NCBI GenBank assembly: GCA_947175335.1
Contig: CAMWMF010000002.1
Coordinates: forward strand, 47,969 to 111,968
Length of the DNA: 64,000 bases
DNA from: an uncultured Clostridia bacterium
Lineage (GTDB): Bacteria; Bacillota; Clostridia; Christensenellales; Pumilibacteraceae
Direction: 5' to 3'
In this document: positions 1 to 64,000 of the stretch, piece by piece
How the letters are laid out: each line of letters begins with the position of its first letter
How positions within the stretch are numbered: the first letter of the stretch is position 1
The notes under the pieces: model-generated
Database searches by the model: none
Seen by the model: only the letters and a program-made list of their open reading frames with translations
Told to the model about the DNA's origin: nothing
Translations under genes and position numbers: made by a program

Positions 1-3000
1 ATTATGACTATGAGCAGGATTATGAGCAGCAATGCACCGCCGACGATAACCCAGAACCACAGCCAGTTCGCTTCCACCCAAGACATTGCGTTATCCCACC
101 AGGACAGCTCGGGAGCGTCCGTGCACTCGACTGTAATGTCGTAGGAGTAGCTTCTGCCCGAAAGGTCTACAAGGTTGACGGTAATTACCGATTCGCCGCG
201 ACGGAGGAATTTAAGCAGGATATACGGCTGACCGCCTTCCTCGGCGCTTTCGAACGACCTATGTGCCTCTACCTTGACGGACTGCGAGGACGTGACCGGC
301 GATATAAACGTCATAACATCTTCGGGGTCTGTATCCTCAAACCAGTCGGTCGGCTTAATCTTGATAGTAAGGTTGCCGGCTTCCTTGGTGTCGAGCATGC
401 TGACCGTGTAGCGGTACGAATCCTTACCGTTTTTAAGCTGAGGCTTGTTGTTGGCAACGACGCTGATGGGAAGCGTGCGCTCGCGCGTCAAGTCGCCCGT
501 GCTGAACGTTACCTTAACGTTTGTGGTAACGTTTTCCATAGAAGCATAGATGCGCCAGTTGCCGGAAGGATCGTCCTCCGGTCTAACGATTTTAAGGTAA
601 TTGTTGTTGCCTACCTCTTGGATATCGGAAATTTCATAGCCCCTGGCGTTTTCTTCGCCCAACAGGTCTTGCGCAAGGATAGTGCGCGTTACGCCGAATA
701 CCATGGGCTTGGCAGGAAGCTCCTCTGCCACGTCGTCAAGCGGGTTGGCAATCGTTATGGTCAACGTCAATCTGAGATCCATACCGTCCAGGATATTGGC
801 CGTCAAGCCATCTTCATAGCCCTTATCCCAAATGATGAGCGTAACCTGCTGAACGCCGTAGATACCCTTTAACGGCTGGATACGGAATTTTTGGTGTGCA
901 TTGTCGTCGTCTACCCAGCTGACCATACATGCCGTGTCGGTAGTATACGACATTTCCACCTCGCCCGTTTCCTCGTTGGTCGTTTCACCCATCAAATTGG
1001 GTCCGTACATATTGGGACGGTTAACTGCCAGTTCGGACAAACGGTCGTAAACGACGATATCGTCTATATAGGTGTATGTGGGAGTGCGGTTTGCATTGTT
1101 GGCTGCCGCAGGATCGTAGTTGTCGCCGTTGGCGTCGGCAATGAAGTCGAGAATGCTGTATTCGACATACGCCGCCGCTACATCCTCCTCAGTGGCAGTG
1201 GGGCCGATACCCATGACGACAAGATTGGTCTTGGCGCCCTGTTTAACGGTAGGCCTGATATTGCCGACGGTAAGGCGGATAGTGAGCACGCTCGTTTCCG
1301 AACCGATGTAAGAATCGCGGAACTTGATGTCGCACACAGCAATCGCGCCACGGGTGTACGAAACGCAAGTAAACGTTAAGTACGACAGCGTGGATACCTT
1401 GTACCTGTTGGTAGCCGACTGGTACGACACCCTGAACGCGCCTTCGTCGCCCGCACGTACCGTACCGACGGTATTGCCGTCCACGCTCATAAGGCTTCTG
1501 TCGCTACTGCCGGTAAAGAGCATTACGTAAGCGTCCATCTCTATATCGGCGTCATCGATGATATCGGAGATATACACGTTGAGCGGGGCGTCGGTTGCGG
1601 CAAGCGTAACGTTCATTACGTAGCCCGCTTCCTCGTCGAGCGACAAGGTGTAGCCGAGCATATCTGGATCAAGGCTCTTGAACGATTTGTTGCAATCGCT
1701 GCACAGCGCGGAACGCTCGTTAACCTGACGTACATTGTCGCTCTTGCCGCAGTACGGGCATCTGCTTACCTTGCCGGTTTGTGCGATTTCGGGACGGTCG
1801 TTGCAAACGTTGACTATAATCTTGGTAACGGTTACCCTATCCCTGTCGTTGATGGTTACGCCGGCAACGTTGTTTACGGCGTCAACGGCAAAGATGGATA
1901 CTTCTATCTGAGTGGGTCTGTTGACAAGTCCGTTTGCAGGAGGTTGACCGGTGGTTACGTTGCGCTGGATTGTGATAGTAAGCTCTTGCTTATCACCCAT
2001 ACCGACGCAGCTTACGCTGAGTACCGGATCGCTGGTAAGATTGCCTGTTTCGTTAGGCACCGAATACGAATAACCGACGTATTTGATTATTTCTTTGCTG
2101 TCGGTGTCGCCCGCCATATTGAGCATATCGTAGTCGTAGTAAAGACCGTGATTAAAGTTTTCCAAGTCGTAAAGCTTCCAGGTAAGCGAATCACCCTTGG
2201 AGCCCGTAAAGCTGAGGAACTCGGAATCGCGGAGATCGGTGGTGTTTTTGACCAACGGATAACCCATATTGAGCGACGAGTTTTCGGTAGCGGTAAGCTT
2301 GGAGTTGGCAACCGATACGTCAATTTGCGAACCCTTGGCCGGCATGAAGTTATTGTTGTCGTAAAGCTTTTTGACGATAACGTACAGCGGGATGGAAGAA
2401 ATGGTCGTTCCCGAACGGATGGTTATCGCATTAGGCGTAAACAGCAACGACTTGCCGTCTGCGGACGCGGTAACGTCGAAGAACTTTTGCGCGTAATCCG
2501 CTTCGGGATCGCCGTTGGGATTGGTTCTCTCCTCCGAACCGTTACGGCTATACAACAGGATATTGTTGCCGTTGGGGTTGTACGCAACGGTGTTCATAAC
2601 GCCCGTTTCGGCGTTTTGTTTAAGCAATACGTAAACTTCTACGCTGTATCTTGCCGACGGCGCGGAAACATCGCGGTCCTTAAACAGCTTGGCGCCTTCA
2701 TTTTCGATTATGACAACCTCTTGCGCCTCACCCTTGTTGACTTCCGCGTCGATGTACTGCGCGTAACTCATGACGTTAACCTTCAACGAGTTGTTGGCAG
2801 GAATGACGGTAGTGACCTCGGCGGGCAATATCTTAACCCTAATGTTGACGGTGTCGGACACTGCACCATGCGCGTCTTTTACGCGGAAGCTGACCATAGC
2901 GCGAGGATTGGACGACTTGTTGATAAAGTCGATAGCGGTGATGGTGACTTGATTATTTTGGTTTTTGTCCTGCGTTACCGCCGCAGTGACAACAGCGTTT

Positions 3001-6000
3001 TCGCCGGGGTTCTCGATGCTGAATCTGCTTCCACCCATATCGGCATATACGTCAAGCGCGTTTACGTCGCCTTCGTCGACATCGCTCATAAGCTGGCTGA
3101 GGTAAATGGACTTAGAATCGCCGTATGCCAGCTCGATAGCGTAATCGCCGTTGCTTTCGCGCGTGACGCCAGAAGGCAAGCCGGTTGTCTTGGCCGTAGG
3201 CGCGGACGAAATTACGTTGACGCGCACGGCAACTACAACGGTAATGCCCTTGCCGTCTTCGAGCGTGATGTTGATTTGTGTATTGACAACGCCGTAAGCC
3301 GATACAGCCAAACGCAAGTACGCTTGCTTGCGTCCGTTTCCGTAGTCCTCGGTCAATGCCGACAACTGTCTCGTAACTACTACGCGTCCGTTGACGTCGT
3401 TGGGAACGTCCACACTTGCAATGCGGAGCGTTGTGGGCGCGTCGTCCGAACCGAGTATAAGGGAATCGCCGTTGTAAGCGTCGCTGCCGTATCTGGACGA
3501 GAAGAACTTAAAGGTATTGCTCATCTCCGTAGCGCTAAGCTGAGTAAGCGTCGTTTCGGACGAGTACGGGAACTTATATCTTGTACCCACCTCGGTGTAC
3601 GACGTAAAGCCGCCTTGCGCGTCTTTGGCAAACTCTTTGGAATCGGATGCGTACAGATAGAACGTTTCGTTTGTCTTCATCGAAACATCTATCACGTTGC
3701 TTGCACCGAATGTAGCCGTGTTGGGAGTGGGCGCGTCGTTGCTGTATGCGCAGTCGAATACGACTTGTACCGCCGAACCGTTGGAATCTTTAAACGTAAA
3801 GCCCAGCTGACGCGTCTCCTTGAACGCACAATTTGCCTTGAATATGATTGTAGTGTGCGGCAATGCGTTGTAATTGATATTTTCGCCGTAATTGGCGCCG
3901 CCTACGTATATATCGAAGGGCAGTGTTGCATCGGTGGCCGGGTACAATGCCTTGGTAATGTCCGTATATTCCACTGTCTTGCCGTCTGCTTTAACGGGCA
4001 TAATCAAATAGTCTTTGATGTACGTTTGCTCGACGTCGGAGCTTAGCAAATTAGTCCACACCGTGTCGGACGCAGTAGCATAGTTGGTGCCCGAAAGGAT
4101 GATGTCGTCGTCCTTCAACAGCGACGTCATATCAATGTAGTACGTAGAACTGGTGGACAAATTGACCGTGTACTTAGGTATGGCCTTGTTTCTAAACGCT
4201 TCCGGCAAATTGACATTGCTGTTACGGTTGAAGTCCGTAGCGTCCATAGCTGACCTATTTACCTTGACCGTATCGTTTTCAATGTACACCCTTATGACAG
4301 CCGCGAATATAAAGCCGTCGGTAAACGCCGAGCCCTTGTATTCGTCGTAGAACAACACACGGAACGGATAGTATACCTTGCCGGCATTATCGACCTTCAA
4401 GTTATACTTATTGTAGTACGCAGTCTTTTCTGCATCCGTCATAGTTTCGGGGAAGTTGGGCTGCGTCTTTGCTTTGGGTATAAACTGCAAGGACTCGGAC
4501 GAGCCGGACGAAGGCGATACGTCAAAGAACCTGCTGTAATTGGGGTTGGGATCGAATGTATACGGATTGACGTTGCCCTCACCCGCAGCTTCCGTCACCT
4601 TGTCGGCAGTTGCTACGCCGTAGAACTTAGCGGTAGCATTGGTCGTTTTAAAGTAATCGACCTCCGCTCTGGTAAGCCCTTCTTTCATAGCGGACGGCAA
4701 ATAGAACCGCATCGTATCCCCGTCGTCGGGATCTGTGTAGAATATTACGCCCTTATTGCCATTGTTAGTTTCCGTGACGTTTTGATTGGTAAGAGTCATT
4801 GTGGAAACATAGCTGTTGGTGTTATCCGTGGCGCTACCCGTATTGCCTATGGTCATAACAACGCGAGGCTCGATGTAGTTGCTGTCCTTGGAAGCCGAAT
4901 CCGACTTGTCTTCGTGGAAGTTGTAATACTTGACGGTCGGGCTGTAATCGAGCAATTTGATTTCCACGTCGACCGATTCGACAGCGCTTTCGGAACTGCC
5001 GGTGGTAGCACCGCTTATTACCGTTTTAAGCGAAAGGGTGAGCTTTAACAAGCCGGTGGCGCGTTTGCCGCCCGTCTTTTTGGAAATCTCAAAGCCGTAT
5101 TTATCCTCTCGGTAATTAAAATTGTCAAACGGCGCAGGACTAATGCCGGTACCCGAGCTCGAAAGCTTGAATCTGACATTATTTACATACTCGGCAGCAA
5201 AAGCGACCGGAGCAGTCTGGGTACTGGCTACGTATTTGATAGTGAGATACGGGTTGTTATCGACGGGATAGCTGTTTACGCCGTCGGACAACGTCATATT
5301 CTTATAGATAAGGGCAAGCTTACTATTGTCATTTGCCCAAGAAGCATAGTCTCTGTCTATAAGCTCATTACCGCCGGTAAGAGTATTACCCGCATTTGCA
5401 AAGGTAACGTGCGCGCCGTCCTCGGTATTCTCACCTACACCCTTAGGCAGAGCGATAAAGCTCATAGGCACCTTTACGGCGGAAAGTCCTTCCGTAACAG
5501 TTATGGGCGCATATCCTCTTATATTAAATGTGTTATTTGTTTTATCCGAATATCTCTTGGAGGTAATATAAGTGCTTGTAGTGCCGTTTTCAACCTTCTC
5601 GTAAGTACGCTCGAAGTACTTGTACTTAAAGTCGTCTTTGAATTTGACAACACCCAAAATAGCTTGCTTGCGTTCGGCGGTAGTCGCGGGAGCATTATAC
5701 TCGGCAATTAAATCTGCTTCGCTCTCGTCAAATACGTCGGAGGTTATTATGCTTTGGTCTATCAAGTATGTGCCCGGTTGACCTTCGATTTCCACCTTGG
5801 ATTCGGCGTTACCGTCAGTGCGGTAATAGGTGTGCATAGCAAGTATGCCGGGCTTTCTGTAATCGTAATAGAAGTTGAGCAACTTGCGCTCGGACGTATG
5901 AGCAGTAGTGGACAGATTAGCTTTGTCGGGCGCGGTGTACAGCATCTTGCCGTGATGGCTGTCCTTTACCGACAATGCAAACTGAATTTCGCGACGTGCG

Positions 6001-9000
6001 CCGTCTGCATGTCTATCCTCTATCTCGATTGCCCAATATTCGCAAGTCTCGATATTGGCGTTTGCCTCTACCTCTTTAAAGATGCCGTTTTCCTTTTGGA
6101 AGAACCTTACGGTAACCGTAACGTATGCGTTGGCAGCCGCATCGTTAAAGTACATAGGAGTATACAGCACTGCCGCATTCTTATACGCGTCCTGCGTAAA
6201 ATCGTCGGCAGTAATATCCCTGACGGATGTCTCATTGCCGTTGTTGTCGAATGTTCTGTTTTCAAATTTAGCTACCAAGCTCGCACGGTCGGTAAACTGT
6301 GCGGGGTTGAGTATTACGCGCTGCTGAGCGTCGTAATCGTCAAACAAGTACACCTTGTTGGTTTCGGGTATGGATATAGGCGTGCCGGTGCCCGTTTGAA
6401 GACTGCCCTCATACAGCTCCTTGCTGTTGAACAGGTAACGCTTTTGCGCTATTTCCGAGCTTACCTCGTAGCCGATGAGCCACGTGTATCTTTCCGGCGA
6501 TTGCGGAGTTGCATCCGATTTAAGCAAGCCGTCACCTACAAAAATAGGCGTGGAGTTGACTACGTTTATAAGCAGGTGCAGAGTAGCCTCTTTCGGCTGA
6601 GCTCTGTACCCGTCGCGCATAAGGAACTCTGCGTAAATAGGCAGATTAAACAACTCCGTAGACGACAAGCCTGTCAGCCTAAGAACGTCGGCGCCGCCTG
6701 TGCCCTTGGTAACGGTAACACCAACGTAATCGGACAGATTAATGCTAGGAGTTTTGCCGTTGGGATTTTCGGGGTCGTAGCCATGATATGCGCCGTTCTC
6801 ATAGTACATCTGCGCGTAGTAGTTATCGCCGTCTTTGGCAACAATACGCACACTGCCTGCATCGAACGTAGGAGTATCGCCGTCCTTATCGTAGGAAATT
6901 TGAGCGGCGGTAAAGTCTTTTACGTTGGGAGTAATCGACGTTGCGCCCGCGTCGGGGTACGCCGAAAGGTTGTAATAGTCGTTCAATTCGGGATTAAGCA
7001 CAGGCGCGGAGTTAAGTACCGTTACTGTGAACATGCAGTTGACAGTTTCCACACCGTCGGTTACGGTAAAGTGCAGCTGCACTATCGCCGAGGTTGTACG
7101 CGACACGCCCTTTATCTTAATGCTCGGAATAGTATAGGAAGTGGTTGTTCCGTTGGCGTTCTTTACAACGCTGTAATCATCGACGCTTACGTTGATGTAA
7201 TTGCCGTACTGTGCGTCGTACGCCGATATCGCAGTACGGTTGGCAAAGTCGAGCTTTTGCGCCTGCACGTTGGTCTTGCTCTTTTGCGAAGCGCTTGTCG
7301 CGGGAGCGGCAGTATGCGCAATGCTGTAATTCTTTAATATATGGTTGTTAACAACATTGCCGAAGCCTGCGTCGCTAGGGTTGGAGTTGAAAGAATTGCC
7401 TGTGTTGATCTTGTCGGAATCGGGATCGATATCGAAGTCGTACGCATAGTCGTACGGAGTGATCTGCACTTCGTCATTAACCTCGATAGTGTAGTTGACT
7501 ACCTTTTCGCCACCGAGACCGGAGTTTGCCGCGTACTCGCCGTACGGCGTTTTGCCCAACGCCTTATTTGCGGAGATTGTATTTATCTTTTGAGTTCCGC
7601 CGTCGGGATCGAGACGGGGCGACAAAGCGCGGTTATCTACCTTTACGCAAATGCTGATAGGCACCACGGTTGCGGAGTGAGTATCCTTTACGTTTACTCT
7701 AAACTGGTAATACTCCCCGTTTGTCGAACGCAAAGCGGTGACCTTTAAGCCGTCGAACGAACAAACGCTGTCGTTTACCTTGGTAATGCCGTACGTGGAA
7801 AGCGCACTGTCGGGTATCATCTTGAACACCGACCGCGCGGCGTACAGCGTTGTTATTTCAACCTTAAAGAACGAACCCGTTTCGTTGGCGCCGTTGTCCA
7901 ATATCGCACTGTTGCCACCTGAGATAAACACAAAATCGTTTAGCGCACGCGCGCGCTCATATTCGTTATTATTGGCAGCGGCGTACATAAATCCGTCTCT
8001 GTCAAGCGCAAACGGTATGGCATGATTGTTATTGTCTACAACCTGAGTAGTTTGGCCTATACCCTGCAATGCGCCGGACGCATTTACGTAGCTGATAGGC
8101 GTAAAGAACGCGGAGTTTCCGGTGCCCTTTGTGCCCACATCGGTAGCCGTACCCGGGGTTACGCCGCTGAATCCGAGCGTAACGTTGGCAAACGTCGCCG
8201 GTTCGGTAGGAGCTTGCGAGGTGACCGTTATAGCAATGGGGAACCAAATGCCGTTATCTGCGGTATCGGAAGGATCGACTACGCGCACAAGCACGTAGAA
8301 GTCGCCTTTTCTGGTTGCTCTGTCTGTACCGGCCGCATTTCTATATTGGTTTTGAGTGGCGGCGCGGCCTGTAAACTCTATGGTTTGGCTGTCGACGTAA
8401 CGGTATGTAACGTTTGCCGTTGCCGCACCGTTGCTGCCGTTTGCAGCTATTGACGTTTTATTAAAGCGCGTGGCAACAGTACCCTCGCCCGTAAGGTAGG
8501 TATTGGCAACGGTCGTATTGTTTGCCACAATATAGTTACTGTTTACATTGGTTGCAAGCGGTACAACTATATTGGACGTATCGACCTGAATGTATTCGTT
8601 GGTCGGTACTTTAAGGTCGTTGGCACCCTGTGCAAAGGTTGCACGAAGGTTGGCGCCGTCGTCCATATCGTAGATAAAGTTTTTAAGGTTAAGCCTTGCC
8701 GTAGTTCCGGGTGCGACTGTCACAAGCGGCTCGGCAAGCTTGGTAGCGAGCGCGGCGGTCGAACCGAGGTACGGACGGGTATTGGAAATTTGGAATACTA
8801 AGTATACCGTGTTTACCGTATTGCCCACCTGCGCCTTGGACGCAGCCTCGCTGGACTGCGCGGTAAGCTGCAATACAACAAACGGCGAGCCGACAGGACG
8901 AGTACCGGTAGGCTTAATGGTAATCGAAGGGTACAAACCTGTGGCGTACGCGCTGTTAGAGTTTAGCGTAGCTGTGTAGTACGGCGACGCGTTTACGTAT

Positions 9001-10658
9001 GCGGGCGCACCACTTGCGTATGACGAAACAACGGCATAGCTCTTGAACGCAACGTTATCGAACGCAGTATCCGCGTCGGCAAAGAATTCGGTAGCGTTTA
9101 ACGTAATGCCTGCTGTATCGGTCGGAGAAATAGGCTTGGGAATATATATGGTTGTTTTGCCTGAGCCGGCGGGGTTGAATATCTTTCCGTCGGAATAGCT
9201 TTCCACAAAGTTGTTTGCTGTTTTGTGTTGAGCCGTATAATAATTGGACGAACCGAATTTATACTTGCCGTTAACGTTGCTTGCGCCCTTGACCGTAAGG
9301 TTTTGGTTGGTTACGGTAAGAGTGAATGACGCAACGCCCACGCCGCGCGACGTGTTGCTGCCGAAGTTGTCGCGTACCTTGGTGTACAGCGTAAACTTGC
9401 CGTCCGCCTGGCCGTCCACACCAGCACGAGGCAGCTTTTTGATAGCTGTTATATTTAACGTCGTTCTGCTCGTCGCCGAACCGCCGGACCAAGTGTATGT
9501 CAGGTACGAACTGGCGTTCGTCGTGCAAGCCGAGTTGAGGTACAAACCGTTATTGTCCGAGGGCGAAGTATCTTGGTTGGAGGAATTGCCCAAGGTGAAG
9601 TATACGTTGTTGATGTTGCCGCCGCTTATATTGGCGTAGTCGTTATCCTTTGCAAGCGTGGAAGCGGCAATGGAAACGCCTGCACCGCTGCTGCAGCGCA
9701 GCTTTGCAGTGGGATAGTTGTAGCCTTGATTTACAGGGGCTTGGTTGATGCTGACCGCAGTTACCCTTACCCTGCCGTTGCCGGACGCGCCCGAATTACC
9801 CAGGCTGTTGGATTGAGAGGTAAATCCACCGCCTACGTAGTTGGAACCGCTGTATCCGTTTTTAGCGTCGTCCGAGTGAAGGTTGTTGCCGCCGTAATAA
9901 CCGCCGCCGCCGCCACCTTCGTCGTTGGGGTAGCTGGAGCTGTGACGAGACGTACAACCGGTACGACCTGCATAGATGGCATACTGTTGGTGAGATTGCG
10001 TATAGCTGGTGCTGTTACCGCCGCCGCCGCCCGCCGCAACAAGTACGCGAGTATTATAGCTGGACGCAGTAGCAGCAGAACCTGCCGCCGTTCTTATATC
10101 GGTAGCGCCGCCGCCGCCCGAGCCTGCAGAACCTATGCCGTAGCCGCCGCCGTTGTAGCCGCCGGGTCTGTTATAGTGACCGCCGTCGATACTTCCCGTA
10201 CCGCCTGCGCCTGTGCCGCCGCAGTATATGTAATAAGTCCTTGCCGCGGTAAGGTTGATCTCGGCTTTAACGTATCCACCCAAGCCGCCGTTGGCCGAGC
10301 CCGTATTGGCGTTGCCGTTGCCTGTCCAACCGCCGCGCGCGCCCCAAAGCTCGAAACGCCACTTACCTTGCGGGAAAGTAACAGTATAATAACTACCGTT
10401 ATACGTATAATCAATATAGTTACCGTTGGTGAACGTACCGTTATTGATATACGTCTGTATACTTGTGCCGGTAATATTTGTGTAGTTTTGCGAAGTAGTT
10501 GCCTCCGCCGACTGCACACTGTCCACACTCACCGTTTTGGACGAGTCCAAAGTGAGCGCACAAGTGACGGCTACCGCAAGCGCGGTTATAACCGTCGCAA
10601 GCAGCAACAGTACGCGCCGCCCTATCTTGATTCTGCTTTCACTCGTATGATTGTTCAT
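1..10658 (-). CDS. Giant (>=3,552 aa) membrane-anchored surface protein/adhesin, truncated at left window edge
   Basis: ATG at 10658 (MNNHTSESRIKIGRRVLLLLATVITALAVAVTCAL...) follows the RBS AGAGAGG. The frame reads sensibly wherever I translated it. The track lists no ORF from this ATG, so no in-frame stop occurs before position 1. The long plus-strand ORFs at 261, 891, 1779, 4782, 5409, 5754, 7341, 8022 and 9573 all share one codon register, as expected for antisense shadows. It has recurring NxxP and DxDGD-like motifs and a C-terminal W-rich TM (WLWFWVIVGGALLLIILLIVII). Confidence 0.9.
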   Translation of the reverse strand, partial: MNNHTSESRIKIGRRVLLLLATVITALAVAVTCALTLDSSKTVSVDSVQSAEATTSQNYTNITGTSIQTYINNGTFTNGNYIDYTYNGSYYTVTFPQGKWRFELWGARGGWTGNGNANTGSANGGLGGYVKAEINLTAARTYYIYCGGTGAGGTGSIDGGHYNRPGGYNGGGYGIGSAGSGGGGATDIRTAAGSAATASSYNTRVLVAAGGGGGNSTSYTQSHQQYAIYAGRTGCTSRHSSSYPNDEGGGGGGYYGGNNLHSDDAKNGYSGSNYVGGGFTSQSNSLGNSGASGNGRVRVTAVSINQAPVNQGYNYPTAKLRCSSGAGVSIAASTLAKDNDYANISGGNINNVYFTLGNSSNQDTSPSDNNGLYLNSACTTNASSYLTYTWSGGSATSRTTLNITAIKKLPRAGVDGQADGKFTLYTKVRDNFGSNTSRGVGVASFTLTVTNQNLTVKGASNVNGKYKFGSSNYYTAQHKTANNFVESYSDGKIFNPAGSGKTTIYIPKPISPTDTAGITLNATEFFADADTAFDNVAFKSYAVVSSYASGAPAYVNASPYYTATLNSNSAYATGLYPSITIKPTGTRPVGSPFVVLQLTAQSSEAASKAQVGNTVNTVYLVFQISNTRPYLGSTAALATKLAEPLVTVAPGTTARLNLKNFIYDMDDGANLRATFAQGANDLKVPTNEYIQVDTSNIVVPLATNVNSNYIVANNTTVANTYLTGEGTVATRFNKTSIAANGSNGAATANVTYRYVDSQTIEFTGRAATQNQYRNAAGTDRATRKGDFYVLVRVVDPSDTADNGIWFPIAITVTSQAPTEPATFANVTLGFSGVTPGTATDVGTKGTGNSAFFTPISYVNASGALQGIGQTTQVVDNNNHAIPFALDRDGFMYAAANNNEYERARALNDFVFISGGNSAILDNGANETGSFFKVEITTLYAARSVFKMIPDSALSTYGITKVNDSVCSFDGLKVTALRSTNGEYYQFRVNVKDTHSATVVPISICVKVDNRALSPRLDPDGGTQKINTISANKALGKTPYGEYAANSGLGGEKVVNYTIEVNDEVQITPYDYAYDFDIDPDSDKINTGNSFNSNPSDAGFGNVVNNHILKNYSIAHTAAPATSASQKSKTNVQAQKLDFANRTAISAYDAQYGNYINVSVDDYSVVKNANGTTTSYTIPSIKIKGVSRTTSAIVQLHFTVTDGVETVNCMFTVTVLNSAPVLNPELNDYYNLSAYPDAGATSITPNVKDFTAAQISYDKDGDTPTFDAGSVRIVAKDGDNYYAQMYYENGAYHGYDPENPNGKTPSINLSDYVGVTVTKGTGGADVLRLTGLSSTELFNLPIYAEFLMRDGYRAQPKEATLHLLINVVNSTPIFVGDGLLKSDATPQSPERYTWLIGYEVSSEIAQKRYLFNSKELYEGSLQTGTGTPISIPETNKVYLFDDYDAQQRVILNPAQFTDRASLVAKFENRTFDNNGNETSVRDITADDFTQDAYKNAAVLYTPMYFNDAAANAYVTVTVRFFQKENGIFKEVEANANIETCEYWAIEIEDRHADGARREIQFALSVKDSHHGKMLYTAPDKANLSTTAHTSERKLLNFYYDYRKPGILAMHTYYRTDGNAESKVEIEGQPGTYLIDQSIITSDVFDESEADLIAEYNAPATTAERKQAILGVVKFKDDFKYKYFERTYEKVENGTTSTYITSKRYSDKTNNTFNIRGYAPITVTEGLSAVKVPMSFIALPKGVGENTEDGAHVTFANAGNTLTGGNELIDRDYASWANDNSKLALIYKNMTLSDGVNSYPVDNNPYLTIKYVASTQTAPVAFAAEYVNNVRFKLSSSGTGISPAPFDNFNYREDKYGFEISKKTGGKRATGLLKLTLSLKTVISGATTGSSESAVESVDVEIKLLDYSPTVKYYNFHEDKSDSASKDSNYIEPRVVMTIGNTGSATDNTNSYVSTMTLTNQNVTETNNGNKGVIFYTDPDDGDTMRFYLPSAMKEGLTRAEVDYFKTTNATAKFYGVATADKVTEAAGEGNVNPYTFDPNPNYSRFFDVSPSSGSSESLQFIPKAKTQPNFPETMTDAEKTAYYNKYNLKVDNAGKVYYPFRVLFYDEYKGSAFTDGFIFAAVIRVYIENDTVKVNRSAMDATDFNRNSNVNLPEAFRNKAIPKYTVNLSTSSTYYIDMTSLLKDDDIILSGTNYATASDTVWTNLLSSDVEQTYIKDYLIMPVKADGKTVEYTDITKALYPATDATLPFDIYVGGANYGENINYNALPHTTIIFKANCAFKETRQLGFTFKDSNGSAVQVVFDCAYSNDAPTPNTATFGASNVIDVSMKTNETFYLYASDSKEFAKDAQGGFTSYTEVGTRYKFPYSSETTLTQLSATEMSNTFKFFSSRYGSDAYNGDSLILGSDDAPTTLRIASVDVPNDVNGRVVVTRQLSALTEDYGNGRKQAYLRLAVSAYGVVNTQINITLEDGKGITVVVAVRVNVISSAPTAKTTGLPSGVTRESNGDYAIELAYGDSKSIYLSQLMSDVDEGDVNALDVYADMGGSRFSIENPGENAVVTAAVTQDKNQNNQVTITAIDFINKSSNPRAMVSFRVKDAHGAVSDTVNIRVKILPAEVTTVIPANNSLKVNVMSYAQYIDAEVNKGEAQEVVIIENEGAKLFKDRDVSAPSARYSVEVYVLLKQNAETGVMNTVAYNPNGNNILLYSRNGSEERTNPNGDPEADYAQKFFDVTASADGKSLLFTPNAITIRSGTTISSIPLYVIVKKLYDNNNFMPAKGSQIDVSVANSKLTATENSSLNMGYPLVKNTTDLRDSEFLSFTGSKGDSLTWKLYDLENFNHGLYYDYDMLNMAGDTDSKEIIKYVGYSYSVPNETGNLTSDPVLSVSCVGMGDKQELTITIQRNVTTGQPPANGLVNRPTQIEVSIFAVDAVNNVAGVTINDRDRVTVTKIIVNVCNDRPEIAQTGKVSRCPYCGKSDNVRQVNERSALCSDCNKSFKSLDPDMLGYTLSLDEEAGYVMNVTLAATDAPLNVYISDIIDDADIEMDAYVMLFTGSSDRSLMSVDGNTVGTVRAGDEGAFRVSYQSATNRYKVSTLSYLTFTCVSYTRGAIAVCDIKFRDSYIGSETSVLTIRLTVGNIRPTVKQGAKTNLVVMGIGPTATEEDVAAAYVEYSILDFIADANGDNYDPAAANNANRTPTYTYIDDIVVYDRLSELAVNRPNMYGPNLMGETTNEETGEVEMSYTTDTACMVSWVDDDNAHQKFRIQPLKGIYGVQQVTLIIWDKGYEDGLTANILDGMDLRLTLTITIANPLDDVAEELPAKPMVFGVTRTILAQDLLGEENARGYEISDIQEVGNNNYLKIVRPEDDPSGNWRIYASMENVTTNVKVTFSTGDLTRERTLPISVVANNKPQLKNGKDSYRYTVSMLDTKEAGNLTIKIKPTDWFEDTDPEDVMTFISPVTSSQSVKVEAHRSFESAEEGGQPYILLKFLRRGESVITVNLVDLSGRSYSYDITVECTDAPELSWWDNAMSWVEANWLWFWVIVGGALLLIILLIVI

Positions 10659-10735
10659 ACTTCTACCTCTCTGGTATTGACGTTGGGGTTGAATTTGTTA
10701 ACAATTTGTTCACAATTTTATATATATACAGCTAA

Positions 10736-10764
10736 ATGTTAACATATTGTTCATAATTTGTCAA
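10736..10764 (-). promoter_or_regulatory. sigma70-type promoter of giant gene (TTGACA-17-TAACAT)
   Basis: Read directly, about 80 nt upstream of the ATG. Confidence 0.6.
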
Positions 10765-10858
10765 TACTTTTTATGATTTTTGCCGACAAATATTATAATT
10801 TTGATACAATATTTTTTATTATCGGGCAATGTTGGTATAATAATATGGCTCAACTTGC

Positions 10859-10887
10859 TTGACTTAGCGCAAAAACTATTGTATAAT
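10859..10887 (+). promoter_or_regulatory. sigma70 promoter for tRNA-Leu (TTGACT-17-TATAAT)
   Basis: Near-consensus boxes ending 17 nt before the tRNA start. Confidence 0.8.
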
Positions 10888-10904
10888 CGCAGTGTAATAT
10901 GACT

Positions 10905-10989
10905 GCGGGGGTGGCGAAATTGGCAGACGCGCAGGTCTCAGAAGCCTGTGGGTAACTCCGTACGAGTTCAAGTCTCGTCCTCCGCACCA
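10905..10989 (+). tRNA. tRNA-Leu(CAG)
   Basis: Acceptor stem GCGGGGG/CCTCCGC, discriminator A and encoded CCA. Anticodon arm CAGGT-CTCAGAA-GCCTG, long variable arm, T-loop GTTCAAG. Confidence 0.95.
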
Positions 10990-11142
10990 AAGCGGCGCTG
11001 TCGCGCCTAATAGAATAAATAAGAGATAAGAAATAATAGATAATAAAGCTGTGGTAAGGCTTTACACGCCGCTTTGTACTATTAAATCTTATCTCTTATT
11101 TTTTATTTATTATTTAATTCTTAATTCTTAATTCTTAATTAT

Positions 11143-11778
11143 CTAAACTTCTTCAAACAAATCCTTTCCTACGCCGCATATCGGACACATGTAGTCGTCG
11201 GGAACCTCGTCGCCCTCGTACACGTAGCCGCATATTGTGCAACGGTACTTTTTGCCGCCCTGCGGTTTTTCGGTCTGTTCTTCCGCAACGTATGTGGGTG
11301 CGGTCCTGGGCGCACCGCCCTTGATTACCTTGTGGTAGTAGTCGTAGGTCATAGGCGTTTTGCTGCCAAAGCTGTCCGCCGCGACAAGCTTACCCAAAAA
11401 CACGGTGTGCGTGTCCGTTTCCATTGTATCTATCACGTCGCACACTATATAGCCGCAGCTGTCGTTAAGCACGGGCAGGCGCGACTGTACCGAGTAGTCA
11501 ACGCCGTCGAACTTATCCACTTCCCTACTCGACTTGAAGCCGAACGTGCCGATAAGCTTGGGGTCGGAGCTTTCGGCAAGCACCGATATTGCAAACTTTT
11601 TAATATCCTTTATGCACGCGTTGGTAAAGTTGTCGCGGTTTATGCTCACCGCAAACGTGGCGGGCTCGGCGGTCACTTGCATTATGCTGTTGGCTACGCA
11701 GCCGACGGGGCGACCCTCCGACCAAGTTGTTACGATATACACGCCGTACGACAGCTTTGTTATAATGTTGTTGTTCAT
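11143..11778 (-). CDS. Flavin reductase-rubredoxin fusion (high-molecular-weight rubredoxin)
   Basis: Flavin reductase-like N-domain ([10 protein letters not shown]...GTHTVF-like DTHTVF) and C-terminal rubredoxin CTICGYVY...CPICGV. Likely start is MNNNII at 11778, not the track's 11913. Confidence 0.9.
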
Positions 11779-11935
11779 AACGATTTTCCTTTTTTCTTTA
11801 TTCGAGGAGTATTTTTGCCCGCTTGCGGGAGCAAAAATGCGACGACGACAAATTAGGTTAATACCCGCTGCTTGCAGCGGAAGTGCGCATAGCGCACTGA
11901 CCAGTGCTTGCACTGGAGTATAATACCTAATTTAT

Positions 11936-11964
11936 ATTATATATATTGTGTGTCAATTTGTAAA
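11936..11964 (-). promoter_or_regulatory. Promoter for the flavin reductase-rubredoxin gene (TTTACA-17-TATAAT)
   Basis: Read on the minus strand; implies a leader of about 150 nt. Confidence 0.6.
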
Positions 11965-11984
11965 GTCATATCACCATGTTTTCA

Positions 11985-12013
11985 TTGACTTTTTAGGCAT
12001 AATCGTGTACAAT
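11985..12013 (+). promoter_or_regulatory. sigma70 promoter (TTGACT-17-TACAAT) for activase gene
   Basis: Near-consensus boxes 40 nt upstream of ATG 12054. Confidence 0.7.
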
Positions 12014-12053
12014 TATATGCGTAAAAATTTTGTATTTTGTAGGGTTATAGACA

Positions 12054-15000
12054 ATGTATCGCATAGGATTGGACATAGGTTCTACCACAATAAAAACGGC
12101 CGTGCTTGACGAGGACGGAACGCTCGTTCGCTCCAACTACCAACGGCATAATTCGGACGTTCGCGCCACTATGTACGGCGAGCTGAAAGAGCTGTTAAAG
12201 CTGTACGACGAATTTACCATTACGGTAACCGGCTCGGGCGGTATTTCGGTGTCGGAATGGCTAGGCATACCGTTTGTGCAGGAAGTTATTGCGGGCGTGG
12301 AAGCAATCAAACGGCTCATACCCGAAACGGACGTTGCAATCGAGCTTGGCGGCGAGGACGCAAAAATAACGTACCTCGGCGATAACCTGGACCAGCGCAT
12401 GAACGGCACCTGCGCGGGCGGAACGGGCGCGTTTATCGACCAAATGGCGGTGCTATTGAACACCGACGCGTCGGGACTGAACGAGCTTGCCAAGTCGGCA
12501 ACCATTATCTACCCTATCGCGTCGCGGTGCGGCGTTTTTGCCAAGTCGGATATTCAACCGCTCATCAACGACGGCGCGCAAAAGTCGGACATTGCCGCTT
12601 CGGTGTTCCAGTCTGTTGTCAATCAGACCATATCGGGCTTAGCTTGCGGCAAGCCGATACGCGGTAACGTGGCGTTCCTCGGAGGTCCGCTCCACTTTTT
12701 GAGCGAGCTGGGCGCGCGGTTCGTAGCAACAATCCACCCGACCAAGGCGATATTCCCCGAAAACTCTCAGGTATTTAACGCTATCGGCGCGGCGTACAAG
12801 TCGGACAAGGTTTTCACCGCCGCCGAGCTTTCCAAAAAACTCGAACAGGTAAAGGACATAGCGGAAAGCGAGGTCACCCGCCTCGACCCGCTGTTTAAGG
12901 ACAAGCAGGAGCTTACCGATTTCCGCTTGCGGCACAGCAAGGTGTCCATTCCGTTTGCCGACGTCAAAAACCACAAGGGCCCGACCTTTCTCGGCATAGA
13001 CGCGGGATCCACCACAACCAAGGTCGCGCTTATCGACTCCGACGGCGGGCTGTTATATTCTTGGTACGGCTCCAACTCGGGCGACCCGCTGGCGTCCGTC
13101 ACCGAAATAATCAAGCAAATTTACGACATACTCCCCGAGGACGCGTATATAGGCTACGGCACTATTACCGGCTACGGCGAAAGCCTGATAAAGACGGCGC
13201 TCAACCTCGACAACGGCGAAATAGAAACAATGGCGCACCTTACCGCCTCGCAAACCATTCTACCGGGCGTGGACTTTTTGCTGGACATCGGCGGTCAGGA
13301 CATGAAGTGCCTGCGCATAAAGGACGGCGTTATAACCGACATACTGCTAAACGAGGCTTGCTCGTCGGGCTGCGGCAGCTTTATAGAAACGTTTGCCCGC
13401 GCAATCGGAATGAACGCCGAACGCTTCGCCAAAGTGGGCTTGGACTCCGCGGCACCCGTCGATCTCGGCTCGCGCTGCACTGTGTTTATGAACTCGCGCG
13501 TAAAGCAGGCGCAAAAGGAAGGCGCGTCCGTAGCGGATATTTCCGCAGGCCTCGCCTATTCGGTAGTCAAAAACGCGCTGTTCAAGGTTATCAAGCTGCG
13601 CGACGCCGCCGAAATGGGCGAAAAAATCATCGTTCAGGGCGGTACCTTCCTCAACGAATCGGTGCTGCGCGCGTTCGAGCTGGTGTCGGGGCGCGAAGTA
13701 ATCCGTCCCAACCAAGCGGGACTTATGGGCGCTTACGGGGCGGCGCTTATCAGCCGCAACAACTACACCGGCGGCAAAAGCACTATCAAGACCAAAGCGG
13801 AGCTTGAAAAATTCCGCGTTATCAAATCGTCGCGGCGTTGCGAAAAATGCGGCAATCACTGTCTGCTCACCGTTTCCGAATTCGACGACGGCAGGACTTT
13901 CATATCCAACAACCGCTGCGAGCGCGGCGGCAACGCGCCCGAAAAGACTGTGGAAAAGCTGCCCAATCTTTTTGACGAAAAGTACAAGCGCTTATTTGCG
14001 TACTACCGCCCCCTGCCCGAGGACAAAGCGCCGCGCGGCGTGGTCGGTATTCCGCGCGTGCTTAACATTTACGAAAACTATCCGTTCTGGTTCACGTTCT
14101 TTACCGAGCTCGGATATTCCGTCAAACTGTCCCCTCGCTCCTCGCGCGACGTGTATTCGCGCGGCATAGAAACTATGCCGTCCGAATCGGTGTGCTATCC
14201 CGCAAAGATAGCACACGGGCATATTCAATCGCTTATCGACGCGGGCGTAAAATTCATATTCTACCCCTGCCTTCCGTACGAGCGCAAAGAGGACGAACAT
14301 GCGGACAACCACTACAACTGCCCCGTCGTCGGCTCATACCCCGAAGTTATTCGGCTGAATATGCGCGACGAGTTCAAGGCGAACGACGTGCAGTTTGCCG
14401 CGCCATTCCTGCCGATTGCCACGCCATCGCGCATGACGGCTCGACTAAAACAGGAATTCCCGAATATTTCGGGACGGCTTATTGCCCGCGCGGTCAAAAA
14501 GGCGTACATAGAGCAAACCGAATTCAACGACTGGTCACGGCGGCGCGGCGAGGAAATAGTTAAGCTCCTCGACGAGAACGGCGGGCATGGCATAGTGCTT
14601 GCGGGTCGCCCGTATCACCTCGATCCCGAAATAAACCACGGCGTGCCGCAGATGATAAACTCCTACGGCTTTGCCGTACTCACCGAGGACTGTGTGGCAC
14701 ACCTGCACAAAGCGCCCCGCCCGCTGCGCGTGGTAGACCAGTGGACTTACCACTCGCGACTGTACAGCGCGGCAAACTTTGTGCGCACGCGCAACAATAT
14801 CGACCTTGTTCAGCTCAACTCGTTCGGGTGCGGACTGGACGCCGTTACCACCGACCAGGTTCAAGAACTATTGGAAGCGGCTAACAAGGTTTATACCCTA
14901 CTCAAAATAGACGAGGTGTCCAACCTCGGCGCGGCGCGTATACGCATACGCTCGCTTATGGCGGTCATCAAGGACAGGCAGGTCAAGGCTATCCAAGCCC

Positions 15001-16322
15001 AAACCCCGCCGCCGCAAACGGAGCGCGTGCAGTTTACCAAAACAATGCGCGAAAACTATACAATTCTCGCGCCGCAGATTTCGCCCTACCATCTCAACCT
15101 CGTACAGCCCGCAATGCGCGCATGCGGCTACAACGTGGAAGTGCTGCCCGACGAAAAAGCGTCGGTCGCAACCGGACTGAAATACGTAAATAACGACGCG
15201 TGCTACCCTACAATTATAGTCGTGGGGCAAATTATGAGCGCGCTGCTTTCCGGCAAGTACGACCTTAACCGCACCGCAGTCATAATGACGCAAACGGGCG
15301 GAGGCTGCCGCGCGACCAACTACATAGCGCTTATACGCCGCGCACTGAAAAGCGCGGGCATGCCGCAAATCCCCGTCGTGTCGCTTTCGGCGCAGGGCTT
15401 GGAAAAGAACCCCGGATTCAAAATCGGGCTTAAAGAGCTTATTCCGCTTGTCAACGCGCTTATATACGGCGACCTGCTTATGCGCTGTCTGTATCGCGTG
15501 CGCCCGTATGAACAAAACAGCGGCGAAACGTGGAATACGTACCAAAAATGGGACAAACTGTTGCAGGACGAATTTACGCTCGGCAACGTTCCCACCAAAA
15601 AGTACTGTAAGCAAATAGTAGACGAATTTAACGCGATTCCTACGCGCGATATAGTCAAGCCGCGCGTCGGCATAGTCGGCGAGATTTTGGTCAAGTTCCA
15701 TCCCCTCGCCAACAATTACGCCGTCGACCTTGTGGAACGCGAGGGCGGCGAAGCAGTTTGCCCCGACCTGCTCGACTTCTTTATGTACTCGTCGTACGAT
15801 TCGACGGTAAAACACGACCTTTTGGACGGCAAGTATTCGAGCAAGTTTATATCCAATATCGCAATCGCCTTCCTCGAACATATGCGCAAGCCGATGATAG
15901 ACGCGCTTCGCGGCACCAAGTTCGGCACGCCCACGCATATAAAGAAGCTTGCGGCAAGCGCAAAAACGGTCACCTCGCTCGGCACTATGGTGGGCGAAGG
16001 GTGGTTCCTTACCGCGGAAATGTTGGAGCTTATCCATGAGGGCGCGCCCAACATAATCTGCATGCAACCGTTTGCATGTCTACCCAACCACGTTACCGGC
16101 AAGGGCGTTATGAAAGAGCTTAAACGGCTGTACCCGCAAGCGAATATCGTAGCTGTCGACTACGACCCCGGCGCCAGCGAGGTCAACCAAGTAAACCGCA
16201 TCAAGCTTATGATGTCCGTCGCGCACGAAAACGCGAACAAAACAAATAACGGCGACAACGCCGACACAGACGAAACACCGATGAAGGAAGCTGCCGCCAT
16301 GAGCGACGACGATAACGATTAA
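12054..16322 (+). CDS. 2-hydroxyacyl-CoA dehydratase activase-related protein (two BadF/BcrAD ATPase domains + DUF2229-like + HgdC-like)
   Basis: Two GxDxGSTTxK motifs and two Cys-containing activase motifs ([18 protein letters not shown]). The 1422 aa length is typical of this fusion. Confidence 0.88.
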
Positions 16323-16346
16323 AACAACTAACTGTTCCCATAGTAA

Positions 16347-17636
<1,290 letters not shown>

Positions 17637-17637
17637 T

Positions 17638-19377
17638 ATGAAAAAGAAAAGCATGCTCGCGCGGTTTGCACGGTACTACAAACCGCACAAAACGTTGTTT
17701 ATAATAGATATGATATGCGCGTTTACCATATCGGCGTTCAACCTTGTGTATCCGTATATCACCAAGGAAATAATAAACAACTACGTACCCAATAAGCTAA
17801 TGACCATGCTGCTCGGCGCGGCAGGGTTTTTGCTGGGCTTTTATATAATCAAGGCGGGGCTCAATTACTTTTTGCATTGCTGGGGTCACATTGTAGGCGT
17901 ACGCATACAATCGGATATGCGGCGCGAGCTGTTTATACACCTCGAAAAGCTGCCCTTCACCTACTTTGACGACAACAAGACGGGCGTAATTATGAGCCGC
18001 ATGACCAACGACCTGTTTCAAGTGTCCGAGCTTGCTCACCACGGCCCCGAGGACGTATTTTTATCATTAATAACGCTCGTGGGCGCGTTTATAATGCTCG
18101 CTATAATGAACGTATACCTCGCGCTTATCGTGTTTGCATTTATACCGTTCTTTGCGCTGTTCATAATTCTCATCCGCAAAAATATGAAAAAGGTGTACAA
18201 AGAGACGCGTGAAGCGCAAGGCGAGGTAAACGCCGATATCGAAAGCGCAATCTCCGGCATGCGCGTATCCCGCGCGTACACCGCAAGCGAGCATGAGCTA
18301 TCTAAATTCGACAAGGGCAACGACCGTTTTGTGCAAAGCCGTTACAAGCAGTTCAAGCTGCTCGGCAAGTTCCACTCGACAATGACCTTCTTTATGGACT
18401 TTTTGTACTTTGCCGTGCTGCTGGCGGGCGGACTGTTCTTTTACTACGGAATAATCGACGTGGGCGACTTTACGGCGTTTGTGCTATACATATCCACGCT
18501 TATCACGCCTATACGCACGCTCGTCACTATTTACGACCAAATCCAAGAGGGCGCGAGCGGCTTCAAGCGGTTTTGCGATATTATGGACGAGCCGACCGAA
18601 GCCGAAAGCGACAACGCGCTTTGCCCCGAAAAACTTAACGGCGATATAGAATTTAGTAACGTAACGTTCGGCTATACCGAGGGCGACGACGCCGCCAAAG
18701 TCATAAAAGACTTTTCGCTCAAAATACCCGCGGGTAAAACCGTCGCGCTTGTCGGCCCGTCGGGTGGCGGCAAGACAACGCTGTGCCACCTTATCCCCCG
18801 CTTTTACGAGATCGACAGCGGCTCGATAACGGTTGACGGCTATGACGTAAAGGAGCTGTCGCGCAACTGCTTACGCAAAAGCATAGGCATTGTACAGCAA
18901 GACGTGTTTCTGTTCAACGGCACGGTCAAGGAGAATATAGCATACGGCGACTTTACCGCAAGCGACGATATGATTGTAGAAGCGGCAAAGCGCGCCAATA
19001 TTCACGACTACATTATGAGCCTAGAGGGCGGCTACGACACCGAGGTCGGCGAGCGCGGCGTCAAGCTTTCGGGCGGACAAAAGCAACGCATATCCATTGC
19101 GCGCGCCTTCCTTAAAAACCCGCCTATACTAATTCTTGACGAAGCGACGTCGGCGCTTGACAACGCCACCGAAATGCTTATTCAATCGGCGTTGGAGGAG
19201 CTGCAAGGCGGCAGAACGACGCTCGTCGTCGCCCACCGCCTGTCTACAATAAAGAACGCCGACGAGATTATAGTAATAACCTCTAACGGCGTGGAAGAGC
19301 GCGGCAATCACGCTCAACTTATCGCCAAAAACGGCATATACAAAGAGCTATACGACTACCAGTTTAAAAATTTGTAA
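17638..19377 (+). CDS. ABC exporter, fused permease/ATP-binding protein
   Basis: TM domain plus Walker A GPSGGGKT, signature LSGGQKQR, Walker B LILDEAT. Confidence 0.95.
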   Translation: MKKKSMLARFARYYKPHKTLFIIDMICAFTISAFNLVYPYITKEIINNYVPNKLMTMLLGAAGFLLGFYIIKAGLNYFLHCWGHIVGVRIQSDMRRELFIHLEKLPFTYFDDNKTGVIMSRMTNDLFQVSELAHHGPEDVFLSLITLVGAFIMLAIMNVYLALIVFAFIPFFALFIILIRKNMKKVYKETREAQGEVNADIESAISGMRVSRAYTASEHELSKFDKGNDRFVQSRYKQFKLLGKFHSTMTFFMDFLYFAVLLAGGLFFYYGIIDVGDFTAFVLYISTLITPIRTLVTIYDQIQEGASGFKRFCDIMDEPTEAESDNALCPEKLNGDIEFSNVTFGYTEGDDAAKVIKDFSLKIPAGKTVALVGPSGGGKTTLCHLIPRFYEIDSGSITVDGYDVKELSRNCLRKSIGIVQQDVFLFNGTVKENIAYGDFTASDDMIVEAAKRANIHDYIMSLEGGYDTEVGERGVKLSGGQKQRISIARAFLKNPPILILDEATSALDNATEMLIQSALEELQGGRTTLVVAHRLSTIKNADEIIVITSNGVEERGNHAQLIAKNGIYKELYDYQFKNL

Positions 19378-19391
19378 TAGATTAGAAAAAC

Positions 19392-19428
19392 AAAAGCACC
19401 GCGGCAATTACGCTACGGTGCTTTTTTG
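19392..19428. terminator. Bidirectional intrinsic terminator
   Basis: AAAAGCACCG...CGGTGCTTTT between convergent genes. Confidence 0.8.
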
Positions 19429-19433
19429 TTCGT

Positions 19434-20513
19434 TCAATTATTTGCAGGTGCGTGCGACATACGCAGCAATGCGGCGCGAAAGAAGTCGGTGCAATAATGT
19501 CGCAGCGCAACTATCAATACGGTACCACACGCCAGCACTGCGGTGATTTCGTACGCCAAGTATTCGTAAAAATTTTGTCCTCTGACTATGCCGTCGTTTG
19601 TTATGTCCAAAACGCTTGGCATTATAAGCAGCATTCCGCAAAACATAAGCGCACCAAAGCTGTATGCCAAAACGTTTTGGGTATGGCGCTTATTTGTTAT
19701 TGCGACCAACAGCGCGATAACAACGGACAAAAACAGTCCTGCCGAAAAAATCAAAATACCTATATCGTAATAGAATTCGACTGTATGTATTATAAGCGGA
19801 TACAGGCAAAGTCCGAACATTACCGTTGCAATCGCCAAACATATGTACAGTTTGCGCTGTGCGGGCTTATCTACTTCGCCGCGAAACTCGCCCACTTTAT
19901 ATACTCGCCTTACGATAAGCTGCATAAACTCGTTTACCGCAATCAGCGCGACGGGCGCGCACAAGCAAAAGCTTCCGTACTTTACAAAGCCGAGATATGA
20001 CTCGGCAAAATAGCAAGAGAACAATACGCCCACACCTACACCTATACCGTAGGACAAAAACCGCGCACTAAGACTTTGCCCTCTTTTTAATTGTGCAACG
20101 GTCATAACAATGCCGACGATAATCAACGCCATTGTTATTCCTTCCGTCAAAACCGATAACCCGCCGTCAAAGTGGTCTTGCGATACAATAAATGCGGAAA
20201 TGATCGCGGCGTAAACAAACAGCAAAACCGAAACAACAAAAGAGCAAACCCGCGCCGCTTGCGGCATTGTGCTACTCGATGTTTTTGCGGAAACCTCTTC
20301 CGCCGAGTTATCCTCTACGCCGTCCGCATAAAAATAATCCTTGCTTACAGAAAAGTATTCGGCAATTCTATCGAGCGACTGCCGACAAGGCACGCCCAAG
20401 CCGTTTTCCCACTTGGCAACGGCACTGCGGCTTACGTACAAAACGGCGGCTAATTCCGATTGCGAAATGCCGTTGTCGATGCGTAGTTTTTTCAGTTTTT
20501 CGCCTAATTGCAT
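19434..20513 (-). CDS. XRE-family HTH fused to multi-pass membrane domain
   Basis: N-terminal LKKLR...SQSELAAVLYVSRSAVAKWENG followed by about 8 hydrophobic segments. Confidence 0.85.
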   Translation of the reverse strand: MQLGEKLKKLRIDNGISQSELAAVLYVSRSAVAKWENGLGVPCRQSLDRIAEYFSVSKDYFYADGVEDNSAEEVSAKTSSSTMPQAARVCSFVVSVLLFVYAAIISAFIVSQDHFDGGLSVLTEGITMALIIVGIVMTVAQLKRGQSLSARFLSYGIGVGVGVLFSCYFAESYLGFVKYGSFCLCAPVALIAVNEFMQLIVRRVYKVGEFRGEVDKPAQRKLYICLAIATVMFGLCLYPLIIHTVEFYYDIGILIFSAGLFLSVVIALLVAITNKRHTQNVLAYSFGALMFCGMLLIMPSVLDITNDGIVRGQNFYEYLAYEITAVLACGTVLIVALRHYCTDFFRAALLRMSHAPANN

Positions 20514-20622
20514 AAACTCACCTCAATCGGTTGTTACGTACATTTTATCACAACACATATGTTTTTGCAATATTCTACCCCGTTACTTTTTCTGTCAAAT
20601 CCGTTACTTTTTATCATGCAAC

Positions 20623-20657
20623 AAAAAACGCACTGCCTTTACGGACAGTGCACTTTT
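20623..20657 (-). terminator. Intrinsic terminator after the pyrG-like/membrane protein genes
   Basis: GCACTGTC-CGTAAA-GGCAGTGC stem followed by a U-run on the minus strand. Confidence 0.65.
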
Positions 20658-20665
20658 ATTTATTT

Positions 20666-21067
20666 TTAATTTTTGGGTGTTCCCCATCTCGTCCAGATTG
20701 CCGTATCGTTGAAATTGGCAAAAACCAACAGCACTACTATAAGTACGACGGCAAGGCTACATGATATTATAAGGTACACATTTATACCCAAATAAATATA
20801 AACGAGCGCCGTTGCCAAGATTGCGATAAAGTCCGCGATAGCCGCAACCGCACACCAAAGCACCCTACGCGCAATCGTGCTATGCTCGCATAATACCGAA
20901 ATCACAAAATACCTTGCAAGCTTCATGTCGTAAAACTTGATTGGCTTTATTTGTAAAAGGCTTCTTTGCTGCACTTTTGCATTGCAATAATAATTAGCCT
21001 TTGCACACAAAATTCGGAAAACGACAAGCGCGATTATCGGAACTATCAAAACTACTGATTTGTCCAC
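20666..21067 (-). CDS. Small hypothetical membrane protein (133 aa)
   Basis: Co-oriented 17 bp after pyrG; has 2-3 hydrophobic segments. Confidence 0.65.
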   Translation of the reverse strand: MDKSVVLIVPIIALVVFRILCAKANYYCNAKVQQRSLLQIKPIKFYDMKLARYFVISVLCEHSTIARRVLWCAVAAIADFIAILATALVYIYLGINVYLIISCSLAVVLIVVLLVFANFNDTAIWTRWGTPKN

Positions 21068-21084
21068 CGTTATACCCCTACCGA

Positions 21085-22659
21085 TTAATCGTTTTGCAAG
21101 CTGATGACCTTGATAAATTCTGCAAACAGCGGGTGCGTGGTGAGCAGTCTCGATTTATATTCGGGGTGGAAAATCGCGCCGATATAAAACTTATTCGTAG
21201 GTATCTCGAACGCTTCGGGAACGCCCGTCGGCGAGTGTGCCGAAAAGATTAATCCGTTTCTTAGGAAAAGCTGTTCATGCGTGCTTGAAAAATCAAACCT
21301 GTGGCGGTGACGCTCGGCTGCCATCGGCGCGCCGTATATCTTGCTCAAATACGTACCAGGCGTTATCGTTGTGGGGAAAGTGCCTTTTTTGAGCATGGGC
21401 GGCTCTACGCTCGCCACAACACTGTACGGCGTGTCGGGCGTAAACTCCTGCGAGTCGGCGCCCGTCATCGAGCAAACATTCCTTGCAAACTCGATTATGC
21501 CCGCCTGCGCGCCCAGCCCTATCATAAGGCAAGGAATGTCATTCTCGCGCGCGTACTTTGCCGCCGCTATCTTGCCGTCAAACCCACGCACGCCGAACCC
21601 GGGGGCTATCACTATTCCGTCGTAGCCGTCAAGCACATTCGGGTTGTTTTGCACGTCCGCACTGTAAACGAGCGTAATATCCACCGCTTCGTCCCTAAGC
21701 AGTCCCGCCGTGGTAATGGCGTCGGTTATGGACTGATACGCCGTAGCTTTTTCGACGTACTTACCCACTACCGCTACCTTGATGCGGCTTTCCGCTTTCC
21801 TAACTTCCTGCGCCTTGTTGCACATATCGGTCCATGCTTCGAGCTGCGGCTCGCGCTCATCCAATTTCAGCTTTCTCAAAGCTACGCCCTCAAAGCCCTG
21901 TTCGTGCAATTTTAGCGGTACTTGATAAATATTGTCGGTGGTAACGCTTTCTATTATGCCGCTCTTGTCGACGTTGCAAAACTGAGAAATCTTTTTCTTT
22001 GCGCCGTCGTCAAGCGGCAAGTCGCTGCGGCACACAATAATGTCGGGCTGAATGCCTATGTTTTGCAATTCCTTTACCGAGTTTTGCGTCGGCTTGGTTT
22101 TATGCTCGCCGCTCATTTCTATAATAGGCACGTATGTAATGTGAATATACACAGCGTTGCCCTTGCCCAATTCGCCGCGGCATTGACGTATGGCTTCCAA
22201 GTACGGATGGTTTTCTATATCGCCTACTACGCCGCCTATCTCGCACACAACAACGTCCGTTTCGGGACGGTTAAGGGTGTACAGCGTGCGCTTTATCTCG
22301 TCGGTAATGTGCGGCACGACCTGTACGGACTCGCCGTCGTACGCGCCCTCGCGCTCCTTGCGTATTACTGCGGAATAAATCTTGCCGCTGGTGATATTGC
22401 TGTTTTCGGTAAGGTTTTGATCCAAAAACCGCTCGTAGTGACCGAGCACCAAATCGCCCTCGCCGCCGTCGTCGGTTACAAACACTTCGCCATGCTGGTA
22501 CGGACTTAAATACAGCGAGTCCACGTTGAAGTACGGATCGAACTTGATAATATCGACCGAATAGCCCTGTGCCTTGATGAGCATTGCTATGCTCGCCGCC
22601 GTTATTCCCTTACCTAAGCCCGACACTACTCCGCCGGTAACAAAAATATATTTAGACAT
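21085..22659 (-). CDS. pyrG: CTP synthase, divergent; glutaminase nucleophile Cys replaced by Gly
   Basis: TGGVVSGLGKG, SPYQHGEVFVTDDG, KTKPTQ, RHRHR and FHPE are present. The canonical GICLGMQ reads MIGLGAQ. Confidence 0.92.
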   Translation of the reverse strand: MSKYIFVTGGVVSGLGKGITAASIAMLIKAQGYSVDIIKFDPYFNVDSLYLSPYQHGEVFVTDDGGEGDLVLGHYERFLDQNLTENSNITSGKIYSAVIRKEREGAYDGESVQVVPHITDEIKRTLYTLNRPETDVVVCEIGGVVGDIENHPYLEAIRQCRGELGKGNAVYIHITYVPIIEMSGEHKTKPTQNSVKELQNIGIQPDIIVCRSDLPLDDGAKKKISQFCNVDKSGIIESVTTDNIYQVPLKLHEQGFEGVALRKLKLDEREPQLEAWTDMCNKAQEVRKAESRIKVAVVGKYVEKATAYQSITDAITTAGLLRDEAVDITLVYSADVQNNPNVLDGYDGIVIAPGFGVRGFDGKIAAAKYARENDIPCLMIGLGAQAGIIEFARNVCSMTGADSQEFTPDTPYSVVASVEPPMLKKGTFPTTITPGTYLSKIYGAPMAAERHRHRFDFSSTHEQLFLRNGLIFSAHSPTGVPEAFEIPTNKFYIGAIFHPEYKSRLLTTHPLFAEFIKVISLQND

Positions 22660-22702
22660 AATCTGTAAGCTTAACGCTTGTCCTCCTATATGCTTAATCT
22701 AA

Positions 22703-24520
22703 TTACTGCTTATTCGGAAAACCGATTTCTATCAGCTTTTTCGCGTTGTATTCCACAACGTCCAACAAATGCTCGAATATCCTTTGCGCCGTCGCACGTT
22801 CGGGGATAGACCGCGACGTATTGCTGTCCGTGTTGTCCGAGTGCGCAAAAAAGTTGCGCTGTGCAAAGTATTCGGAATATAACGCCACCAGCACTTCGGC
22901 ATAAACCACGCTGTTTATGCGCTGGGTGTACCCGCTTTTAAGAATATACTTGCCGCTGTCGTCCTTGTCGAACGCCTGACCTATCATCTTGACCTTGATG
23001 TCCTTGGCGCATTGCAGGTCGAATACAAACCGCTCCAAACCCCTAAACGCCGGCACCAACAGCACCGAGTAGTCGGACAAGTGTAACGCGCTTTGCGAAA
23101 AGTCGTGTATGCCGAACGAAAAGTCTATGCGCGATTGCTCTGACAACAATCTATACGCCGTGGGCAACCGCTTTTTCAGCTTGTTCTGTAAGTCCGAAAC
23201 CTTTTTGCCGTCACCCGATTCCTCCACGTAGTTTTCGAGCGCCGACGAATAGTCGCTGTAATTGCCTATCTGCGACATGACCTCGCCGAACAAGTTGCTG
23301 CGCTTGCCTTGAAGCTGAATGGTCATACGCTTGGTTGCGTACCTAAGCAGCACCTTTTGTCCTTGCGCGTCCGATACGGTGAAATTCTTTACCTCTTGCA
23401 CCGTGCCGCCAAACTCCGTTTCGCCCGTCGTCACATTCTTGCCGTACGACTTTAACCGATTTAGCGCGCCGTCAAGCGCGTCAAGCGGAAAGTTCTTAAC
23501 CGAATAACCGTTTTTATATTCGGGCAGTTGCACTATGTCCGCCGTGGGCTCGTCCTTTTTTGCCTTGGGCGGACGGCCGCGCTTGCGCTTTTCCGTCGGC
23601 TGCGCCTGCGGTGCGGGTTCCGTGCTGTTTTTGGGCGGCCTGCCGCGTTTGCGTTTTTCGGGCGCTTGCGCCTGTTCTGTTTGCACCTGCGGCTGTTGCG
23701 GCCTTGTGTTGATTTTGAACACCGCGCCGTCGTCCTTGTCGCTATCTTCCGAACCGAATGAGATTTTGGGCGAATCAGTACGCGAGCGATGCCCTACCGA
23801 TATTGACATGCCGACGCGATTGGAAGCGCCATTATCCTCACGCTTTTCGGCGCGAACAGTGCTTGGCGTATACTCATAAGTACGTACCGATTGCGGCATT
23901 GCTTGCACGCGCGTACCGTTAAACGGTGTACCTTGCTCCAAGCGCGTTTCGCCGTACGACGGCAATACGCGTTTTTTCGCGGTCTGCGGCGGATATATAA
24001 CGTCACCGTCGTACGCGACCGATTTGTCTTGCATAGGCGGCCTTTTCTTTATCGTTTGCGGCGGGTAAATTTCGTCGGTAGAAATTTCAGCGCCCTTGGA
24101 AGAAACAAACAGCGTAGGGACAGGCGTAAACTCCTTGCGGCGCCGTATGCTGTCCGGCGAAACAAACAGCTTGGATCTGGTTGTGCTGTCGCTCACTTCC
24201 CTTACCAGCGTCTTAGGCATAGGCTGACTGCCCTGCGCCGGCACCGTCGAGCGTTTGACCGATTTGCCGACGGGCGCGTACAAGTCCAGTAGTCCCTGTG
24301 CCAAATCGCTCCTACCCGTTATGGACAGTATGTTTGCCGACGTGTCGTAAACCACAGCTACTTTATTTTCGCCAACAAGATAGGAATACCTATCGTAATG
24401 CGATCTTTCGGTAGCGCTAACCGTGCCGTTTGGCGTATAGGTTTTGGTGTCTATTTTGCGTATAAACTCCTTAACCTCGTCAAACGAGCACGGAGAAATA
24501 TTGTATCTTACATTCTCCAT
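22703..24520 (-). CDS. RnlA (RNase LS)-like HEPN protein with a long low-complexity insert containing two AT-hooks
   Basis: C-terminal DYSVLLVPAFRGLE and HEPN R-x4-H motif (RNFFAH); preceding TIQLQGK domain resembles the RnlA N-terminal repeated domain; KRKRGRPPK occurs twice. Confidence 0.7.
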   Translation of the reverse strand: MENVRYNISPCSFDEVKEFIRKIDTKTYTPNGTVSATERSHYDRYSYLVGENKVAVVYDTSANILSITGRSDLAQGLLDLYAPVGKSVKRSTVPAQGSQPMPKTLVREVSDSTTRSKLFVSPDSIRRRKEFTPVPTLFVSSKGAEISTDEIYPPQTIKKRPPMQDKSVAYDGDVIYPPQTAKKRVLPSYGETRLEQGTPFNGTRVQAMPQSVRTYEYTPSTVRAEKREDNGASNRVGMSISVGHRSRTDSPKISFGSEDSDKDDGAVFKINTRPQQPQVQTEQAQAPEKRKRGRPPKNSTEPAPQAQPTEKRKRGRPPKAKKDEPTADIVQLPEYKNGYSVKNFPLDALDGALNRLKSYGKNVTTGETEFGGTVQEVKNFTVSDAQGQKVLLRYATKRMTIQLQGKRSNLFGEVMSQIGNYSDYSSALENYVEESGDGKKVSDLQNKLKKRLPTAYRLLSEQSRIDFSFGIHDFSQSALHLSDYSVLLVPAFRGLERFVFDLQCAKDIKVKMIGQAFDKDDSGKYILKSGYTQRINSVVYAEVLVALYSEYFAQRNFFAHSDNTDSNTSRSIPERATAQRIFEHLLDVVEYNAKKLIEIGFPNKQ

Positions 24521-24782
24521 TATAACTCCGTAATAATAATCCGATATTTTTATCCGCAGTAAATATTAAGTAATAATATTTAATCTAAAAATAACCGATT
24601 ATTCTTTTGTTTTGCGCATCTCAATTATATTGAACGACGGAATACAACCGAATATATCTATTGTATTCCGTCGTTAGCAGTCAAATGCTGCAAGATGCTT
24701 TGTAAATACTCATTCGAGAGAACAAAATTATTGCTGTTTTATCTGTGTTTGTGCGGGTCTGTAAATTTGTTCCCCGAATAAA

Positions 24783-24808
24783 TATAAGCGACTTAATCGT
24801 CGCTTATA
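24783..24808 (-). terminator. Terminator of Ig-repeat surface protein gene
   Basis: Perfect 10-bp stem TATAAGCGAC/GTCGCTTATA just after the stop. Confidence 0.75.
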
Positions 24809-24817
24809 CTTTGATTT

Positions 24818-27800
24818 TTATTTCTTTACTTTGCGGAAGCGCACAACGTAGATGATAACGCCCGCAAGCAACACTATTGCCACTATGATGAGTACGGTAG
24901 AGAGCGTAGTCCAAGTGGTGGGAGTGCTGGAACCCTGGCTGGTAACGGTAAGCGTTTCGGTAATCTTGTAGTCGTTGCCGACGGCGTCCTTAGCCGTATA
25001 AACGATGGTGTACTCGCCTACCTTGTTAAGCTTGATTTCCGAGCCGTTGTTGCCCTTTGTGGCATAGCTGGTGTAGGTGCCGTCAACGGTGCTACCCGAA
25101 ATAAGCTCGTGCGAAGGGTCGTAAATCTGTTTTGTAATCGTTACGCCGTCCGTGCTTTCGCCCTCGGCAAGCTCAATGTTCTTGAACGTGAAGGTGTCGC
25201 CTTCCTTCTTAGCCGAAGCGGTGGATGTGCCGCCGCTGACGGTGAACTTGGGAGCAAATACGTCGCCAACACTAATCGTTTCGATAAGCTCCTCTTGGTT
25301 GCCGTTTTCGTAGACTGCAGTAAACGTTACTTTGTAAGCGCCGTCTTTGTCGGCTTTGAACTGATTGTTTTCGTCCAAAGTAACAGGCTGACCGTCGGGA
25401 TCTTTAACGTCGATGGTAACTGTGCCCATGCCGTATTGAGTATAAGCAACTGCTGTGGGAAGCTTGACAAGACCGTTGGTTTCGGAATATTCGCCCTTTT
25501 CGGCATCGTACTTAGCCTTGTAGCTGGGCATTGTGCCTTGCAGCTCGATTACAGGCGTAGCGTCATCTATTACTTGTACGCTGTAAGGAATATCAACCTG
25601 AGTAACGTCATCATAGTTGAAGCTACCTGCTTCACGATTGATGTTATCGGCGTTGATATAGCCGTCCCAAACGCGGTAGGACTGAGCGGTCTTAGCGGTG
25701 AACTCGTTGCCCATAAGGCTGAATATACCGCCCGTTATCTTGCGAACTACGCGGAAATCGCCTTGCTCGCTGATATGCTTGATGACCGAGTTTTTAAGAT
25801 TGTACTTGACGTTGACTTCGCCCTTGGTATCGACGTTAGCGATAGCCGAGGTTTGGTTGTTGCCGTGCGTCGACGGATTTACGCCCGTTAACTTATAGCC
25901 GTACACGTCGTTGTTGCCGTTCACGTCGAACACGCGAATGGTCATAGTATATGCGGGTTCTTCTTCCTCGCCTTCGGCTGCCTTAGCTGCACTCGTAGCG
26001 GTGAAGATGATGTTTTGCACGTAAATCTTGGCTACGTCGTCCTTTACGTCGGACAGCGTTTCAAGCGTAACGTCAACGTGGTTGCCTTCCGGATCGTACA
26101 CAGCTACTTCGAAGCCGGTGTAGTTGCGCATATCCTTGTTGGCAGCGGTAATAACAAACGAACCTGCGTTTACCGTGTCGCCCACTTTGATAGGAGTAGT
26201 ATCGGTGCTGTCCTTGGCGGTGTTGACAAACTTAATCTTGGTGCCGTCAAACGCGAACTTTCCTTCCGTTTCGGCTTCCTTGATAATTTTGGTGACAGCG
26301 GCAATCTTGGTGTAGTCCGCAGGAGTAGCGGCTACGTCGATATAGCTCTTGTCGTCAGCCACGGCGTTGCTGCGGAAGTTGCCCGCTTTGTCGGTTACGC
26401 CGATATAGTAGTAAAGGTTGTCGCCCAGTTCAAGCTCGGCCTCGTCGTCCTTGCCCTCGTTGATTACAAGGTAGCCGGGCTTTGCCGTAAGGGACGCGAC
26501 TTCGCCACCCTTGACGGGGATGGATTTGTCTTCTGCGGTATACAGTCTGTAATCGACAAGAAGTCTGGTGTCTTCCTTGTCGGCATACACGGGGTACGGA
26601 ACGGTGAACGTTTCGTCAGCGGCCGAAATGTAATCGGGAGCGGTTACTTCCGCCGTGTTGGGGATGTTCTTGTCCTCGTAAGTGTCGGTAAGCGTGATGG
26701 TATACGTTTTGGACGAAGTGTTGTTGTCCTTGTCGCGGGCGCGGAACAATACCGTATAAGTGCCCGCCTTGGACTTGACTGCTTCACCCTTGGAATTTTT
26801 CTTAACGTACTTGGAGAAGTCGAACACAAAAGCTTTGTCGTCGTTGTTGAACGTAGCGTCTTCGGTGTACACGTCGTTTTTGGTGAACTTGCCGTCGTCG
26901 CCGGTCGACAAAATGTTGGTGATGGAAAGAACTGTCTTGGAGTTTTCCGAATCGGTTATACGGAAGTACAGGGAAATAAGGTCGTCCTTGTCGTCCGCAT
27001 CCTTAGGCATATGGCACTTGTTGTCCACAAGCTCGGGAATGAGGAACTTAACTTTGCCCTGCATATCTACCGATTTGCCGGCTTCGTCCTTAACGTCCAT
27101 GCCCCATTTTTCGGGAATGAGATACTCGTACTTGTCGGTATTTTTAAACACAGGTGCAACGTGGTCGGCAACTTTGATTATACCCTCGTTGGTGCCGGAC
27201 TTGCCGCCTGCCGACGGATTAGCCTCGTCGTAGAAATCGTTATAAGCGGTGTAACGTACCTTGTAATCGCCCGTTTTGGTCGGGTAGAAGGTCATCGTTT
27301 TGTCGTTGTCGAACTGGACGGGATCGTCCGCTATAGTTTCGTAAGCGTAGCCGTCGTCGTTGACCTTGACGTTGTTTACTTTATTATTGTCCGGATCGAG
27401 AACCTCGATAACAACTTTAACGTTGTCGTCGCTCTTGTCGGAGACCTTAGCCACAGGAAGCGTGACAGGACGGTTGACCGACGCGGTTTGCGTCATGCCG
27501 GACACGGCGAGCGACGGATTGCCGCTCTTGTTAACCTTGGACTGAACGTTAACGGTGAACGTTTTGGTAAGGCGCTTGGTGCCGCCCTCTTTGCCGAGCG
27601 TAGCGGTATAAGTAATGAACACTTTGCCGTCGTCTTCGGCCTTGAAAGTTTTGTCTTCGCCGTAGGTATGATTCTTAGAGTCCGCGATTTCGATTGTGTA
27701 ATCCTTGTCGGGATAATCTCTGAGAATGTTGTTTTCGTCGTAGTATTTGACGGAAGCTTCGGGAAGCGTGAACTGAGTACCCTTTTCCACATACGTGGGG

Positions 27801-28207
27801 ATATCCGCGCCGTTATACTTAATAAAAAGGAAATAATCCTCTTTAAGCGATACGCTTACCTTGAAGTTGTACGAAATGCCCTCTTCGGTATAGCTGACCT
27901 TGTATACGCCGAGCTGCGTAGCCGTAACCTTGCCACCCGTAGCGGTAACTTCGTCGCCGTTGGGTGCGGTAACGGTTGCGTCTGCGGGAACGGTAAATTC
28001 ATCGCCGTAGTCGCATTTGTCCTTTACTTTTACGCCTTTGGCAACGTCGACCTTTTCAGAAGTGGTGGGCGTTACCAAATTTTCATCGCCCTCAGCACGA
28101 GCGGCGCGAGGCGCGACAAAAGTAAAGCAAGTGATCAGCATTGCCAGACATACAAACAGCGTCGTGGCAGTCAATCCGATTCTTTTGATTAGTCCGAGTT
28201 TTTTCAT
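24818..28207 (-). CDS. Secreted single-pass surface protein with Ig-like repeats (1129 aa)
   Basis: Signal peptide ending APRAARA, repeated beta-rich units (D..AP.F/I; G.Y.V.Y.A.D) and C-terminal TM followed by RFRKVKK. Confidence 0.85.
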   Translation of the reverse strand: MKKLGLIKRIGLTATTLFVCLAMLITCFTFVAPRAARAEGDENLVTPTTSEKVDVAKGVKVKDKCDYGDEFTVPADATVTAPNGDEVTATGGKVTATQLGVYKVSYTEEGISYNFKVSVSLKEDYFLFIKYNGADIPTYVEKGTQFTLPEASVKYYDENNILRDYPDKDYTIEIADSKNHTYGEDKTFKAEDDGKVFITYTATLGKEGGTKRLTKTFTVNVQSKVNKSGNPSLAVSGMTQTASVNRPVTLPVAKVSDKSDDNVKVVIEVLDPDNNKVNNVKVNDDGYAYETIADDPVQFDNDKTMTFYPTKTGDYKVRYTAYNDFYDEANPSAGGKSGTNEGIIKVADHVAPVFKNTDKYEYLIPEKWGMDVKDEAGKSVDMQGKVKFLIPELVDNKCHMPKDADDKDDLISLYFRITDSENSKTVLSITNILSTGDDGKFTKNDVYTEDATFNNDDKAFVFDFSKYVKKNSKGEAVKSKAGTYTVLFRARDKDNNTSSKTYTITLTDTYEDKNIPNTAEVTAPDYISAADETFTVPYPVYADKEDTRLLVDYRLYTAEDKSIPVKGGEVASLTAKPGYLVINEGKDDEAELELGDNLYYYIGVTDKAGNFRSNAVADDKSYIDVAATPADYTKIAAVTKIIKEAETEGKFAFDGTKIKFVNTAKDSTDTTPIKVGDTVNAGSFVITAANKDMRNYTGFEVAVYDPEGNHVDVTLETLSDVKDDVAKIYVQNIIFTATSAAKAAEGEEEEPAYTMTIRVFDVNGNNDVYGYKLTGVNPSTHGNNQTSAIANVDTKGEVNVKYNLKNSVIKHISEQGDFRVVRKITGGIFSLMGNEFTAKTAQSYRVWDGYINADNINREAGSFNYDDVTQVDIPYSVQVIDDATPVIELQGTMPSYKAKYDAEKGEYSETNGLVKLPTAVAYTQYGMGTVTIDVKDPDGQPVTLDENNQFKADKDGAYKVTFTAVYENGNQEELIETISVGDVFAPKFTVSGGTSTASAKKEGDTFTFKNIELAEGESTDGVTITKQIYDPSHELISGSTVDGTYTSYATKGNNGSEIKLNKVGEYTIVYTAKDAVGNDYKITETLTVTSQGSSTPTTWTTLSTVLIIVAIVLLAGVIIYVVRFRKVKK

Positions 28208-28253
28208 TTAGTCGATAATCTCCTAATATGCTTTTGTACACATATACTGTTCA

Positions 28254-28282
28254 ATTATACAATTACGAGCAGTATTTGTCAA
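28254..28282 (-). promoter_or_regulatory. sigma70 promoter TTGACA-17-TATAAT
   Basis: Perfect consensus 46 nt upstream of ATG 28207. Confidence 0.85.
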
Positions 28283-28477
28283 ACATTTTTAATACCAAAT
28301 CAAAAAAGATTTAATTTTGTTGTAAGGTATTTTGGGGCGCGGACGGGCCGCCGTTTCCTATATTATGAGAAAGGCAGGAAAAAATTATGTAAGATACGCA
28401 TTCCCCTTTTGCCTATAATATGAACTGGCGGGCGCTCAATGGTGAACGCCCGCTCGATTCGGCAATGTTTTCCAAGC

Positions 28478-29245
28478 TTATTTCTTATTTAACTGATAAA
28501 TTATATTCAGTCCTCTAAGGGTGAGCGTTCTGTCCACAACGTCTATTACGGACACGCACTTGTTCACTATATCGGATATGCCGCCGGTGGCTATTACCTT
28601 GGCGTCAAGTAGCCCGCTCTCCTTTTTGAGCCGCGCCACCATCGATTCTATCATGCCGGAATAGCCGAAGATTATGCCCGACTGCATATTGGTTATGGTG
28701 GTTCTGCCTATCGCGCTTTTAGGCACGGATAGCTCCACCTTGGGAAGCCGCGCCGCCGCGTCGGACAACGACTCGGACGCCGCTTTCAGTCCGAACGAAA
28801 TCGCGCCGCCCAAAAGCTCGCCTTTTGCCGATATCACGTTGAACGTGGTTGCCGTGCCGCAGTCTATAACTATGCACGGCGCGCCGTACAGCTTGTACGC
28901 GCCCACGCAACCCGCCACCCTATCGGCGCCCAGCTCTTTGGGATTGTCGTACTTGATGTCCAGCCCGCACTTTAACCCGGCGCCGACCGTGAGCGGCTTT
29001 ATGCCGAAATAGGTCTTGACCATATGCTCGAAGGTGTAGTTAAGATTGGGATTGACCGAGCTTATGATAACGCCCTCGACGTCGCGCGGCGAAATATCCT
29101 TGACGGCAAGCATGTCCTTGATGAGTAGCCAGTACTCGTCGCCCGTCTTGTTTGCCGACGCCATACGCAACGTATGCAACAGCTCGTCGCCGTCGAACAC
29201 GCCCATTTTTATGTTGGTGTTTCCTATGTCGAATACTATAACCAT
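28478..29245 (-). CDS. coaX: Type III pantothenate kinase
   Basis: DIGNT, LGADR and IVIDCGTATT motifs. Confidence 0.96.
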   Translation of the reverse strand: MVIVFDIGNTNIKMGVFDGDELLHTLRMASANKTGDEYWLLIKDMLAVKDISPRDVEGVIISSVNPNLNYTFEHMVKTYFGIKPLTVGAGLKCGLDIKYDNPKELGADRVAGCVGAYKLYGAPCIVIDCGTATTFNVISAKGELLGGAISFGLKAASESLSDAAARLPKVELSVPKSAIGRTTITNMQSGIIFGYSGMIESMVARLKKESGLLDAKVIATGGISDIVNKCVSVIDVVDRTLTLRGLNIIYQLNKK

Positions 29246-29856
29246 TATATATTACCGTTTTGTTGTCCGTTGTCTGTTACAGTTGTTTTGGGTACGTGCA
29301 GCTTGTCCTTACCGCGTAGCACCACGCGGTTGAGCGTAACGCTTATGGGCGGAACTATCGCCGCCATGCACGCGCATTCTATCGCGCCGCTAATCAGCAT
29401 TTCGGGCGCGGCAACAAGCATTGTCACGCCGCCCAGCGAAAGATTGGGAAGTATCAGCACGAACATCGTAACTACAAGCGCGGTATTGAAAAGGCTCCCT
29501 ATCGCCGCAGATATCGATACCGCCGCGATTTGCCCCACCTTCTTTTTGGGCTTTGCCAAATGCTCTATCAGCTTGTACGCGCCGAATGCGCCGAGCGCTG
29601 CGAGTATGCGCGGAAAGATAGCAATGTACGGCGCTTGCATAAACCCGAGCGCGGCGAACGACGGCGTGGGCGCGATAAAGCAATACGCAAAGCTTATGCA
29701 CCCGAACGCCAGCCCGACAAAAGCAGTCATGCCGACGGTAAGCGTAGTAGCCGCCACCATCACCGGCAAAAAGAACACGAACGGCAAAAGTCCGGTAACG
29801 GCGCACAGCGCGGCAAGCGTTGCGGCAAGCGTAATAGAACGCGTGCTTATTTTCAT
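29245..29856 (-). CDS. ECF transporter S component, probably pantothenate (PanT-like)
   Basis: About 6 TM segments and an ECF-S-like N-terminus; translationally coupled to coaX. Substrate is inferred from context. Confidence 0.75.
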   Translation of the reverse strand: MKISTRSITLAATLAALCAVTGLLPFVFFLPVMVAATTLTVGMTAFVGLAFGCISFAYCFIAPTPSFAALGFMQAPYIAIFPRILAALGAFGAYKLIEHLAKPKKKVGQIAAVSISAAIGSLFNTALVVTMFVLILPNLSLGGVTMLVAAPEMLISGAIECACMAAIVPPISVTLNRVVLRGKDKLHVPKTTVTDNGQQNGNI

Positions 29857-30119
29857 TTGATTCCTCCTGTTGAACCCTCGCCTATACGCGAGTAGCCCAC
29901 AGTCATATTTAGGTAGTATAAACTACCGCTCATAGTGTAGCACAGCGACAAAAAATACGCAAACAATATTTGAAAGTTTTTTGCACACAACGCCGAAAAT
30001 TCCATACACTGAAATTAGATAGGCGCTTATCGCACAAAAGAAAAACCGTACCGCCCTCGCGTAACCGCGGACGCGAGGCGCGACTACGGCAAACAAATCT
30101 ATGGAAGGAGGAACGCAAA

Positions 30120-30296
30120 ATGTTCAACGGTGGCGGATGCTGCGATATACTTTGGCTCTTGTTGCTTTGCAGCTGCTGCGGCGGCAACAACTGCGGCTGT
30201 GACTGCGGCTGCAAAAAGGGCTGCGACTGCAACGATTTACTGTTATTCTACATTCTTATGTGCTGCTGCGGCGGCAAAGATAAATGCTGCTGCTAA
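30120..30296 (+). CDS. 58-aa cysteine-rich small protein (17 Cys)
   Basis: Strong RBS AAGGAGG before ATG 30120; MFNGGGCCDILWLLLLCSCC...KDKCCC; followed by a terminator. Confidence 0.8.
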   Translation: MFNGGGCCDILWLLLLCSCCGGNNCGCDCGCKKGCDCNDLLLFYILMCCCGGKDKCCC

Positions 30297-30362
30297 TCCG
30301 ACAAAGCACTGCGGCAAGACCGTAAGCATGCTATTGCCGCGTAAAAATACTGTACATAAGTT

Positions 30363-30397
30363 AAAAACCCACCGTCCGATCGCGACGGTGGGTTTTT
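30363..30397 (+). terminator. Intrinsic terminator
   Basis: AAAAACCCACCGTC...GACGGTGGGTTTTT. Confidence 0.85.
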
Positions 30398-30399
30398 AA

Positions 30400-30634
30400 T
30401 AATTCGGAATGCGGAATTATGAATTCGGAATTGAAAATAAGGATTATTTTTAGTGATTGTGCGGCTAACGCCTAGATTTCTCCGCTACGCGCTTACGCGC
30501 TTCGGTCGAAATAATGGGATTAGACTTTACTCTCATCACCCCGAGCGCAGTCGAGGGGTCTAGGCGAACCGCCGCATAGTGGTTACACTATTATTACCTT
30601 TAATTCCGAATTCATAATTCCGAATTCCGAATTA
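30400..30634. repeat. Heptamer-armed palindromic element, core type A (copy 1)
   Basis: Arms TAATTCGGAATGCGGAATTATGAATTCGG / CCGAATTCATAATTCCGAATTCCGAATTA; core GCCTAGATTTCTC...GAGGGGTCTAGGCG. Confidence 0.9.
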
Positions 30635-30636
30635 AA

Positions 30637-32022
30637 TTAGTCCATTTTGCAAGCATCTAATATATAGTCGGCGACCTTGCTTTCGTCCATACGGATTTGG
30701 CTCATGCTGTCGCGGTCGCGAACGGTTACGGTGCCTGTCGGCTCGGTGTCGAAGTCCACCGTAATGCAGAACGGAGTGCCTATTTCGTCCTGACGGCGGT
30801 AGCGCTTGCCTATTGAACCGGGCAGGTCGTACGTGCAGGCTATGCCCTTTTTGCGAAGTCCGCGGTACAGGTTGTCGGCACGCTCGGACAACGCTTTTTG
30901 CAGCGGCAGTACCGCCGCCTTGTACGGCGCGATAGCGGGCGCAAAGCGCATAACGGTGCGCGTTTCCTTTTCCAGCTGCTCCTCGTCGTACGCGTCGCAA
31001 AGTACGGCAAGCATTGCCCTACCAGTACCGAGCGACGGCTCTATAACGTACGGCACGTACGTTTCGTTGGTGACGGGGTCGGTGTATTCCAGCTTCTCGC
31101 CCGAAAACTCGGCGTGTTTTTTAAGGTCGTAATCGGTGCGGTCGGCTATGCCCCACAGCTCGCCCCAGCCGAACGGGAACAAGTATTCGAAGTCGCTCGT
31201 CGCTTTGGAATAGAAGCTGAGCTCGGCCTTGTCGTGGTCGCGTATGCGCAGGTTTTCCTTTTTGATACCAAGCTTTTGCAAGAACTCGAAGCAGTAGTTT
31301 TTCCAGTAGTCGAACCATTCGAGGTCGGTGTCGGGCTTGCAGAAAAATTCCATTTCCATCTGCTCGAACTCGCGCAGGCGGAAAATAAAGTTGCCGGGCG
31401 TAATCTCGTTGCGGAAGCTCTTGCCTATCTGGCAAATGCCGAACGGCACGCGCGCACGCGCCGAACGCGTTACGTTTTTGAAGTTGACGAATATACCCTG
31501 CGCCGTTTCCGGGCGAAGATAGCACGTGGACACCGTGTCCTCGGTAACGCCCTGGAAGGTCTTGAACATAAGATTGAATTTCTTTACAGGCGTAAAGTCG
31601 GACTTGCCGCAAACGGGGCAAGGAATTTTATGCTCGGCAACGAACGCCGACAGCGCGTCGTTGTCCATTGACGCGACGGGCACGGAAAGCTTGTGCTTGT
31701 TGGCGTAATTTTCCACAAGGTCATCGGCGCGGCAACGACTTTTGCACGCGCGGCAGTCCATAAGCGGGTCTGAAAATCCGGCAAGGTGTCCGGACGCTTC
31801 CCAAACCTTGGGGTTCATAAGTATGGCGCAGTCAAGACCGAAGTTGTTTTCGCTTTCGGTAACAAACTTTTGCCACCACGCCTTTTTAATATTGTTGTAA
31901 AGCTCGACGCCCACCGGACCGTAGTCCCACGTGTTGGCAAACCCGCCGTAAATCTCGCTGCCCGCAAAGATGATTCCGCGCGACTTGCACAGCGCAACCA
32001 GCTTATCCATTGTAACCTTCAT
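30637..32022 (-). CDS. glyQS: Glycine-tRNA ligase (alpha2 type)
   Basis: [29 protein letters not shown] and the C-terminal anticodon-binding domain. Confidence 0.97.
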
Positions 32023-32051
32023 AACCGCACCTCGGTAATATTATCGTAAAG

Positions 32052-32080
32052 ATTATATGATATAATCGGCGTGTTGTCAA
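32052..32080 (-). promoter_or_regulatory. sigma70 promoter for glyQS (TTGACA-17-TATAAT)
   Basis: Consensus boxes about 30 nt upstream of ATG. Confidence 0.8.
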
Positions 32081-32091
32081 GCCGATTTGTT

Positions 32092-32352
32092 TAATTCGGA
32101 ATTATGAATTCGGAATTCGGAATTGAAGGAAAATGTTTTATTTAAATTATTATGCGGCTACGCCTAGATTTCTCCGCTACGCGCTACGCGCTTCGGTCGA
32201 AATGATGGGATTATTGAATTGCCTTTTCCGAAAAGCAATGCTGTTGCCCCATCACCCCGAGCGCAGCCGAGCGAGGTCTCACGCGAACCGCCGCAAACGT
32301 GTTTGTTATTACCACCCATAATTCCGAATTCAGCATTCCGAATTCCGAATTA
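32092..32352. repeat. Heptamer-armed palindromic element, core type A (copy 2)
   Basis: Same arms and core as 30400-30634, with a different central segment. Confidence 0.9.
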
Positions 32353-32356
32353 TTCG

Positions 32357-33895
32357 CTACATCATCGGCGCAATTAGTCGCAATACGCTCCTCGCCAAGC
32401 GGGTCGTGGGCAGGACGTCATTTACTTGTTCGGCGGTCATTTGCTCGCTGACTTCGAGCGTGTTCATGTAATCGGTTTTCATATCGGCAATGGTATCTAC
32501 GTTATACAGTATCGCGCCGTCCTCGAAGTGCAGGTAGAACGAGCGGTAATCCATATTGCACGTGCCTATAAACGCACGCTCGTCGTCGACAATCATCATT
32601 TTGGCGTGAATGAACCCCGGCGAATATTTGTACACCTTTACCCCAGCCTTGACGAGCACGGGCACAAACGACTTGGTAGTTTGGTACACTATTTTTTTGT
32701 CCGGCTTTTTGGGAATGATTATCCTAACGTCCACGCCCGCAAGCGCGGCGCCGACGAGAGCGGTTTGGATTTCGTTGTCGAGTATAAGATACGGCGTGGT
32801 AATATACACATACCGCTTGGCGGTGGATATCATATTAATAAACGCGCTTTGTATAAGATGCTCGTCCCGTCCCGACGGTCCCGACGACAGCGGTTGCACA
32901 AACCCGACGGCTTCCGCTCTCTTTGTCGCGGTCAAATACGATTGATAGTCGAGCATACCCTTGTTGGAAATAATGCTCCAAAACGACAAGAACATTATCG
33001 TAAAGCTGAGCACGGCGTCGCCGACAAAGCGCATATGCGTGTCCTTCCAGTGCCCGAACCGCTCCACTTTGTTAGCGTACTCGTCGGCTATATTGTTGCC
33101 GCCCGTGTACGCTATTTCGCCGTCGATTACGGTGATTTTTCTGTGCGAACGGCTGTTGAGCCGCATATCGAAGGACAGCGTTATCTTGTTGAACGGCAAA
33201 ACCTCTACGCCGCCCGCACGCAAGCGCTTTATCCCCTTTTTGGGCAAAGTGAACATACTGCCCACGTCGTCGTACATGACCTTAACTTCCACGCCCGCCG
33301 CAGCGCGCTCGATTAGCGCGGCTTCTATCTCGCTCCAAACCTGTCCGTGCTCGTAGATGAAATACTCCATAAGTATGAACTTTTTTGCAGCCTTGATGTC
33401 GGCGAGCATTGCGGGGAAAAACTCGTCGCCCAGCGGATAGTACGTAGTGGTCGTGCCGCCATATACCGGATACGATCCCGAATTAAGCACCAAGTCGGCG
33501 CACGTCGTGCCGGTAGGATTGGCAACGCCGCGCTCGCTTAGAAGTGTACCGTTTGTCATATTGAGCAGCACCTGCGACACGTCGGACGCGCGGGCTAAAC
33601 GCTTGCGCACCCGCCTAGGCGTATGTTGCCTGCCTATAAACAAATACACAAGCCACCCGAACGCCGGCGCAAGCAGTATCAAAACGCACCAGCTCAATTT
33701 GTATGCGGGGTTGATGTCCCGCGACACAATGTACAAGCATATCAAAAAACTGACAAACTCGAATACCAGCCACACCCACCAAATTTGCGCGGCGGCATAC
33801 AATACGCCCACCACTATGAGCGTTATTTGTACAAAAAACGACAGTACGGTAATCGCCGCTTTTTGGGATAGAAGTTTGATTAGTTTTCTGAACAC
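32357..33895 (-). CDS. cls: Cardiolipin synthase
   Basis: Two HKD motifs (HRKITVID, HAKMMIVD) and N-terminal TM/PLDc_N. Confidence 0.95.
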   Translation of the reverse strand: MFRKLIKLLSQKAAITVLSFFVQITLIVVGVLYAAAQIWWVWLVFEFVSFLICLYIVSRDINPAYKLSWCVLILLAPAFGWLVYLFIGRQHTPRRVRKRLARASDVSQVLLNMTNGTLLSERGVANPTGTTCADLVLNSGSYPVYGGTTTTYYPLGDEFFPAMLADIKAAKKFILMEYFIYEHGQVWSEIEAALIERAAAGVEVKVMYDDVGSMFTLPKKGIKRLRAGGVEVLPFNKITLSFDMRLNSRSHRKITVIDGEIAYTGGNNIADEYANKVERFGHWKDTHMRFVGDAVLSFTIMFLSFWSIISNKGMLDYQSYLTATKRAEAVGFVQPLSSGPSGRDEHLIQSAFINMISTAKRYVYITTPYLILDNEIQTALVGAALAGVDVRIIIPKKPDKKIVYQTTKSFVPVLVKAGVKVYKYSPGFIHAKMMIVDDERAFIGTCNMDYRSFYLHFEDGAILYNVDTIADMKTDYMNTLEVSEQMTAEQVNDVLPTTRLARSVLRLIAPMM

Positions 33896-33972
33896 TTTAT
33901 CACCTGTATGTAGTATTTAACTTAATCATTGTACCATACAAAGATTGATTAGTCAATTATGAATTCGGCATT

Positions 33973-34003
33973 AAAAAAGCCCTGTCATAAGACAAGGCTT
34001 TTT
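33973..34003 (-). terminator. Terminator of lipoprotein 1 (AAAAAAGCCCTGTCATAAGACAAGGCTTTTT)
   Basis: Stem with A/U tails; near-identical copies at 35809, 37817 and 41418. Confidence 0.85.
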
Positions 34004-34019
34004 GATTGTGGTTGTTGTT

Positions 34020-35288
34020 TTATGCCGGAGTGACCGTGACTTTTTCTCCGTCAAACGAGAATGTGTATGTGCCCGATTCAATTACCCAGAAGTTATCGTC
34101 ACCCGGATACTTGGTGTAACCGGCGTCGGCATTAGCTACCCAGCTTGTGCCGCTACCGTCGCTTGTTCCGCCGTTACGAATTTTCAACCAACCTGTATTG
34201 GTTACGTACACAGTAGCTGTCCAAACACTGCCGTTTTGGATAAGCTCTACGCCGTTACCCCAACCGCCGCCGGGAATACCTTCGCCTACGAGCCAAACGC
34301 CGGACGACCCGATTGGTTTCACATCGTCGCTTACATCACCGCCGCCACCGCCGCCGGGAATGCCTGCCCAAATTTGCCACTTGTTGCTGCCGTTGGTGGA
34401 ATCTTCTTCAGACTGCTTAATGGATACCGTGTACGTGCCGGCTTCGGTTACGGTGACTTCCGGCAGATTGCCGGTTACGTCGATATTCGTACCTTTTTCT
34501 TCAAGCTTAGCGCCTGCGTCTACCCATACAACAGCTATGGTTACGCCTTCAAGACTGAACTTAAGTTTATCACCGGCCGAAAGCGTAATGTTCTCGGCGT
34601 AATAATCGTAAGCCAAGCCTTCCGTAGAACCCACAGAAAGAGTAGCAACTACGTTGTTGCCAACATAAACTTTGTTGCCGCCTTCCTGTTGTACGCCACC
34701 CGTGTACTGTGCGTACAGCGTAGTATTCTTATCGAATACCGTTTCCAAAGTTACGGCAGTGCCGCCGGTTGACTCAGTGTACCAGCCGTTGAACGTGTAA
34801 CCGCTATTTGCCGTAACGCGGGGCAGGCTTGTAAGCTTGCCGTTTGTCGTTTGCACGTAGTTGGGCGTTAGCGACATTGTGCCGTCAGTGCCTACCATAA
34901 ACGTTATGGTGTATTCCGTGCCCGGCGTCGTGCCGTTATCGGTATAACGTGCATAAATCGAGCTGTTTTTGGTGAACGTCGTGGCGGTAGTTACTTTGGT
35001 GCCGCCAGTAGCAGCGTCGTACCATGCGTCAAACTTTTTGCCGTTGGGCGCCGTAGGCGTGGGCAAAGTGGAAAGCTTGCCGTTTGTCGTCTGCGCCGTA
35101 GCAGGCGTGCCGGTGCCCTCACCGTACACGAACGTTATGGTGTATTTGCCTGTGGTTGTGGTCGGGTCGTTGCCGCCGCCACCACCCAGAATGTCACCGG
35201 CGTCTTTGTCGCACGCGACAAAACCGAATGCCGCAAGTACGAACATTGTTGCGGCAAGTACCGCGATCAGGAGTCTTGATTTCTTCAT
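34020..35288 (-). CDS. Surface lipoprotein 1: 2 InlB-B/Listeria-Bacteroides repeats + SusE/F-like modules (422 aa)
   Basis: Lipobox FVA-C; two YTITF...GKLxxLP...FxxWY...GG...IYAxY repeats; C-terminal module WLVGEGIPGGGW. Confidence 0.85.
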   Translation of the reverse strand: MKKSRLLIAVLAATMFVLAAFGFVACDKDAGDILGGGGGNDPTTTTGKYTITFVYGEGTGTPATAQTTNGKLSTLPTPTAPNGKKFDAWYDAATGGTKVTTATTFTKNSSIYARYTDNGTTPGTEYTITFMVGTDGTMSLTPNYVQTTNGKLTSLPRVTANSGYTFNGWYTESTGGTAVTLETVFDKNTTLYAQYTGGVQQEGGNKVYVGNNVVATLSVGSTEGLAYDYYAENITLSAGDKLKFSLEGVTIAVVWVDAGAKLEEKGTNIDVTGNLPEVTVTEAGTYTVSIKQSEEDSTNGSNKWQIWAGIPGGGGGGDVSDDVKPIGSSGVWLVGEGIPGGGWGNGVELIQNGSVWTATVYVTNTGWLKIRNGGTSDGSGTSWVANADAGYTKYPGDDNFWVIESGTYTFSFDGEKVTVTPA

Positions 35289-35373
35289 ATTTCCCTCATG
35301 AAAAAAATTTTTTTAGCAAACACTCAAAAAGAAAACATCTATCCCTTTTTATGCGTTTACTACTGTATTTGTT

Positions 35374-35402
35374 ATTATATCACTACTTGTATAATATGTC
35401 AA
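35374..35402 (-). promoter_or_regulatory. sigma70 promoter of lipoprotein 1 (TTGACA-17-TATAAT)
   Basis: Perfect consensus. Confidence 0.8.
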
Positions 35403-35557
35403 TACCCAAAAAGAAAAATTTCGACTAAATTTTTACCTACTTCTTTTGGAAAAGAAGTAGGCAAGAAAACTTTTAGTGTTGTGTATTTACTTAGTTATTT
35501 GTTTTACTTTTCGCCCAATCAATTACGTGACAATACATATTGCTTGACGCCTCTATG

Positions 35558-35809
35558 TAATTATGAATGCAGAATGCAGAATTATGGATGGTAATAACAA
35601 AACATGTTTGCGGCGGTTCGCCTAGATTTCTCGACAAGCTCGAAATACCTTCGTTGCTTCGTAGGATGGCATTATGGCTTTGTCTTTTCGAATAGCTATG
35701 CTGTTTACCCATCACCCCGACCAACGCGGAGGGGTCTAGGCGTAGCCGCACAATTCTTAATCTTATCCTTATTTTTAATTCCGAATCCCGAATTCATAAT
35801 TCCGAATTA
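35558..35809. repeat. Heptamer-armed palindromic element, core type A with flipped shell (copy 3)
   Basis: Arms AATTATGAATGCAGAATGCAG / CCGAATTCATAATTCCGAATTA; same core orientation as copies 1, 2 and 4. Confidence 0.88.
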
Positions 35810-35839
35810 AAAAAGCCCTGTCATAAGACAGAGCTTTTT
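35809..35839 (-). terminator. Terminator of lipoprotein 2
   Basis: AAAAAAGCCCTGTCATAAGACAGAGCTTTTT. Confidence 0.85.
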
Positions 35840-35855
35840 GTATCGATTACTTATA

Positions 35856-37718
35856 CTATTTATTCAAAAAAATGTCGCCTGTGGTCGGGTTGAAGAAAAT
35901 GTTGTAAACATTCCCTTCCTTGAACACAATGTTGCCGTCGGCGTCCGTTTCCACCCAATCCTTATTGCCCCATTCGGCATGGACGTTGGCATAACCGTAC
36001 GACTGGCCGCCGAAAACGATTTTTACCTTGCCGCCCGCTTCGACGGTAAAGCCTTTAACTATGTATTCTTCGGTCGGTTTCTCGGGGTTTGGTATCATCT
36101 CGTAGCCGTTGTCGCCGTCAAACTCCTCGCCGATAAACCCGCCGACAAGATAATACTTGCTGCTGTCCACCGCGCCGTAGGTGTAGCCGTCTATATCCTT
36201 GGTAGGCTCGGGCTCTTCTACGTCGGAGATTATTTCAATCTTGCCGTTAACAAGCTTTATCTTATAAGTGCCTGCGATATTGAGTACGAAATTACCGTCG
36301 CCGTCGGTGGTAACGTAACCCTTGCCCTCAACAATATCACTCCTGCCGAGCGCGCTGTCCCAATCTATACCGCCCGTTATATTAGCGCATTTAACCAACT
36401 TAAATTTAACGGGCTCCTCGCCGACAGTCAAATCTTTTTCGCCAGAGGTCTCGCCCATATATCCGTCCTCGGTACAGCTCCCCCACTGAAGGAATTCTGC
36501 ACCCTCGCCGACAATATAGTAGTGATTTTTAAAAATCTTGATATCGGGCTCTTCCAATTCTGAGGTTATTTCGATCTTGCCGTTTTTAAGCGTTATCGTA
36601 TAGGTACCGGCAGTTTTGAGTATAACGTTATTGTCGCCGTCTGAAGAAATGTATCCGAGGCCGGCGGCTACACTGTTCACGTCGAGTACGCTGTCGTCCC
36701 ACAATATAGCGCCACTCTTGCCGTTTGCGCACTTGGCAAGCTTGAACGACACAGCGGCACTGCCGACAGTCAGTTCGATACTGCCCGAGGTCGCGCCTAT
36801 ATACCCGTCTGCCGAGCATTCGTTCCAACCGAAGCCTGCGCCTACAAGATAGAAGTGGTTTGCTTGGAAAGGTATCGTACCGTCGTCGGCTTCTATTTTC
36901 CAATCGCCGCCTTCGGCATAGTACGCAAGCGTAAAATCAAACGTGCCCTGCTTTGCCGCGGTAAACTCGCCTGTTTTTTCGGTAACAGCCTCCATGCCAA
37001 GCCAAATGGCGCCGCGCTGCGCTTCTATCAATTCTACGTCGACGTAGAACGAAATAGCGTTGCCTTCGTTTAGCTCGACGTGTACGGTATACGCCTGTTC
37101 CGCACCTTCAACCGTTGTCGCCGTAAGCATATGCTTGGTGCTGCCGACATAACAGTAGTTATTGCGCTCGGCTATAGTGGACTTATAACGCGCGTAAATA
37201 GTGCACGATTGATTGAACGTTGTATTGGTGGTGATATACTCGCCGCCCGCTTCCGCCGTGTACCAGCCGTTAAACACGCAGTCTTGCGGCACTGTCGGAG
37301 TAGGCAAGGAAGTGAGCTTGCCGTTTACCGTTTGCGCAGATGCGGGCGTGCCCGATCCGTCGCCGTAATCGAACGTAACAGTAACCTCGCCGGCGCCGGG
37401 CGTATACACGGCATACACGACTTTGTCGTCCGTAAACTTTTGCGACTTGAAATTTATAATAGTGTCATCGCCCTTAGAAAGCGACCAGCCTTGAAAGGTA
37501 TAGTCGGCTTTGCTTGCAGCAGGGATATCGCCTTGAACGAACCCGCTTGCGTCGGTCGTTAAAGTTTTGCTGCCGCTGATCGAACCGCCGTCGGCGTCGA
37601 ACGTAACCGTGTACGTGTTGCCCGTTGAATCGTCGTCGCCGCACGCTACAAGAGCGCAAGCCGCAGTCGTAAACATTGTTGCGGCAAGCGCCGCGACTAA
37701 GAGCTTAGATTTCTTCAT
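35856..37718 (-). CDS. Surface lipoprotein 2: InlB-B repeats + SusE/F-like modules (620 aa)
   Basis: Lipobox LVA-C; two B-repeats; modules FYLVGAGFGW, YYIVGEG...W, YYLVGG. Confidence 0.85.
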   Translation of the reverse strand: MKKSKLLVAALAATMFTTAACALVACGDDDSTGNTYTVTFDADGGSISGSKTLTTDASGFVQGDIPAASKADYTFQGWSLSKGDDTIINFKSQKFTDDKVVYAVYTPGAGEVTVTFDYGDGSGTPASAQTVNGKLTSLPTPTVPQDCVFNGWYTAEAGGEYITTNTTFNQSCTIYARYKSTIAERNNYCYVGSTKHMLTATTVEGAEQAYTVHVELNEGNAISFYVDVELIEAQRGAIWLGMEAVTEKTGEFTAAKQGTFDFTLAYYAEGGDWKIEADDGTIPFQANHFYLVGAGFGWNECSADGYIGATSGSIELTVGSAAVSFKLAKCANGKSGAILWDDSVLDVNSVAAGLGYISSDGDNNVILKTAGTYTITLKNGKIEITSELEEPDIKIFKNHYYIVGEGAEFLQWGSCTEDGYMGETSGEKDLTVGEEPVKFKLVKCANITGGIDWDSALGRSDIVEGKGYVTTDGDGNFVLNIAGTYKIKLVNGKIEIISDVEEPEPTKDIDGYTYGAVDSSKYYLVGGFIGEEFDGDNGYEMIPNPEKPTEEYIVKGFTVEAGGKVKIVFGGQSYGYANVHAEWGNKDWVETDADGNIVFKEGNVYNIFFNPTTGDIFLNK

Positions 37719-37752
37719 TGTTTTCCTCGATAAAAATTATTTGTTGTTAATT

Positions 37753-37781
37753 ATTATACCACTGTAATTTGAATATGTCAA
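37753..37781 (-). promoter_or_regulatory. sigma70 promoter of lipoprotein 2 (TTGACA-17-TATAAT)
   Basis: Perfect consensus. Confidence 0.8.
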
Positions 37782-37784
37782 TAC

Positions 37785-37847
37785 AATTCCGAATTCCGAA
37801 TTCATAATTCCGAATTAAAAAAGCCCTGTCATAAGACAGAGCTTTTT
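37785..37847. repeat. Heptamer arm (solo) abutting terminator of lipoprotein 3
   Basis: AATTCCGAATTCCGAATTCATAATTCCGAATTA followed by a terminator identical to 35809-35839. Confidence 0.85.
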
Positions 37848-37868
37848 GTGTTGATTAGCTGTTACATG

Positions 37869-40800
37869 TTAGGCCTGAACAACGCCGGGCGCAACACTGC
37901 CGCCGCCGACGGCATATGTTATAACCCATACATTTCCACTAATTCCGCTCAAATCTGCGGTTTTAGAAGAATCGCCGCCCTTGTTGATAAGGAACTTAAC
38001 GTTCGACAACGTACCCGTTAGCGTCATTTCCGACGTGATAACCGTACCGGGGTAACCCGCAGTGGCTATACCAGACCATGCATATATACGGAAAGTAGAG
38101 TTATTAGCAAGGTCTACTATATTATCGCCTTCTTTAATATAGAGCTTAATTGATTGCCCATTGACAGTAATGGTTGCGCACTTACCGGCGTCCGCCGCGG
38201 AAATAACTATTGCGTCGCCTATTTCGATTTCCTTTGATATATCTAATTCAACCCAACCGTCTTTGTAAACCTTGTAGTGAATTTCGTAGTTGCCCGCTTC
38301 GAGATCGTAATGGTCGGTACCAGTTTGACCATACTGATTATAACCAAACTTCTCAACGCCGTTAATCTTAAGCGCATTTATATTCCTCACTGCGCCACCG
38401 GTTGCGTTTTGAGCCCAAAGCTTGATTGTGGTAGTTTTTGTAAGCTCTAACTTCACATTGTAATACTCGGCTTCATTTTTTGTGGCATCGGGCGTACCTG
38501 CTGTGAGCTTCGTGAACTCATCGCCGACTTTGATGTACTGTCCGACATCCAAATCGTCAGGATCCTCGGGGCTAGGTCCGGGTTGCTCGCTCGCCGCGAA
38601 GTTAATCCAAACGCTGCTACCGCCGTCCGTACCTATTTTAAGGTAGAACGTGAACGTGCCAGCTTTTAAAGCTTCCAAATTGCTGCCCTTCCAGTCGATA
38701 TTCTCGCCTAAGCAACCTTCCTCAACGTTATTGAAGCTCCATTCGTTTTCTTGGTCGTTGGTTTTGAAGATTTTAACTTGATCGCCGACAGCCAACGGAA
38801 CTTCCACTTTGTACTTTTTCGCAAGTGTTTCATTTGCGTCGGGATCTATTTCTCCGAACTCGTAGCCTTTTTCGGCACTCCACTTGTTATCGCCGCCTAC
38901 GGTGCCGTACAAATAGAACTTGGATTCACCCGGTTGCGGAGGAGGCGTAGGCTCGGTTTCGGTCGTGCCTTCTACCCAAACACGCCAGCCACCTTGCTGG
39001 TCTGCACCGCCGTCGGTGTAATACTGCAAATAGAAGTCGTACGTGCCGTCTTTCGTTATCGTGAACGATGTCGCTCTGGTGTTCGCGCCGCTTATCGCAA
39101 CGTTCTCTTTCTTTTCAAGCCATACTTCGACTGCCGTGCCATTTATCTTGAAGCTTACCGTATCGTCCTTGGAAAGCGCCATGTCTTTGAGCATGTACTC
39201 TTTCGTCATGGTTTCGTTGATGGGTTCGCCTTGCTCGTTTTCGTGCGAGATGTTGGCAGTGTTATCCGTCATCGTCGTGTCGTTGACTTTCGCTACTTCG
39301 GTTGTAGGTCCGGGAGGAGGCGTAGGCTCGGTTGACGTTGTGCCTTCTACCCAAACACGCCAGCCGCCTTGCTGATCTGCGCCGCCGTCGGTGTAATACT
39401 GCAAATAGAAGTCGTACGTGCCGTCTTTCGTTATCGTGAACGATGTCGCTCTGGTGTTCGCGCCGCTTATCGCAACGTTCTCTTTCTTTTCAAGCCATAC
39501 TTCGACTGCCGTGCCATTTATCTTGAAGCTTACCGTATCGTCCTTGGAAAGCGCCATGTCTTTGAGCATGTACTCTTTCGTCATGGTTTCGTTGATGGGT
39601 TCGCCTTGCTCGTTTTCGTGCGAGATGTTGGCAGTGTTATCCGTCATCGTCGTGTCGTTGACTTTCGCTACTTCGGTCGTAGGTCCGGGAGGAGGGTTCG
39701 GGATGTCGCCGCCCTGCTTTACAAGGTCAACGCGTACCCAGCCGTCGTTATAAACCTTGATGTACGCAATGTACGTTCCCACGGTGGGTACTTTAAGGTT
39801 GCCATTTTCTTCGACAGGCAACGCCACATCGGGAGTGCCGGCAAGGAATGCTTGGTCGAAACCTATCCACGCGCCATCATCCGTGTTATCGTCTTCCCAA
39901 ACCTTAATTTCTTGGTCGGCTTCGGTCGTAGTAAACTCTACCGAATACTGCTCTTTCATATTGTTTGCGGTATCGGCGTCTATTTCAGTAAGCTTAATAC
40001 CGTCGCCCCAATTGTTCATGCCACCTTTCAAGTAAAGGTTGCGGTCACCCTGAGGAGGATCGATAGGGCCGGGGCCGGGTTCGCCGGGTACGCCTATCCA
40101 TACGCAGTACTCGCCGTTTGCGACTTGGTTGTCGTACTGGCATACAGTTACTTGATATACACCACCGAGTTTGACAGTAATGGTATTGGGTGTGCCTTGC
40201 GTTAATTCAAGCGTATCGCTGCTTCCACCGTCAAGCCACATTTGAACGTTAGCGTTGTTCTCAACGGTAAACGTAAGTACCTGACCGGTAGTGAACGTAA
40301 TATTGTACGCCGCCCATTCTTTTTCGCGCGTGGGGAATTCTTGCTTGTTAGGCGTAACTTGTTCCAAATTGGTAAGAAGCGTGCCGTCGGCATAGACATC
40401 GTTGCCCGTTGCTTCAAGCGTAGGTCCGGGGCCGGGTGTTACTTTTTCGACATACTGTGCCGTGACCGAAGTCGATTTTGTGAACGTGGTGTATGACGTG
40501 ACCTGATTGCCGTCGGCGTCTTTCCAGCCCGTCCATTCCCAACCGTCATTGGCGGTGACCGTAGGGAACGTTTTTACTTTTCCGTTTTCCGTCTTTACGG
40601 ACGTTTCGCCGCTGAGCGTGCCGTTCTCGCCCGCAAGGAACGTGATGTCGTATTCATCGGTGACAATGGGTCCGGGAGGCGTAGGGGTATCATTTTCTTT
40701 GAATACCGCGTAAACGGAAATACTTGCGTCAAACTTATGATTGTTGAAAGTATTTGACGTAATAGTCGGAACGGTTTGACCCGCCGCAAGTCCCCAGCCC

Positions 40801-41084
40801 AAGAACGTATAGTCGTCCTTGTTCTCTTTCTTTTCCGCCTCGGGCATTGTGCCCTCCAGCTTGCCGTCCTTGTTGGTTGTCAACGAGTTGCCCTGGATTT
40901 TGGTGAGCTGAGCGTCGGCGCCCGGTACAAACGTAATAGTATACGACGTGTCCGTAGGCGTGTTGCCCGGTTGTACACCACCGGTCGGCAATTCAACACC
41001 GTCGCCGCACGCTACCAATGCGCCCGCCGACGTTGCAAACACCGCTGCTGCCAATGTCGACAACAATAATTTGCGTCTTTTCAT
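37869..41084 (-). CDS. Surface lipoprotein 3: InlB-B repeats + multiple SusE/F-like modules (1071 aa)
   Basis: Lipobox LVA-C; Pro-rich linkers; modules LYLKGGMNNW, FYLYGTVGG..KW; internal 125-aa duplication. Confidence 0.85.
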   Translation of the reverse strand: MKRRKLLLSTLAAAVFATSAGALVACGDGVELPTGGVQPGNTPTDTSYTITFVPGADAQLTKIQGNSLTTNKDGKLEGTMPEAEKKENKDDYTFLGWGLAAGQTVPTITSNTFNNHKFDASISVYAVFKENDTPTPPGPIVTDEYDITFLAGENGTLSGETSVKTENGKVKTFPTVTANDGWEWTGWKDADGNQVTSYTTFTKSTSVTAQYVEKVTPGPGPTLEATGNDVYADGTLLTNLEQVTPNKQEFPTREKEWAAYNITFTTGQVLTFTVENNANVQMWLDGGSSDTLELTQGTPNTITVKLGGVYQVTVCQYDNQVANGEYCVWIGVPGEPGPGPIDPPQGDRNLYLKGGMNNWGDGIKLTEIDADTANNMKEQYSVEFTTTEADQEIKVWEDDNTDDGAWIGFDQAFLAGTPDVALPVEENGNLKVPTVGTYIAYIKVYNDGWVRVDLVKQGGDIPNPPPGPTTEVAKVNDTTMTDNTANISHENEQGEPINETMTKEYMLKDMALSKDDTVSFKINGTAVEVWLEKKENVAISGANTRATSFTITKDGTYDFYLQYYTDGGADQQGGWRVWVEGTTSTEPTPPPGPTTEVAKVNDTTMTDNTANISHENEQGEPINETMTKEYMLKDMALSKDDTVSFKINGTAVEVWLEKKENVAISGANTRATSFTITKDGTYDFYLQYYTDGGADQQGGWRVWVEGTTETEPTPPPQPGESKFYLYGTVGGDNKWSAEKGYEFGEIDPDANETLAKKYKVEVPLAVGDQVKIFKTNDQENEWSFNNVEEGCLGENIDWKGSNLEALKAGTFTFYLKIGTDGGSSVWINFAASEQPGPSPEDPDDLDVGQYIKVGDEFTKLTAGTPDATKNEAEYYNVKLELTKTTTIKLWAQNATGGAVRNINALKINGVEKFGYNQYGQTGTDHYDLEAGNYEIHYKVYKDGWVELDISKEIEIGDAIVISAADAGKCATITVNGQSIKLYIKEGDNIVDLANNSTFRIYAWSGIATAGYPGTVITSEMTLTGTLSNVKFLINKGGDSSKTADLSGISGNVWVITYAVGGGSVAPGVVQA
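38940..39695 (-). repeat. Intragenic tandem duplication, 375-bp period
   Basis: Two near-identical units (PGPTTEVAKVNDTTMTDN...GGWRVWVEGTT) with only a few nucleotide differences. Confidence 0.95.
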
Positions 41085-41138
41085 TTTTTCCCTCTCTATG
41101 AAAATAATTTGTTAGGTACAGTACTCCTAAGTGTATTA

Positions 41139-41167
41139 ATTATACCACCAAGAAGTACTGTTGTCAA
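41139..41167 (-). promoter_or_regulatory. sigma70 promoter of lipoprotein 3 (TTGACA-17-TATAAT)
   Basis: Perfect consensus. Confidence 0.8.
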
Positions 41168-41204
41168 TACATTATATGAAAAAAATTTACATAGTTTTAC
41201 TGTA

Positions 41205-41418
41205 TAATTCGGAATTCGGAATGCAGAATGCGGAATTAAAGCCCTAATCCGACTGCGCCATAGGCGCAGCCACCACCCCATACCCCCAAGGGAAGGTTAT
41301 CAGTGGTACAGCTTATCCACGTGATGACCTTCCCCGTGGGGGAAGGGTGACCACGAAGTGGTGGATGAGGGGCGACCTTTTTGATAATTCCGAATTCATA
41401 ATTCCGAATTCCGAATTA
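41205..41418. repeat. Heptamer-armed element, core type B
   Basis: Same arms; core ACCTTCCCCGTGGGGGAAGGGTGACCACGAAGTGGTGGATGAGGGGCGA is the near reverse complement of 52948-52997. Confidence 0.88.
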
Positions 41419-41452
41419 AAAAAGCCCTATCTCTTTTGAGATAAGGCTTTTT
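41418..41452 (-). terminator. Terminator of lipoprotein 4
   Basis: AAAAAAGCCCTATCTCTTTTGAGATAAGGCTTTTT. Confidence 0.85.
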
Positions 41453-41477
41453 GATTGTTTGTTTTTATGCGAAACGT

Positions 41478-44400
41478 TTATGCTTGTTTTGCTATAAAGG
41501 GCAAATCCCAGGAGTATCCTTCGCCGTTTTCATCGCCATTCCAGTTGATATCTTTTTCTTCACCATTTACAATTTCTTTTGTCCAAGTATCAAAAGTAAA
41601 TGTGTAGTTGTTTCCTCCGGTGAAGTTGCCGGTAATGTCATTGCACTTAGCTACTTGTTCTTGCTTCCAGCCGTCTTGCCTGAATGTAATTACAATACCC
41701 TTGACAGGACCCCTACTATCCAAAGTGAGAGTGTAGGTAAACGTTCTGCCGTCACCTGTCATAAGCTCACCACCGTTGACACCGTTATCACGGTCAGTGT
41801 TCCACGTTGTGTAGCTTGTGTTATCATCAACAAACAAGTGAATGCGCACGTCTTTGATATTACTTTCGTAATTGTCCCCGAGACTGAACGTAAACGTTAT
41901 TTGAGATGATTGCTGTTCGCCACCGCCGCCGCCTTGGTTTTCGCCGTTCGGTTTGGTTGCGGAGTAATCGACCCATAACCAGTCGCTACCCCAATCCGGC
42001 TTAAAGTGGAACCTGTAATATCCGTTTGTGTTGATTAAGATACTGCCCTCGTCGGCGCCTGTCTTTGCGGAAATATGACCGCCCTCGATTGCAGGAGCAA
42101 CGCCGTTATATCCGCCGTTGGGAATTGCGTTAAAGTCGCCCTTGTCGTCACTTCCGCCATAACGAACTTTAACGGTGTCACCCGCTTTGAGGTAGATATA
42201 ATTCAGCTCGTACTGTCCGTCGTTGAGAGTCATGTAATAGCCGTTTTGCCAATCGAACGACGCCATTTGTCTGCCCGTAAACTTACCGGTAAGGATTGCT
42301 ATTCCGCGTTCGGTGCCCGAAGTTCCATTCTCATAAATAGAACCGTAGGTGAAGCCGTCGTTAACGGTGTCGGGAGTGGGCGGAGGCGTGGGATTGTCGA
42401 GCGTACCGTTAATCCATACCTTCCAGCCTTCGCCGATATAGTACTTCAAATGGAACTCAAACGTACCTGCCTTAGGCATGGTGAACTCGATGCCCATTGT
42501 GTTATCGCCGCTTACGCCGCCGTTTATCAGCTGGCTACTCACCCTGAACAAGCACGAAACTTCCTGATCGTTTACGTAGAATTTGATTTTGGAATTGTCC
42601 GCAAGCTGAACGTTTTGTGCAACGTACCACTTGACCAATTTATCCTTATCCTTGTCGTTGTCGATTTTTGTTTGATCATTAGGCATTGCCGTGTTGTTCA
42701 TTCTGGCCGTAGCAGTGGCTGCGGGCTGCGGCGCGACGTAGAATACGCGAACACTGTTGCTGCCGTCTTTATGCATCCTGAGATACACGGTGTAATTACC
42801 TGCTCTCTTGATCTTGATATTGCCGTCGGGAGTCTTTTCGCAGTTTACGCCGACCGAGCCTTCCTCGAAATTGCTGTAATTCCAAGCGTTACCGTCGTTC
42901 GATTTGAATATTTTGACCTCGTCGTTAACACTCAAAGTGGCTTCCGCTTTGTATTTTACTTCTACCTGACCGTCCTCGTAGGGATTGAGCTCGGTCTCGA
43001 CGAATTTAATGCCGCCCGCCGATATGCTCCACTTGTTAACTCCGCCGATTTTGCCGAACAGATAGAAGTTGGAGCCTTCGTCGTCGTTGTTACCGCCGCC
43101 GCCGACCTTGGAAATCCAAATGTCGTGCGAGCCTGCACCGTTGCCCTCGCCGTATATTTTCAGGTAGAAGTTATACGTACCTTCTTCGACGATAGTAATA
43201 TTGCCTGCGTCGTTGGTGTATCCGCCGCCGGTTGCGACGTCTTCAGGCACTGCGGGCTCTTCTTGAAGGTGCGCGTAATACGTACCGTTGAGCCAGAATT
43301 TAATTTGCTCGCCTGCGGACACCGTTACGTTTTCCGCCGCATATTCGGTGCAATAATCATTATCCGGGTTAATCACAAGCGGATGCTCGCCGTCCGCCGG
43401 ATCCCAGTGTCCTTCGCCGCCGATGCCCAATACGTACGCGCCGGTAACTTCCTCGCCGCCACCGCCGCCGCCTTTCTTGGCAACGTAGACGGAAGTATCG
43501 TTGGGATCCTCTTTATTTACTTTGAGGTAAATTTCGTACGTGCCGTCTTGCGTTATCGTAAGGTTGCCTTTGTTCGCGGTTTCGGAAGTGTCTATATCGG
43601 CAAAGTCCCAGTTCTCTTCCCAAGAGCTGATATATTGCGTCTTGTTGCCTTTTACGATTTTAATCGTATCGTTTGCTTTAAGCTCGGCGGTGAGCAAGTA
43701 TTGATCCTTGCCGTAGCTGTCCTCTGTCTTTGTAAACACATACTTCGCGTCGGTATCTACACCCCACTCTGTTATGGACCCGATAAGGTAGTATGTATCG
43801 GCGTCAATGTTGGGATTGTAGTTTTCGTCTTCCTTGTAGTGCGCCGTGACGGAAGTGATTTGCGTGAACGTATAATTTTCGTCCACGTGCGTCGTTTCGT
43901 CGTCGGTAAGCGCCCAATAATCAAGCTTCCAACCGTTGTCTTCCTTAACGGTGGGGAACTTCGATATTTTTTTGCTTGACGTTTGTATTTCGTTTTGGCC
44001 GCTTATGGTGCCGTGCAAACCCGCATAGAACGTAATCTTGTATTCATCGCCGAGAATGGGACCGGGAGGCGTGGGTGTGTCCTTCGGCTTGAATACGGCG
44101 TAAACAGGCGTGTTGCCCGAAAACTCGTGCGCATTGAAGTTGGTTGCAGTGAGCGTCGGCGACGTTGCTCCCGCAGTAAGACCCCAGCCCAAGAACGTAT
44201 AATCGTCCTTGTTCTCGTTCTTTTCCGCAGTGGGCATTGTTATTGCCGTCAGCTTGCCGTTTTTGTCTGTAGTCAACGTGGTGCCGCCGCTGGCAATGCC
44301 TTTTACCGTGGCGCCCTGCCCCGCAACAAACGTGACGGTATACGTTTTGTCAACGGTGCTCGACGGCGGATTTTTGTCGCTGCCCTTCGGCAATTCGACA

Positions 44401-44483
44401 TCGCTGCACGCGGCTAACGCGCCCGCAGCCGTTGCAAATACCGCTGCTGCCACTACCGACAACAATAATTTGCGTTTTTTCAT
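41478..44483 (-). CDS. Surface lipoprotein 4: InlB-B repeats + multiple SusE/F-like modules (1001 aa)
   Basis: Lipobox LAA-C; N-terminus closely paralogous to lipoprotein 3; modules YYLIGSITEW, AYVLGIGGEGHW, FYLFGKIGGVNKW. Confidence 0.85.
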   Translation of the reverse strand: MKKRKLLLSVVAAAVFATAAGALAACSDVELPKGSDKNPPSSTVDKTYTVTFVAGQGATVKGIASGGTTLTTDKNGKLTAITMPTAEKNENKDDYTFLGWGLTAGATSPTLTATNFNAHEFSGNTPVYAVFKPKDTPTPPGPILGDEYKITFYAGLHGTISGQNEIQTSSKKISKFPTVKEDNGWKLDYWALTDDETTHVDENYTFTQITSVTAHYKEDENYNPNIDADTYYLIGSITEWGVDTDAKYVFTKTEDSYGKDQYLLTAELKANDTIKIVKGNKTQYISSWEENWDFADIDTSETANKGNLTITQDGTYEIYLKVNKEDPNDTSVYVAKKGGGGGGEEVTGAYVLGIGGEGHWDPADGEHPLVINPDNDYCTEYAAENVTVSAGEQIKFWLNGTYYAHLQEEPAVPEDVATGGGYTNDAGNITIVEEGTYNFYLKIYGEGNGAGSHDIWISKVGGGGNNDDEGSNFYLFGKIGGVNKWSISAGGIKFVETELNPYEDGQVEVKYKAEATLSVNDEVKIFKSNDGNAWNYSNFEEGSVGVNCEKTPDGNIKIKRAGNYTVYLRMHKDGSNSVRVFYVAPQPAATATARMNNTAMPNDQTKIDNDKDKDKLVKWYVAQNVQLADNSKIKFYVNDQEVSCLFRVSSQLINGGVSGDNTMGIEFTMPKAGTFEFHLKYYIGEGWKVWINGTLDNPTPPPTPDTVNDGFTYGSIYENGTSGTERGIAILTGKFTGRQMASFDWQNGYYMTLNDGQYELNYIYLKAGDTVKVRYGGSDDKGDFNAIPNGGYNGVAPAIEGGHISAKTGADEGSILINTNGYYRFHFKPDWGSDWLWVDYSATKPNGENQGGGGGEQQSSQITFTFSLGDNYESNIKDVRIHLFVDDNTSYTTWNTDRDNGVNGGELMTGDGRTFTYTLTLDSRGPVKGIVITFRQDGWKQEQVAKCNDITGNFTGGNNYTFTFDTWTKEIVNGEEKDINWNGDENGEGYSWDLPFIAKQA

Positions 44484-44534
44484 TTTTCCCTCTCTATTAA
44501 TGTTTTAATCGGGCATAATATCCCTATCATATTA

Positions 44535-44563
44535 AGTATAGCACCATTAAAAATGGTTGTCAA
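44535..44563 (-). promoter_or_regulatory. sigma70 promoter of lipoprotein 4 (TTGACA-17-TATACT)
   Basis: Near-perfect consensus. Confidence 0.75.
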
Positions 44564-44595
44564 TACAGTATATGATATTTTTCGGCACAAATTTC

Positions 44596-44644
44596 CCTAC
44601 TTCTTTTGTAAAAGAAGTAGGCAAGAAAACTTTTAATGTTGTGT
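44596..44644. repeat. 49-bp hairpin repeat, 47/49 identical to 35436-35484
   Basis: CCTACTTCTTTT-G(G/T)-AAAAGAAGTAGG followed by CAAGAAAACTTTTA(G/A)TGTTGTGT. Confidence 0.85.
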
Positions 44645-44746
44645 GTTTGCGTGGTGATTGATTTTGCATTACGCCCAATCAATATCGTTACTGTATAAAT
44701 TTCTCGACGCCACTTAACAAATTCGGAATTACCTAAAATATTATTA

Positions 44747-44808
44747 AATGAGGGCGCGAAGCGCAGTCCGACATTATTCACTATTATCTATTCACTAACA
44801 AAAAAACC
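44747..44808. repeat. 62-bp direct repeat (left) flanking TA module
   Basis: 61/62 identical to 45490-45551. Confidence 0.9.
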
Positions 44809-44832
44809 GCCGAAGCGGATTTTTTGTTCACA

Positions 44833-45114
44833 TTATTCGAATAAATCGGCATGACTGCCTGTTCTTATCAGCTTTAAAATCAAGCATTCACTATAAATCT
44901 TATAGATAAGCAACCAGTCGGGCTGTATATGACATTCGCGCACGTCTTTGTAATCTTTGGAATTAGACAAAGCATGGTCACGGTATTTATCGGGCAAAGG
45001 CTGCTCATTTGCAAGCAGCGTTATAACCTTTTGCAATTCGGCTATATTGCATCCACGTTTAACGGCAAGCTTAAAATCCTTTTTGAATTGTCCTTGGTAT
45101 TCGATTTTAAGCAT
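44833..45114 (-). CDS. yafQ: Type II toxin, YafQ family mRNA interferase
   Basis: FKKDFK, YRDHAL, RECHIQPDWLLIY, RTGSHADLF. Confidence 0.95.
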   Translation of the reverse strand: MLKIEYQGQFKKDFKLAVKRGCNIAELQKVITLLANEQPLPDKYRDHALSNSKDYKDVRECHIQPDWLLIYKIYSECLILKLIRTGSHADLFE

Positions 45115-45373
45115 ACAAATTCTCCATAAGTGCTTCTACGCTATCAAACGGCCCGTATACGTCGTCGCCGTTTTCCGAATCGGCAATCGCTTGTGCCGTA
45201 ACTTTATTCGGTACGCTACGCGTTACCTCAAACGGAATACCCTGCTCCGCCAACGCCTTTTTAAGATAAATATTAATCGCCGTAGATAAATCCATCCCCA
45301 AATCCGCAAACAATGCCTGCGCTTGCTTTTTTACATCCGCGTCAATACTGATATTGGTAGAAACCTTAGCCAT
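45107..45373 (-). CDS. dinJ: Type II antitoxin, RelB/DinJ family
   Basis: N-terminal RHH (NISID..VK.QA..LF..LG..LS.AI) and GIPF; overlaps yafQ by 8 nt. Confidence 0.93.
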   Translation of the reverse strand: MAKVSTNISIDADVKKQAQALFADLGMDLSTAINIYLKKALAEQGIPFEVTRSVPNKVTAQAIADSENGDDVYGPFDSVEALMENLYA

Positions 45374-45403
45374 AATACACCTCTCATGTTTATTTATGTT
45401 GCT

Positions 45404-45432
45404 ATTCTAACATATTATATTCAGTTTGTCAA
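45404..45432 (-). promoter_or_regulatory. Promoter of dinJ-yafQ (TTGACA-17-TAGAAT)
   Basis: Read directly. Confidence 0.75.
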
Positions 45433-45489
45433 TACGTTATGCACATAAAATGCGCAGAAACAATTCGGAATTATTTAGAAAAATCATTC

Positions 45490-45551
45490 AATGAGGGTGC
45501 GAAGCGCAGTCCGACATTATTCACTATTATCTATTCACTAACAAAAAAACC
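45490..45551. repeat. 62-bp direct repeat (right) flanking TA module
   Basis: AATGAGGGTGCGAAGCGCAGTCCGACATTATTCACTATTATCTATTCACTAACAAAAAAACC. Confidence 0.9.
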
Positions 45552-45571
45552 CGCTATTGCGGGATTTTTTG

Positions 45572-46579
45572 TTATACCAAATCGTCTTTAAGCGTTCTGT
45601 CAAACAACTGTTCCATTACCTCGCGGGGAGGAACCTTGTCCAGTATCATAGTGTTCACTGCGGTGGTTATAGGCATGTCTACGCCGTACTTGTCCGCAAG
45701 TATGGACATAGCTCGCGCGGTGTGAACGCCCTCGGCAAGCTTGTCGTACTTTTTGCCTTTTACGTAATTTTCGCCCCACATCCGATTGTGGCTATGCTCG
45801 GAAAACAGCGTTGTTTCGTAATCGCCGATATGGCACAAGCCGTACGCCGAAAGCGGATTGCCGCCAAGCGCCTTTATAAGCCGAGCTACTTCCCTGCTGC
45901 CGCGTGCCATAAGCGCGCCTTTTAGCGTGGTAAGGTTCATTCCGTCCAGCACGCCCGCGACGATACCCATAACGTTTTTTGCCGCCGCGCCGATTTCCGT
46001 GCCTATTACGTCGCTGCCGTAGTAGAATCTGATAAGCGGGCTTTTGAAGTATTCCACTATGCGCTCTATCGTCGTGCGCTCGTATCCGTCTATAATCATG
46101 CAGTTGGGATTGCCCTGCGTAAATTCCTGCACGTGTCCGGGACCAGCCCATACAGCTATTTGCCAGCTTTCCAGTCCGAATTCCAGCGCGACCTCGCTAA
46201 GGCGCTTGCCCGTGCTTATTTCGATACCCTTCATATTGGTTACAAGGTATTTGCCCGTCATATCGCATTGGCTTCGTATATCGCCCATTACGCTGCGGAA
46301 CGCCTGCGACGGCACGCTTACAAGCAGCACGTTTGCACTGCGCACGGCACGCTGTAAATCGTTTGTGAGTTCAATCGATTTGGGAAACGTTACGTACTCG
46401 TTTTTGTGCGTCATGACAAGCTGCTCGTACGATATTTCGCCGGCCTTGCCGTACACCGTTACTTTGTGTCCGAGCTGGTTGGCGTACCACGCCAAAAACG
46501 ATCCCCATCTGCCGCAGCCGATAACGGTGACCTTTATCTTTTGACGCGTATAGTCCATTGGAATGGTGTATTCAGGCAT
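45572..46579 (-). CDS. gpsA: NAD(P)H-dependent glycerol-3-phosphate dehydrogenase
   Basis: Rossmann GxGxWG, KGIE, GAAAKNVMGI, GLCHIGD, AEGVHT. Confidence 0.93.
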   Translation of the reverse strand: MPEYTIPMDYTRQKIKVTVIGCGRWGSFLAWYANQLGHKVTVYGKAGEISYEQLVMTHKNEYVTFPKSIELTNDLQRAVRSANVLLVSVPSQAFRSVMGDIRSQCDMTGKYLVTNMKGIEISTGKRLSEVALEFGLESWQIAVWAGPGHVQEFTQGNPNCMIIDGYERTTIERIVEYFKSPLIRFYYGSDVIGTEIGAAAKNVMGIVAGVLDGMNLTTLKGALMARGSREVARLIKALGGNPLSAYGLCHIGDYETTLFSEHSHNRMWGENYVKGKKYDKLAEGVHTARAMSILADKYGVDMPITTAVNTMILDKVPPREVMEQLFDRTLKDDLV

Positions 46580-46598
46580 TTTATTCTCCTTCGGAGAT

Positions 46599-46632
46599 TA
46601 ATTCGGAATTCGGGATTATGAATTCGGAATTA
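46599..46632. repeat. Solo heptamer arm
   Basis: TAATTCGGAATTCGGGATTATGAATTCGGAATTA. Confidence 0.8.
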
Positions 46633-46651
46633 ATGATAAGGTTGAATTTTA

Positions 46652-48043
46652 TTAGTTGTTGCCGCCGATATAGTTTGCGAGCTTATCGGCATATACTTCC
46701 AAAAGCTGGCACGACGTCATGCTTGACATATTAGTAAGCTTGTAGTTGACAAACATATAGCTTTGGCATGTGCCGTATGCTTGATTTATAGCGTCGTGGT
46801 TATTTCCGAGGTTGACGCTGTTGTAGTATAACAGCATTTCCATATACCACAGCTTTCTCGACACGTCGGACAACGTTCGCAACCAGTACAGCTGGTGCAG
46901 CTTGCCGTTTTCTTCCGGCGGTATCGCTTCATCCGTCACCGCCCACTGCGCATAGCGCGAAAAACTGCCGAGCTGGCTGTACAACCGAGTAAAGCCGTTG
47001 GACGTTTCCGTAACCTCTTTAAGCGGCATTATAAACAACGAAAATTCGTCGCCGTCCAGCTTGTCGCCGTAGTTTTGGCGTATATATGTTTCGCTGAGCA
47101 CGGGAATTTTGGATTCGCTGTCGCGCTTGCTCAAATCGGTTTCTACGCCGATACGCATAAACTCGATATCCAAGTACGCGCCGAGCTGCGCTATATAATC
47201 CACGTATTCGTCCATTCTTTGCACGGTCGGTGTGTCCAACGCGCTATCGCTATACGTATTGGAAAGCGTGCTGAGATCTATCATTACGCCGTCGGTATAT
47301 CTATGATTGTTGTGTGTAATTCTATTTGTAATGCCAAGCACCGCACGAGCGCGGTAATTAAGCACGTGCATGTCATGCTCATAGCTGTATACGGCAGGTC
47401 GCACCGCCGCCGGCACACTGGCTATGTTCTCACTGTCCTTTACGAGCGTAACGGCGCTAAGTCCGCTTAACGACAGGTACATCCTTGTGTACTTTTCCAG
47501 CCGCTCGGCGTAATACTTAGTGCGTACGTCGTCGCCCGCTTTCAGGCTTTCGATCATCAGCTTGTCCGAAAGATTGTTGCATACATACAGCGCTTCCATA
47601 AAGTCGTCGTTGGTAAGCGCCGGCGTAGACGTAAGCACCGGCATATTACCGTCGCTATCCACGTAGTCCGCCGTGTGCGTGCCGTCCGTCGATTTGTGGC
47701 TTTTCAGCTCGCGCGAAATATACTTTTCGCCAAAATCCACAGCACGTTCGCTAAGCCCCATCGAATTGAATAACCGCATGGAAGTAAGCGGAAGCGCGAA
47801 CGCGATAATACACGCTAACATCGCTATCAACGAAAGCGCGATAAATGTTGTTTTGAATATTGCGGAAATTAAATCGTCGGCAAACGAGTTTCCGACTTCC
47901 TCCGCAGGCTCGACAACGGGCTTAGGCGCAGGCTCGCGCGCAGGCACGATTTTAGGCATAACTTCATTATCGGCGTCGGTATTGGCGCCTGTTCTGCCAT
48001 TTATGCTGTCACCGTTTTTCAGTTGTTCATCCGAGTAATTCAT
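46652..48043 (-). CDS. Hypothetical membrane-anchored protein
   Basis: Long ORF with one N-proximal TM (FIALSLIAMLACIIAFALPL). Start MNYSD at 48043 is chosen over 48094, which lies in a repeat arm; start is uncertain. Confidence 0.75.
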   Translation of the reverse strand: MNYSDEQLKNGDSINGRTGANTDADNEVMPKIVPAREPAPKPVVEPAEEVGNSFADDLISAIFKTTFIALSLIAMLACIIAFALPLTSMRLFNSMGLSERAVDFGEKYISRELKSHKSTDGTHTADYVDSDGNMPVLTSTPALTNDDFMEALYVCNNLSDKLMIESLKAGDDVRTKYYAERLEKYTRMYLSLSGLSAVTLVKDSENIASVPAAVRPAVYSYEHDMHVLNYRARAVLGITNRITHNNHRYTDGVMIDLSTLSNTYSDSALDTPTVQRMDEYVDYIAQLGAYLDIEFMRIGVETDLSKRDSESKIPVLSETYIRQNYGDKLDGDEFSLFIMPLKEVTETSNGFTRLYSQLGSFSRYAQWAVTDEAIPPEENGKLHQLYWLRTLSDVSRKLWYMEMLLYYNSVNLGNNHDAINQAYGTCQSYMFVNYKLTNMSSMTSCQLLEVYADKLANYIGGNN

Positions 48044-48093
48044 TACAAAATAGTATAACACAAAAAACTTAGTCACACAAGTATTTTGGAGCA

Positions 48094-48209
48094 TAATTCG
48101 GAATTCAGAATGCGGAATTCGGAATTATTGCAAAAATTTATATTACTCTAATAAGGGCGCGTCAGCGCAGTCCGACAATTCCTAATTCATAATTCAGCAT
48201 TCCGAATTA
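48094..48209. repeat. Short heptamer-armed element, core type C (AGGGCGCG..AGCGCAGTCCGACA)
   Basis: Inverted arms; right end overlaps the TAA stop of the upstream lipoprotein gene. Confidence 0.85.
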
Positions 48210-48851
48210 CTTCTTTGCTATCACCTTTGCCGAAACAGGGTCGAGCAACACACCGGTACTGCCGCCGTCCGACGTTAAAAACGACACGTGCCAGCACAAG
48301 CCGTCCGCTCCCAGCGGATTTTTGATTATGCGCGCGCGCGTTTCGTACTCACCTTTGGGATGAATTGCCGTTTTTGCCGCCGATATTGCGCGGTCGTAGG
48401 TAATCATATCGCCTGTGATTTGGCTTTGCACACTGAGCGCGGTCGTTTTGCCGCCGCATTTGATTGTTACTGTAAATTCCTTAGCCGTCGTTTCATGCTC
48501 GAATTCGGCAGAGAAGCTTGCCGCAAACGGGTGGACAATCATAGTGCCGCCGAACGTACAGCCGTCAACCTCGGCGGTGAAAGTGATAACGGCGTCGATA
48601 TCGAAAGTAGTCGGCACGAGCGTGATAAGCGTATACGGCTTTAACTTGCCGTCGCTCCCCACTTTGCCGTCCGCCTTAAAGGTATGCTCGCGCACGCCCG
48701 ACACGGCTGTAAGCGCGTATCCGTCGCCGTCGGCGGAATAAAATCCGCTGCGCCGTTCGCTTACGCTTTCCATCGGATCTGTTCCGCACGAACAAAGTAT
48801 AATCGTCACCACGGTCATTATCGCCGCAAAAAGCATACACAATTTTTTCAT
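48207..48851 (-). CDS. Lipoprotein with C-terminal PepSY-like domain
   Basis: Lipobox LCS-C; C-terminus TYDRAISAAK...WHVSF...VLLDPVSAKVI. Confidence 0.7.
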   Translation of the reverse strand: MKKLCMLFAAIMTVVTIILCSCGTDPMESVSERRSGFYSADGDGYALTAVSGVREHTFKADGKVGSDGKLKPYTLITLVPTTFDIDAVITFTAEVDGCTFGGTMIVHPFAASFSAEFEHETTAKEFTVTIKCGGKTTALSVQSQITGDMITYDRAISAAKTAIHPKGEYETRARIIKNPLGADGLCWHVSFLTSDGGSTGVLLDPVSAKVIAKK

Positions 48852-48910
48852 ATTACAAAATATGAAAACCGCACGGCGAATATTCGTCGTGCGGTCTATA
48901 CCGTGTATAA

Positions 48911-49519
48911 TCAGTCGTTTTTAACCTTCATTAATCGGACAATTGAGGCGCGCTCGTTTTCGTCCAGCTTCATCAAGATATACTTAATAGTTTCTTGAAG
49001 CTGCGGAATCATTACGTATTCAAGCGCGTTTACTCGGCGTCTGTTCTTTTCTATCTCGTCGGCGAGCATGTTGCACGTTTTTTCAACTTCGGCAAGGTGC
49101 AACAGCTTGTCGGTGAGCGCCGTTAGTTTGAGCACCGCGTCGTCAAGCTCGGCGGGCGCCGAGCACAGTGCATACGGCAGGCTGACCTCGCCCACTCGCT
49201 TTGTTTCCATAAACGGCACGTCAACGCCCATTATATTTTTTGTTCCGATAGTGACCGACGCGGAAAGCGACGGCAAAGCTATCGCCTGCACAACGTCTAA
49301 CGGCGACGAAGCGGACAGCGAAAAGCTTTTGAGCGCCTCGCCTATCTCGCCCTCGATTTCCTCTCTTAGCCGCTTGTTCTCTTTTATGAGCGCCAAAAAC
49401 TGACGGACAATTTCGTCCGACTTGTCTTTTAACAGCTTGTGGCCGCGCTCTGCGGTTTTGAGCCTATCTTTTAGCCTACGCAATTCCATGCGCGTAGGGT
49501 TTACGTTAAGTCTTGCCAT
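48911..49519 (-). CDS. ntpD: V/A-type ATPase subunit D
   Basis: NVNPTRMEL, RRRVNALEY. Confidence 0.96.
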   Translation of the reverse strand: MARLNVNPTRMELRRLKDRLKTAERGHKLLKDKSDEIVRQFLALIKENKRLREEIEGEIGEALKSFSLSASSPLDVVQAIALPSLSASVTIGTKNIMGVDVPFMETKRVGEVSLPYALCSAPAELDDAVLKLTALTDKLLHLAEVEKTCNMLADEIEKNRRRVNALEYVMIPQLQETIKYILMKLDENERASIVRLMKVKND

Positions 49520-49529
49520 AAAACTCCGT

Positions 49530-49781
49530 TAAATTCGGAATTCAGAATGCGGAATTCGGAATTGTGGAAAAGGTTTTATTTAATTAATTGTGCGGCTGCG
49601 CCTAGATTTCTCGACTTCGCTCGAAATGATGGGATTAGAGGTTACTATTCTGTATAAAAAATGGCAACGTTTACACCACCCATCACCCCGACCAACGCGG
49701 AGGGGTCTAGGCGAACCGCCGCATTGGTGTTGTGCTATTATCGTCGATAATTCCGAATTCATAATTCCGAATTCCGAATTA
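49530..49781. repeat. Heptamer-armed palindromic element, core type A (copy 4), inside ATPase operon
   Basis: Core CGCCTAGATTTCTCGACTTCGCTCGAAATGATGGG...CCCATCACCCCGACCAACGCGGAGGGGTCTAGGCG. Confidence 0.9.
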
Positions 49782-49790
49782 TTTTGTTGT

Positions 49791-51167
49791 TTACATCTTA
49801 TCGAAAAACTCTTCGAGGTTCTCGTCGCGGATACGTTTAAGTTCGGAACGCGGCAGTATCTTTAACAATCGCCAGCCTATGTCCAGCGTTTCCTCGATAG
49901 TGCGGTTGACGGTAAACGTTTGGTTGATATACTGCTTTTCGAACTCCTCGGCAAACCGTGCGTACAATCTATCCACGTCGGACAGCGCCGCTTCGCCCAA
50001 TATCGAGCTAAGCTCTTTTGCGTCCTTGCCGCGCGCGTACGCCGAGAACAGCTGATTCATCGTGTCGGCGTGGTCTTTGCGCGTCTTGCCCTTGCCTATA
50101 CCCTTATCCTTCAAACGGGATAGCGACGGCAATACGTCGATGGGCGGGTTCAAGCCCTTTTTGTACAGCTCGCGCGACAGTATGATCTGTCCTTCCGTAA
50201 TGTATCCCGTAAGGTCGGGAATGGGATGCGTTTTGTCGTCCTCGGGCATTGTCAGTATGGGAATAAGCGTAATCGAGCCCTTTTTGCCGCGTATGCGCCC
50301 AGCGCGTTCATATATGGTTGCAAGGTCGGTATACAAATACCCGGGATAGCCGCGACGACCGGGCACCTCGCGCCGCGCCGCCGAAATCTCGCGCAAAGCT
50401 TCGGCGTAGTTGGTTATATCGGTCATTATTACGAGCACATGCATATCACACTCGAACGCCAGATATTCGGCCGCCGTCATTGCCATGCGCGGCGTGTTTA
50501 TGCGTTCTACCGCGGGGTCGTTGGCGAGGTTGAGGAACATTACCGTTCTGTCAATCGCGCCTGTCCTGCGGAAGTCGGCGGTAAAGAACTCGCTTTCCTC
50601 GTACGTGATACCCATTGCCGCAAACACGACTGCGAATTTATCGTCGGTGTTCTTGACCTGCGCTTGCCTTGCTATCTGCGCCGCAAGGTCGGCGTGCGGC
50701 AAGCCGGACGCCGAAAACACGGGCAGCTTTTGGCCGCGGACAAGCGTGTTAAGTCCGTCTATCGCGCTGACGCCCGTCTGTATAAACTCGTTGGGATAGT
50801 CGCGCGCCACGGGGTTGATGGGGCTGCCGTTTACGTCCAGACTGGCTTCGGGCAGTATTTCCGCGCCGCCGTCGATGGGATTGCCCATACCGTCGAACAC
50901 TCTGCCAAGCATATCGTGCGAAACTTTAAGCTCAATCGCCTTGCCCGTGAACGCCGCCTTAGCCGCCGCGATCTTCAAGCCTCTGCTCGGCGCGAAAAGC
51001 TGAACAAGCGCTTTGTCGCCGTCGACCTCGAGCACGCGCCCGAGCCGCTGTTCGCCGTCATTGCCTTGCGCAATCTTGACAAGCTCGTTGTACTTGACGC
51101 CCTCTACCTGCTCGACAAGCATAAGCGGGCCGACTACTTCTTTTATTGTACGGTATTCTTTACGCAT
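49791..51167 (-). CDS. ntpB: V/A-type ATPase subunit B
   Basis: [29 protein letters not shown]. Confidence 0.97.
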
Positions 51168-52918
51168 TATTCTGCCTCTCTAAGTTCGGAGAACTGCTTA
51201 TTCATTTCGTCGTGCAATTCATCAAGCTGTGCGATATCTTCTTCCTTGACGTACTTTGCTCTGCCTATGCGCTCGCGGCAAGGAATATTCAACACGTCGT
51301 TTATATCCACGCCGCGGTCGAGCGCGCGCCGAGCCGCGTAGTAAAAGTCAACAATAAGCTTGAGCATTTTGAACTGCTTTTTGGGCGAAGTGTAGGTGTC
51401 TACCTCGTGGAAGGAGTTTTGGTGCAGGTAGTCCTCGCGCACCGACTTTGCAGCTTCCATAGTGAGCCTATCCGCGGGCGAAAGCGCGTCCATACCGACA
51501 AGCCTTACTATCTCGTCCAGTCGCGCTTCCTCTTGCAAAAGCCTGCTTATTTCCAGTCTGTATGCGCCGAACTGTTCGTCGACATTGCGACCGAACCAGT
51601 CCGCAAGTCTGTCGCTGTACAGCGAGTAGCTGACAAGCCAGTCGATTGCGGGGAAATGCCGCTTGTACGCAAGCGCGCTCGAAAGTCCCCAGTAAACCTT
51701 GACTATACGCAGCGTCGCTTGGCTGACGGGCTCAGACATATCGCCGCCCGGAGGCGACACCGCGCCGATAGCCGTAACCGAGCCCGTGCGCTCGGTAGAG
51801 CCCAACAATTTTACTTGACCGGCACGCTCGTAGAACTCGGCAAGGCGGCTACTCAAATATGCGGGATAGCCTTCCTCGCCCGGCATCTCTTGAAGTCTGC
51901 CGCTCATCTCGCGCAAAGCTTCCGCCCAACGCGAAGTGGAGTCCGCCATTATAGCTACCGAATAGCCCATGTCGCGGTAGTATTCCGCTATGGTTATGCC
52001 CGTGTAAATGCTCGCCTCGCGCGCCGCAACGGGCATATCCGAGGTGTTGGCGATGAGCACGGTGCGCTTCATAAGCGGTTGATTGGTCTTAGGGTCTATA
52101 AGCTCGGGGAACTCGTTTAGAACGTCGGTCATCTCGTTACCGCGCTCGCCGCAGCCCACGTACACTATTAAGTCCGCGTCGCTCCACTTAGCCAAAGCGT
52201 GCTGCAAAACGGTCTTGCCCGAGCCGAACGGGCCGGGTACCGCCGCCACGCCGCCGCGCGCTATGGGGAACAGCGTATCGACTACGCGCTGACCTGTAAC
52301 AAGCGGTTCCTCGGGCGGGAGTTTTTCCGCATACGGTCTGCCCTTTCGCACCGGCCAGCGTTGAAGCATAGTCACATTGTGCTTTTGCTTGCCGTCCGAT
52401 ACGACGGCAACCGTTTCGTCGATTGTAAAATCGCCCGAATTGATTTTTTCTATCTTGCCGCTGACGCCGTAAGGCACCATAATGCGGTGCGTGATAACCT
52501 CGTTTTCCTGCACCGTGCCGATTACGTCGCCCGCGGTAACGATATCGCCCTTTTTGGCGACGGGCGTAAACTTCCACTTCTTTTCGTGGTCGAGCGCGGG
52601 CGCGCTTACGCCGCGGTCTATCCTATCACCCGACAGTGCGTAAAGCTTTTCCAGCGGGCGCTGAATACCGTCGTAAATGCTGCCGATAAGTCCGGGGCCG
52701 AGTTCGACGGACAACGGCTGCTCGGTAGATACCACGGGCTCGCCCGTGCCGAGCATACTCGTTTCCTCGTATACCTGCACCGACGCCTTGTCGCCGCGCA
52801 ATTCTATGACCTCGCCGATAAGTCCTTTTTCGGACACCTTGACGACATCGTACATCTTTACGTCTTGCATACCGTCCGCAACAATCAGCGGTCCGCTTAT
52901 TTTGATGATTTTACCCAT
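51167..52918 (-). CDS. ntpA: V/A-type ATPase subunit A
   Basis: P-loop [26 protein letters not shown]. Confidence 0.97.
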
Positions 52919-52932
52919 AAAAACTCCGTTTT

Positions 52933-53036
52933 TAATTCGAAATTCGGTCGCCCATCATCCACCACTTCGTGGTCCCCCTTCCCCCCACGGGGAAGGTTGG
53001 ATTACGGTCGTAATTCTGCATTCTTAATTCTTAATT
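52933..53036. repeat. Heptamer-armed element, core type B, inside ATPase operon
   Basis: TCGCCCATCATCCACCACTTCGTGGTCCCCCTTCCCCCCACGGGGAAGG; right arm overlaps the ntpF-type stop codon. Confidence 0.85.
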
Positions 53037-53357
53037 AAACAATATGTCTACGCCGACAGCCTTCTCGACATCCTTTTTTACTCCCGCCATACCGAAGCCG
53101 TTGGAGCCTGTCGAGCCGGGAATACTAAGCACTACTGGGAAGGCTTGCTGTTTTAGCTTTTGCATAAGCCCTTCCATTTTGGCGGCGTAGTTTTCGGTGA
53201 CGAGTATTACGGCGTATTCGTCCGACTTGGCTATCTCGCGCAAAGTTTCCGCCGCCTTAACCTCGTCGTCCACCTTGTACACAGCCGCGCCGATCGCCAA
53301 AAACGCCGTTGCGCTTTCGCTGTCGCCTATTACCGCTATCTTTCCGATTTTTTCCAA
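53031..53357 (-). CDS. V/A-type ATPase subunit F
   Basis: KIAVIGD...IPGS.GSNG; operon position. Confidence 0.92.
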   Translation of the reverse strand: MEKIGKIAVIGDSESATAFLAIGAAVYKVDDEVKAAETLREIAKSDEYAVILVTENYAAKMEGLMQKLKQQAFPVVLSIPGSTGSNGFGMAGVKKDVEKAVGVDILFN

Positions 53358-53374
53358 TTTTTTTACCCCTTGCT

Positions 53375-54292
53375 CTACCTGTATATTTCGGGTATACGTT
53401 TATAGAACATATCGCGCGAATCGGTTTTGACGCACACAAGCGCGGTCTTGACCGTTTTAAGCTCAATCAGCGTTTCCGTATAGTAGTTTAAAAAGGGCGT
53501 ATTCGATACGTACGACACTACTTCCCTATACGAAAGCCAGTACAAAAAGTCGTCCGCTTCCAATTCCGATTTCCACAAATCGGCAAAGTCGTTTTCCGCT
53601 ATGCGCTCGGCGTACTCTGCGTAAGGCGTGTGTTCGAAGCAAGACGCAAAGTCATCCTCTGCAAGCGCTTCGGTAAGCGTTTCCGCACTTATCTTTCCGC
53701 CCGATATAAACTGCTCGCCGCTCAAGCCCAGCTTTTTCATACGCGCGGCGGTGAGAATGTTTTTCATATCGATTTCGGCACGCGCGTACTTTTTTACAAG
53801 CGGCACGCCGCACGACAATATATATGCGTACATGGCGCGGGTAAGCGCAAGGTCGATAGCCTGCGGATGAGTTTCGTTACTCTCGTCCAACGCTTCAAAC
53901 GCTTTTGCCATAAACGGGTCGGCGTCCGAATAATCGCCGTCGGCAATCTTTTTGCTGTCGAAGTCCACCGCGTAATATCCGTCGTCGGGAACAGTCGTAA
54001 ACCGCGATTTGTACGCCAGCTTTGCGTTGTTGTACTTGAACCGCGCAAGAAGCGCGTTAGCCAATTTTTCGCTCGCCGAGTTTTCCGATACGAACTGTAT
54101 AAGCTTGTTGGTTTCGCCCACGATAAAGCCGTCCACGCTCACTCCTTCCGAGTAAGCGTAGCCGTAATCGCCCAGCACCTTAAACGCCTCCGCAACCGTC
54201 TTGCATTCGACGACGCGGCGGAGCCGCTCGGTATTCAGTCGACCGGAATTAAATACCGCCGACATATTGGCAAAAACCTTGGTCGTGTTCAT
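53375..54292 (-). CDS. ntpC: V/A-type ATPase subunit C (d)
   Basis: Operon position between E and F; EIDMKNI motif. Confidence 0.85.
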   Translation of the reverse strand: MNTTKVFANMSAVFNSGRLNTERLRRVVECKTVAEAFKVLGDYGYAYSEGVSVDGFIVGETNKLIQFVSENSASEKLANALLARFKYNNAKLAYKSRFTTVPDDGYYAVDFDSKKIADGDYSDADPFMAKAFEALDESNETHPQAIDLALTRAMYAYILSCGVPLVKKYARAEIDMKNILTAARMKKLGLSGEQFISGGKISAETLTEALAEDDFASCFEHTPYAEYAERIAENDFADLWKSELEADDFLYWLSYREVVSYVSNTPFLNYYTETLIELKTVKTALVCVKTDSRDMFYKRIPEIYR

Positions 54293-54874
54293 TTATAGTC
54301 CCAATTTTGCAACCGTGTCGTACACGGTGCGTTCTTTAAGCTCGTCCACTATCGCGTCCACGGTAAGGTCGCGGTCGTACTTAGCGTTGCGCAAAATAAC
54401 GCCGCCCGAAAAGTCGCCCTTTTCACTCGACAGCGTAAGCTTCTTTTTGGCGGCTGTCGCCACCTTTTTGACCCACGCCGCCGTTACGCGTTTGCCGTCG
54501 CTTGCCGCTGCAATAACCTCGTCGCCGTCCTCGCAGTACTGCAATATAACGGCTTGAATGATTTTCAGATACGTTTCGTCGGGCGCCACGAGAAGCTTTT
54601 TCTTTACTCCGTCGTACACCGCCGCAACGCACTGCTGCTTTGCGCGAAGCAACGCCTTACCCGCTTCCAGCTCGCCCAGCTTGACTTGACCGGCAAACAA
54701 CTCCTGTGCCGCAAGCTCCGCCTTTTCGAGAGCCTGCTTTTGCGCGGCGTCAAGCTCCGCCCTAAGCTCGTCTAATTCGGCTTGGGTTGCCGCTTGCGCT
54801 TCCGCCACAATGGACGATGCGGTGGATTTGGCCGACGACAATATATCGTCGATTATCTTTTCTTTGCCCTGCAT
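54293..54874 (-). CDS. ntpE: V/A-type ATPase subunit E
   Basis: Helical N-terminus and C-terminal SGGVIL...D.T. Confidence 0.9.
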   Translation of the reverse strand: MQGKEKIIDDILSSAKSTASSIVAEAQAATQAELDELRAELDAAQKQALEKAELAAQELFAGQVKLGELEAGKALLRAKQQCVAAVYDGVKKKLLVAPDETYLKIIQAVILQYCEDGDEVIAAASDGKRVTAAWVKKVATAAKKKLTLSSEKGDFSGGVILRNAKYDRDLTVDAIVDELKERTVYDTVAKLGL

Positions 54875-54878
54875 GATT

Positions 54879-55352
54879 TTACGCGACAGTCAAAAGCATT
54901 ACGCCGAGAATGGAAACGATAAACGCGAATATAGCGAAGATCTCGACAAGAACGAGCATGGGAATGGCGTGACCGATTTGATTTTCCTGCTTGCCCACGA
55001 GGTTGATGCAGCCGATTGCGACGTTGCCCTGCATAATTGCGGACACCAAGCCGACGATTGCGATAGGCATGCAGTAAGCGAACATGATCCAGCCCTGCGC
55101 TTCGGTAAGCGATACCATTTCGCCGAACGCGTTAAGCTTGATGAGCATCATGAACGCAACGACGAAGCCGTACAGACCCTGCGTGGACGGCATAACCTGC
55201 AAAATCATTGTCGTGCCGAACTTTTCGGGTTGCTTGCTGAGCAAAGCGGACGACGCTTGTCCCGCGCGACCTACACCGATTGCCGAGCCGATGCCCGACA
55301 CGATAACGGCGAGCGCCGCACCGATTATAGCGTAAACATTACCCATAGACAT
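54879..55352 (-). CDS. ntpK: V/A-type ATPase proteolipid subunit K (Na+-type motif)
   Basis: 4 TM segments; PSTQGLYG, SAIMQG and LVE carry the T/Q/Y, Q and E residues of the Enterococcus hirae NtpK Na+ site. Confidence 0.95.
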   Translation of the reverse strand: MSMGNVYAIIGAALAVIVSGIGSAIGVGRAGQASSALLSKQPEKFGTTMILQVMPSTQGLYGFVVAFMMLIKLNAFGEMVSLTEAQGWIMFAYCMPIAIVGLVSAIMQGNVAIGCINLVGKQENQIGHAIPMLVLVEIFAIFAFIVSILGVMLLTVA

Positions 55353-55414
55353 ATTTTATCCTTCTCCTTTTGAGAAATATTTTTTATGGTAGACCTAAAA
55401 AGGCAAAACCCGTA

Positions 55415-57445
55415 TTAATTGTACCTGATGTACTTTGTTTTTTGACCGAGCGGCGCGAACAATCTGCCGCCGCCGTCGTAGAACTTGCCGTAGAATTCCA
55501 AGAATTGAAGGCGGGCGTCGTGAACGTATGCGCTGAGCACGCCCAGTCCGAGGTTGAACAAATGCAGTACCACAAGCACTATGGCACCGATTACGTATCC
55601 CGCAATCGGAATATCCATTATTATTCCGCCCAAGCTGTTGAATGCAAGACCTATGGCGCAGCTTGCAAGGCAAAGACCGAACAAGCGGCAGTACGACAAA
55701 AGGTCGGACAAAAGATTGACAAGCCCGTACAAGCCCTTAAAGCCGCCGACGATTTTACCGAAAACGTTTTTGCTGTTGCGGCCGCCGAATAACAGTATAA
55801 GCGCAACGCCGACAAGTGCAAACGCCATAGCGGTGGTTTTGAGCGCCGCGGGCGGCACAAAGCCTATAGTTATGCCGAGCATCGGCGCAAGCGACGGCAG
55901 CATGCCTATAACAAGCAGTATAAGCGCGACAAACAACAGCAGTATCGACCCGCAGTCGAATATGGCCGAGAACGGCTTACCCTCTTTACACAGCGCAACG
56001 AACTTGATTATAAAGCCGGTCATTATTTGAATAACGCCCATGCCTATGCTTAGCACAAGCAACATAAGCGGCTTATCCAACGGATTGAGAAGTATTGCGA
56101 CGTTTACGCCTTCGCCGAAGTCGATGGAAAAATACCCGCCGAACAGTACGCCCCAGATTATACCCGATATACCGCCCATACCGACGAGCAAAGCAAGCCG
56201 CTTAATGCCAACGTCAAACTTTTTGGACGTTCCGATTACCAATCCCGCAATCGCGAGTATAAGTCCATAGCCGGCGTCGCCTATCATTATTCCGAAGAAT
56301 AAGAAGTAGAACACCGCCATTATCGGGTTGGGATCGATTTCCCTATACCGCGGCGAGCTGTACATATCTGTAATTTGCTCGTACGCCTTGACTACGCGGT
56401 TGTTTTCCACAAGCGTGGGCGGCGCGTCCTTTTCCTCGGGCGCTAGCAGCTGTATAAACGCCTTGGGCGCGGCTGCTTGAACCTCGTCCACGGTAGTTTG
56501 CGCTATGCGCTCGGGCAACCACCCTTCCAGCACAAACGTACTGTCGGACTTTAAAAACTTTTGTTCGGCTTCCGACCGCTCTATGTCTAACTCTATTACG
56601 TCGTACAGTATGCGCAGGTCGTTAACGTGCTTTTCGTAGTCGAGCGCCGTTTTGGTAAGCTCGAAAATTTCGCGTTGCACGTCCTCGCTTTCGCTTTTTA
56701 GCGCTTCGACTTTTTGTGCAGCCGTGCAGTCATCGCTGTATTCGCACTTGGTATACCCTGCCGCACCTAATTGCTTATCTATTTCCGCAATGTTGTTCTT
56801 TCTTGCGACAATCAAAACAACTGTAACGCCGTCGCTGTTACGAACCTCGTACGCGCACGGCAAGCCGTTAAGCAATTCGTTAGGCTTTGCGCTCGTGCGG
56901 CTATTATACATAGCTATCGCTATATCGCCGTCGCGGTGCAATTCCGAAAGCTTGATAGGCATAACGGAATACGGTTTGTAATTCTCCGCCGCCGAATTCA
57001 ATTCAGCACAACGCTGCGAACAATCCACCAGTTTAAACGACAGCCGTTTAAGGTCGTCGCAAACGTGCATGAGCTCGTACTCGCGCGCCGCCGCGTCCGA
57101 AAAATCGGCTTTGGTTATAAGCCTACGCGCCGACGAATACTTCTCGCCCGACAGCGTGTACCCGATAGGCTGTGCATTGTTCTTTTGTACGTCGCGCTTG
57201 TTCTTTTCAAGCTCCGCCGCCATCGCCGCGTGCCGCGCTTTTAGGAAATCGAGCGCAAACGATATTTCGCTTTGTTTAAGTTTAAGCTCGCGGTAGCGGT
57301 TCGTTTCGCCCGAAGACAAATCAAAAGGCAGCGCGTCGGTTGCACGCGCTTCAAACAATCCTCTGCTTACAAGGACGTCCATTATTTTGTTTTGATCGCT
57401 CCTAAGGCCGACAAGCCGAAGGTGCGACATTTTGGCTATCGCCAT
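55415..57445 (-). CDS. ntpI: V/A-type ATPase subunit I (a)
   Basis: DAGYG, SDLLSYCRLFGL, HDARLQFLEFYGKFY. Confidence 0.95.
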   Translation of the reverse strand: MAIAKMSHLRLVGLRSDQNKIMDVLVSRGLFEARATDALPFDLSSGETNRYRELKLKQSEISFALDFLKARHAAMAAELEKNKRDVQKNNAQPIGYTLSGEKYSSARRLITKADFSDAAAREYELMHVCDDLKRLSFKLVDCSQRCAELNSAAENYKPYSVMPIKLSELHRDGDIAIAMYNSRTSAKPNELLNGLPCAYEVRNSDGVTVVLIVARKNNIAEIDKQLGAAGYTKCEYSDDCTAAQKVEALKSESEDVQREIFELTKTALDYEKHVNDLRILYDVIELDIERSEAEQKFLKSDSTFVLEGWLPERIAQTTVDEVQAAAPKAFIQLLAPEEKDAPPTLVENNRVVKAYEQITDMYSSPRYREIDPNPIMAVFYFLFFGIMIGDAGYGLILAIAGLVIGTSKKFDVGIKRLALLVGMGGISGIIWGVLFGGYFSIDFGEGVNVAILLNPLDKPLMLLVLSIGMGVIQIMTGFIIKFVALCKEGKPFSAIFDCGSILLLFVALILLVIGMLPSLAPMLGITIGFVPPAALKTTAMAFALVGVALILLFGGRNSKNVFGKIVGGFKGLYGLVNLLSDLLSYCRLFGLCLASCAIGLAFNSLGGIIMDIPIAGYVIGAIVLVVLHLFNLGLGVLSAYVHDARLQFLEFYGKFYDGGGRLFAPLGQKTKYIRYN

Positions 57446-57834
57446 TACGCCTTGCCTCCGAGCATCTTAAACAATACGTCTATCTGCTTAGCTATTTCCT
57501 TTTCTTTTTCCTTGACCAGCTTTTCGCCGTTAGCCACGGCCTTTTCCACGCGCTTTTCGCGTTCGGCGGCGGCGCGCTTAACGGCGTCCTCCGTCTTTTG
57601 CGCCTTGGCTTCGGCAATGGTGCGCGCGCTTACCTCGCGCATATTCCGCGCACGCGTAGCGCCGTCAAGCTGAATGGCCTTGGCGTTTTCCTCCGCCTTG
57701 GCTATTATGTGCTTGGCTTCGCGCTCGGCGGAAAGTATATCCGCAATCACGCCCGAAAGCTGAGCGTCAAGCGCTTCGCGGTCCTCGTATACGATTTCCG
57801 ATTGATTATTCTTTTTTACTGTCGTATCACTCAT
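57445..57834 (-). CDS. V/A-type ATPase subunit G/H
   Basis: Charged Ala/Glu/Lys helix, first in the ATPase operon. Confidence 0.8.
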   Translation of the reverse strand: MSDTTVKKNNQSEIVYEDREALDAQLSGVIADILSAEREAKHIIAKAEENAKAIQLDGATRARNMREVSARTIAEAKAQKTEDAVKRAAAEREKRVEKAVANGEKLVKEKEKEIAKQIDVLFKMLGGKA

Positions 57835-58273
57835 GAGAACCCTCGTAAGCGGTTATTTTTTCTACGCGGTTAGCGTGGCGACCGCCCGAAAAGTCGGTGG
57901 TCAAAAATGCTTGCGTTATTTGCAGCGCTGTTTCCATATCGGTGTTGCCCGCGCCTAGCGCCAAGCAGTTGGCGTTGTTGTGTTCGCGGCACAGCTTTGC
58001 CATTTCGGTATTTAAGCACAGCGCGCACCTGACGCCCTTTACCTTGTTGGCGGCAATGCTCATGCCGACGCCCGTCTTGCATATGACTATTCCGCGGTCG
58101 GCACTGTCGTTTGCCACAGCCTCCGCCACCTTGAACGCATAATCGGGATAGTCGCACGACGTTTCCGTATCCGTACCGACGTTGCACACAGCTATGCCCT
58201 GCGCCGTCAATTTGTCTATTATGGCACTTTTAAGCGCTATTCCGCCGTGATCGCTGCCGATATATACCGTCAT
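57827..58273 (-). CDS. rpiB: Ribose-5-phosphate isomerase B
   Basis: GSDHGG, CKTGVGMSIAANK, GGRHANR. Confidence 0.96.
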   Translation of the reverse strand: MTVYIGSDHGGIALKSAIIDKLTAQGIAVCNVGTDTETSCDYPDYAFKVAEAVANDSADRGIVICKTGVGMSIAANKVKGVRCALCLNTEMAKLCREHNNANCLALGAGNTDMETALQITQAFLTTDFSGGRHANRVEKITAYEGSHE

Positions 58274-58329
58274 ACAACACCTCTATGAGTAGTAGTATAC
58301 CATTTAAAAACAAATTTGTCACGCGAATT

Positions 58330-58363
58330 TAATTCGGAATTATGAATTCGGAATTCGGAATTA
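58330..58363. repeat. Solo heptamer arm
   Basis: TAATTCGGAATTATGAATTCGGAATTCGGAATTA. Confidence 0.8.
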
Positions 58364-58367
58364 TCGA

Positions 58368-58841
58368 TTATCCTTGTTTTTCTTTCAATTTTCGGTCGGC
58401 AAGCTCCAAAATCGCGTCGAAACCCGTTTGCATTTGCTGTGCGCACATTAGGTACGCTTGCGTGTTGTAACCGTACGGGTCGGGAATGCGAGTGCCTATC
58501 AAATCTACGTACGATACGGCGTTGTCGCTGTCACACCGCATTGCGTGCTCGTCGGTCATTCCTACAATCAAATCGCCGTCCAGCGACATCTGTACAGTGA
58601 ACACTTTGGCTTTGCGGTCGGGGTTGTGCTTTACGCCGAGTATTGTCAGCGCTTCCACCGCCTGCGGCATTATTTTATCGCCCTTGCCCGCTTCCAGCCC
58701 CGCGCTTGACACGGTAAAATCGCCGCTGCGCTTTTTTTGGCGCAGGTAGTCCTTGAACAAAAACTCCGCCATAGGCGACCGACACGTGTTGCCCGTGCAA
58801 ACAAATATTATGCTTACTTTTACTTTCTTATTATCCGTCAT
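58368..58841 (-). CDS. Low-molecular-weight protein tyrosine/arginine phosphatase
   Basis: CTGNTCRS and DPYG motifs. Confidence 0.93.
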   Translation of the reverse strand: MTDNKKVKVSIIFVCTGNTCRSPMAEFLFKDYLRQKKRSGDFTVSSAGLEAGKGDKIMPQAVEALTILGVKHNPDRKAKVFTVQMSLDGDLIVGMTDEHAMRCDSDNAVSYVDLIGTRIPDPYGYNTQAYLMCAQQMQTGFDAILELADRKLKEKQG

Positions 58842-59818
58842 ATGATTAGTCCGCCACTTAATTTGATCAATCGCGCAATGAGCGACTCGCCCAAGCCTAC
58901 GGGGTTGACGCCCTCGGCTATTACCGCGTCGTAATGCTCGCCGTCCGCTTTTCTAAGCACCGCAAACAAATTGTGCGCATACGCCTCGTAGCTGTCGCCT
59001 ACCGTAAACACCTCTCTGTCGCCGTACGCGTTACGGTTGCCGTCGAGGCAAAGCACCGCTACCTTTTTTTGCTGTGCAGTCAGTTCGTCGTAGCGCTTGC
59101 AAATATTGTCCGTCATTCCGTCGTAGTACGCCGAAAACAGCACTTCGGCGTTGGGCATATATCCGCTTAGTTTCGCGTCCTCGCGTTTCGAATTCACATC
59201 TCCGATAGCCTGCCTTAACTGCTCTACCGTAACTCCGCCCGCGCGCAAAACGGTGGGCGGCTCGGTGCGCATATCAACTATTGTCGACTCTATGCCTATC
59301 TTGGACGCGCCACCGTCCAGTATGTATTCTATCTTGCCGTCAAGGTCGTCCTTTACGTGCTGCGCAAGCGTGGGGCTTGCCTTGTCCGAAGTGTTTGCGC
59401 TGGGCACCACAACCGGCGCGCCGGCAAGCTCGATAAGCTTTTGCGCAACGGCGTTATCCGGTATACGTACCGCAACCGAATCGGAACCCGCCGTCACCTC
59501 GTCGGGAATAACGTCGGCGCGGTCAAACACCAATGTGAGCGCCCCGGGCATAAACTTGTCGATAAGTATTTGCGCCTTTTCGGGAATGGACTTAACCACC
59601 TTTTTTATGTCCGACTTTTTGGCCACCGCGACGATGAGCGGCTTGTCCATAGGGCGTTTTTTTACCTCGAACACCTTTTTTACCGCCTGTCCGTCGGTGG
59701 CCACCGCGCCCAAAGCATACACCGTTTCGGTGGGAAACGCCACAAGCTCCCCTGCCTTTAACCGTGAAGCACAGCGCATAATATTCAAATCGGTTGGTTT
59801 TAAAATTTCCGTTTGCAC
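58838..59818 (-). CDS. tsaC: L-threonylcarbamoyladenylate synthase, Sua5 type
   Basis: FPTETVY, KKRPMDKPLI, PSANTS and GIESTIVD plus Sua5 C-domain. Likely start is GTG at 59818. Confidence 0.95.
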   Translation of the reverse strand: MQTEILKPTDLNIMRCASRLKAGELVAFPTETVYALGAVATDGQAVKKVFEVKKRPMDKPLIVAVAKKSDIKKVVKSIPEKAQILIDKFMPGALTLVFDRADVIPDEVTAGSDSVAVRIPDNAVAQKLIELAGAPVVVPSANTSDKASPTLAQHVKDDLDGKIEYILDGGASKIGIESTIVDMRTEPPTVLRAGGVTVEQLRQAIGDVNSKREDAKLSGYMPNAEVLFSAYYDGMTDNICKRYDELTAQQKKVAVLCLDGNRNAYGDREVFTVGDSYEAYAHNLFAVLRKADGEHYDAVIAEGVNPVGLGESLIARLIKLSGGLII

Positions 59819-59883
59819 AATTCTGTCCTTGGTAGCAAAGATATCACGTGTAATTTTAGCATATTTCGTCAACAATTACAAGC

Positions 59884-60642
59884 ATGAAAAGCAAGTTTGC
59901 AAAATTTATAGACGGAACGATCGGCGCACTGCTGATATTTTTTGCCGCGTTTGCGGTGCTGCGGTACTTTATCCCTACGACGGACACGGCGGTATTTTGC
60001 GCGCTGACGGTGACCGCGGGACTGTGCATGCTGACAAGGCTGCGAGGAAAGAAAAAGGGCGAAGCTTATAAAATATCCAAGGCCGCCGACGATATGTTTT
60101 TCGAGTTTATGTTTTTGTCCGACAACGCGCCCGCTATGCAGCTTACAAACGCACTAAAAGCTAAGGGCGAAAACGCGATAAGGCACGGCAACGGCGTATA
60201 CCTGAACTCTACCGCCGCGTACTGCTGCTTTGGCTCGCTCGACGAAAAGGATTGCGCAAGGCTTATAGCAAAAGCAAAGCACTACGGCGCGGATAAGCTG
60301 GTTATATTGTGCAAAACCCCGCCGCCCGTGCCGCAGGTGGAAGACATGGAAATAGCTTCTGTGTACGGCGACGACGTTTACAAGCTGTTTGCCTCGCTTA
60401 ACGCCCTGCCGCCGCGCAAGTATGCGGATAGCGGCAAGCGACAAAACGCGTTTAAAAACGCATTTTCGCGCGACAAGATTTTTCGCTATTCCGTTCTTGC
60501 ATTTTCGTTTTTCTTTGCGGCGTGGATAAGCCGCTCGATAATAACCTTTGCCTGCTCGGTGATTTGCGTCGTGCTTGCTATAATAAGCGTGACAATGACA
60601 GCCGTACGCGCTGCAAAAAAGCATAAAGAAAAATCGGTGTAA
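59884..60642 (+). CDS. Hypothetical membrane protein (TM pairs at both ends)
   Basis: 252-aa ORF with N- and C-terminal hydrophobic helices; followed by a terminator. Confidence 0.75.
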   Translation: MKSKFAKFIDGTIGALLIFFAAFAVLRYFIPTTDTAVFCALTVTAGLCMLTRLRGKKKGEAYKISKAADDMFFEFMFLSDNAPAMQLTNALKAKGENAIRHGNGVYLNSTAAYCCFGSLDEKDCARLIAKAKHYGADKLVILCKTPPPVPQVEDMEIASVYGDDVYKLFASLNALPPRKYADSGKRQNAFKNAFSRDKIFRYSVLAFSFFFAAWISRSIITFACSVICVVLAIISVTMTAVRAAKKHKEKSV

Positions 60643-60662
60643 TACGTAACATTACACCGATT
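60632..60662. terminator. Bidirectional terminator-like hairpin
   Basis: Perfect 12-bp IR AATCGGTGTAAT/ATTACACCGATT between convergent genes. Confidence 0.7.
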
Positions 60663-60667
60663 ATATT

Positions 60668-61819
60668 TTAGAAATTCTCATACTCTTTTAGCAGTTCGGC
60701 GGGAATGCTGGGGCGAAGCTTTTTGAACGCCGCGTCGAACATATCGCGCCTAAGCGGTATGGGTTTTGTAAGTCCCTTGGCTTGCATTTCCTCGAGAGCA
60801 AGTCGGCACGCTTCCTCTATTATACCGCAAAGGTCGGCTGCCGAATAGTACATAGTAGTCACCTTTACGCTTGTGCCGGGTACAGTGGTTTTGGTGTACG
60901 TTTCGCTAAGCTCCACCAAGTCCTCGGTGGTAACGCCGTCGAGCGCAATGCCTTTCAGCTTGCCCTCTATAATGGCGCGCTTTGCCGTGATGTCGGGAGG
61001 CGGCACGTGCACGCGGTGCGAGAACCGCTTGAACCTCAAATACGCGGGGTCTATTACGTCGGGGCGGTTGGTAGCCGCTATAATTATTCGCTTTGACCCG
61101 TCCACGCCGAAACCGTTTATGCGCTGCAAAAGCTCGGTGGTAACGGCGGCTTTGTAGTCCTTGGTGTCCGAAGTACGCTTGCTGAATATGGATTCGCACT
61201 CGTCGACGAAAAGTATCGCGCCGTCAGCGCAAGCGTCCATTTCGTCAAACAGCTGGCGCACGGCCTGCTCGGATTCGCCCACGTACGACTTGAATATATC
61301 GGCGGGCGTAATTACGAACAGCGGCAGTTGAAGCTTGTTGGCTATCGCCTCGGCAAACATTGTTTTGCCCGTGCCGGGCGCGCCGTACATAAGCATGCCC
61401 AAGCCGCCCTCTATCTTGTAATACTTGATTACGTCGGGATTTTGCGCGATATAGATAAAGCTTTCCACCAGCTTTTTTACGTCGTCCAAACCCTTAACGT
61501 CGTCGAACGTGGTTTTAGGCACGGTGTGGCTGACCGATGAGCCGTATTCGGTCGCTTTCTTTCCAAGCTTCTTTGCCTTGTCGGCGTACTCCTCCGCCTT
61601 GACCGCGTCGGTGTGACGCTCGGACAATTTTTGCGCGTACTGCGACGCGCGCAAGTACTCGGTGCAAAGCCGCTGCTTGTCCTCGGTGCGCAAGTCGCGC
61701 TTATCCTTTACCCCGCCCAAAATAGTGCGGATATTTTCCACAGCCTCGCTGTAATTTTTTTCCAGCTGTTCGAGCGACGAACCGTCCGCCGCCGCCGATT
61801 TCTTTCCGAATCCGGACAT
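60668..61819 (-). CDS. Single-domain AAA+ ATPase (Cdc48/Vps4-like) with helical N-domain
   Basis: Walker A GAPGTGKT, pore loop SYVGESE, Walker B LFVDE, SRH ATNRPD.IDPA..R..RF, C-terminal RPSI...LKEYENF. Confidence 0.92.
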   Translation of the reverse strand: MSGFGKKSAAADGSSLEQLEKNYSEAVENIRTILGGVKDKRDLRTEDKQRLCTEYLRASQYAQKLSERHTDAVKAEEYADKAKKLGKKATEYGSSVSHTVPKTTFDDVKGLDDVKKLVESFIYIAQNPDVIKYYKIEGGLGMLMYGAPGTGKTMFAEAIANKLQLPLFVITPADIFKSYVGESEQAVRQLFDEMDACADGAILFVDECESIFSKRTSDTKDYKAAVTTELLQRINGFGVDGSKRIIIAATNRPDVIDPAYLRFKRFSHRVHVPPPDITAKRAIIEGKLKGIALDGVTTEDLVELSETYTKTTVPGTSVKVTTMYYSAADLCGIIEEACRLALEEMQAKGLTKPIPLRRDMFDAAFKKLRPSIPAELLKEYENF

Positions 61820-61836
61820 ATGGTTTTATCCTCCGC

Positions 61837-62601
61837 TTAAAGAATATCGCTTATGTCGTCCGAGCCGCTCGTAGGTGCTGCGGCGGGAGTATCCACACTG
61901 CCTGCACTGCCGCCTGCGCCCGAAGCACCGCCGTCGCCGCCGCTGCGCTCGCTGATAATCTTGTCCACCATTTTTTCGGCATTGGTGGGCGGAAGCGGCG
62001 AACCGCCGTTTGCCTTAACCTCGTACTTTTTGCGGCGCTCGGCGCTTTTGGCGAGTCGCTTTTGCGTTTTGACGTTAGACTTTTGCAAGCCCTCGGTAAT
62101 GGAGAACGCAAGATCCTGACTGCTTTCCAGCATGAACATTATTTCCTTAATCCTGCCGAGGTTGTTGGTAATGGTCTTTTGCATGCGCTTTTTGGCTTTG
62201 CGGCGCGCCCAAAATCCGTGATTTACTTTTTGCGTGGAATCGAGCGCCGACGAATTGAGCTGCAAAATATTGTCCATGCAAAGCATAGCGTCGGTAATGC
62301 ACGACACAGCCATGCTGACGTCGGTAAGCACGTCGATAGTGTCCTCCATTTGGATAGCAACGTCCAAAAAGGTCAGCAGCGTTTGCGACATAAAGTAGTC
62401 CTTGCCGTACTTTTGAATCATATCGGCGGCGCGGGTTGCAAGCATATCCTTGCGCTTGCCGAAATTCTTTTTGGAGCTTTCCAGCTTGCGCTCCTGCTCG
62501 GCGCGGACGTATTCGTTGTCCAGCTCCTCCGCCTGCTTGCGAATGCGCGCGCGGCGCTCCTCGCTTTCGGACATTTCCTCTCTTTGCCGTTCTCTTGCCA
62601 T
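61837..62601 (-). CDS. Helical coiled-coil protein with flexible acidic tail (ESCRT-III/PspA-like candidate)
   Basis: RBS GGAG; charged helices; C-terminal PLPP, Gly/Ser linker and DDISDIL end. The family call is inference. Confidence 0.8.
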   Translation of the reverse strand: MARERQREEMSESEERRARIRKQAEELDNEYVRAEQERKLESSKKNFGKRKDMLATRAADMIQKYGKDYFMSQTLLTFLDVAIQMEDTIDVLTDVSMAVSCITDAMLCMDNILQLNSSALDSTQKVNHGFWARRKAKKRMQKTITNNLGRIKEIMFMLESSQDLAFSITEGLQKSNVKTQKRLAKSAERRKKYEVKANGGSPLPPTNAEKMVDKIISERSGGDGGASGAGGSAGSVDTPAAAPTSGSDDISDIL

Positions 62602-62637
62602 AATATAAATTCTCCTTGTGAGTTTTTACTTGGTTGT

Positions 62638-64000
62638 TTATTTTGTAACGTACTTTTGTACTGCGGTGCAAATAGCCGCTTGTTCGGCCTTAACGTTGTC
62701 GAAGTAGTCGTGGATATATACTTTGTGCAACGTCCACCCCCTACCCGTAAGCGAAGTGACGTACCGCGCGTTATAGTCGAAGTAATCGTACTTCTTTTGC
62801 ACGGGCAGCTCGCACCACAACCCCAGCTCGGCTCTTGTTAAATCCTCAGACAGCACCGCGATCGGTATGCGCACCGAACCGTCGGTTACGCCGTAGTCGG
62901 TTACTATGCGTTCCTTGGCTATGCCCAAGCTTTCGATATAGCTTGCCACTGCGGAAATAAAATGCTCGCCTTTTTCGGGTACCGCCGACACGAATTGAGA
63001 GGCTTTTTCGGCAAACCGTTCCACGCCCGCCAGATAACTGCGGATAAAGGCTATGCGCGCATTGCCAGCCATTTGCCGAGACGTAAGCGTGTGGATAACC
63101 GTAACCTTGTTCTTGGCGCGAGTTACCGCCACGTTGAATATATTTTTACCCGTATCGTCGCGGTTGAGCTCGCCGAATGCAAGCTTTATCTTTCCGTTCT
63201 TGTCCTTGCCGTAAGTGAGCGATAAAATAAGGTTGTCCGTTTCCTGTCCCTGCACGCTCTCAATAGTGCGGAAAAACACCAGCTTGTCGGGCACGTCGTC
63301 AAAGTTATGCCACGCGTTTTCTATCATAGCGTTTAGCTTTTTGTCGGCGTGCACAAGGCTAAGCACGTACTTTAACTGCGCCTCGCCGAACGTTACAACG
63401 CCCACCGACGTAGACAGCGTACCCTTGCTTTTGTCGTAGTACTTATCGAAATGCCCTTTGAGTGCGGCGATAACGGCGTTGGCCTCGGGCATGTTTACGC
63501 CGTCCTCGCAATATCCGTCCTCGACGAGAATATCGGTAAAACCGAGGTCGGGCGTAGCGGGCACCGTCGCGGGGAAGGTGCGCATGTACGGATAGAACTC
63601 GCGTTGCGAAAACTCGATAAGGCTTTCGGTCTTGCTGCGGTAGTGGCAAACAAGCTCCTCCGCGTCGAACGCAAGATTACCTAGCGCAAGGCTGAGCGCA
63701 GATATATCTGTGTCCAGCGTAAGCTCGGTCGCTTCGTCGCTTATGCGTTTGCGGTTTTTCGCCTTGAAGTGCGTAAGCGGCGGCATTTGGTATTCGTCGC
63801 CAACAAGCACGCACTGCTTGCTCCTAAACAGCACTGGCAGCAAATCGACAGGCTCCATTTGGCTGGCCTCGTCCACTATTACGACGTCGAAGTTTTCGTA
63901 CGCTTCGCCGCGGAAAAGCACGCTCGCCGTGGACGGCGACAAGATGAAACACTTTTTCAGTTTGAGTATAGCCTTTGCGTAGTTGCGGAACATAACGCGC
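62638..64000 (-). CDS. SF1 (AAA_11/AAA_12, DUF4011-type) helicase, C-terminal part; truncated at right edge
   Basis: FDVVIVDEASQ, VGDEYQMPP, HYRS, IESVQGQE and NVAVTRAK, then a Vsr/MTES_1575-like C-domain. The frame stays open to the window end. Confidence 0.9.
   Translation of the reverse strand, partial: RVMFRNYAKAILKLKKCFILSPSTASVLFRGEAYENFDVVIVDEASQMEPVDLLPVLFRSKQCVLVGDEYQMPPLTHFKAKNRKRISDEATELTLDTDISALSLALGNLAFDAEELVCHYRSKTESLIEFSQREFYPYMRTFPATVPATPDLGFTDILVEDGYCEDGVNMPEANAVIAALKGHFDKYYDKSKGTLSTSVGVVTFGEAQLKYVLSLVHADKKLNAMIENAWHNFDDVPDKLVFFRTIESVQGQETDNLILSLTYGKDKNGKIKLAFGELNRDDTGKNIFNVAVTRAKNKVTVIHTLTSRQMAGNARIAFIRSYLAGVERFAEKASQFVSAVPEKGEHFISAVASYIESLGIAKERIVTDYGVTDGSVRIPIAVLSEDLTRAELGLWCELPVQKKYDYFDYNARYVTSLTGRGWTLHKVYIHDYFDNVKAEQAAICTAVQKYVTK

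Follow-up and report, generated by a model that had tools for sequence, protein, structure and literature searches.

The intergenic palindromes with heptamer-repeat arms described here form a real family in the window, that is, the whole stretch of 64,000 nucleotides analysed, which comes from a gut Clostridiales MAG. We consider it somewhat more probable than its negation (about 0.55) that these elements represent, in gene-less form, a very widespread class of intergenic cassettes bounded by inverted arrays of 7-nt units, the gene-carrying members of which enclose a promoterless PF05635/TIGR02436 gene. The arms would then tie together three repeat phenomena that have hitherto been described separately and without explanation.

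Heptamer-armed elements in the window

The motif TAATTCGG occurs 17 times in the window as against 3.1 expected (100 shuffles, maximum 7), and there are 18 tandem AAT[TG][CA][GAT]G arrays of at least two units, whereas 50 shuffles gave 0.02 on average. A typical arm is 32 nt long and consists of four heptamers plus AATT. The inventory comprises seven full elements with inverted arms, two core-C elements with degenerate arms and four solo arms, and a further AT-rich element lies near 11.0 kb. Every one of them is intergenic, and stop codons, ribosome-binding sites or terminators adjoin most of them. For the arm at 49749-49780, gut-metagenome read depth is about ten times that of the flanks and the reads part company precisely at its left and right borders, which marks the arm as a separate unit that is repeated many times.

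Three core families are present. Core A is found in E1, E2, E3 and E6. E1 (30400-30634; arms 30401-30432 and 30602-30633, core 30433-30601) has an intrinsic terminator on one side and the 3' end of a minus-strand class-II aminoacyl-tRNA synthetase gene on the other, and E2 (32092-32352; arms 32093-32124 and 32317-32351, core 32125-32316) separates a PLD/cardiolipin-synthase-like gene from the aaRS gene. The left arm of E3 (35558-35809; arms 35559-35586 and 35777-35808) is made of AATTATG/AATGCAG units, and the outer shell of its core, a GCGGC stem with an AAGG-rich subterminal segment, is inverted relative to E1, E2 and E6. E6 (49531-49781; arms 49532-49563 and 49749-49780) sits between the V-ATPase genes B and D, its right arm stopping 12 nt short of the D-gene ribosome-binding site. 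An 'M' hairpin in core A, with a stem of 4-5 bp, shows compensatory changes (TTTC/GAAA, CCCC/GGGG, TCCC/GGGA, TCTC/GAGA, TTCC/GGAA).

Core B, which in E4 (41205-41418; arms 41206-41237 and 41386-41417) spans 148 nt with nested G+C-rich hairpins, is halved in E7 (52933-53037), where it is preceded by a degenerate left arm. E7 lies between V-ATPase genes F and A, and its right arm (AATTAAG twice and AATGCAG, on the minus strand) includes the final codon and TAA stop of gene F. In the same way, the outer end of E5 (48094-48209; arms 48095-48126 and 48177-48208, 50-nt core C) provides the TAA stop of a 214-aa ORF. The other two core-C copies, 44720-44798 and 45463-45541, each combine only 1.5 AATTCGG units at one end with AT-rich heptamers of the CACTATT type at the other; they are direct repeats, 92-93% identical and in the same orientation, that bracket a RelB/YafQ toxin-antitoxin pair. 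Mini-hairpins of the GCGAAGC type, a form of great stability in single-stranded DNA, are present in several cores, and no core gave an Rfam match.

Solo arms were found at 37785-37816 (minus strand, with a unit order identical to that of the arms at 32093 and 58331, the repeated terminator coming next), at 46599-46652 (plus strand, arm 46600-46631 with the subterminal motif AATGATAAGGTTGAA) and at 58330-58374 (S4, plus strand, arm 58331-58362 with short linkers). A two-unit remnant, AATTATG AATTCGG (33955-33968, plus strand), adjoins a repeated bidirectional terminator at 33975-34005. The AT-rich element (11005-11142), with a 32-nt core between a left arm of the GATAAGA/AATAATA type and a right arm of three AATTCTT units plus AATT, directly follows a tRNA gene (10905-10986), and the stop of a minus-strand ORF (11143-11913) adjoins it.

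An earlier note on this DNA, the range of which did not take in the AT-rich element, had listed most of these copies as one dispersed family. The family stands, but the arms are degenerate in the copies at 44720 and 45463, both of core C, that at 33954 has two units only, and those at 37785, 46599 and 58330 are solo 32-nt arms. Its placement of copies beside stops and ribosome-binding sites, even inside the ATPase operon (E6 between B and D, E7 between F and A), and its overlaps with TAA stops at 48207 and 53031 were borne out.

The finding of 32-nt arms with an identical order of variant units at unrelated loci favours copying over local slippage. The two arms of one element agree at 0.71 of variable positions as against 0.63 for non-partners, a control that is confounded by genome dialect; so small a difference indicates that selection for a perfect RNA stem is weak. 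Since the elements are co-directional inside operons, they are presumably transcribed, and the predicted folds of the 214-261-nt elements on the transcribed strand range from -75 to -115 kcal/mol. According to these models, arms and nested palindromes may fold into long imperfect stems in operon transcripts. By analogy with rRNA intervening sequences (IVSs), such stems could be cut by RNase III and could punctuate or stabilise the polycistronic mRNA, which would make insertion between cistrons tolerable.

Orthologous sites in related genomes

In relatives at 81-94% nucleotide identity, a site may be empty, may have a minimal element or may enclose a different core within the same boundaries. 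At the E5 site, core C of the window is replaced by core A in L117, L202 and L204, by another core in L118 and by nothing in L120; the E6 site also has other contents in relatives. A minimal element, with a core of 11 nt, was seen in L202. The interchangeability of cores proposed earlier is thus seen both among the three families of the window and at a single orthologous site. The predominant unit follows the genome: AATTCGG in the window, L117 and L204, AATTAAG in L202 and AATGCAG in L118. Many sites are filled in all relatives with their contents swapped, and this, together with the loose match between arms, points to recombination and concerted evolution rather than to the cut-and-paste behaviour of a MITE.

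In the closest relative, L267 (94.5% nucleotide identity), the sites of the 58330 arm and of the 52933 element are cleanly empty. S4 is a clean insertion of 40-45 nt relative to L267, L202 and L117, and its empty site contains a single heptamer-like seed, TAATTCG. This is the only clean filled-versus-empty pair with a seed duplication, and the TA/TTAA duplication expected in the earlier note was not found: flanks are inconsistent, and it is the seed that is duplicated. At the site of the 46599 solo arm, L202 (14569-15052) has a left arm, a PF05635 gene, TTCAACCTTATCATT and a right arm, of which TTCAACCTTATCATT and the right arm are all that the window retains; the solo arm with its subterminal motif is thus the homologue of the L202 element's right end.

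Distribution and association with PF05635

At least 115 stretches, belonging to about 12 phyla, contain the same arms, as do 58 stretches of viral contigs; none of the viral-contig copies was accompanied by a PF05635 gene. Forty-nine full elements with these arms, from Bacillota, Acidobacteriota, Planctomycetota, Bacteroidota, Myxococcota and others, have cores of 15-805 nt, none of which encodes a transposase, and no consistent target-flank duplication appears across the genomes compared. PF05635/TIGR02436 (23S rRNA-IVS protein, Avd-like) was the sole recurrent family among 150 small ORFs adjoining arms, with five matches. RAYT, any HUH gene, GIY-YIG, DUF559 and transposases were absent from these ORFs, so that of the partners once suggested only the four-helix-bundle gene was recovered: it lies inside identical arms elsewhere, in one case at the site in L202 that is orthologous to the 46599 solo arm.

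The association was also examined in reverse, starting from 80 metagenome PF05635 genes picked on protein similarity alone. The density of period-7 arrays is 1.94 per kb up to 250 bp from the gene and 0.125 per kb elsewhere, a 15-fold enrichment, and of the 20 genes with arrays on both sides 18 have reverse-complementary units. The same arrangement exists in the finished isolate genomes of Nostoc punctiforme, Monoglobus pectinilyticus and Treponema saccharophilum. Of 66 upstream neighbours 59 are co-directional with the gene, as are 55 of 65 downstream neighbours, and an arm abuts or contains its start codon, leaving no space for a promoter of its own. The cargo protein matches PDB 2RLD with an E-value of 2e-41 and bAvd weakly; a 2024 paper calls PF05635 'functionally uncharacterized'. 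The window itself encodes no PF05635 gene, and the majority of elements in every genome lack one. For this last reason, the association could merely reflect a preference of PF05635 cassettes for heptamer arrays as landing sites.

Alternative explanations and proposed cassette turnover

It is very unlikely that the elements are classical MITEs, the heptamer arrays of which would be terminal inverted repeats for a DDE transposase encoded elsewhere in the genome (e.g. IS630/Tc1-like, with a TA target). Inverted termini, small size, multiple copies and presence or absence among relatives agree with this view, as does the T-AATT...AATT-A form of most elements in the window genome. However, the T/A flanks are not kept in other genomes, the arms differ in unit number and order and pair poorly, boundaries stay fixed while cores change, the single empty site has a 6-7-nt heptamer-like seed instead of TA, and neither the 49 cores nor the 150 neighbouring ORFs supply a transposase. 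There is hardly any probability that we are dealing with REP/BIME-like elements (REPINs) mobilised by RAYT, an HUH Y1 transposase, through single-stranded DNA hairpins: the elements are indeed extragenic palindromes and have GCGAAGC-type mini-hairpins, but no RAYT or other HUH gene adjoins the arms, no REP-like conserved head sequence is present, and tandem-heptamer arms differ from REP doublets.

Replication slippage at each site, with arrays before start codons having at most the role suggested for TAACTGA repeats (PMC4679880), that of tunable spacers or protein-binding sites, and with pairing and cores being incidental, is distinctly unlikely. Heptameric simple-sequence repeats are over-represented in bacteria (PMC4692102; PMC4679880), arrays lie directly upstream of ribosome-binding sites, relatives differ in unit number, and a gene's own AAT-TAA-G end can start an arm. 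Yet slippage does not account for identical unit orders at unrelated loci, for the gain of a whole 32-nt arm in one step at a single-seed site, for inverted pairs that share cores and a subterminal motif, or for the enrichment around one gene family. The cores might instead be structured RNAs or cis-regulatory stem-loops, selected for transcript processing, stability or termination, with arms as processing stems and negligible mobility. The strong folds predicted, the compensatory changes in the 'M' stem, the sites between cistrons and beside terminators and the several spacers filled in all relatives would fit, but we regard this as unlikely, because unrelated cores or as little as 11-21 nt replace the content of a site while the flanking genes remain, close relatives have empty sites, the core A shell is invertible, Rfam holds no matching family and viral contigs carry copies too.

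We return to gene-less cassettes. With neither a transposase nor a consistent target duplication, the mechanism of their turnover is one that we infer. The arms of about 32 bp may act as portable homology, so that recombination or gene conversion between copies would swap cores, invert sub-modules, remove cargo to leave solo arms and keep the arms within one genome alike. New sites would arise when an arm or element is copied to a place that already has a heptamer-like seed, for instance AATTCG or the gene end AAT-TAA-G. No mobility enzyme was identified for the cassettes, and the window contains no mobiliser gene, in agreement with the earlier proposal of a mobiliser outside it; the candidate for this role is the PF05635 protein or a partner acting in trans, although no catalytic activity is known for PF05635. 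The earlier description of a non-autonomous mobile or recombinogenic family holds for dispersal, exchangeable cores and presence or absence, but not for a MITE-type target duplication or transposase.

Comparison with known systems

MITEs (Correia/NEMIS, RUP, Nezha) and REPINs share with our elements a small size, a palindromic non-coding sequence and many intergenic copies; co-transcription is frequent among them, and they can affect the processing of mRNA. Unlike our elements, they end in fixed terminal repeats, produce target duplications of a defined kind and depend on a transposase family that has been identified, so the analogy once drawn with REP/BIME, Correia and RUP is limited to the small palindromic form. 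The DGR accessory protein Avd (PF22296) and PDB 2RLD belong to the same four-helix-bundle family as the PF05635 cargo, but no reverse transcriptase, template repeat or variable repeat adjoins the elements, and a functional link of the cassettes to reverse transcription is pure conjecture.

The analogy with cyanobacterial STRR heptamers proved apt; these too are intergenic tandem 7-nt units. The Xanthomonas/Nostoc heptamers GGGAATC / GGGGA(T/C)T are intergenic and tandem, with 70-75 convergent (inverted) pairs in Xanthomonas and with type kept and length variable among related species (Rehm et al. 2015, PMC4692102). Read as AATCGGG, the Xanthomonas unit is similar to AATTCGG. The published interpretation of these repeats is that they form G-quadruplexes, and neither mobile DNA nor PF05635 was connected with them (PMC4692102); AATTCGG arms are not G-rich. 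The TAACTGA repeats of Beggiatoaceae, Cyanobacteria and Bacteroidetes (MacGregor 2015, PMC4679880) resemble our arms in lying just 5' of start codons and in a cross-phylum spread that suggests horizontal transfer with 'no mechanism evident', but they are nearly all direct, use another unit and were described without cores or cargo.

A further comparison is with the 23S rRNA IVSs with an S23p/PF05635 ORF, known from Coxiella burnetii (PMC4990558) and, as cited there, Leptospira. Our elements lie between protein-coding genes instead of in rRNA helices 25 or 45, have no ORF, and contain other nested hairpins for which RNase III cutting is a prediction. [quoted passage not shown] Like the cassettes, these IVSs place an inverted-repeat stem of about 28-32 bp around a promoterless ORF or none, depend on read-through expression from the host transcription unit, and are sporadic and seemingly horizontally transferred, with decay of the ORF (PMC4990558).

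Heptamer arms and elements in the window

The dispersed family of heptamer arms that the earlier note had picked out by eye is real. The octamer TAATTCGG occurs 17 times in the window against 3.1 expected (shuffle maximum, 7), and tandem arrays of at least two units of the form AAT[TG][CA][GAT]G occur 18 times against 0.02 expected. We based this census on the AAT...G pattern and not on a generic strict period-7 detector, because the latter under-calls arms that mix unit variants. The standard arm is 32 nt long, that is, four heptamers plus AATT, and three orders of units recur at unrelated sites, such as TCGG-TATG-TCGG-TCGG at 32093, 37785 and 58331. Seven full elements carry inverted arms around a core (E1 to E7, at 30400, 32092, 35558, 41205, 48094, 49531 and 52933), two elements with degenerate arms contain core C (44720 and 45463), and four arms stand alone (33955, 37785, 46600 and 58331). 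The family is extended by an element with AT-rich arms at about 11005-11142, absent from the earlier list.

Every element is intergenic, and arrays lie outside ORFs or overlap stop codons only. Some belong to the V/A-type ATPase operon, others surround an aminoacyl-tRNA synthetase gene and a PLD-type gene, and four paralogous Flg_new-repeat genes are each followed by one. Two arms include or provide a TAA stop, as had been read from the sequence alone, and for several arms the distance from the right-arm end to the ribosome-binding site is 8-20 nt. In gut metagenomes the arm at 49749-49780 has about 10 times the depth of its surroundings, and contigs part ways precisely at both of its borders. 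A single metatranscriptome matched, and weakly, its assembled contigs containing 5% of the words searched.

Several neighbouring features deserve mention. A near-identical bidirectional terminator, AAAAAAGCCCTGTCATAAGACAGGGCTTTTT, is located 3' of each of the four Flg_new-repeat surface-protein genes (33975-34005, 35815-35845, 37822-37852 and 41423-41455), each time directly adjoining a heptamer arm; these genes may have taken terminator and arm along when they were duplicated, or the terminator may be part of the element. The stretch from right arm to start codon is near-identical in two spacers (AAAAACGGAGTTTTTATG before gene A and TAACGGAGTTTTATG before gene D; window 52919-52932 and 49520-49531), and arm-less relatives differ at the ribosome-binding region (CAAACAAGGAGTGATACATG in locus L267, one base different in L118). 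The elements may carry their own ribosome-binding site. Finally, a RelB/YafQ toxin-antitoxin pair (44833-45373, minus strand) lies between two direct repeats of about 100 bp (44720-45541), each made of an intrinsic terminator and a core-C element. The pair is missing at the corresponding position in the relatives' loci L117, L202 and L204, and the module may therefore have arrived by capture or insertion along with an element.

Cores and predicted structures

The window contains three core families (A, B and C), which were detected exclusively in related Clostridia. Core A is built as a nested palindrome in which stems GCGGC/GCCGC and CGCCTAGA/TCTAGGCG surround two inverted copies of a hairpin, M, with the consensus (G/A)TCAT-YYYY-GAGC..GA-RRRR-TCT. 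The M stem (4-5 bp) shows compensatory variants (TTTC/GAAA, CCCC/GGGG, TCCC/GGGA, TCTC/GAGA, TTCC/GGAA and TTCT/AGAA), and a strict-pattern search returned 14 copies against none in shuffles. M is present at 32166-32206 and 49604-49630 in the window and in the fetched loci L045, L058, L069, L113, L117, L202 and L204, either as inverted pairs within core A or as single copies beside lone arms. Some of its frames would translate as peptides like VIPSEARNL or SFRAKRGIS, and the hairpin is likely to give rise to spurious ORFs. The element at 35558 has an outer shell in the opposite orientation to its centre, the outcome expected from recombination between inverted repeats.

The predicted RNA folds of E1-E4 and E6 (214-261 nt) reach -75 to -115 kcal/mol with arm paired to arm, and differ little in strength between the strands. 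The short elements E5 and E7 fold much more weakly (about -31 to -33 kcal/mol), with paired arms in E5 (about -33 kcal/mol) and unpaired arms in E7. Partner arms agree at 0.71 of variable positions versus 0.63 for non-partner arms, a control that is confounded by genome dialect, and some elements combine different unit types. The stems are therefore long but imperfect, and each arm behaves as a separate array.

With gathering as well as relaxed thresholds, no core in the window or in the relatives' spacers matched any Rfam family. The single match at gathering score in the window was a tRNA, and the weak sub-threshold matches were terminators. Core A resembles a hammerhead by eye (GUGAUGAG...GAAA); this assignment was rejected, as C3 and U16.1 are wrong and no model matches. 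A core in the F-A spacer of L204 (3745-3840), with CTGATGAG beside G+C-rich hairpins, is also hammerhead-like at first sight and gave no Rfam match up to E = 1. A conserved core of about 120 nt (...GGTCATGTAGGTGGKTCTACACTCCC...GTTGCCCGTCTG...) is found in the F-A and B-D spacers of two relatives (L118, 8060-8200 and 11380-11500; L202, 11380-11500), once without heptamer arms. It matched no Rfam family either; it could be a structured RNA that has yet to be classified, or a further mobile module. Many cores contain GCGAAGC or CGAAG mini-hairpins, especially the 50-75-nt cores of viral contigs (L209-L266) and core C (44755-44770 and 48150-48165). The oligonucleotide d(GCGAAGC) folds into a DNA hairpin of exceptional stability, a hint that structure formed in single-stranded DNA may be relevant to these elements.

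Orthologous sites in relatives

We then compared the V-ATPase region in six relatives, whose V-ATPase A and B genes have from 94.5% to about 81% DNA identity to the window (the last being a gapped-alignment value, for L120; the 56% of a naive ungapped comparison reflects a frame shift and was set aside) and whose B proteins are 94-100% identical. Between the 214-aa and 480-aa genes, the contents of the spacer vary within boundaries that are identical in all: the window carries core C there, L117, L202 and L204 carry core A, L118 has an unrelated core, and L120 has nothing. The B-D spacer contains core A in the window and L204, the conserved 120-nt core mentioned above with M and only a right arm in L202 and L118, M and the right arm in L117, and a degenerate arm in L120. 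In the F-A spacer, we found half of core B in the window, an 11-nt core in L202, a 21-nt core in L120, other cores in L117 and L204, and no arms in L118 and L267. This swapping of contents at fixed boundaries bears out the idea of interchangeable cores. In L202, the spacer between the 480-aa gene and gpsA consists of a left arm, a 118-aa gene of the PF05635 family (the four-helix-bundle protein of 23S rRNA intervening sequences, or IVSs), TTCAACCTTATCATT and a right arm; the window has the solo arm 46600 there, and in the window and L117 only TTCAACC(T/C)TATCATT and the right arm are retained.

Empty sites in relatives had been suggested as a check, and a clean one was found. The solo arm at 58331 is an insertion of about 40 nt; the site is empty in L267 (GC-TAATTCG-CGTGAC) and reads TAATCG-A-[arm]-AATTCG-CGTGAC when filled, so that a heptamer-like seed lies on both sides of the arm. 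Likewise, the end of gene F itself, AAT-TAA-G, is the first unit of its arm. Preferred units are common to the arms of one genome, and orthologous arms differ between genomes (AATTCGG in the window, L117, L204 and L120; AATTAAG in L202; AATGCAG in L118). Such genome-specific dialects point to concerted evolution. In L267, the closest relative, V-ATPase A is called as two overlapping ORFs of 552 and 495 aa (18800-21152) and its alignment to the window jumps from 51339 to 52683, suggesting that this contig either contains an internal duplication or is misassembled.

Arms in other genomes and their association with PF05635

Scanning one genome per species for the exact pattern, we found the same arms in at least 115 stretches, some on contigs of more than 1 Mb. 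Among the matches listed, and as labelled in the sequence records, these belong to Bacillota, Acidobacteriota, Planctomycetota, Bacteroidota, Fibrobacter, Calditrichia, Chloroflexota, Myxococcota/Deltaproteobacteria, Alphaproteobacteria, Zixibacteria, Cyanobacteria and Poribacteria. The fetched genome loci hold 49 full elements with cores of 15-805 nt, and IMG/VR viral contigs added 58 stretches with 40 full elements, whose cores are two short hairpins. In the literature searched, there was no relevant match for the arm sequence, the M-hairpin peptide read-throughs or the small dispersed repeats.

Proteins of about 120 aa with matches to PF05635/TIGR02436 are encoded in five arm-flanked cores and in a sixth that our own HMM identified (L037, L051, L056, L069, L094 and L047). 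The E values for PF05635 (23S_rRNA_IVP) range from 1e-21 to 1e-29, TIGR02436 is the 'four helix bundle protein', and the L202 protein matches PDB 2RLD at E 2e-41. The window itself contains no such ORF. Among 150 small ORFs within 120 nt of arms, PF05635 was the sole family seen more than twice, and transposase, RAYT, GIY-YIG and DUF559 were absent; of the gene types that the earlier note had listed as possible neighbours, only the four-helix bundle was thus found. None of the arm-flanked cores in the fetched loci searched contained a transposase.

The reverse test used 80 PF05635 genes from metagenome contigs, picked by protein similarity alone. Period-7 arrays occurred at 1.94 per kb within 250 bp of these genes versus 0.125 per kb elsewhere in the same loci. 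Where both flanks were available (64 genes), an array was present on the low side in 35, on the high side in 32 and on both in 20, the units being reverse-complementary in 18 of the latter. Units around PF05635 genes vary by lineage (AATTGAC, ACAGTTG, AATGCAT and others). Armed genes are also present in the finished isolate genomes of Nostoc punctiforme (pNPUN01, AAGTCGG/AGGTCGG arms) and Treponema saccharophilum (GAAAGTG-type arms), and Monoglobus pectinilyticus has an unannotated PF05635-type ORF with AATTAGG/AATGAGG arms (L207, NZ_OY725736.1, 80882-81217) between hsdS and hsdR in the operon of a type I restriction-modification system. Most PF05635 genes point in the same direction as their upstream (59/66) and downstream (55/65) neighbours, and the start codon of these genes is abutted by the left arm or lies inside it. 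This arrangement suggests promoterless cassettes that would be transcribed by read-through from the host operon.

Interpretation

We propose, with a probability of roughly 0.55, that the window elements, which lack a gene, are related to a class of heptamer-armed cassettes that hold PF05635 in their gene-carrying form. Their identity with the PF05635/IVS-type class is the firmer part of this proposal and is quite probable. The interpretation of the earlier note, a mobile family with its mobiliser outside the window, is partly supported. The mechanism that we put forward is tentative. Arms of about 32 bp would recombine or undergo gene conversion between copies, the simplest account of core replacement within fixed boundaries, the inverted shell, the solo remnants and the genome dialects, and copying onto heptamer-like seeds would establish new sites. 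By analogy, we infer a possible role of the PF05635 protein and a possible processing of transcribed stems by RNase III.

One could imagine, more speculatively, that inverted heptamer arrays and PF05635 form a single unrecognised, pan-bacterial class of promoterless 'operon-parasitic' cassettes, covering 23S rRNA IVSs, STRR, the Xanthomonas GGGAATC pairs and the gut-Clostridia elements; we hold this somewhat doubtful. If true, period 7 would be set by the machinery, and the unit sequence could drift freely into a dialect specific to each genome. This would imply a new mechanism of mobility or homogenisation, possibly a four-helix-bundle protein like Avd (the homologous DGR accessory protein) acting with a polymerase or reverse transcriptase that reiteratively copies a short template, or with RNase III-processed RNA.

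The ORF of 23S rRNA intervening sequences has been a puzzle since about 1990. Here this puzzle and that of the heptameric repeats are tied statistically and at one orthologous locus, and in gut bacteria derivatives that lack the gene are abundant and turn over within essential operons. As a consequence, whether PF05635 proteins bind heptamer arrays and are required to copy or homogenise arms, and whether the arms are RNase III sites with an influence on operon expression, become testable questions. In practice, the arms break metagenome assemblies and create spurious ORFs, and the cores may be a source of structured RNAs yet to be classified.

Comparison with known systems

The elements were compared with two kinds of mobile repeat, MITEs and REP/BIME. 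A MITE would have a target-site duplication of fixed length, and a TA/TTAA duplication had been anticipated; the flanks show no consistent repeat, and the one filled/empty pair has an imperfect TAATTCG duplication. No autonomous transposase partner with the same termini was seen in the arm-flanked cores or the 150 adjacent small ORFs of the fetched loci. The likeness to REP/BIME (REPIN-RAYT) was not sustained, as no Y1/HUH family was found among the ORFs adjoining arms and the sequence is unlike REP.

Heptamer repeats have been described three times without a mechanism, as STRR, as Xanthomonas GGGAATC/Nostoc GGGGAYT and as TAACTGA. The cyanobacterial STRR heptamers were reportedly described in 1990, and over-representation of heptameric repeats is said to have been noted in 2007. 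The window family shares with the STRR/Xanthomonas-GGGAATC kind its intergenic tandem 7-nt units, in two or more copies and far above chance, and its convergent (inverted) pairs, of which there are 7 in the window and 49 in the fetched loci. Xanthomonas GGGAATC forms 70-75 convergent pairs, and Nostoc GGGGAYT repeats were reported in the same 2015 study (PMC4692102); the TAACTGA repeats, also published in 2015, are cross-phylum with 'no mechanism evident' (PMC4679880).

The closest described example is the Coxiella 23S rRNA IVS, in which RNase III cuts a stem formed by a 28-bp inverted repeat and which also contains an S23p ORF and tandem heptamers; its origin and function are described as unclear (PMC4990558). 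A 2024 study still lists 23S_rRNA_IVP as functionally uncharacterised. Window elements and IVS-type elements have in common terminal inverted repeats sufficient for a stem of at least about 28 bp, the window arms being 32 nt. The enclosed PF05635 ORF is absent from the window copies and present between the same arms elsewhere. IVS-type elements sit in a 23S rRNA helix, whereas those of the window, which contains no rRNA, lie between protein-coding genes. Within the searchable literature we found no paper linking heptamer arrays to PF05635. Altogether, the family belongs with known kinds, the heptameric repeats and the IVS elements, and the link between the two appears to be new.

Follow-up and report, generated by a model that had tools for sequence, protein, structure and literature searches.

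An array of four strain-variable SusE/SusF-type lipoproteins, predicted to bind starch, in an uncultured Clostridia bacterium

The closest described systems are the SusE and SusF proteins of Bacteroides thetaiotaomicron (4FEM, 4FCH, and 4FE9; PF16411; X25). These are non-catalytic surface lipoproteins with an N-terminal lipidated cysteine, in which an N-terminal non-binding domain is followed by tandem beta-sandwich starch-binding modules (two in SusE and three in SusF). Their proposed role is to hold starch close to surface enzymes (PMC4173775), and the affinity reported for SusF is about 300 µM (PMC9112005). Gram-positive starch degraders are already known to have X25 modules, namely in Sas20 and Sca5 of Ruminococcus bromii (PMC9112005), where two paired modules build a single clamshell binding site. 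The X25 proteins of this gut Clostridia starch specialist with a GH13-dominated genome (Sas20, Sca5, and Sca3; PMC9112005, PMC4611034) are non-catalytic, have conserved Trp platforms, and are assembled into amylosomes through dockerin-cohesin pairs. A more distant likeness is offered by the CBM20 domains of cyclodextrin glucanotransferases (CGTases) and glucoamylase (1a47, 1cdg, and 1ac0), which are usually appended to enzymes.

The window analyzed here is a 64-kb stretch of DNA from an uncultured gut Clostridia bacterium. It contains four adjacent minus-strand ORFs (LP1-LP4), whose positions and lengths (Table 1) are exactly those given in a preliminary description of the sequence. The four proteins are paralogous to one another (BLASTP, E 2e-11 to 9e-96), and no fifth paralogue was found in the genome using phmmer. 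The Lys/Arg start and lipobox cysteine noted earlier were recovered in all four: the signal peptides begin with MKK or MKR, a PROSITE-type lipobox was matched in each, and its Cys26 is invariant in eight homologues. The host genome encodes Lgt, and Omp85/BamA was not found in the 94% complete assembly, which is consistent with the monoderm host assumed previously. Because the host is monoderm, the anchor would be the cytoplasmic membrane and not the outer membrane as in SusE/SusF. Two stalk repeats had been proposed for each protein. Flg_new (PF09479; Listeria-Bacteroides repeat) exceeded the Pfam cut-off for two repeats each in LP1 and LP2, but in LP3 and LP4 Pfam detected the second repeat only, as Flg_new_2, with 23.3 and 17.1 bits, both below the cut-off of 23.6 bits; the first repeat of these two proteins was recognized solely by alignment to LP2 (36% identity, residues 1-178, E 3e-25). 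Each of the four genes forms a transcription unit of its own, headed by a predicted promoter close to consensus, and an GAGGGAAA ribosome-binding site lies upstream of the LP1 ATG. Among the four copies of a shared 3' element, that of LP1 is the most diverged (68% identity to the reference copy).

Table 1. Features of the LP1-LP4 array (positions within the window; residues within each protein)
Feature	Position	Strand	Description
Shared element 3' of LP1	33941..34013	-	73 nt, directly 3'; hairpin, then T run
LP1	34020..35288	-	422-aa lipoprotein; lipobox Cys26; 2 Flg_new repeats; 2 modules
LP1 Flg_new repeats			Residues 48-116, 126-196
LP1 modules			205-312 (without first Trp); 326-422 (with Trp-Lys-Trp triad)
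LP1 promoter-like site	35374..35402	-	TTGACA-17-TATAAT, 12/12; extended -10 TG
Shared element 3' of LP2	35777..35849	-	73 nt, directly 3'; AATTCCG heptamer run and terminator-like hairpin
LP2	35856..37718	-	620-aa lipoprotein; lipobox Cys26; 2 Flg_new repeats; 4 modules
LP2 modules			184-284, 285-390, 394-502, 508-620
LP2 promoter-like site	37753..37781	-	12/12 consensus; extended -10
Shared element 3' of LP3	37785..37857	-	73 nt, directly 3'; 96% identical to LP2 copy
LP3	37869..41084	-	1071-aa lipoprotein; lipobox Cys26; stalk (one repeat by Pfam, Flg_new_2); 7 modules
LP3 modules			Six X25-type: 222-333, 345-458, 468-583, 593-708, 718-832, 843-953; distinct C-terminal: 954-1071
LP3 C-terminal module	37872..38225	-	Residues 954-1071
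LP3 in-frame tandem duplication	38938..39695	-	375-bp (125-aa) module unit
LP3 promoter-like site	41139..41167	-	12/12 consensus; extended -10
Shared element 3' of LP4	41386..41458	-	Directly 3'; same AATTCCG heptamer arms, different hairpin
LP4	41478..44483	-	1001-aa lipoprotein; lipobox Cys26; stalk; 6 modules
LP4 modules			Five X25-type: 225-337, 343-460, 468-585, 588-696, 705-845; distinct C-terminal: 857-1001
LP4 C-terminal module	41481..41915	-	Residues 857-1001
LP4 module 3, modelled	42729..43082	-	Residues 468-585; predicted beta sandwich
LP4 promoter-like site	44535..44563	-	11/12 consensus; extended -10

The four proteins comprise 19 modules of about 100-145 aa each (two, four, seven, and six in LP1 to LP4), joined by linkers rich in Gly or Pro. 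They had been described as one variable string of beta modules, which holds for 17 of them: in an all-against-all phmmer comparison these formed one superfamily far above chance, with E values down to 1e-32 between non-identical modules (LP2 modules 2 and 3, at E 1e-32, are close duplicates). The last module of LP3 and that of LP4, whose difference had gone unremarked, are domains distinct from this family. The module motif proposed earlier agrees with the computed consensus, Y-L-x-G...W...L-x-x-G-D-x-x-K-I...W...G-N...G-T-Y-x-x-Y-L-K. Pfam SusF_SusE matched LP4 residues 507-598 with 31.2 bits (cut-off 27.5 bits), and the best PDB sequence for the module profiles was SusF 4fe9 (E 1.5e-4 using all module types). 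With the Trp-type profile A7, 4fe9 was again first (E 4.5e-7); next came the dextran surface glycan-binding protein (SGBP) BT3088 (E 2.9e-4), and then numerous CBM20 domains from glucoamylase and CGTases, at E 1e-3 to 6e-3. Matches at E 0.005-0.009 to a few designed WD40-type repeat proteins (nvWRAP-T and variants) contained no individually significant stretch; besides these, nothing unrelated to alpha-glucan scored better than E 0.06. The CBM20 likeness, at E about 1e-3 and 22 bits over about 65-85 residues, is weak, and Pfam CBM_20 did not match the modules. An AlphaFold (AF2) model of LP4 residues 468-585 (pLDDT 85.8) retrieved SusE 4fem, SusE 4fch, and SusF 4fe9 as the top three PDB structures in Foldseek, each with a probability of 1.00, although the E values for this single modelled module were modest (6e-3 to 1.4e-2, TM about 0.58). 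Beyond SusE/SusF, no PDB fold exceeded a probability of 0.63. By both sequence and predicted fold, the LP1-LP4 modules of this family are thus SusE/SusF-type (X25) beta sandwiches, as the preliminary description had suggested, and SusE/SusF match them best at the level of sequence, profile, and fold. The module-profile matches in PDB included no X25 chain of R. bromii, and R. bromii Sas6 (7uww; CBM74/CBM26) ranked 46th in the fold search with a negligible probability of 0.06.

The divergent modules that end LP3 and LP4 are putative beta sandwiches of 118-145 aa. That of LP3 has the motifs YAW...YPG...M...F-x-x-N-K-G-G-D-x-x-K-T-x-D-L and aligned with CBM26-like binding domains at a probability of 92% (hhalign); it may represent a divergent CBM26-like domain. 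The LP4 module is missing from the sister-genome orthologue. Pfam, NCBIfam, and PDB profile searches revealed no catalytic domain in LP1-LP4, in line with the earlier view, and Pfam revealed no dockerin or cohesin; unlike the R. bromii proteins with their dockerin-cohesin assembly, LP1-LP4 are predicted to be lipid-anchored. Among 50 relatives with the module, no catalytic domain was found, one dockerin was present, and the only other recognized carbohydrate-binding domains were CBM26 (six proteins) and CBM48/AMPK1_CBM (one protein).

A candidate binding site was recognized in the Trp-type modules, in which W18 and K57 are at least 90% conserved; a second Trp predominates at its position of the alignment and is retained in 14 of the 19 modules in the window. 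In the profile alignment to CGTase 1a47, this triad falls on LGNW, FKF, and ITWEGG, which we take to be the Trp-Lys-Trp of CBM20 starch-binding site 1. This site corresponds to W543/K578/W590 of the A. niger glucoamylase (PMC9920598). Both Trp residues also line up with Trp of SusF domain Fa. The full triad is present in seven modules, two others have two of the three residues (the third being Phe or missing), and ten lack part or all of it. These ten may be spacers or bind something else. The SusE/F fold itself does not fix the ligand, since a related PDB match binds dextran and PULs for substrates other than starch also encode SusE-like proteins (PMC8211771).

Throughout the genus, the array sits in a fixed slot between gpsA and cls. 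In the window it is flanked by housekeeping genes only. Identity to the sister genome is 97-100% for the flanking proteins but drops to 51-81% for LP1-LP4, in which entire blocks of modules have been replaced. Between sister genomes, orthologous arrays vary in how many genes they contain (from one to four) and in the number and order of modules, and the DNA is mosaic, stretches of 91-99% identity stopping abruptly at blocks without detectable similarity. The two copies of the 375-bp unit in LP3 have eight nucleotide differences in seven codons, six of which are synonymous, and the unit is single-copy in a 99.9% identical assembly. The module-coding parts are therefore exchanged, duplicated, and lost by recombination, which bears out the module shuffling proposed earlier; close strains consequently display different module sets.

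The previously noted lack of nearby enzymes and transporters was confirmed for the window, where no glycosidase or sugar importer is encoded and the sole ABC gene (17638-19377) specifies a fused, exporter-type protein, but not for the genome. The 1.96-Mb host genome contains about nine GH13 genes; four of the products have a lipobox, among them Flg_new+PUD+GH13, Flg_new+GH13, and PUD+CBM48+GH13 proteins. At one GH13 locus there are also genes for a lipoprotein solute-binding protein and for permeases, and a maltodextrin-type ABC locus lies outside the window. The Flg_new stalk common to the array and the amylases is not specific, because 63 such repeats occur in about 20 ORFs of the genome. 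Nor does the lack of enzymes extend to homologues in four related genomes: in three (L013, L014, and L015), lipoproteins with three to four modules have both a GH13 gene and a permease of the maltodextrin type within a few kb, and in the fourth (L006) a two-module protein is encoded directly downstream of a GH13 lipoprotein.

From sequence and modelling, LP1-LP4 are predicted, with a probability of about 0.7, to be abundant non-catalytic surface proteins that bind starch in a starch-specialist monoderm Clostridia bacterium. It is unlikely that they are instead adhesins for a non-starch glycan (dextran or another bacterial exopolysaccharide, host mucin glycans, or other dietary fibre) built on a SusE/F-like scaffold, module exchange among strains then meaning differing ligand repertoires. 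A fold that sets no specificity by itself, the dextran-binding BT3088 as second PDB match, the ten modules wanting the full triad, a locus without an enzyme partner, and the C-terminal modules of LP3 and LP4, which have no assigned fold, would all fit such adhesins. However, every recognized carbohydrate-binding domain co-occurring in relatives (CBM26 and CBM48) is starch- or glycogen-specific, the sequence matches other than SusF are to CBM20 domains, on whose site 1 the triad aligns, homologues adjoin GH13 genes and maltodextrin-type permeases, and the host genome is GH13-rich.

The replaced module blocks between nearly identical flanks, the one to four genes in the same slot, the very strong and independent predicted promoters, and the conserved signal peptide and stalk beneath varying distal parts could also describe a variable surface coat, whose modules would be exchangeable antigenic beads serving as phage-receptor decoys or variants or in evasion of host IgA. 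We regard this as quite improbable, given that Trp-Lys-Trp conservation in many modules points to a retained ligand site, that the codon differences in the LP3 duplication are nearly all synonymous, and that the locus revealed neither an invertible promoter nor a silent cassette or recombinase; a coat role is nevertheless compatible with starch binding and could be an added selective pressure. Possible degradative capacity has been proposed for some Bacteroides SusE-like proteins (PMC8211771), and the LP3 or LP4 C-terminal module, lacking an assigned fold, might conceal a catalytic domain. The negative family searches, the small size and putative beta-sandwich form of both modules, and the kinship of the LP3 one to CBM26-like domains make cryptic enzymes very improbable.

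The lipobox of LP1-LP4 and the host Lgt suggest that these proteins would be exported and lipid-anchored at Cys26 on the external side of the cytoplasmic membrane, where the two Listeria-Bacteroides repeats and the Pro/Gly linkers would keep the distal protein away from the membrane. Each would display two to seven SusE/SusF-type (X25) modules, and those retaining the Trp-Lys-Trp platform would bind chains of alpha-glucan; as with SusF, the affinity of a single module would probably be low. With many modules spread over four proteins, adherence to starch or glycogen may be multivalent, retaining the substrate and released maltodextrins near the cell. There they would be processed by GH13 lipoprotein amylases and pullulanase and taken up by the maltodextrin-type ABC importer, all of which are encoded in other parts of the genome. 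Compared with SusE/SusF, the array has neither a SusC/SusD partner nor a PUL, its stalk consists of Flg_new repeats, up to six X25-type modules are carried per protein (17 over the four paralogues), its genes form individual transcription units that occupy a housekeeping slot remote from the enzymes, and it is strongly variable among strains. Since Sas20 and Sca5 are known, X25 modules in a monoderm are less surprising than the title of the preliminary description implied. We regard LP1-LP4 as lipid-anchored counterparts, in a Gram-positive host, of SusE/F and the R. bromii X25 proteins; the strategy is already known, and its strain-variable form is new.

The four minus-strand open reading frames of the preliminary description were present exactly as it had delimited them and are named LP1-LP4 here; their positions, with those of the other features discussed, are listed in the table. 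All four are paralogues (BLASTP E 9e-96 for LP3 and LP4 and from 2e-11 to 9e-42 for the remaining pairs), and no fifth array copy was found in the whole 1.96-Mb, 52-contig genome. Each N-terminus starts with MKK or MKR, followed by a hydrophobic stretch and a PROSITE-type lipobox with Cys26. In the alignment with homologues, M1, K2, K5, L23, A25, and C26 were invariant, Cys26 being found in 8 homologues. The genome encodes Lgt (173 bits) and contains no Omp85/BamA, which fits a lipoprotein-making monoderm. With a basic N-terminus, hydrophobic region, lipobox cysteine, and Lgt, LP1-LP4 have the characteristics of bacterial lipoproteins (signal peptidase II substrates) and are predicted to be lipidated and displayed on the cell surface. 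NCBIfam 'lipo-invert tail' matches were considered spurious because they lie on the signal peptide and far below the cut-off.

Two stalk repeats had been proposed for each protein. According to the Pfam models of the Listeria-Bacteroides repeat (Flg_new PF09479/PF18998, InlB B-repeat), this holds for LP1 (74.4 bits) and LP2 (68.5 bits), with two stretches each, while LP3 and LP4 each contain a single borderline Flg_new_2 stretch (23.3 and 17.1 bits) under the cut-off of 23.6 bits; a first repeat in the latter two is putative, as judged from their alignment to LP2. A ribosome-binding site of the GAGG type accompanies each gene, which also has its own promoter-like site with an extended -10 element, matching TTGACA-17-TATAAT at 12 of 12 positions in LP1-LP3 and at 11 of 12 in LP4, and is followed by a common element of AATTCCG heptamers and a terminator-like hairpin. 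These consensus matches suggest that the genes may be four strongly expressed monocistronic units. An inverted heptamer arm occurs upstream of LP3. The heptamer/hairpin elements could also be putative recombination substrates for cassette exchange.

Features of the array, its surroundings, and related loci (window coordinates unless a contig or locus is named)
Feature	Coordinates	Strand	Length	Remarks
LP1	34020-35288	minus	422 aa	
LP2	35856-37718	minus	620 aa	
LP3	37869-41084	minus	1071 aa	
LP4	41478-44483	minus	1001 aa	
AATTCCG heptamer + terminator-like hairpin elements	33941-34013, 35777-35849, 37785-37857, 41386-41458			behind each lipoprotein gene
Inverted heptamer arm	41205-41240			
dinJ/RelB-yafQ pair	44828-45462			between gpsA and LP4
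Direct repeats	44736-44808, 45479-45551		73 nt	95% identical
Giant ORF	3-10658	minus	at least 3552 aa	runs off window start
Fused ABC exporter-type gene	17638-19377	plus		
HTH_3 (Xre-type) regulator	19434-20513	minus	359 aa	adjoins the ABC exporter-type gene
ORF	24818-28207	minus	1129 aa	no Pfam match
ORF	46652-48094	minus	480 aa	no Pfam match
ORF	48207-48851	minus	214 aa	no Pfam match
Flg_new ORF, own genome	C24:6-10991		3662 aa	one weak X25-type module, E 4e-4
GH13 lipoprotein, own genome			1006 aa	lipobox + 4 Flg_new + PUD + GH13
GH13 lipoprotein, own genome (contig C31)			900 aa	lipobox + Flg_new + GH13
GH13 lipoprotein, own genome			950 aa	lipobox + PUD + CBM48 + GH13
GH13 lipoprotein and two-module protein, same-genus genome G081	L006: 9830-13837	minus	945 and 390 aa	
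Two module lipoproteins, same-genus genome G097	L011: 2995-7979	plus	910 and 706 aa	

Cutting the post-stalk protein at Gly- or Pro-rich linkers delimited 2, 4, 7, and 6 modules in LP1-LP4, respectively. In an all-against-all phmmer comparison, 16 of the 19 modules were joined directly, and LP4 module 5 was linked by way of a relative in which Pfam assigns the matching region to SusF_SusE; the last modules of LP3 and LP4 fell outside the main family. The family consensus reproduced the module motif described earlier. Two subtypes were distinguished, one, the Trp type (nine in the window), having a Y-L-x-G...W strand at its N-terminus and the other lacking this first Trp. Weak Pfam matches of the Trp-less modules to BclA_C, TNF, C1q-like, and PKD/ColH domains were all below the cut-off; these modules were treated as members of the same superfamily because E-values of 1e-7 to 1e-14 connect them with the SusE/F-type modules.

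The likeness to SusE/SusF noted in the preliminary description was borne out at several levels. LP4 exceeds the Pfam cut-off for SusF_SusE (PF16411; 31.2 vs. 27.5 bits, residues 507-598), two modules match it in single-module scans (E down to 5.8e-6), and the related proteins P0012 and P0018 reach 46 and 45 bits; most single window modules lie under the cut-off and are linked to the family only transitively. The 16-module profile had SusF 4fe9 as its best PDB match (E 1.5e-4), which improved to E 4.5e-7 with a 20-module Trp-type profile. The next matches of the latter were the dextran-binding SGBP BT3088 and many CBM20 domains of cyclodextrin glucanotransferases and a glucoamylase (E 1e-3 to 6e-3). 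A few designed repeat proteins of the WD40 type (WRAP-T) also matched at E 0.005-0.009, none with an individually significant stretch, and no other unrelated PDB sequence scored better than E 0.06. The one X25-type module modelled with AF2 (LP4 residues 468-585, 43-module alignment; mean pLDDT 85.8, pTM 0.80) was predicted to adopt the SusE/SusF beta-sandwich fold: its top three Foldseek PDB matches were SusE 4fem and 4fch and SusF 4fe9, full-length, with probability 1.00, TM 0.57-0.59, and 121-122 aligned columns, and the remaining ones had probabilities of at most 0.63 and poor TM. The module profile matched 1565 of 1.84 billion representative proteins at E <= 1e-3, of which 262 reached E <= 1e-10. 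Fifty of the matched proteins, each with a full-length module match, were surveyed with Pfam; this census yielded Flg_new in 22, CBM26 in six, SusF_SusE in five, and AMPK1_CBM and dockerin in one each, and no catalytic domain; CBM26 is a starch-binding and AMPK1_CBM a glycogen-binding module. A GH13 catalytic domain fused to the modules was found neither in this census nor in the 150 best relatives. The four independent tests (Pfam, PDB profiles, fold prediction, and exhaustive search) thus point the same way, to modules of the SusE/SusF type.

Conservation in the Trp-type alignment is at least 90% for W18 and K57; the position of the second Trp is occupied by Trp in the majority of these sequences and in 14 of the 19 modules of the window. 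In the profile alignment, these positions fall on LGNW, FKF, and ITWEGG of the CGTase 1a47, whose Trp, Lys, and Trp we take to be CBM20 site 1. The corresponding residues of Aspergillus niger glucoamylase are Trp543, Lys578, and Trp590 (PMC9920598). Both Trp residues of the module profile also align with Trp residues in SusF domain Fa. The full Trp-Lys-Trp triad is kept in 7 of 19 modules; of the others, Phe-Lys-Trp is present in LP2 module 4 and Trp-Lys alone in LP4 module 2. The alignment is consistent with a putative aromatic alpha-glucan platform of paired Trp and Lys.

The C-terminal modules of LP3 and LP4 had no Pfam or PDB sequence match. That of LP3 recurs C-terminally in several relatives, and its fairly confident AF2 model (pLDDT 82) had no fold match in PDB or BFVD (viral folds). 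Because of their Y-x-W...WPG...M...Q-T-x-D-L-like motifs, a CBM25/26 identity was expected for both. The LP3 C-terminal alignment (A4) matched an alignment of look-alike domains from relatives (A5) with an hhalign probability of 92% (E 6.6e-7, 66 columns); A5 includes residues 380-485 of the related protein P0072, whose core (395-457) is Pfam CBM26 (PF16738, 65.8 bits). For LP4, the profile-profile probability was 45%. This link to look-alikes in relatives did not confirm the CBM25/26 identity of either module.

The array is flanked on one side by genes for cardiolipin synthase (cls), a class II aminoacyl-tRNA synthetase (aaRS), CoaX, an RnlA-like protein, and CTP synthase, and on the other by a dinJ-yafQ pair, gpsA, and a V-type ATPase. 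The earlier statement that no enzyme or transporter lies nearby is therefore correct, since only housekeeping and unrelated genes surround the array within the 64-kb window. The fused ABC exporter-type gene is the only ABC gene of the window and, like the adjoining Xre-type regulator, is unrelated to the array. The giant ORF at the window start has an ALK/LTK glycine-rich domain (64 bits, residues 91-293) as its sole Pfam match and is probably a giant surface protein. The 480-aa protein diverges much faster than its neighbours, being 98% identical in the sister genome L001 and only 74% in the related locus L002.

About nine GH13 genes are encoded elsewhere in the 1.96-Mb genome, and four of their products have a lipobox. 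The 950-aa enzyme shares its locus with two further GH13 genes, two permeases, and a solute-binding protein that is itself a lipoprotein. The Flg_new stalk common to LP1-LP4 and some amylases was uninformative as a functional link, given the abundance of the repeat in the genome (63 repeats in about 20 ORFs). These ORFs are located on contigs C24, C20, C9, C6, C10, C3, and others, and include proteins of 3662, 3768, and 3125 aa.

The module family was detected in 12 of 16 genomes of the genus (the window's own counted) and in 2 of 85 genomes elsewhere in the family. A genome-collection scan gave just two loci, more were found in genomes of the same genus and family, and a scan of JGI metagenomes for further loci gave none. 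In nine related genomes of the genus, the gpsA slot holds one to four lipoprotein genes, followed by cls or aaRS. In genome G097, the L011 pair lies beyond the 480-aa gene and gpsA; being additional to a lipoprotein in the usual slot, it marks a second insertion site. Four other loci place homologous lipoproteins beside GH13 genes. In L013, L014 (these two from two other genera of the family), and L015, three- or four-module lipoproteins adjoin a GH13 gene and a maltodextrin-type permease. In L006, the two-module protein begins 4 bp after the gene of the GH13 lipoprotein, an orthologue of the 900-aa enzyme of the own genome. Since the gene for the latter stops at a contig edge, an equivalent two-module partner may be absent from the assembly.

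Between the window and L001, the flanking proteins are 97-100% identical, and the alignable parts of LP4, LP2, LP1, and LP3 are 81%, 73%, 64%, and 51% identical, respectively. The DNA comparison is mosaic: identity is 91-99% in the promoters, signal peptides, and stalks and in some module blocks, and no DNA counterpart was detectable in L001 for LP4 modules 5-6, for LP3 modules 1-4, or for either LP1 module. The 'expression and anchoring' head (promoter, signal peptide, lipobox, and stalk) is 95-99% identical between strains. LP3 contains an in-frame 375-bp tandem duplication, the copies of which differ at 8 nt in seven codons, six of them synonymous. The 99.9% identical assembly GCA_029050575.1 has one copy (946-aa protein), which may mean that the strains truly differ or that the repeat was collapsed during assembly. 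The comparison across strains suggested in the preliminary description thus disclosed variation in gene count (one to four), in module blocks, and in the LP3 duplication. The dinJ/RelB-yafQ pair is also present in GCA_029050575.1 and has no counterpart in the otherwise collinear L001 locus; the segment, bounded by the direct repeats, is regarded as an insertion or deletion because it is missing from L001.

The most likely role of LP1-LP4 is multivalent, non-catalytic capture of starch or another alpha-glucan at the monoderm surface, where they would cooperate with amylases that are themselves lipoproteins and with an ABC importer, the genes of which lie elsewhere in the genome. One main rival is that they bind a different glycan. 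Alpha-glucan as the ligand class is supported by the GH13 neighbourhood in relatives, independently of the fold evidence, and both the ligand and the cooperation with enzymes are put forward as predictions. The other main rival is that the proteins form a variable coat for which phage or immune pressure is the chief driver, a role that may operate alongside starch binding. A further, less likely proposal is that the slot between gpsA and cls might be a dedicated diversity locus, in which a conserved head is retained and recombination exchanges, duplicates, and removes module cassettes, so that every strain would display its own predicted alpha-glucan-binding set; this set might govern the starch types or granule surfaces colonised or be driven by phage or IgA pressure.

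Two modes of starch capture by gut bacteria are understood: Bacteroides uses the outer-membrane Sus system, and Ruminococcus bromii an amylosome held together by cohesin-dockerin pairs. The SusE/F modules are X25 modules. The role proposed for LP1-LP4 would be analogous to that of SusE/F in B. thetaiotaomicron, which has been demonstrated genetically (PMC4173775). The genome lacks Omp85/BamA, housekeeping genes (cls, aaRS, coaX, gpsA, and V-ATPase) surround the array, and the host is a Clostridia MAG. LP1-LP4 are therefore not outer-membrane lipoproteins of a Bacteroidota PUL with a SusC/SusD pair and do not belong to the Sus system, of which they are analogues with a common binding module. 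X25 modules also occur in Sas20 and Sca5 of the Gram-positive R. bromii, with conserved Trp residues as the starch platform (PMC9112005). The genome resembles that of R. bromii, which is GH13-dominated (PMC4611034), in GH13 richness; Pfam matched neither the dockerin nor the cohesin of an R. bromii-type amylosome in LP1-LP4, and a dockerin was seen in 1 of 50 distant relatives. Neither the module itself nor the concept of surface proteins that bind starch without catalysis is new, and X25 modules have been described before in Gram-positive starch degraders. The novel features are the Flg_new-stalk architecture, presumably lipid-anchored and carrying as many as six X25-type modules on one protein, the separation of the array from enzyme genes in a fixed slot among housekeeping genes, and the cassette-like variability between strains.

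The locus indicates a third arrangement for starch capture, in an uncultured, small-genome, GH13-rich Clostridia genus, in which X25 modules are carried on putatively lipid-anchored stalks and encoded apart from the enzymes, each of the four genes having a predicted strong promoter of its own. The diverged X25 sequences, many of them invisible to Pfam, could improve the annotation of starch-binding proteins in Firmicutes MAGs. The mosaic array amid near-identical flanks provides a natural experiment for relating module number and type to substrate preference and strain competition. If the slot were indeed a diversity locus, the nutrient-capture proteins of a Gram-positive gut commensal would be subject to a contingency-like system.
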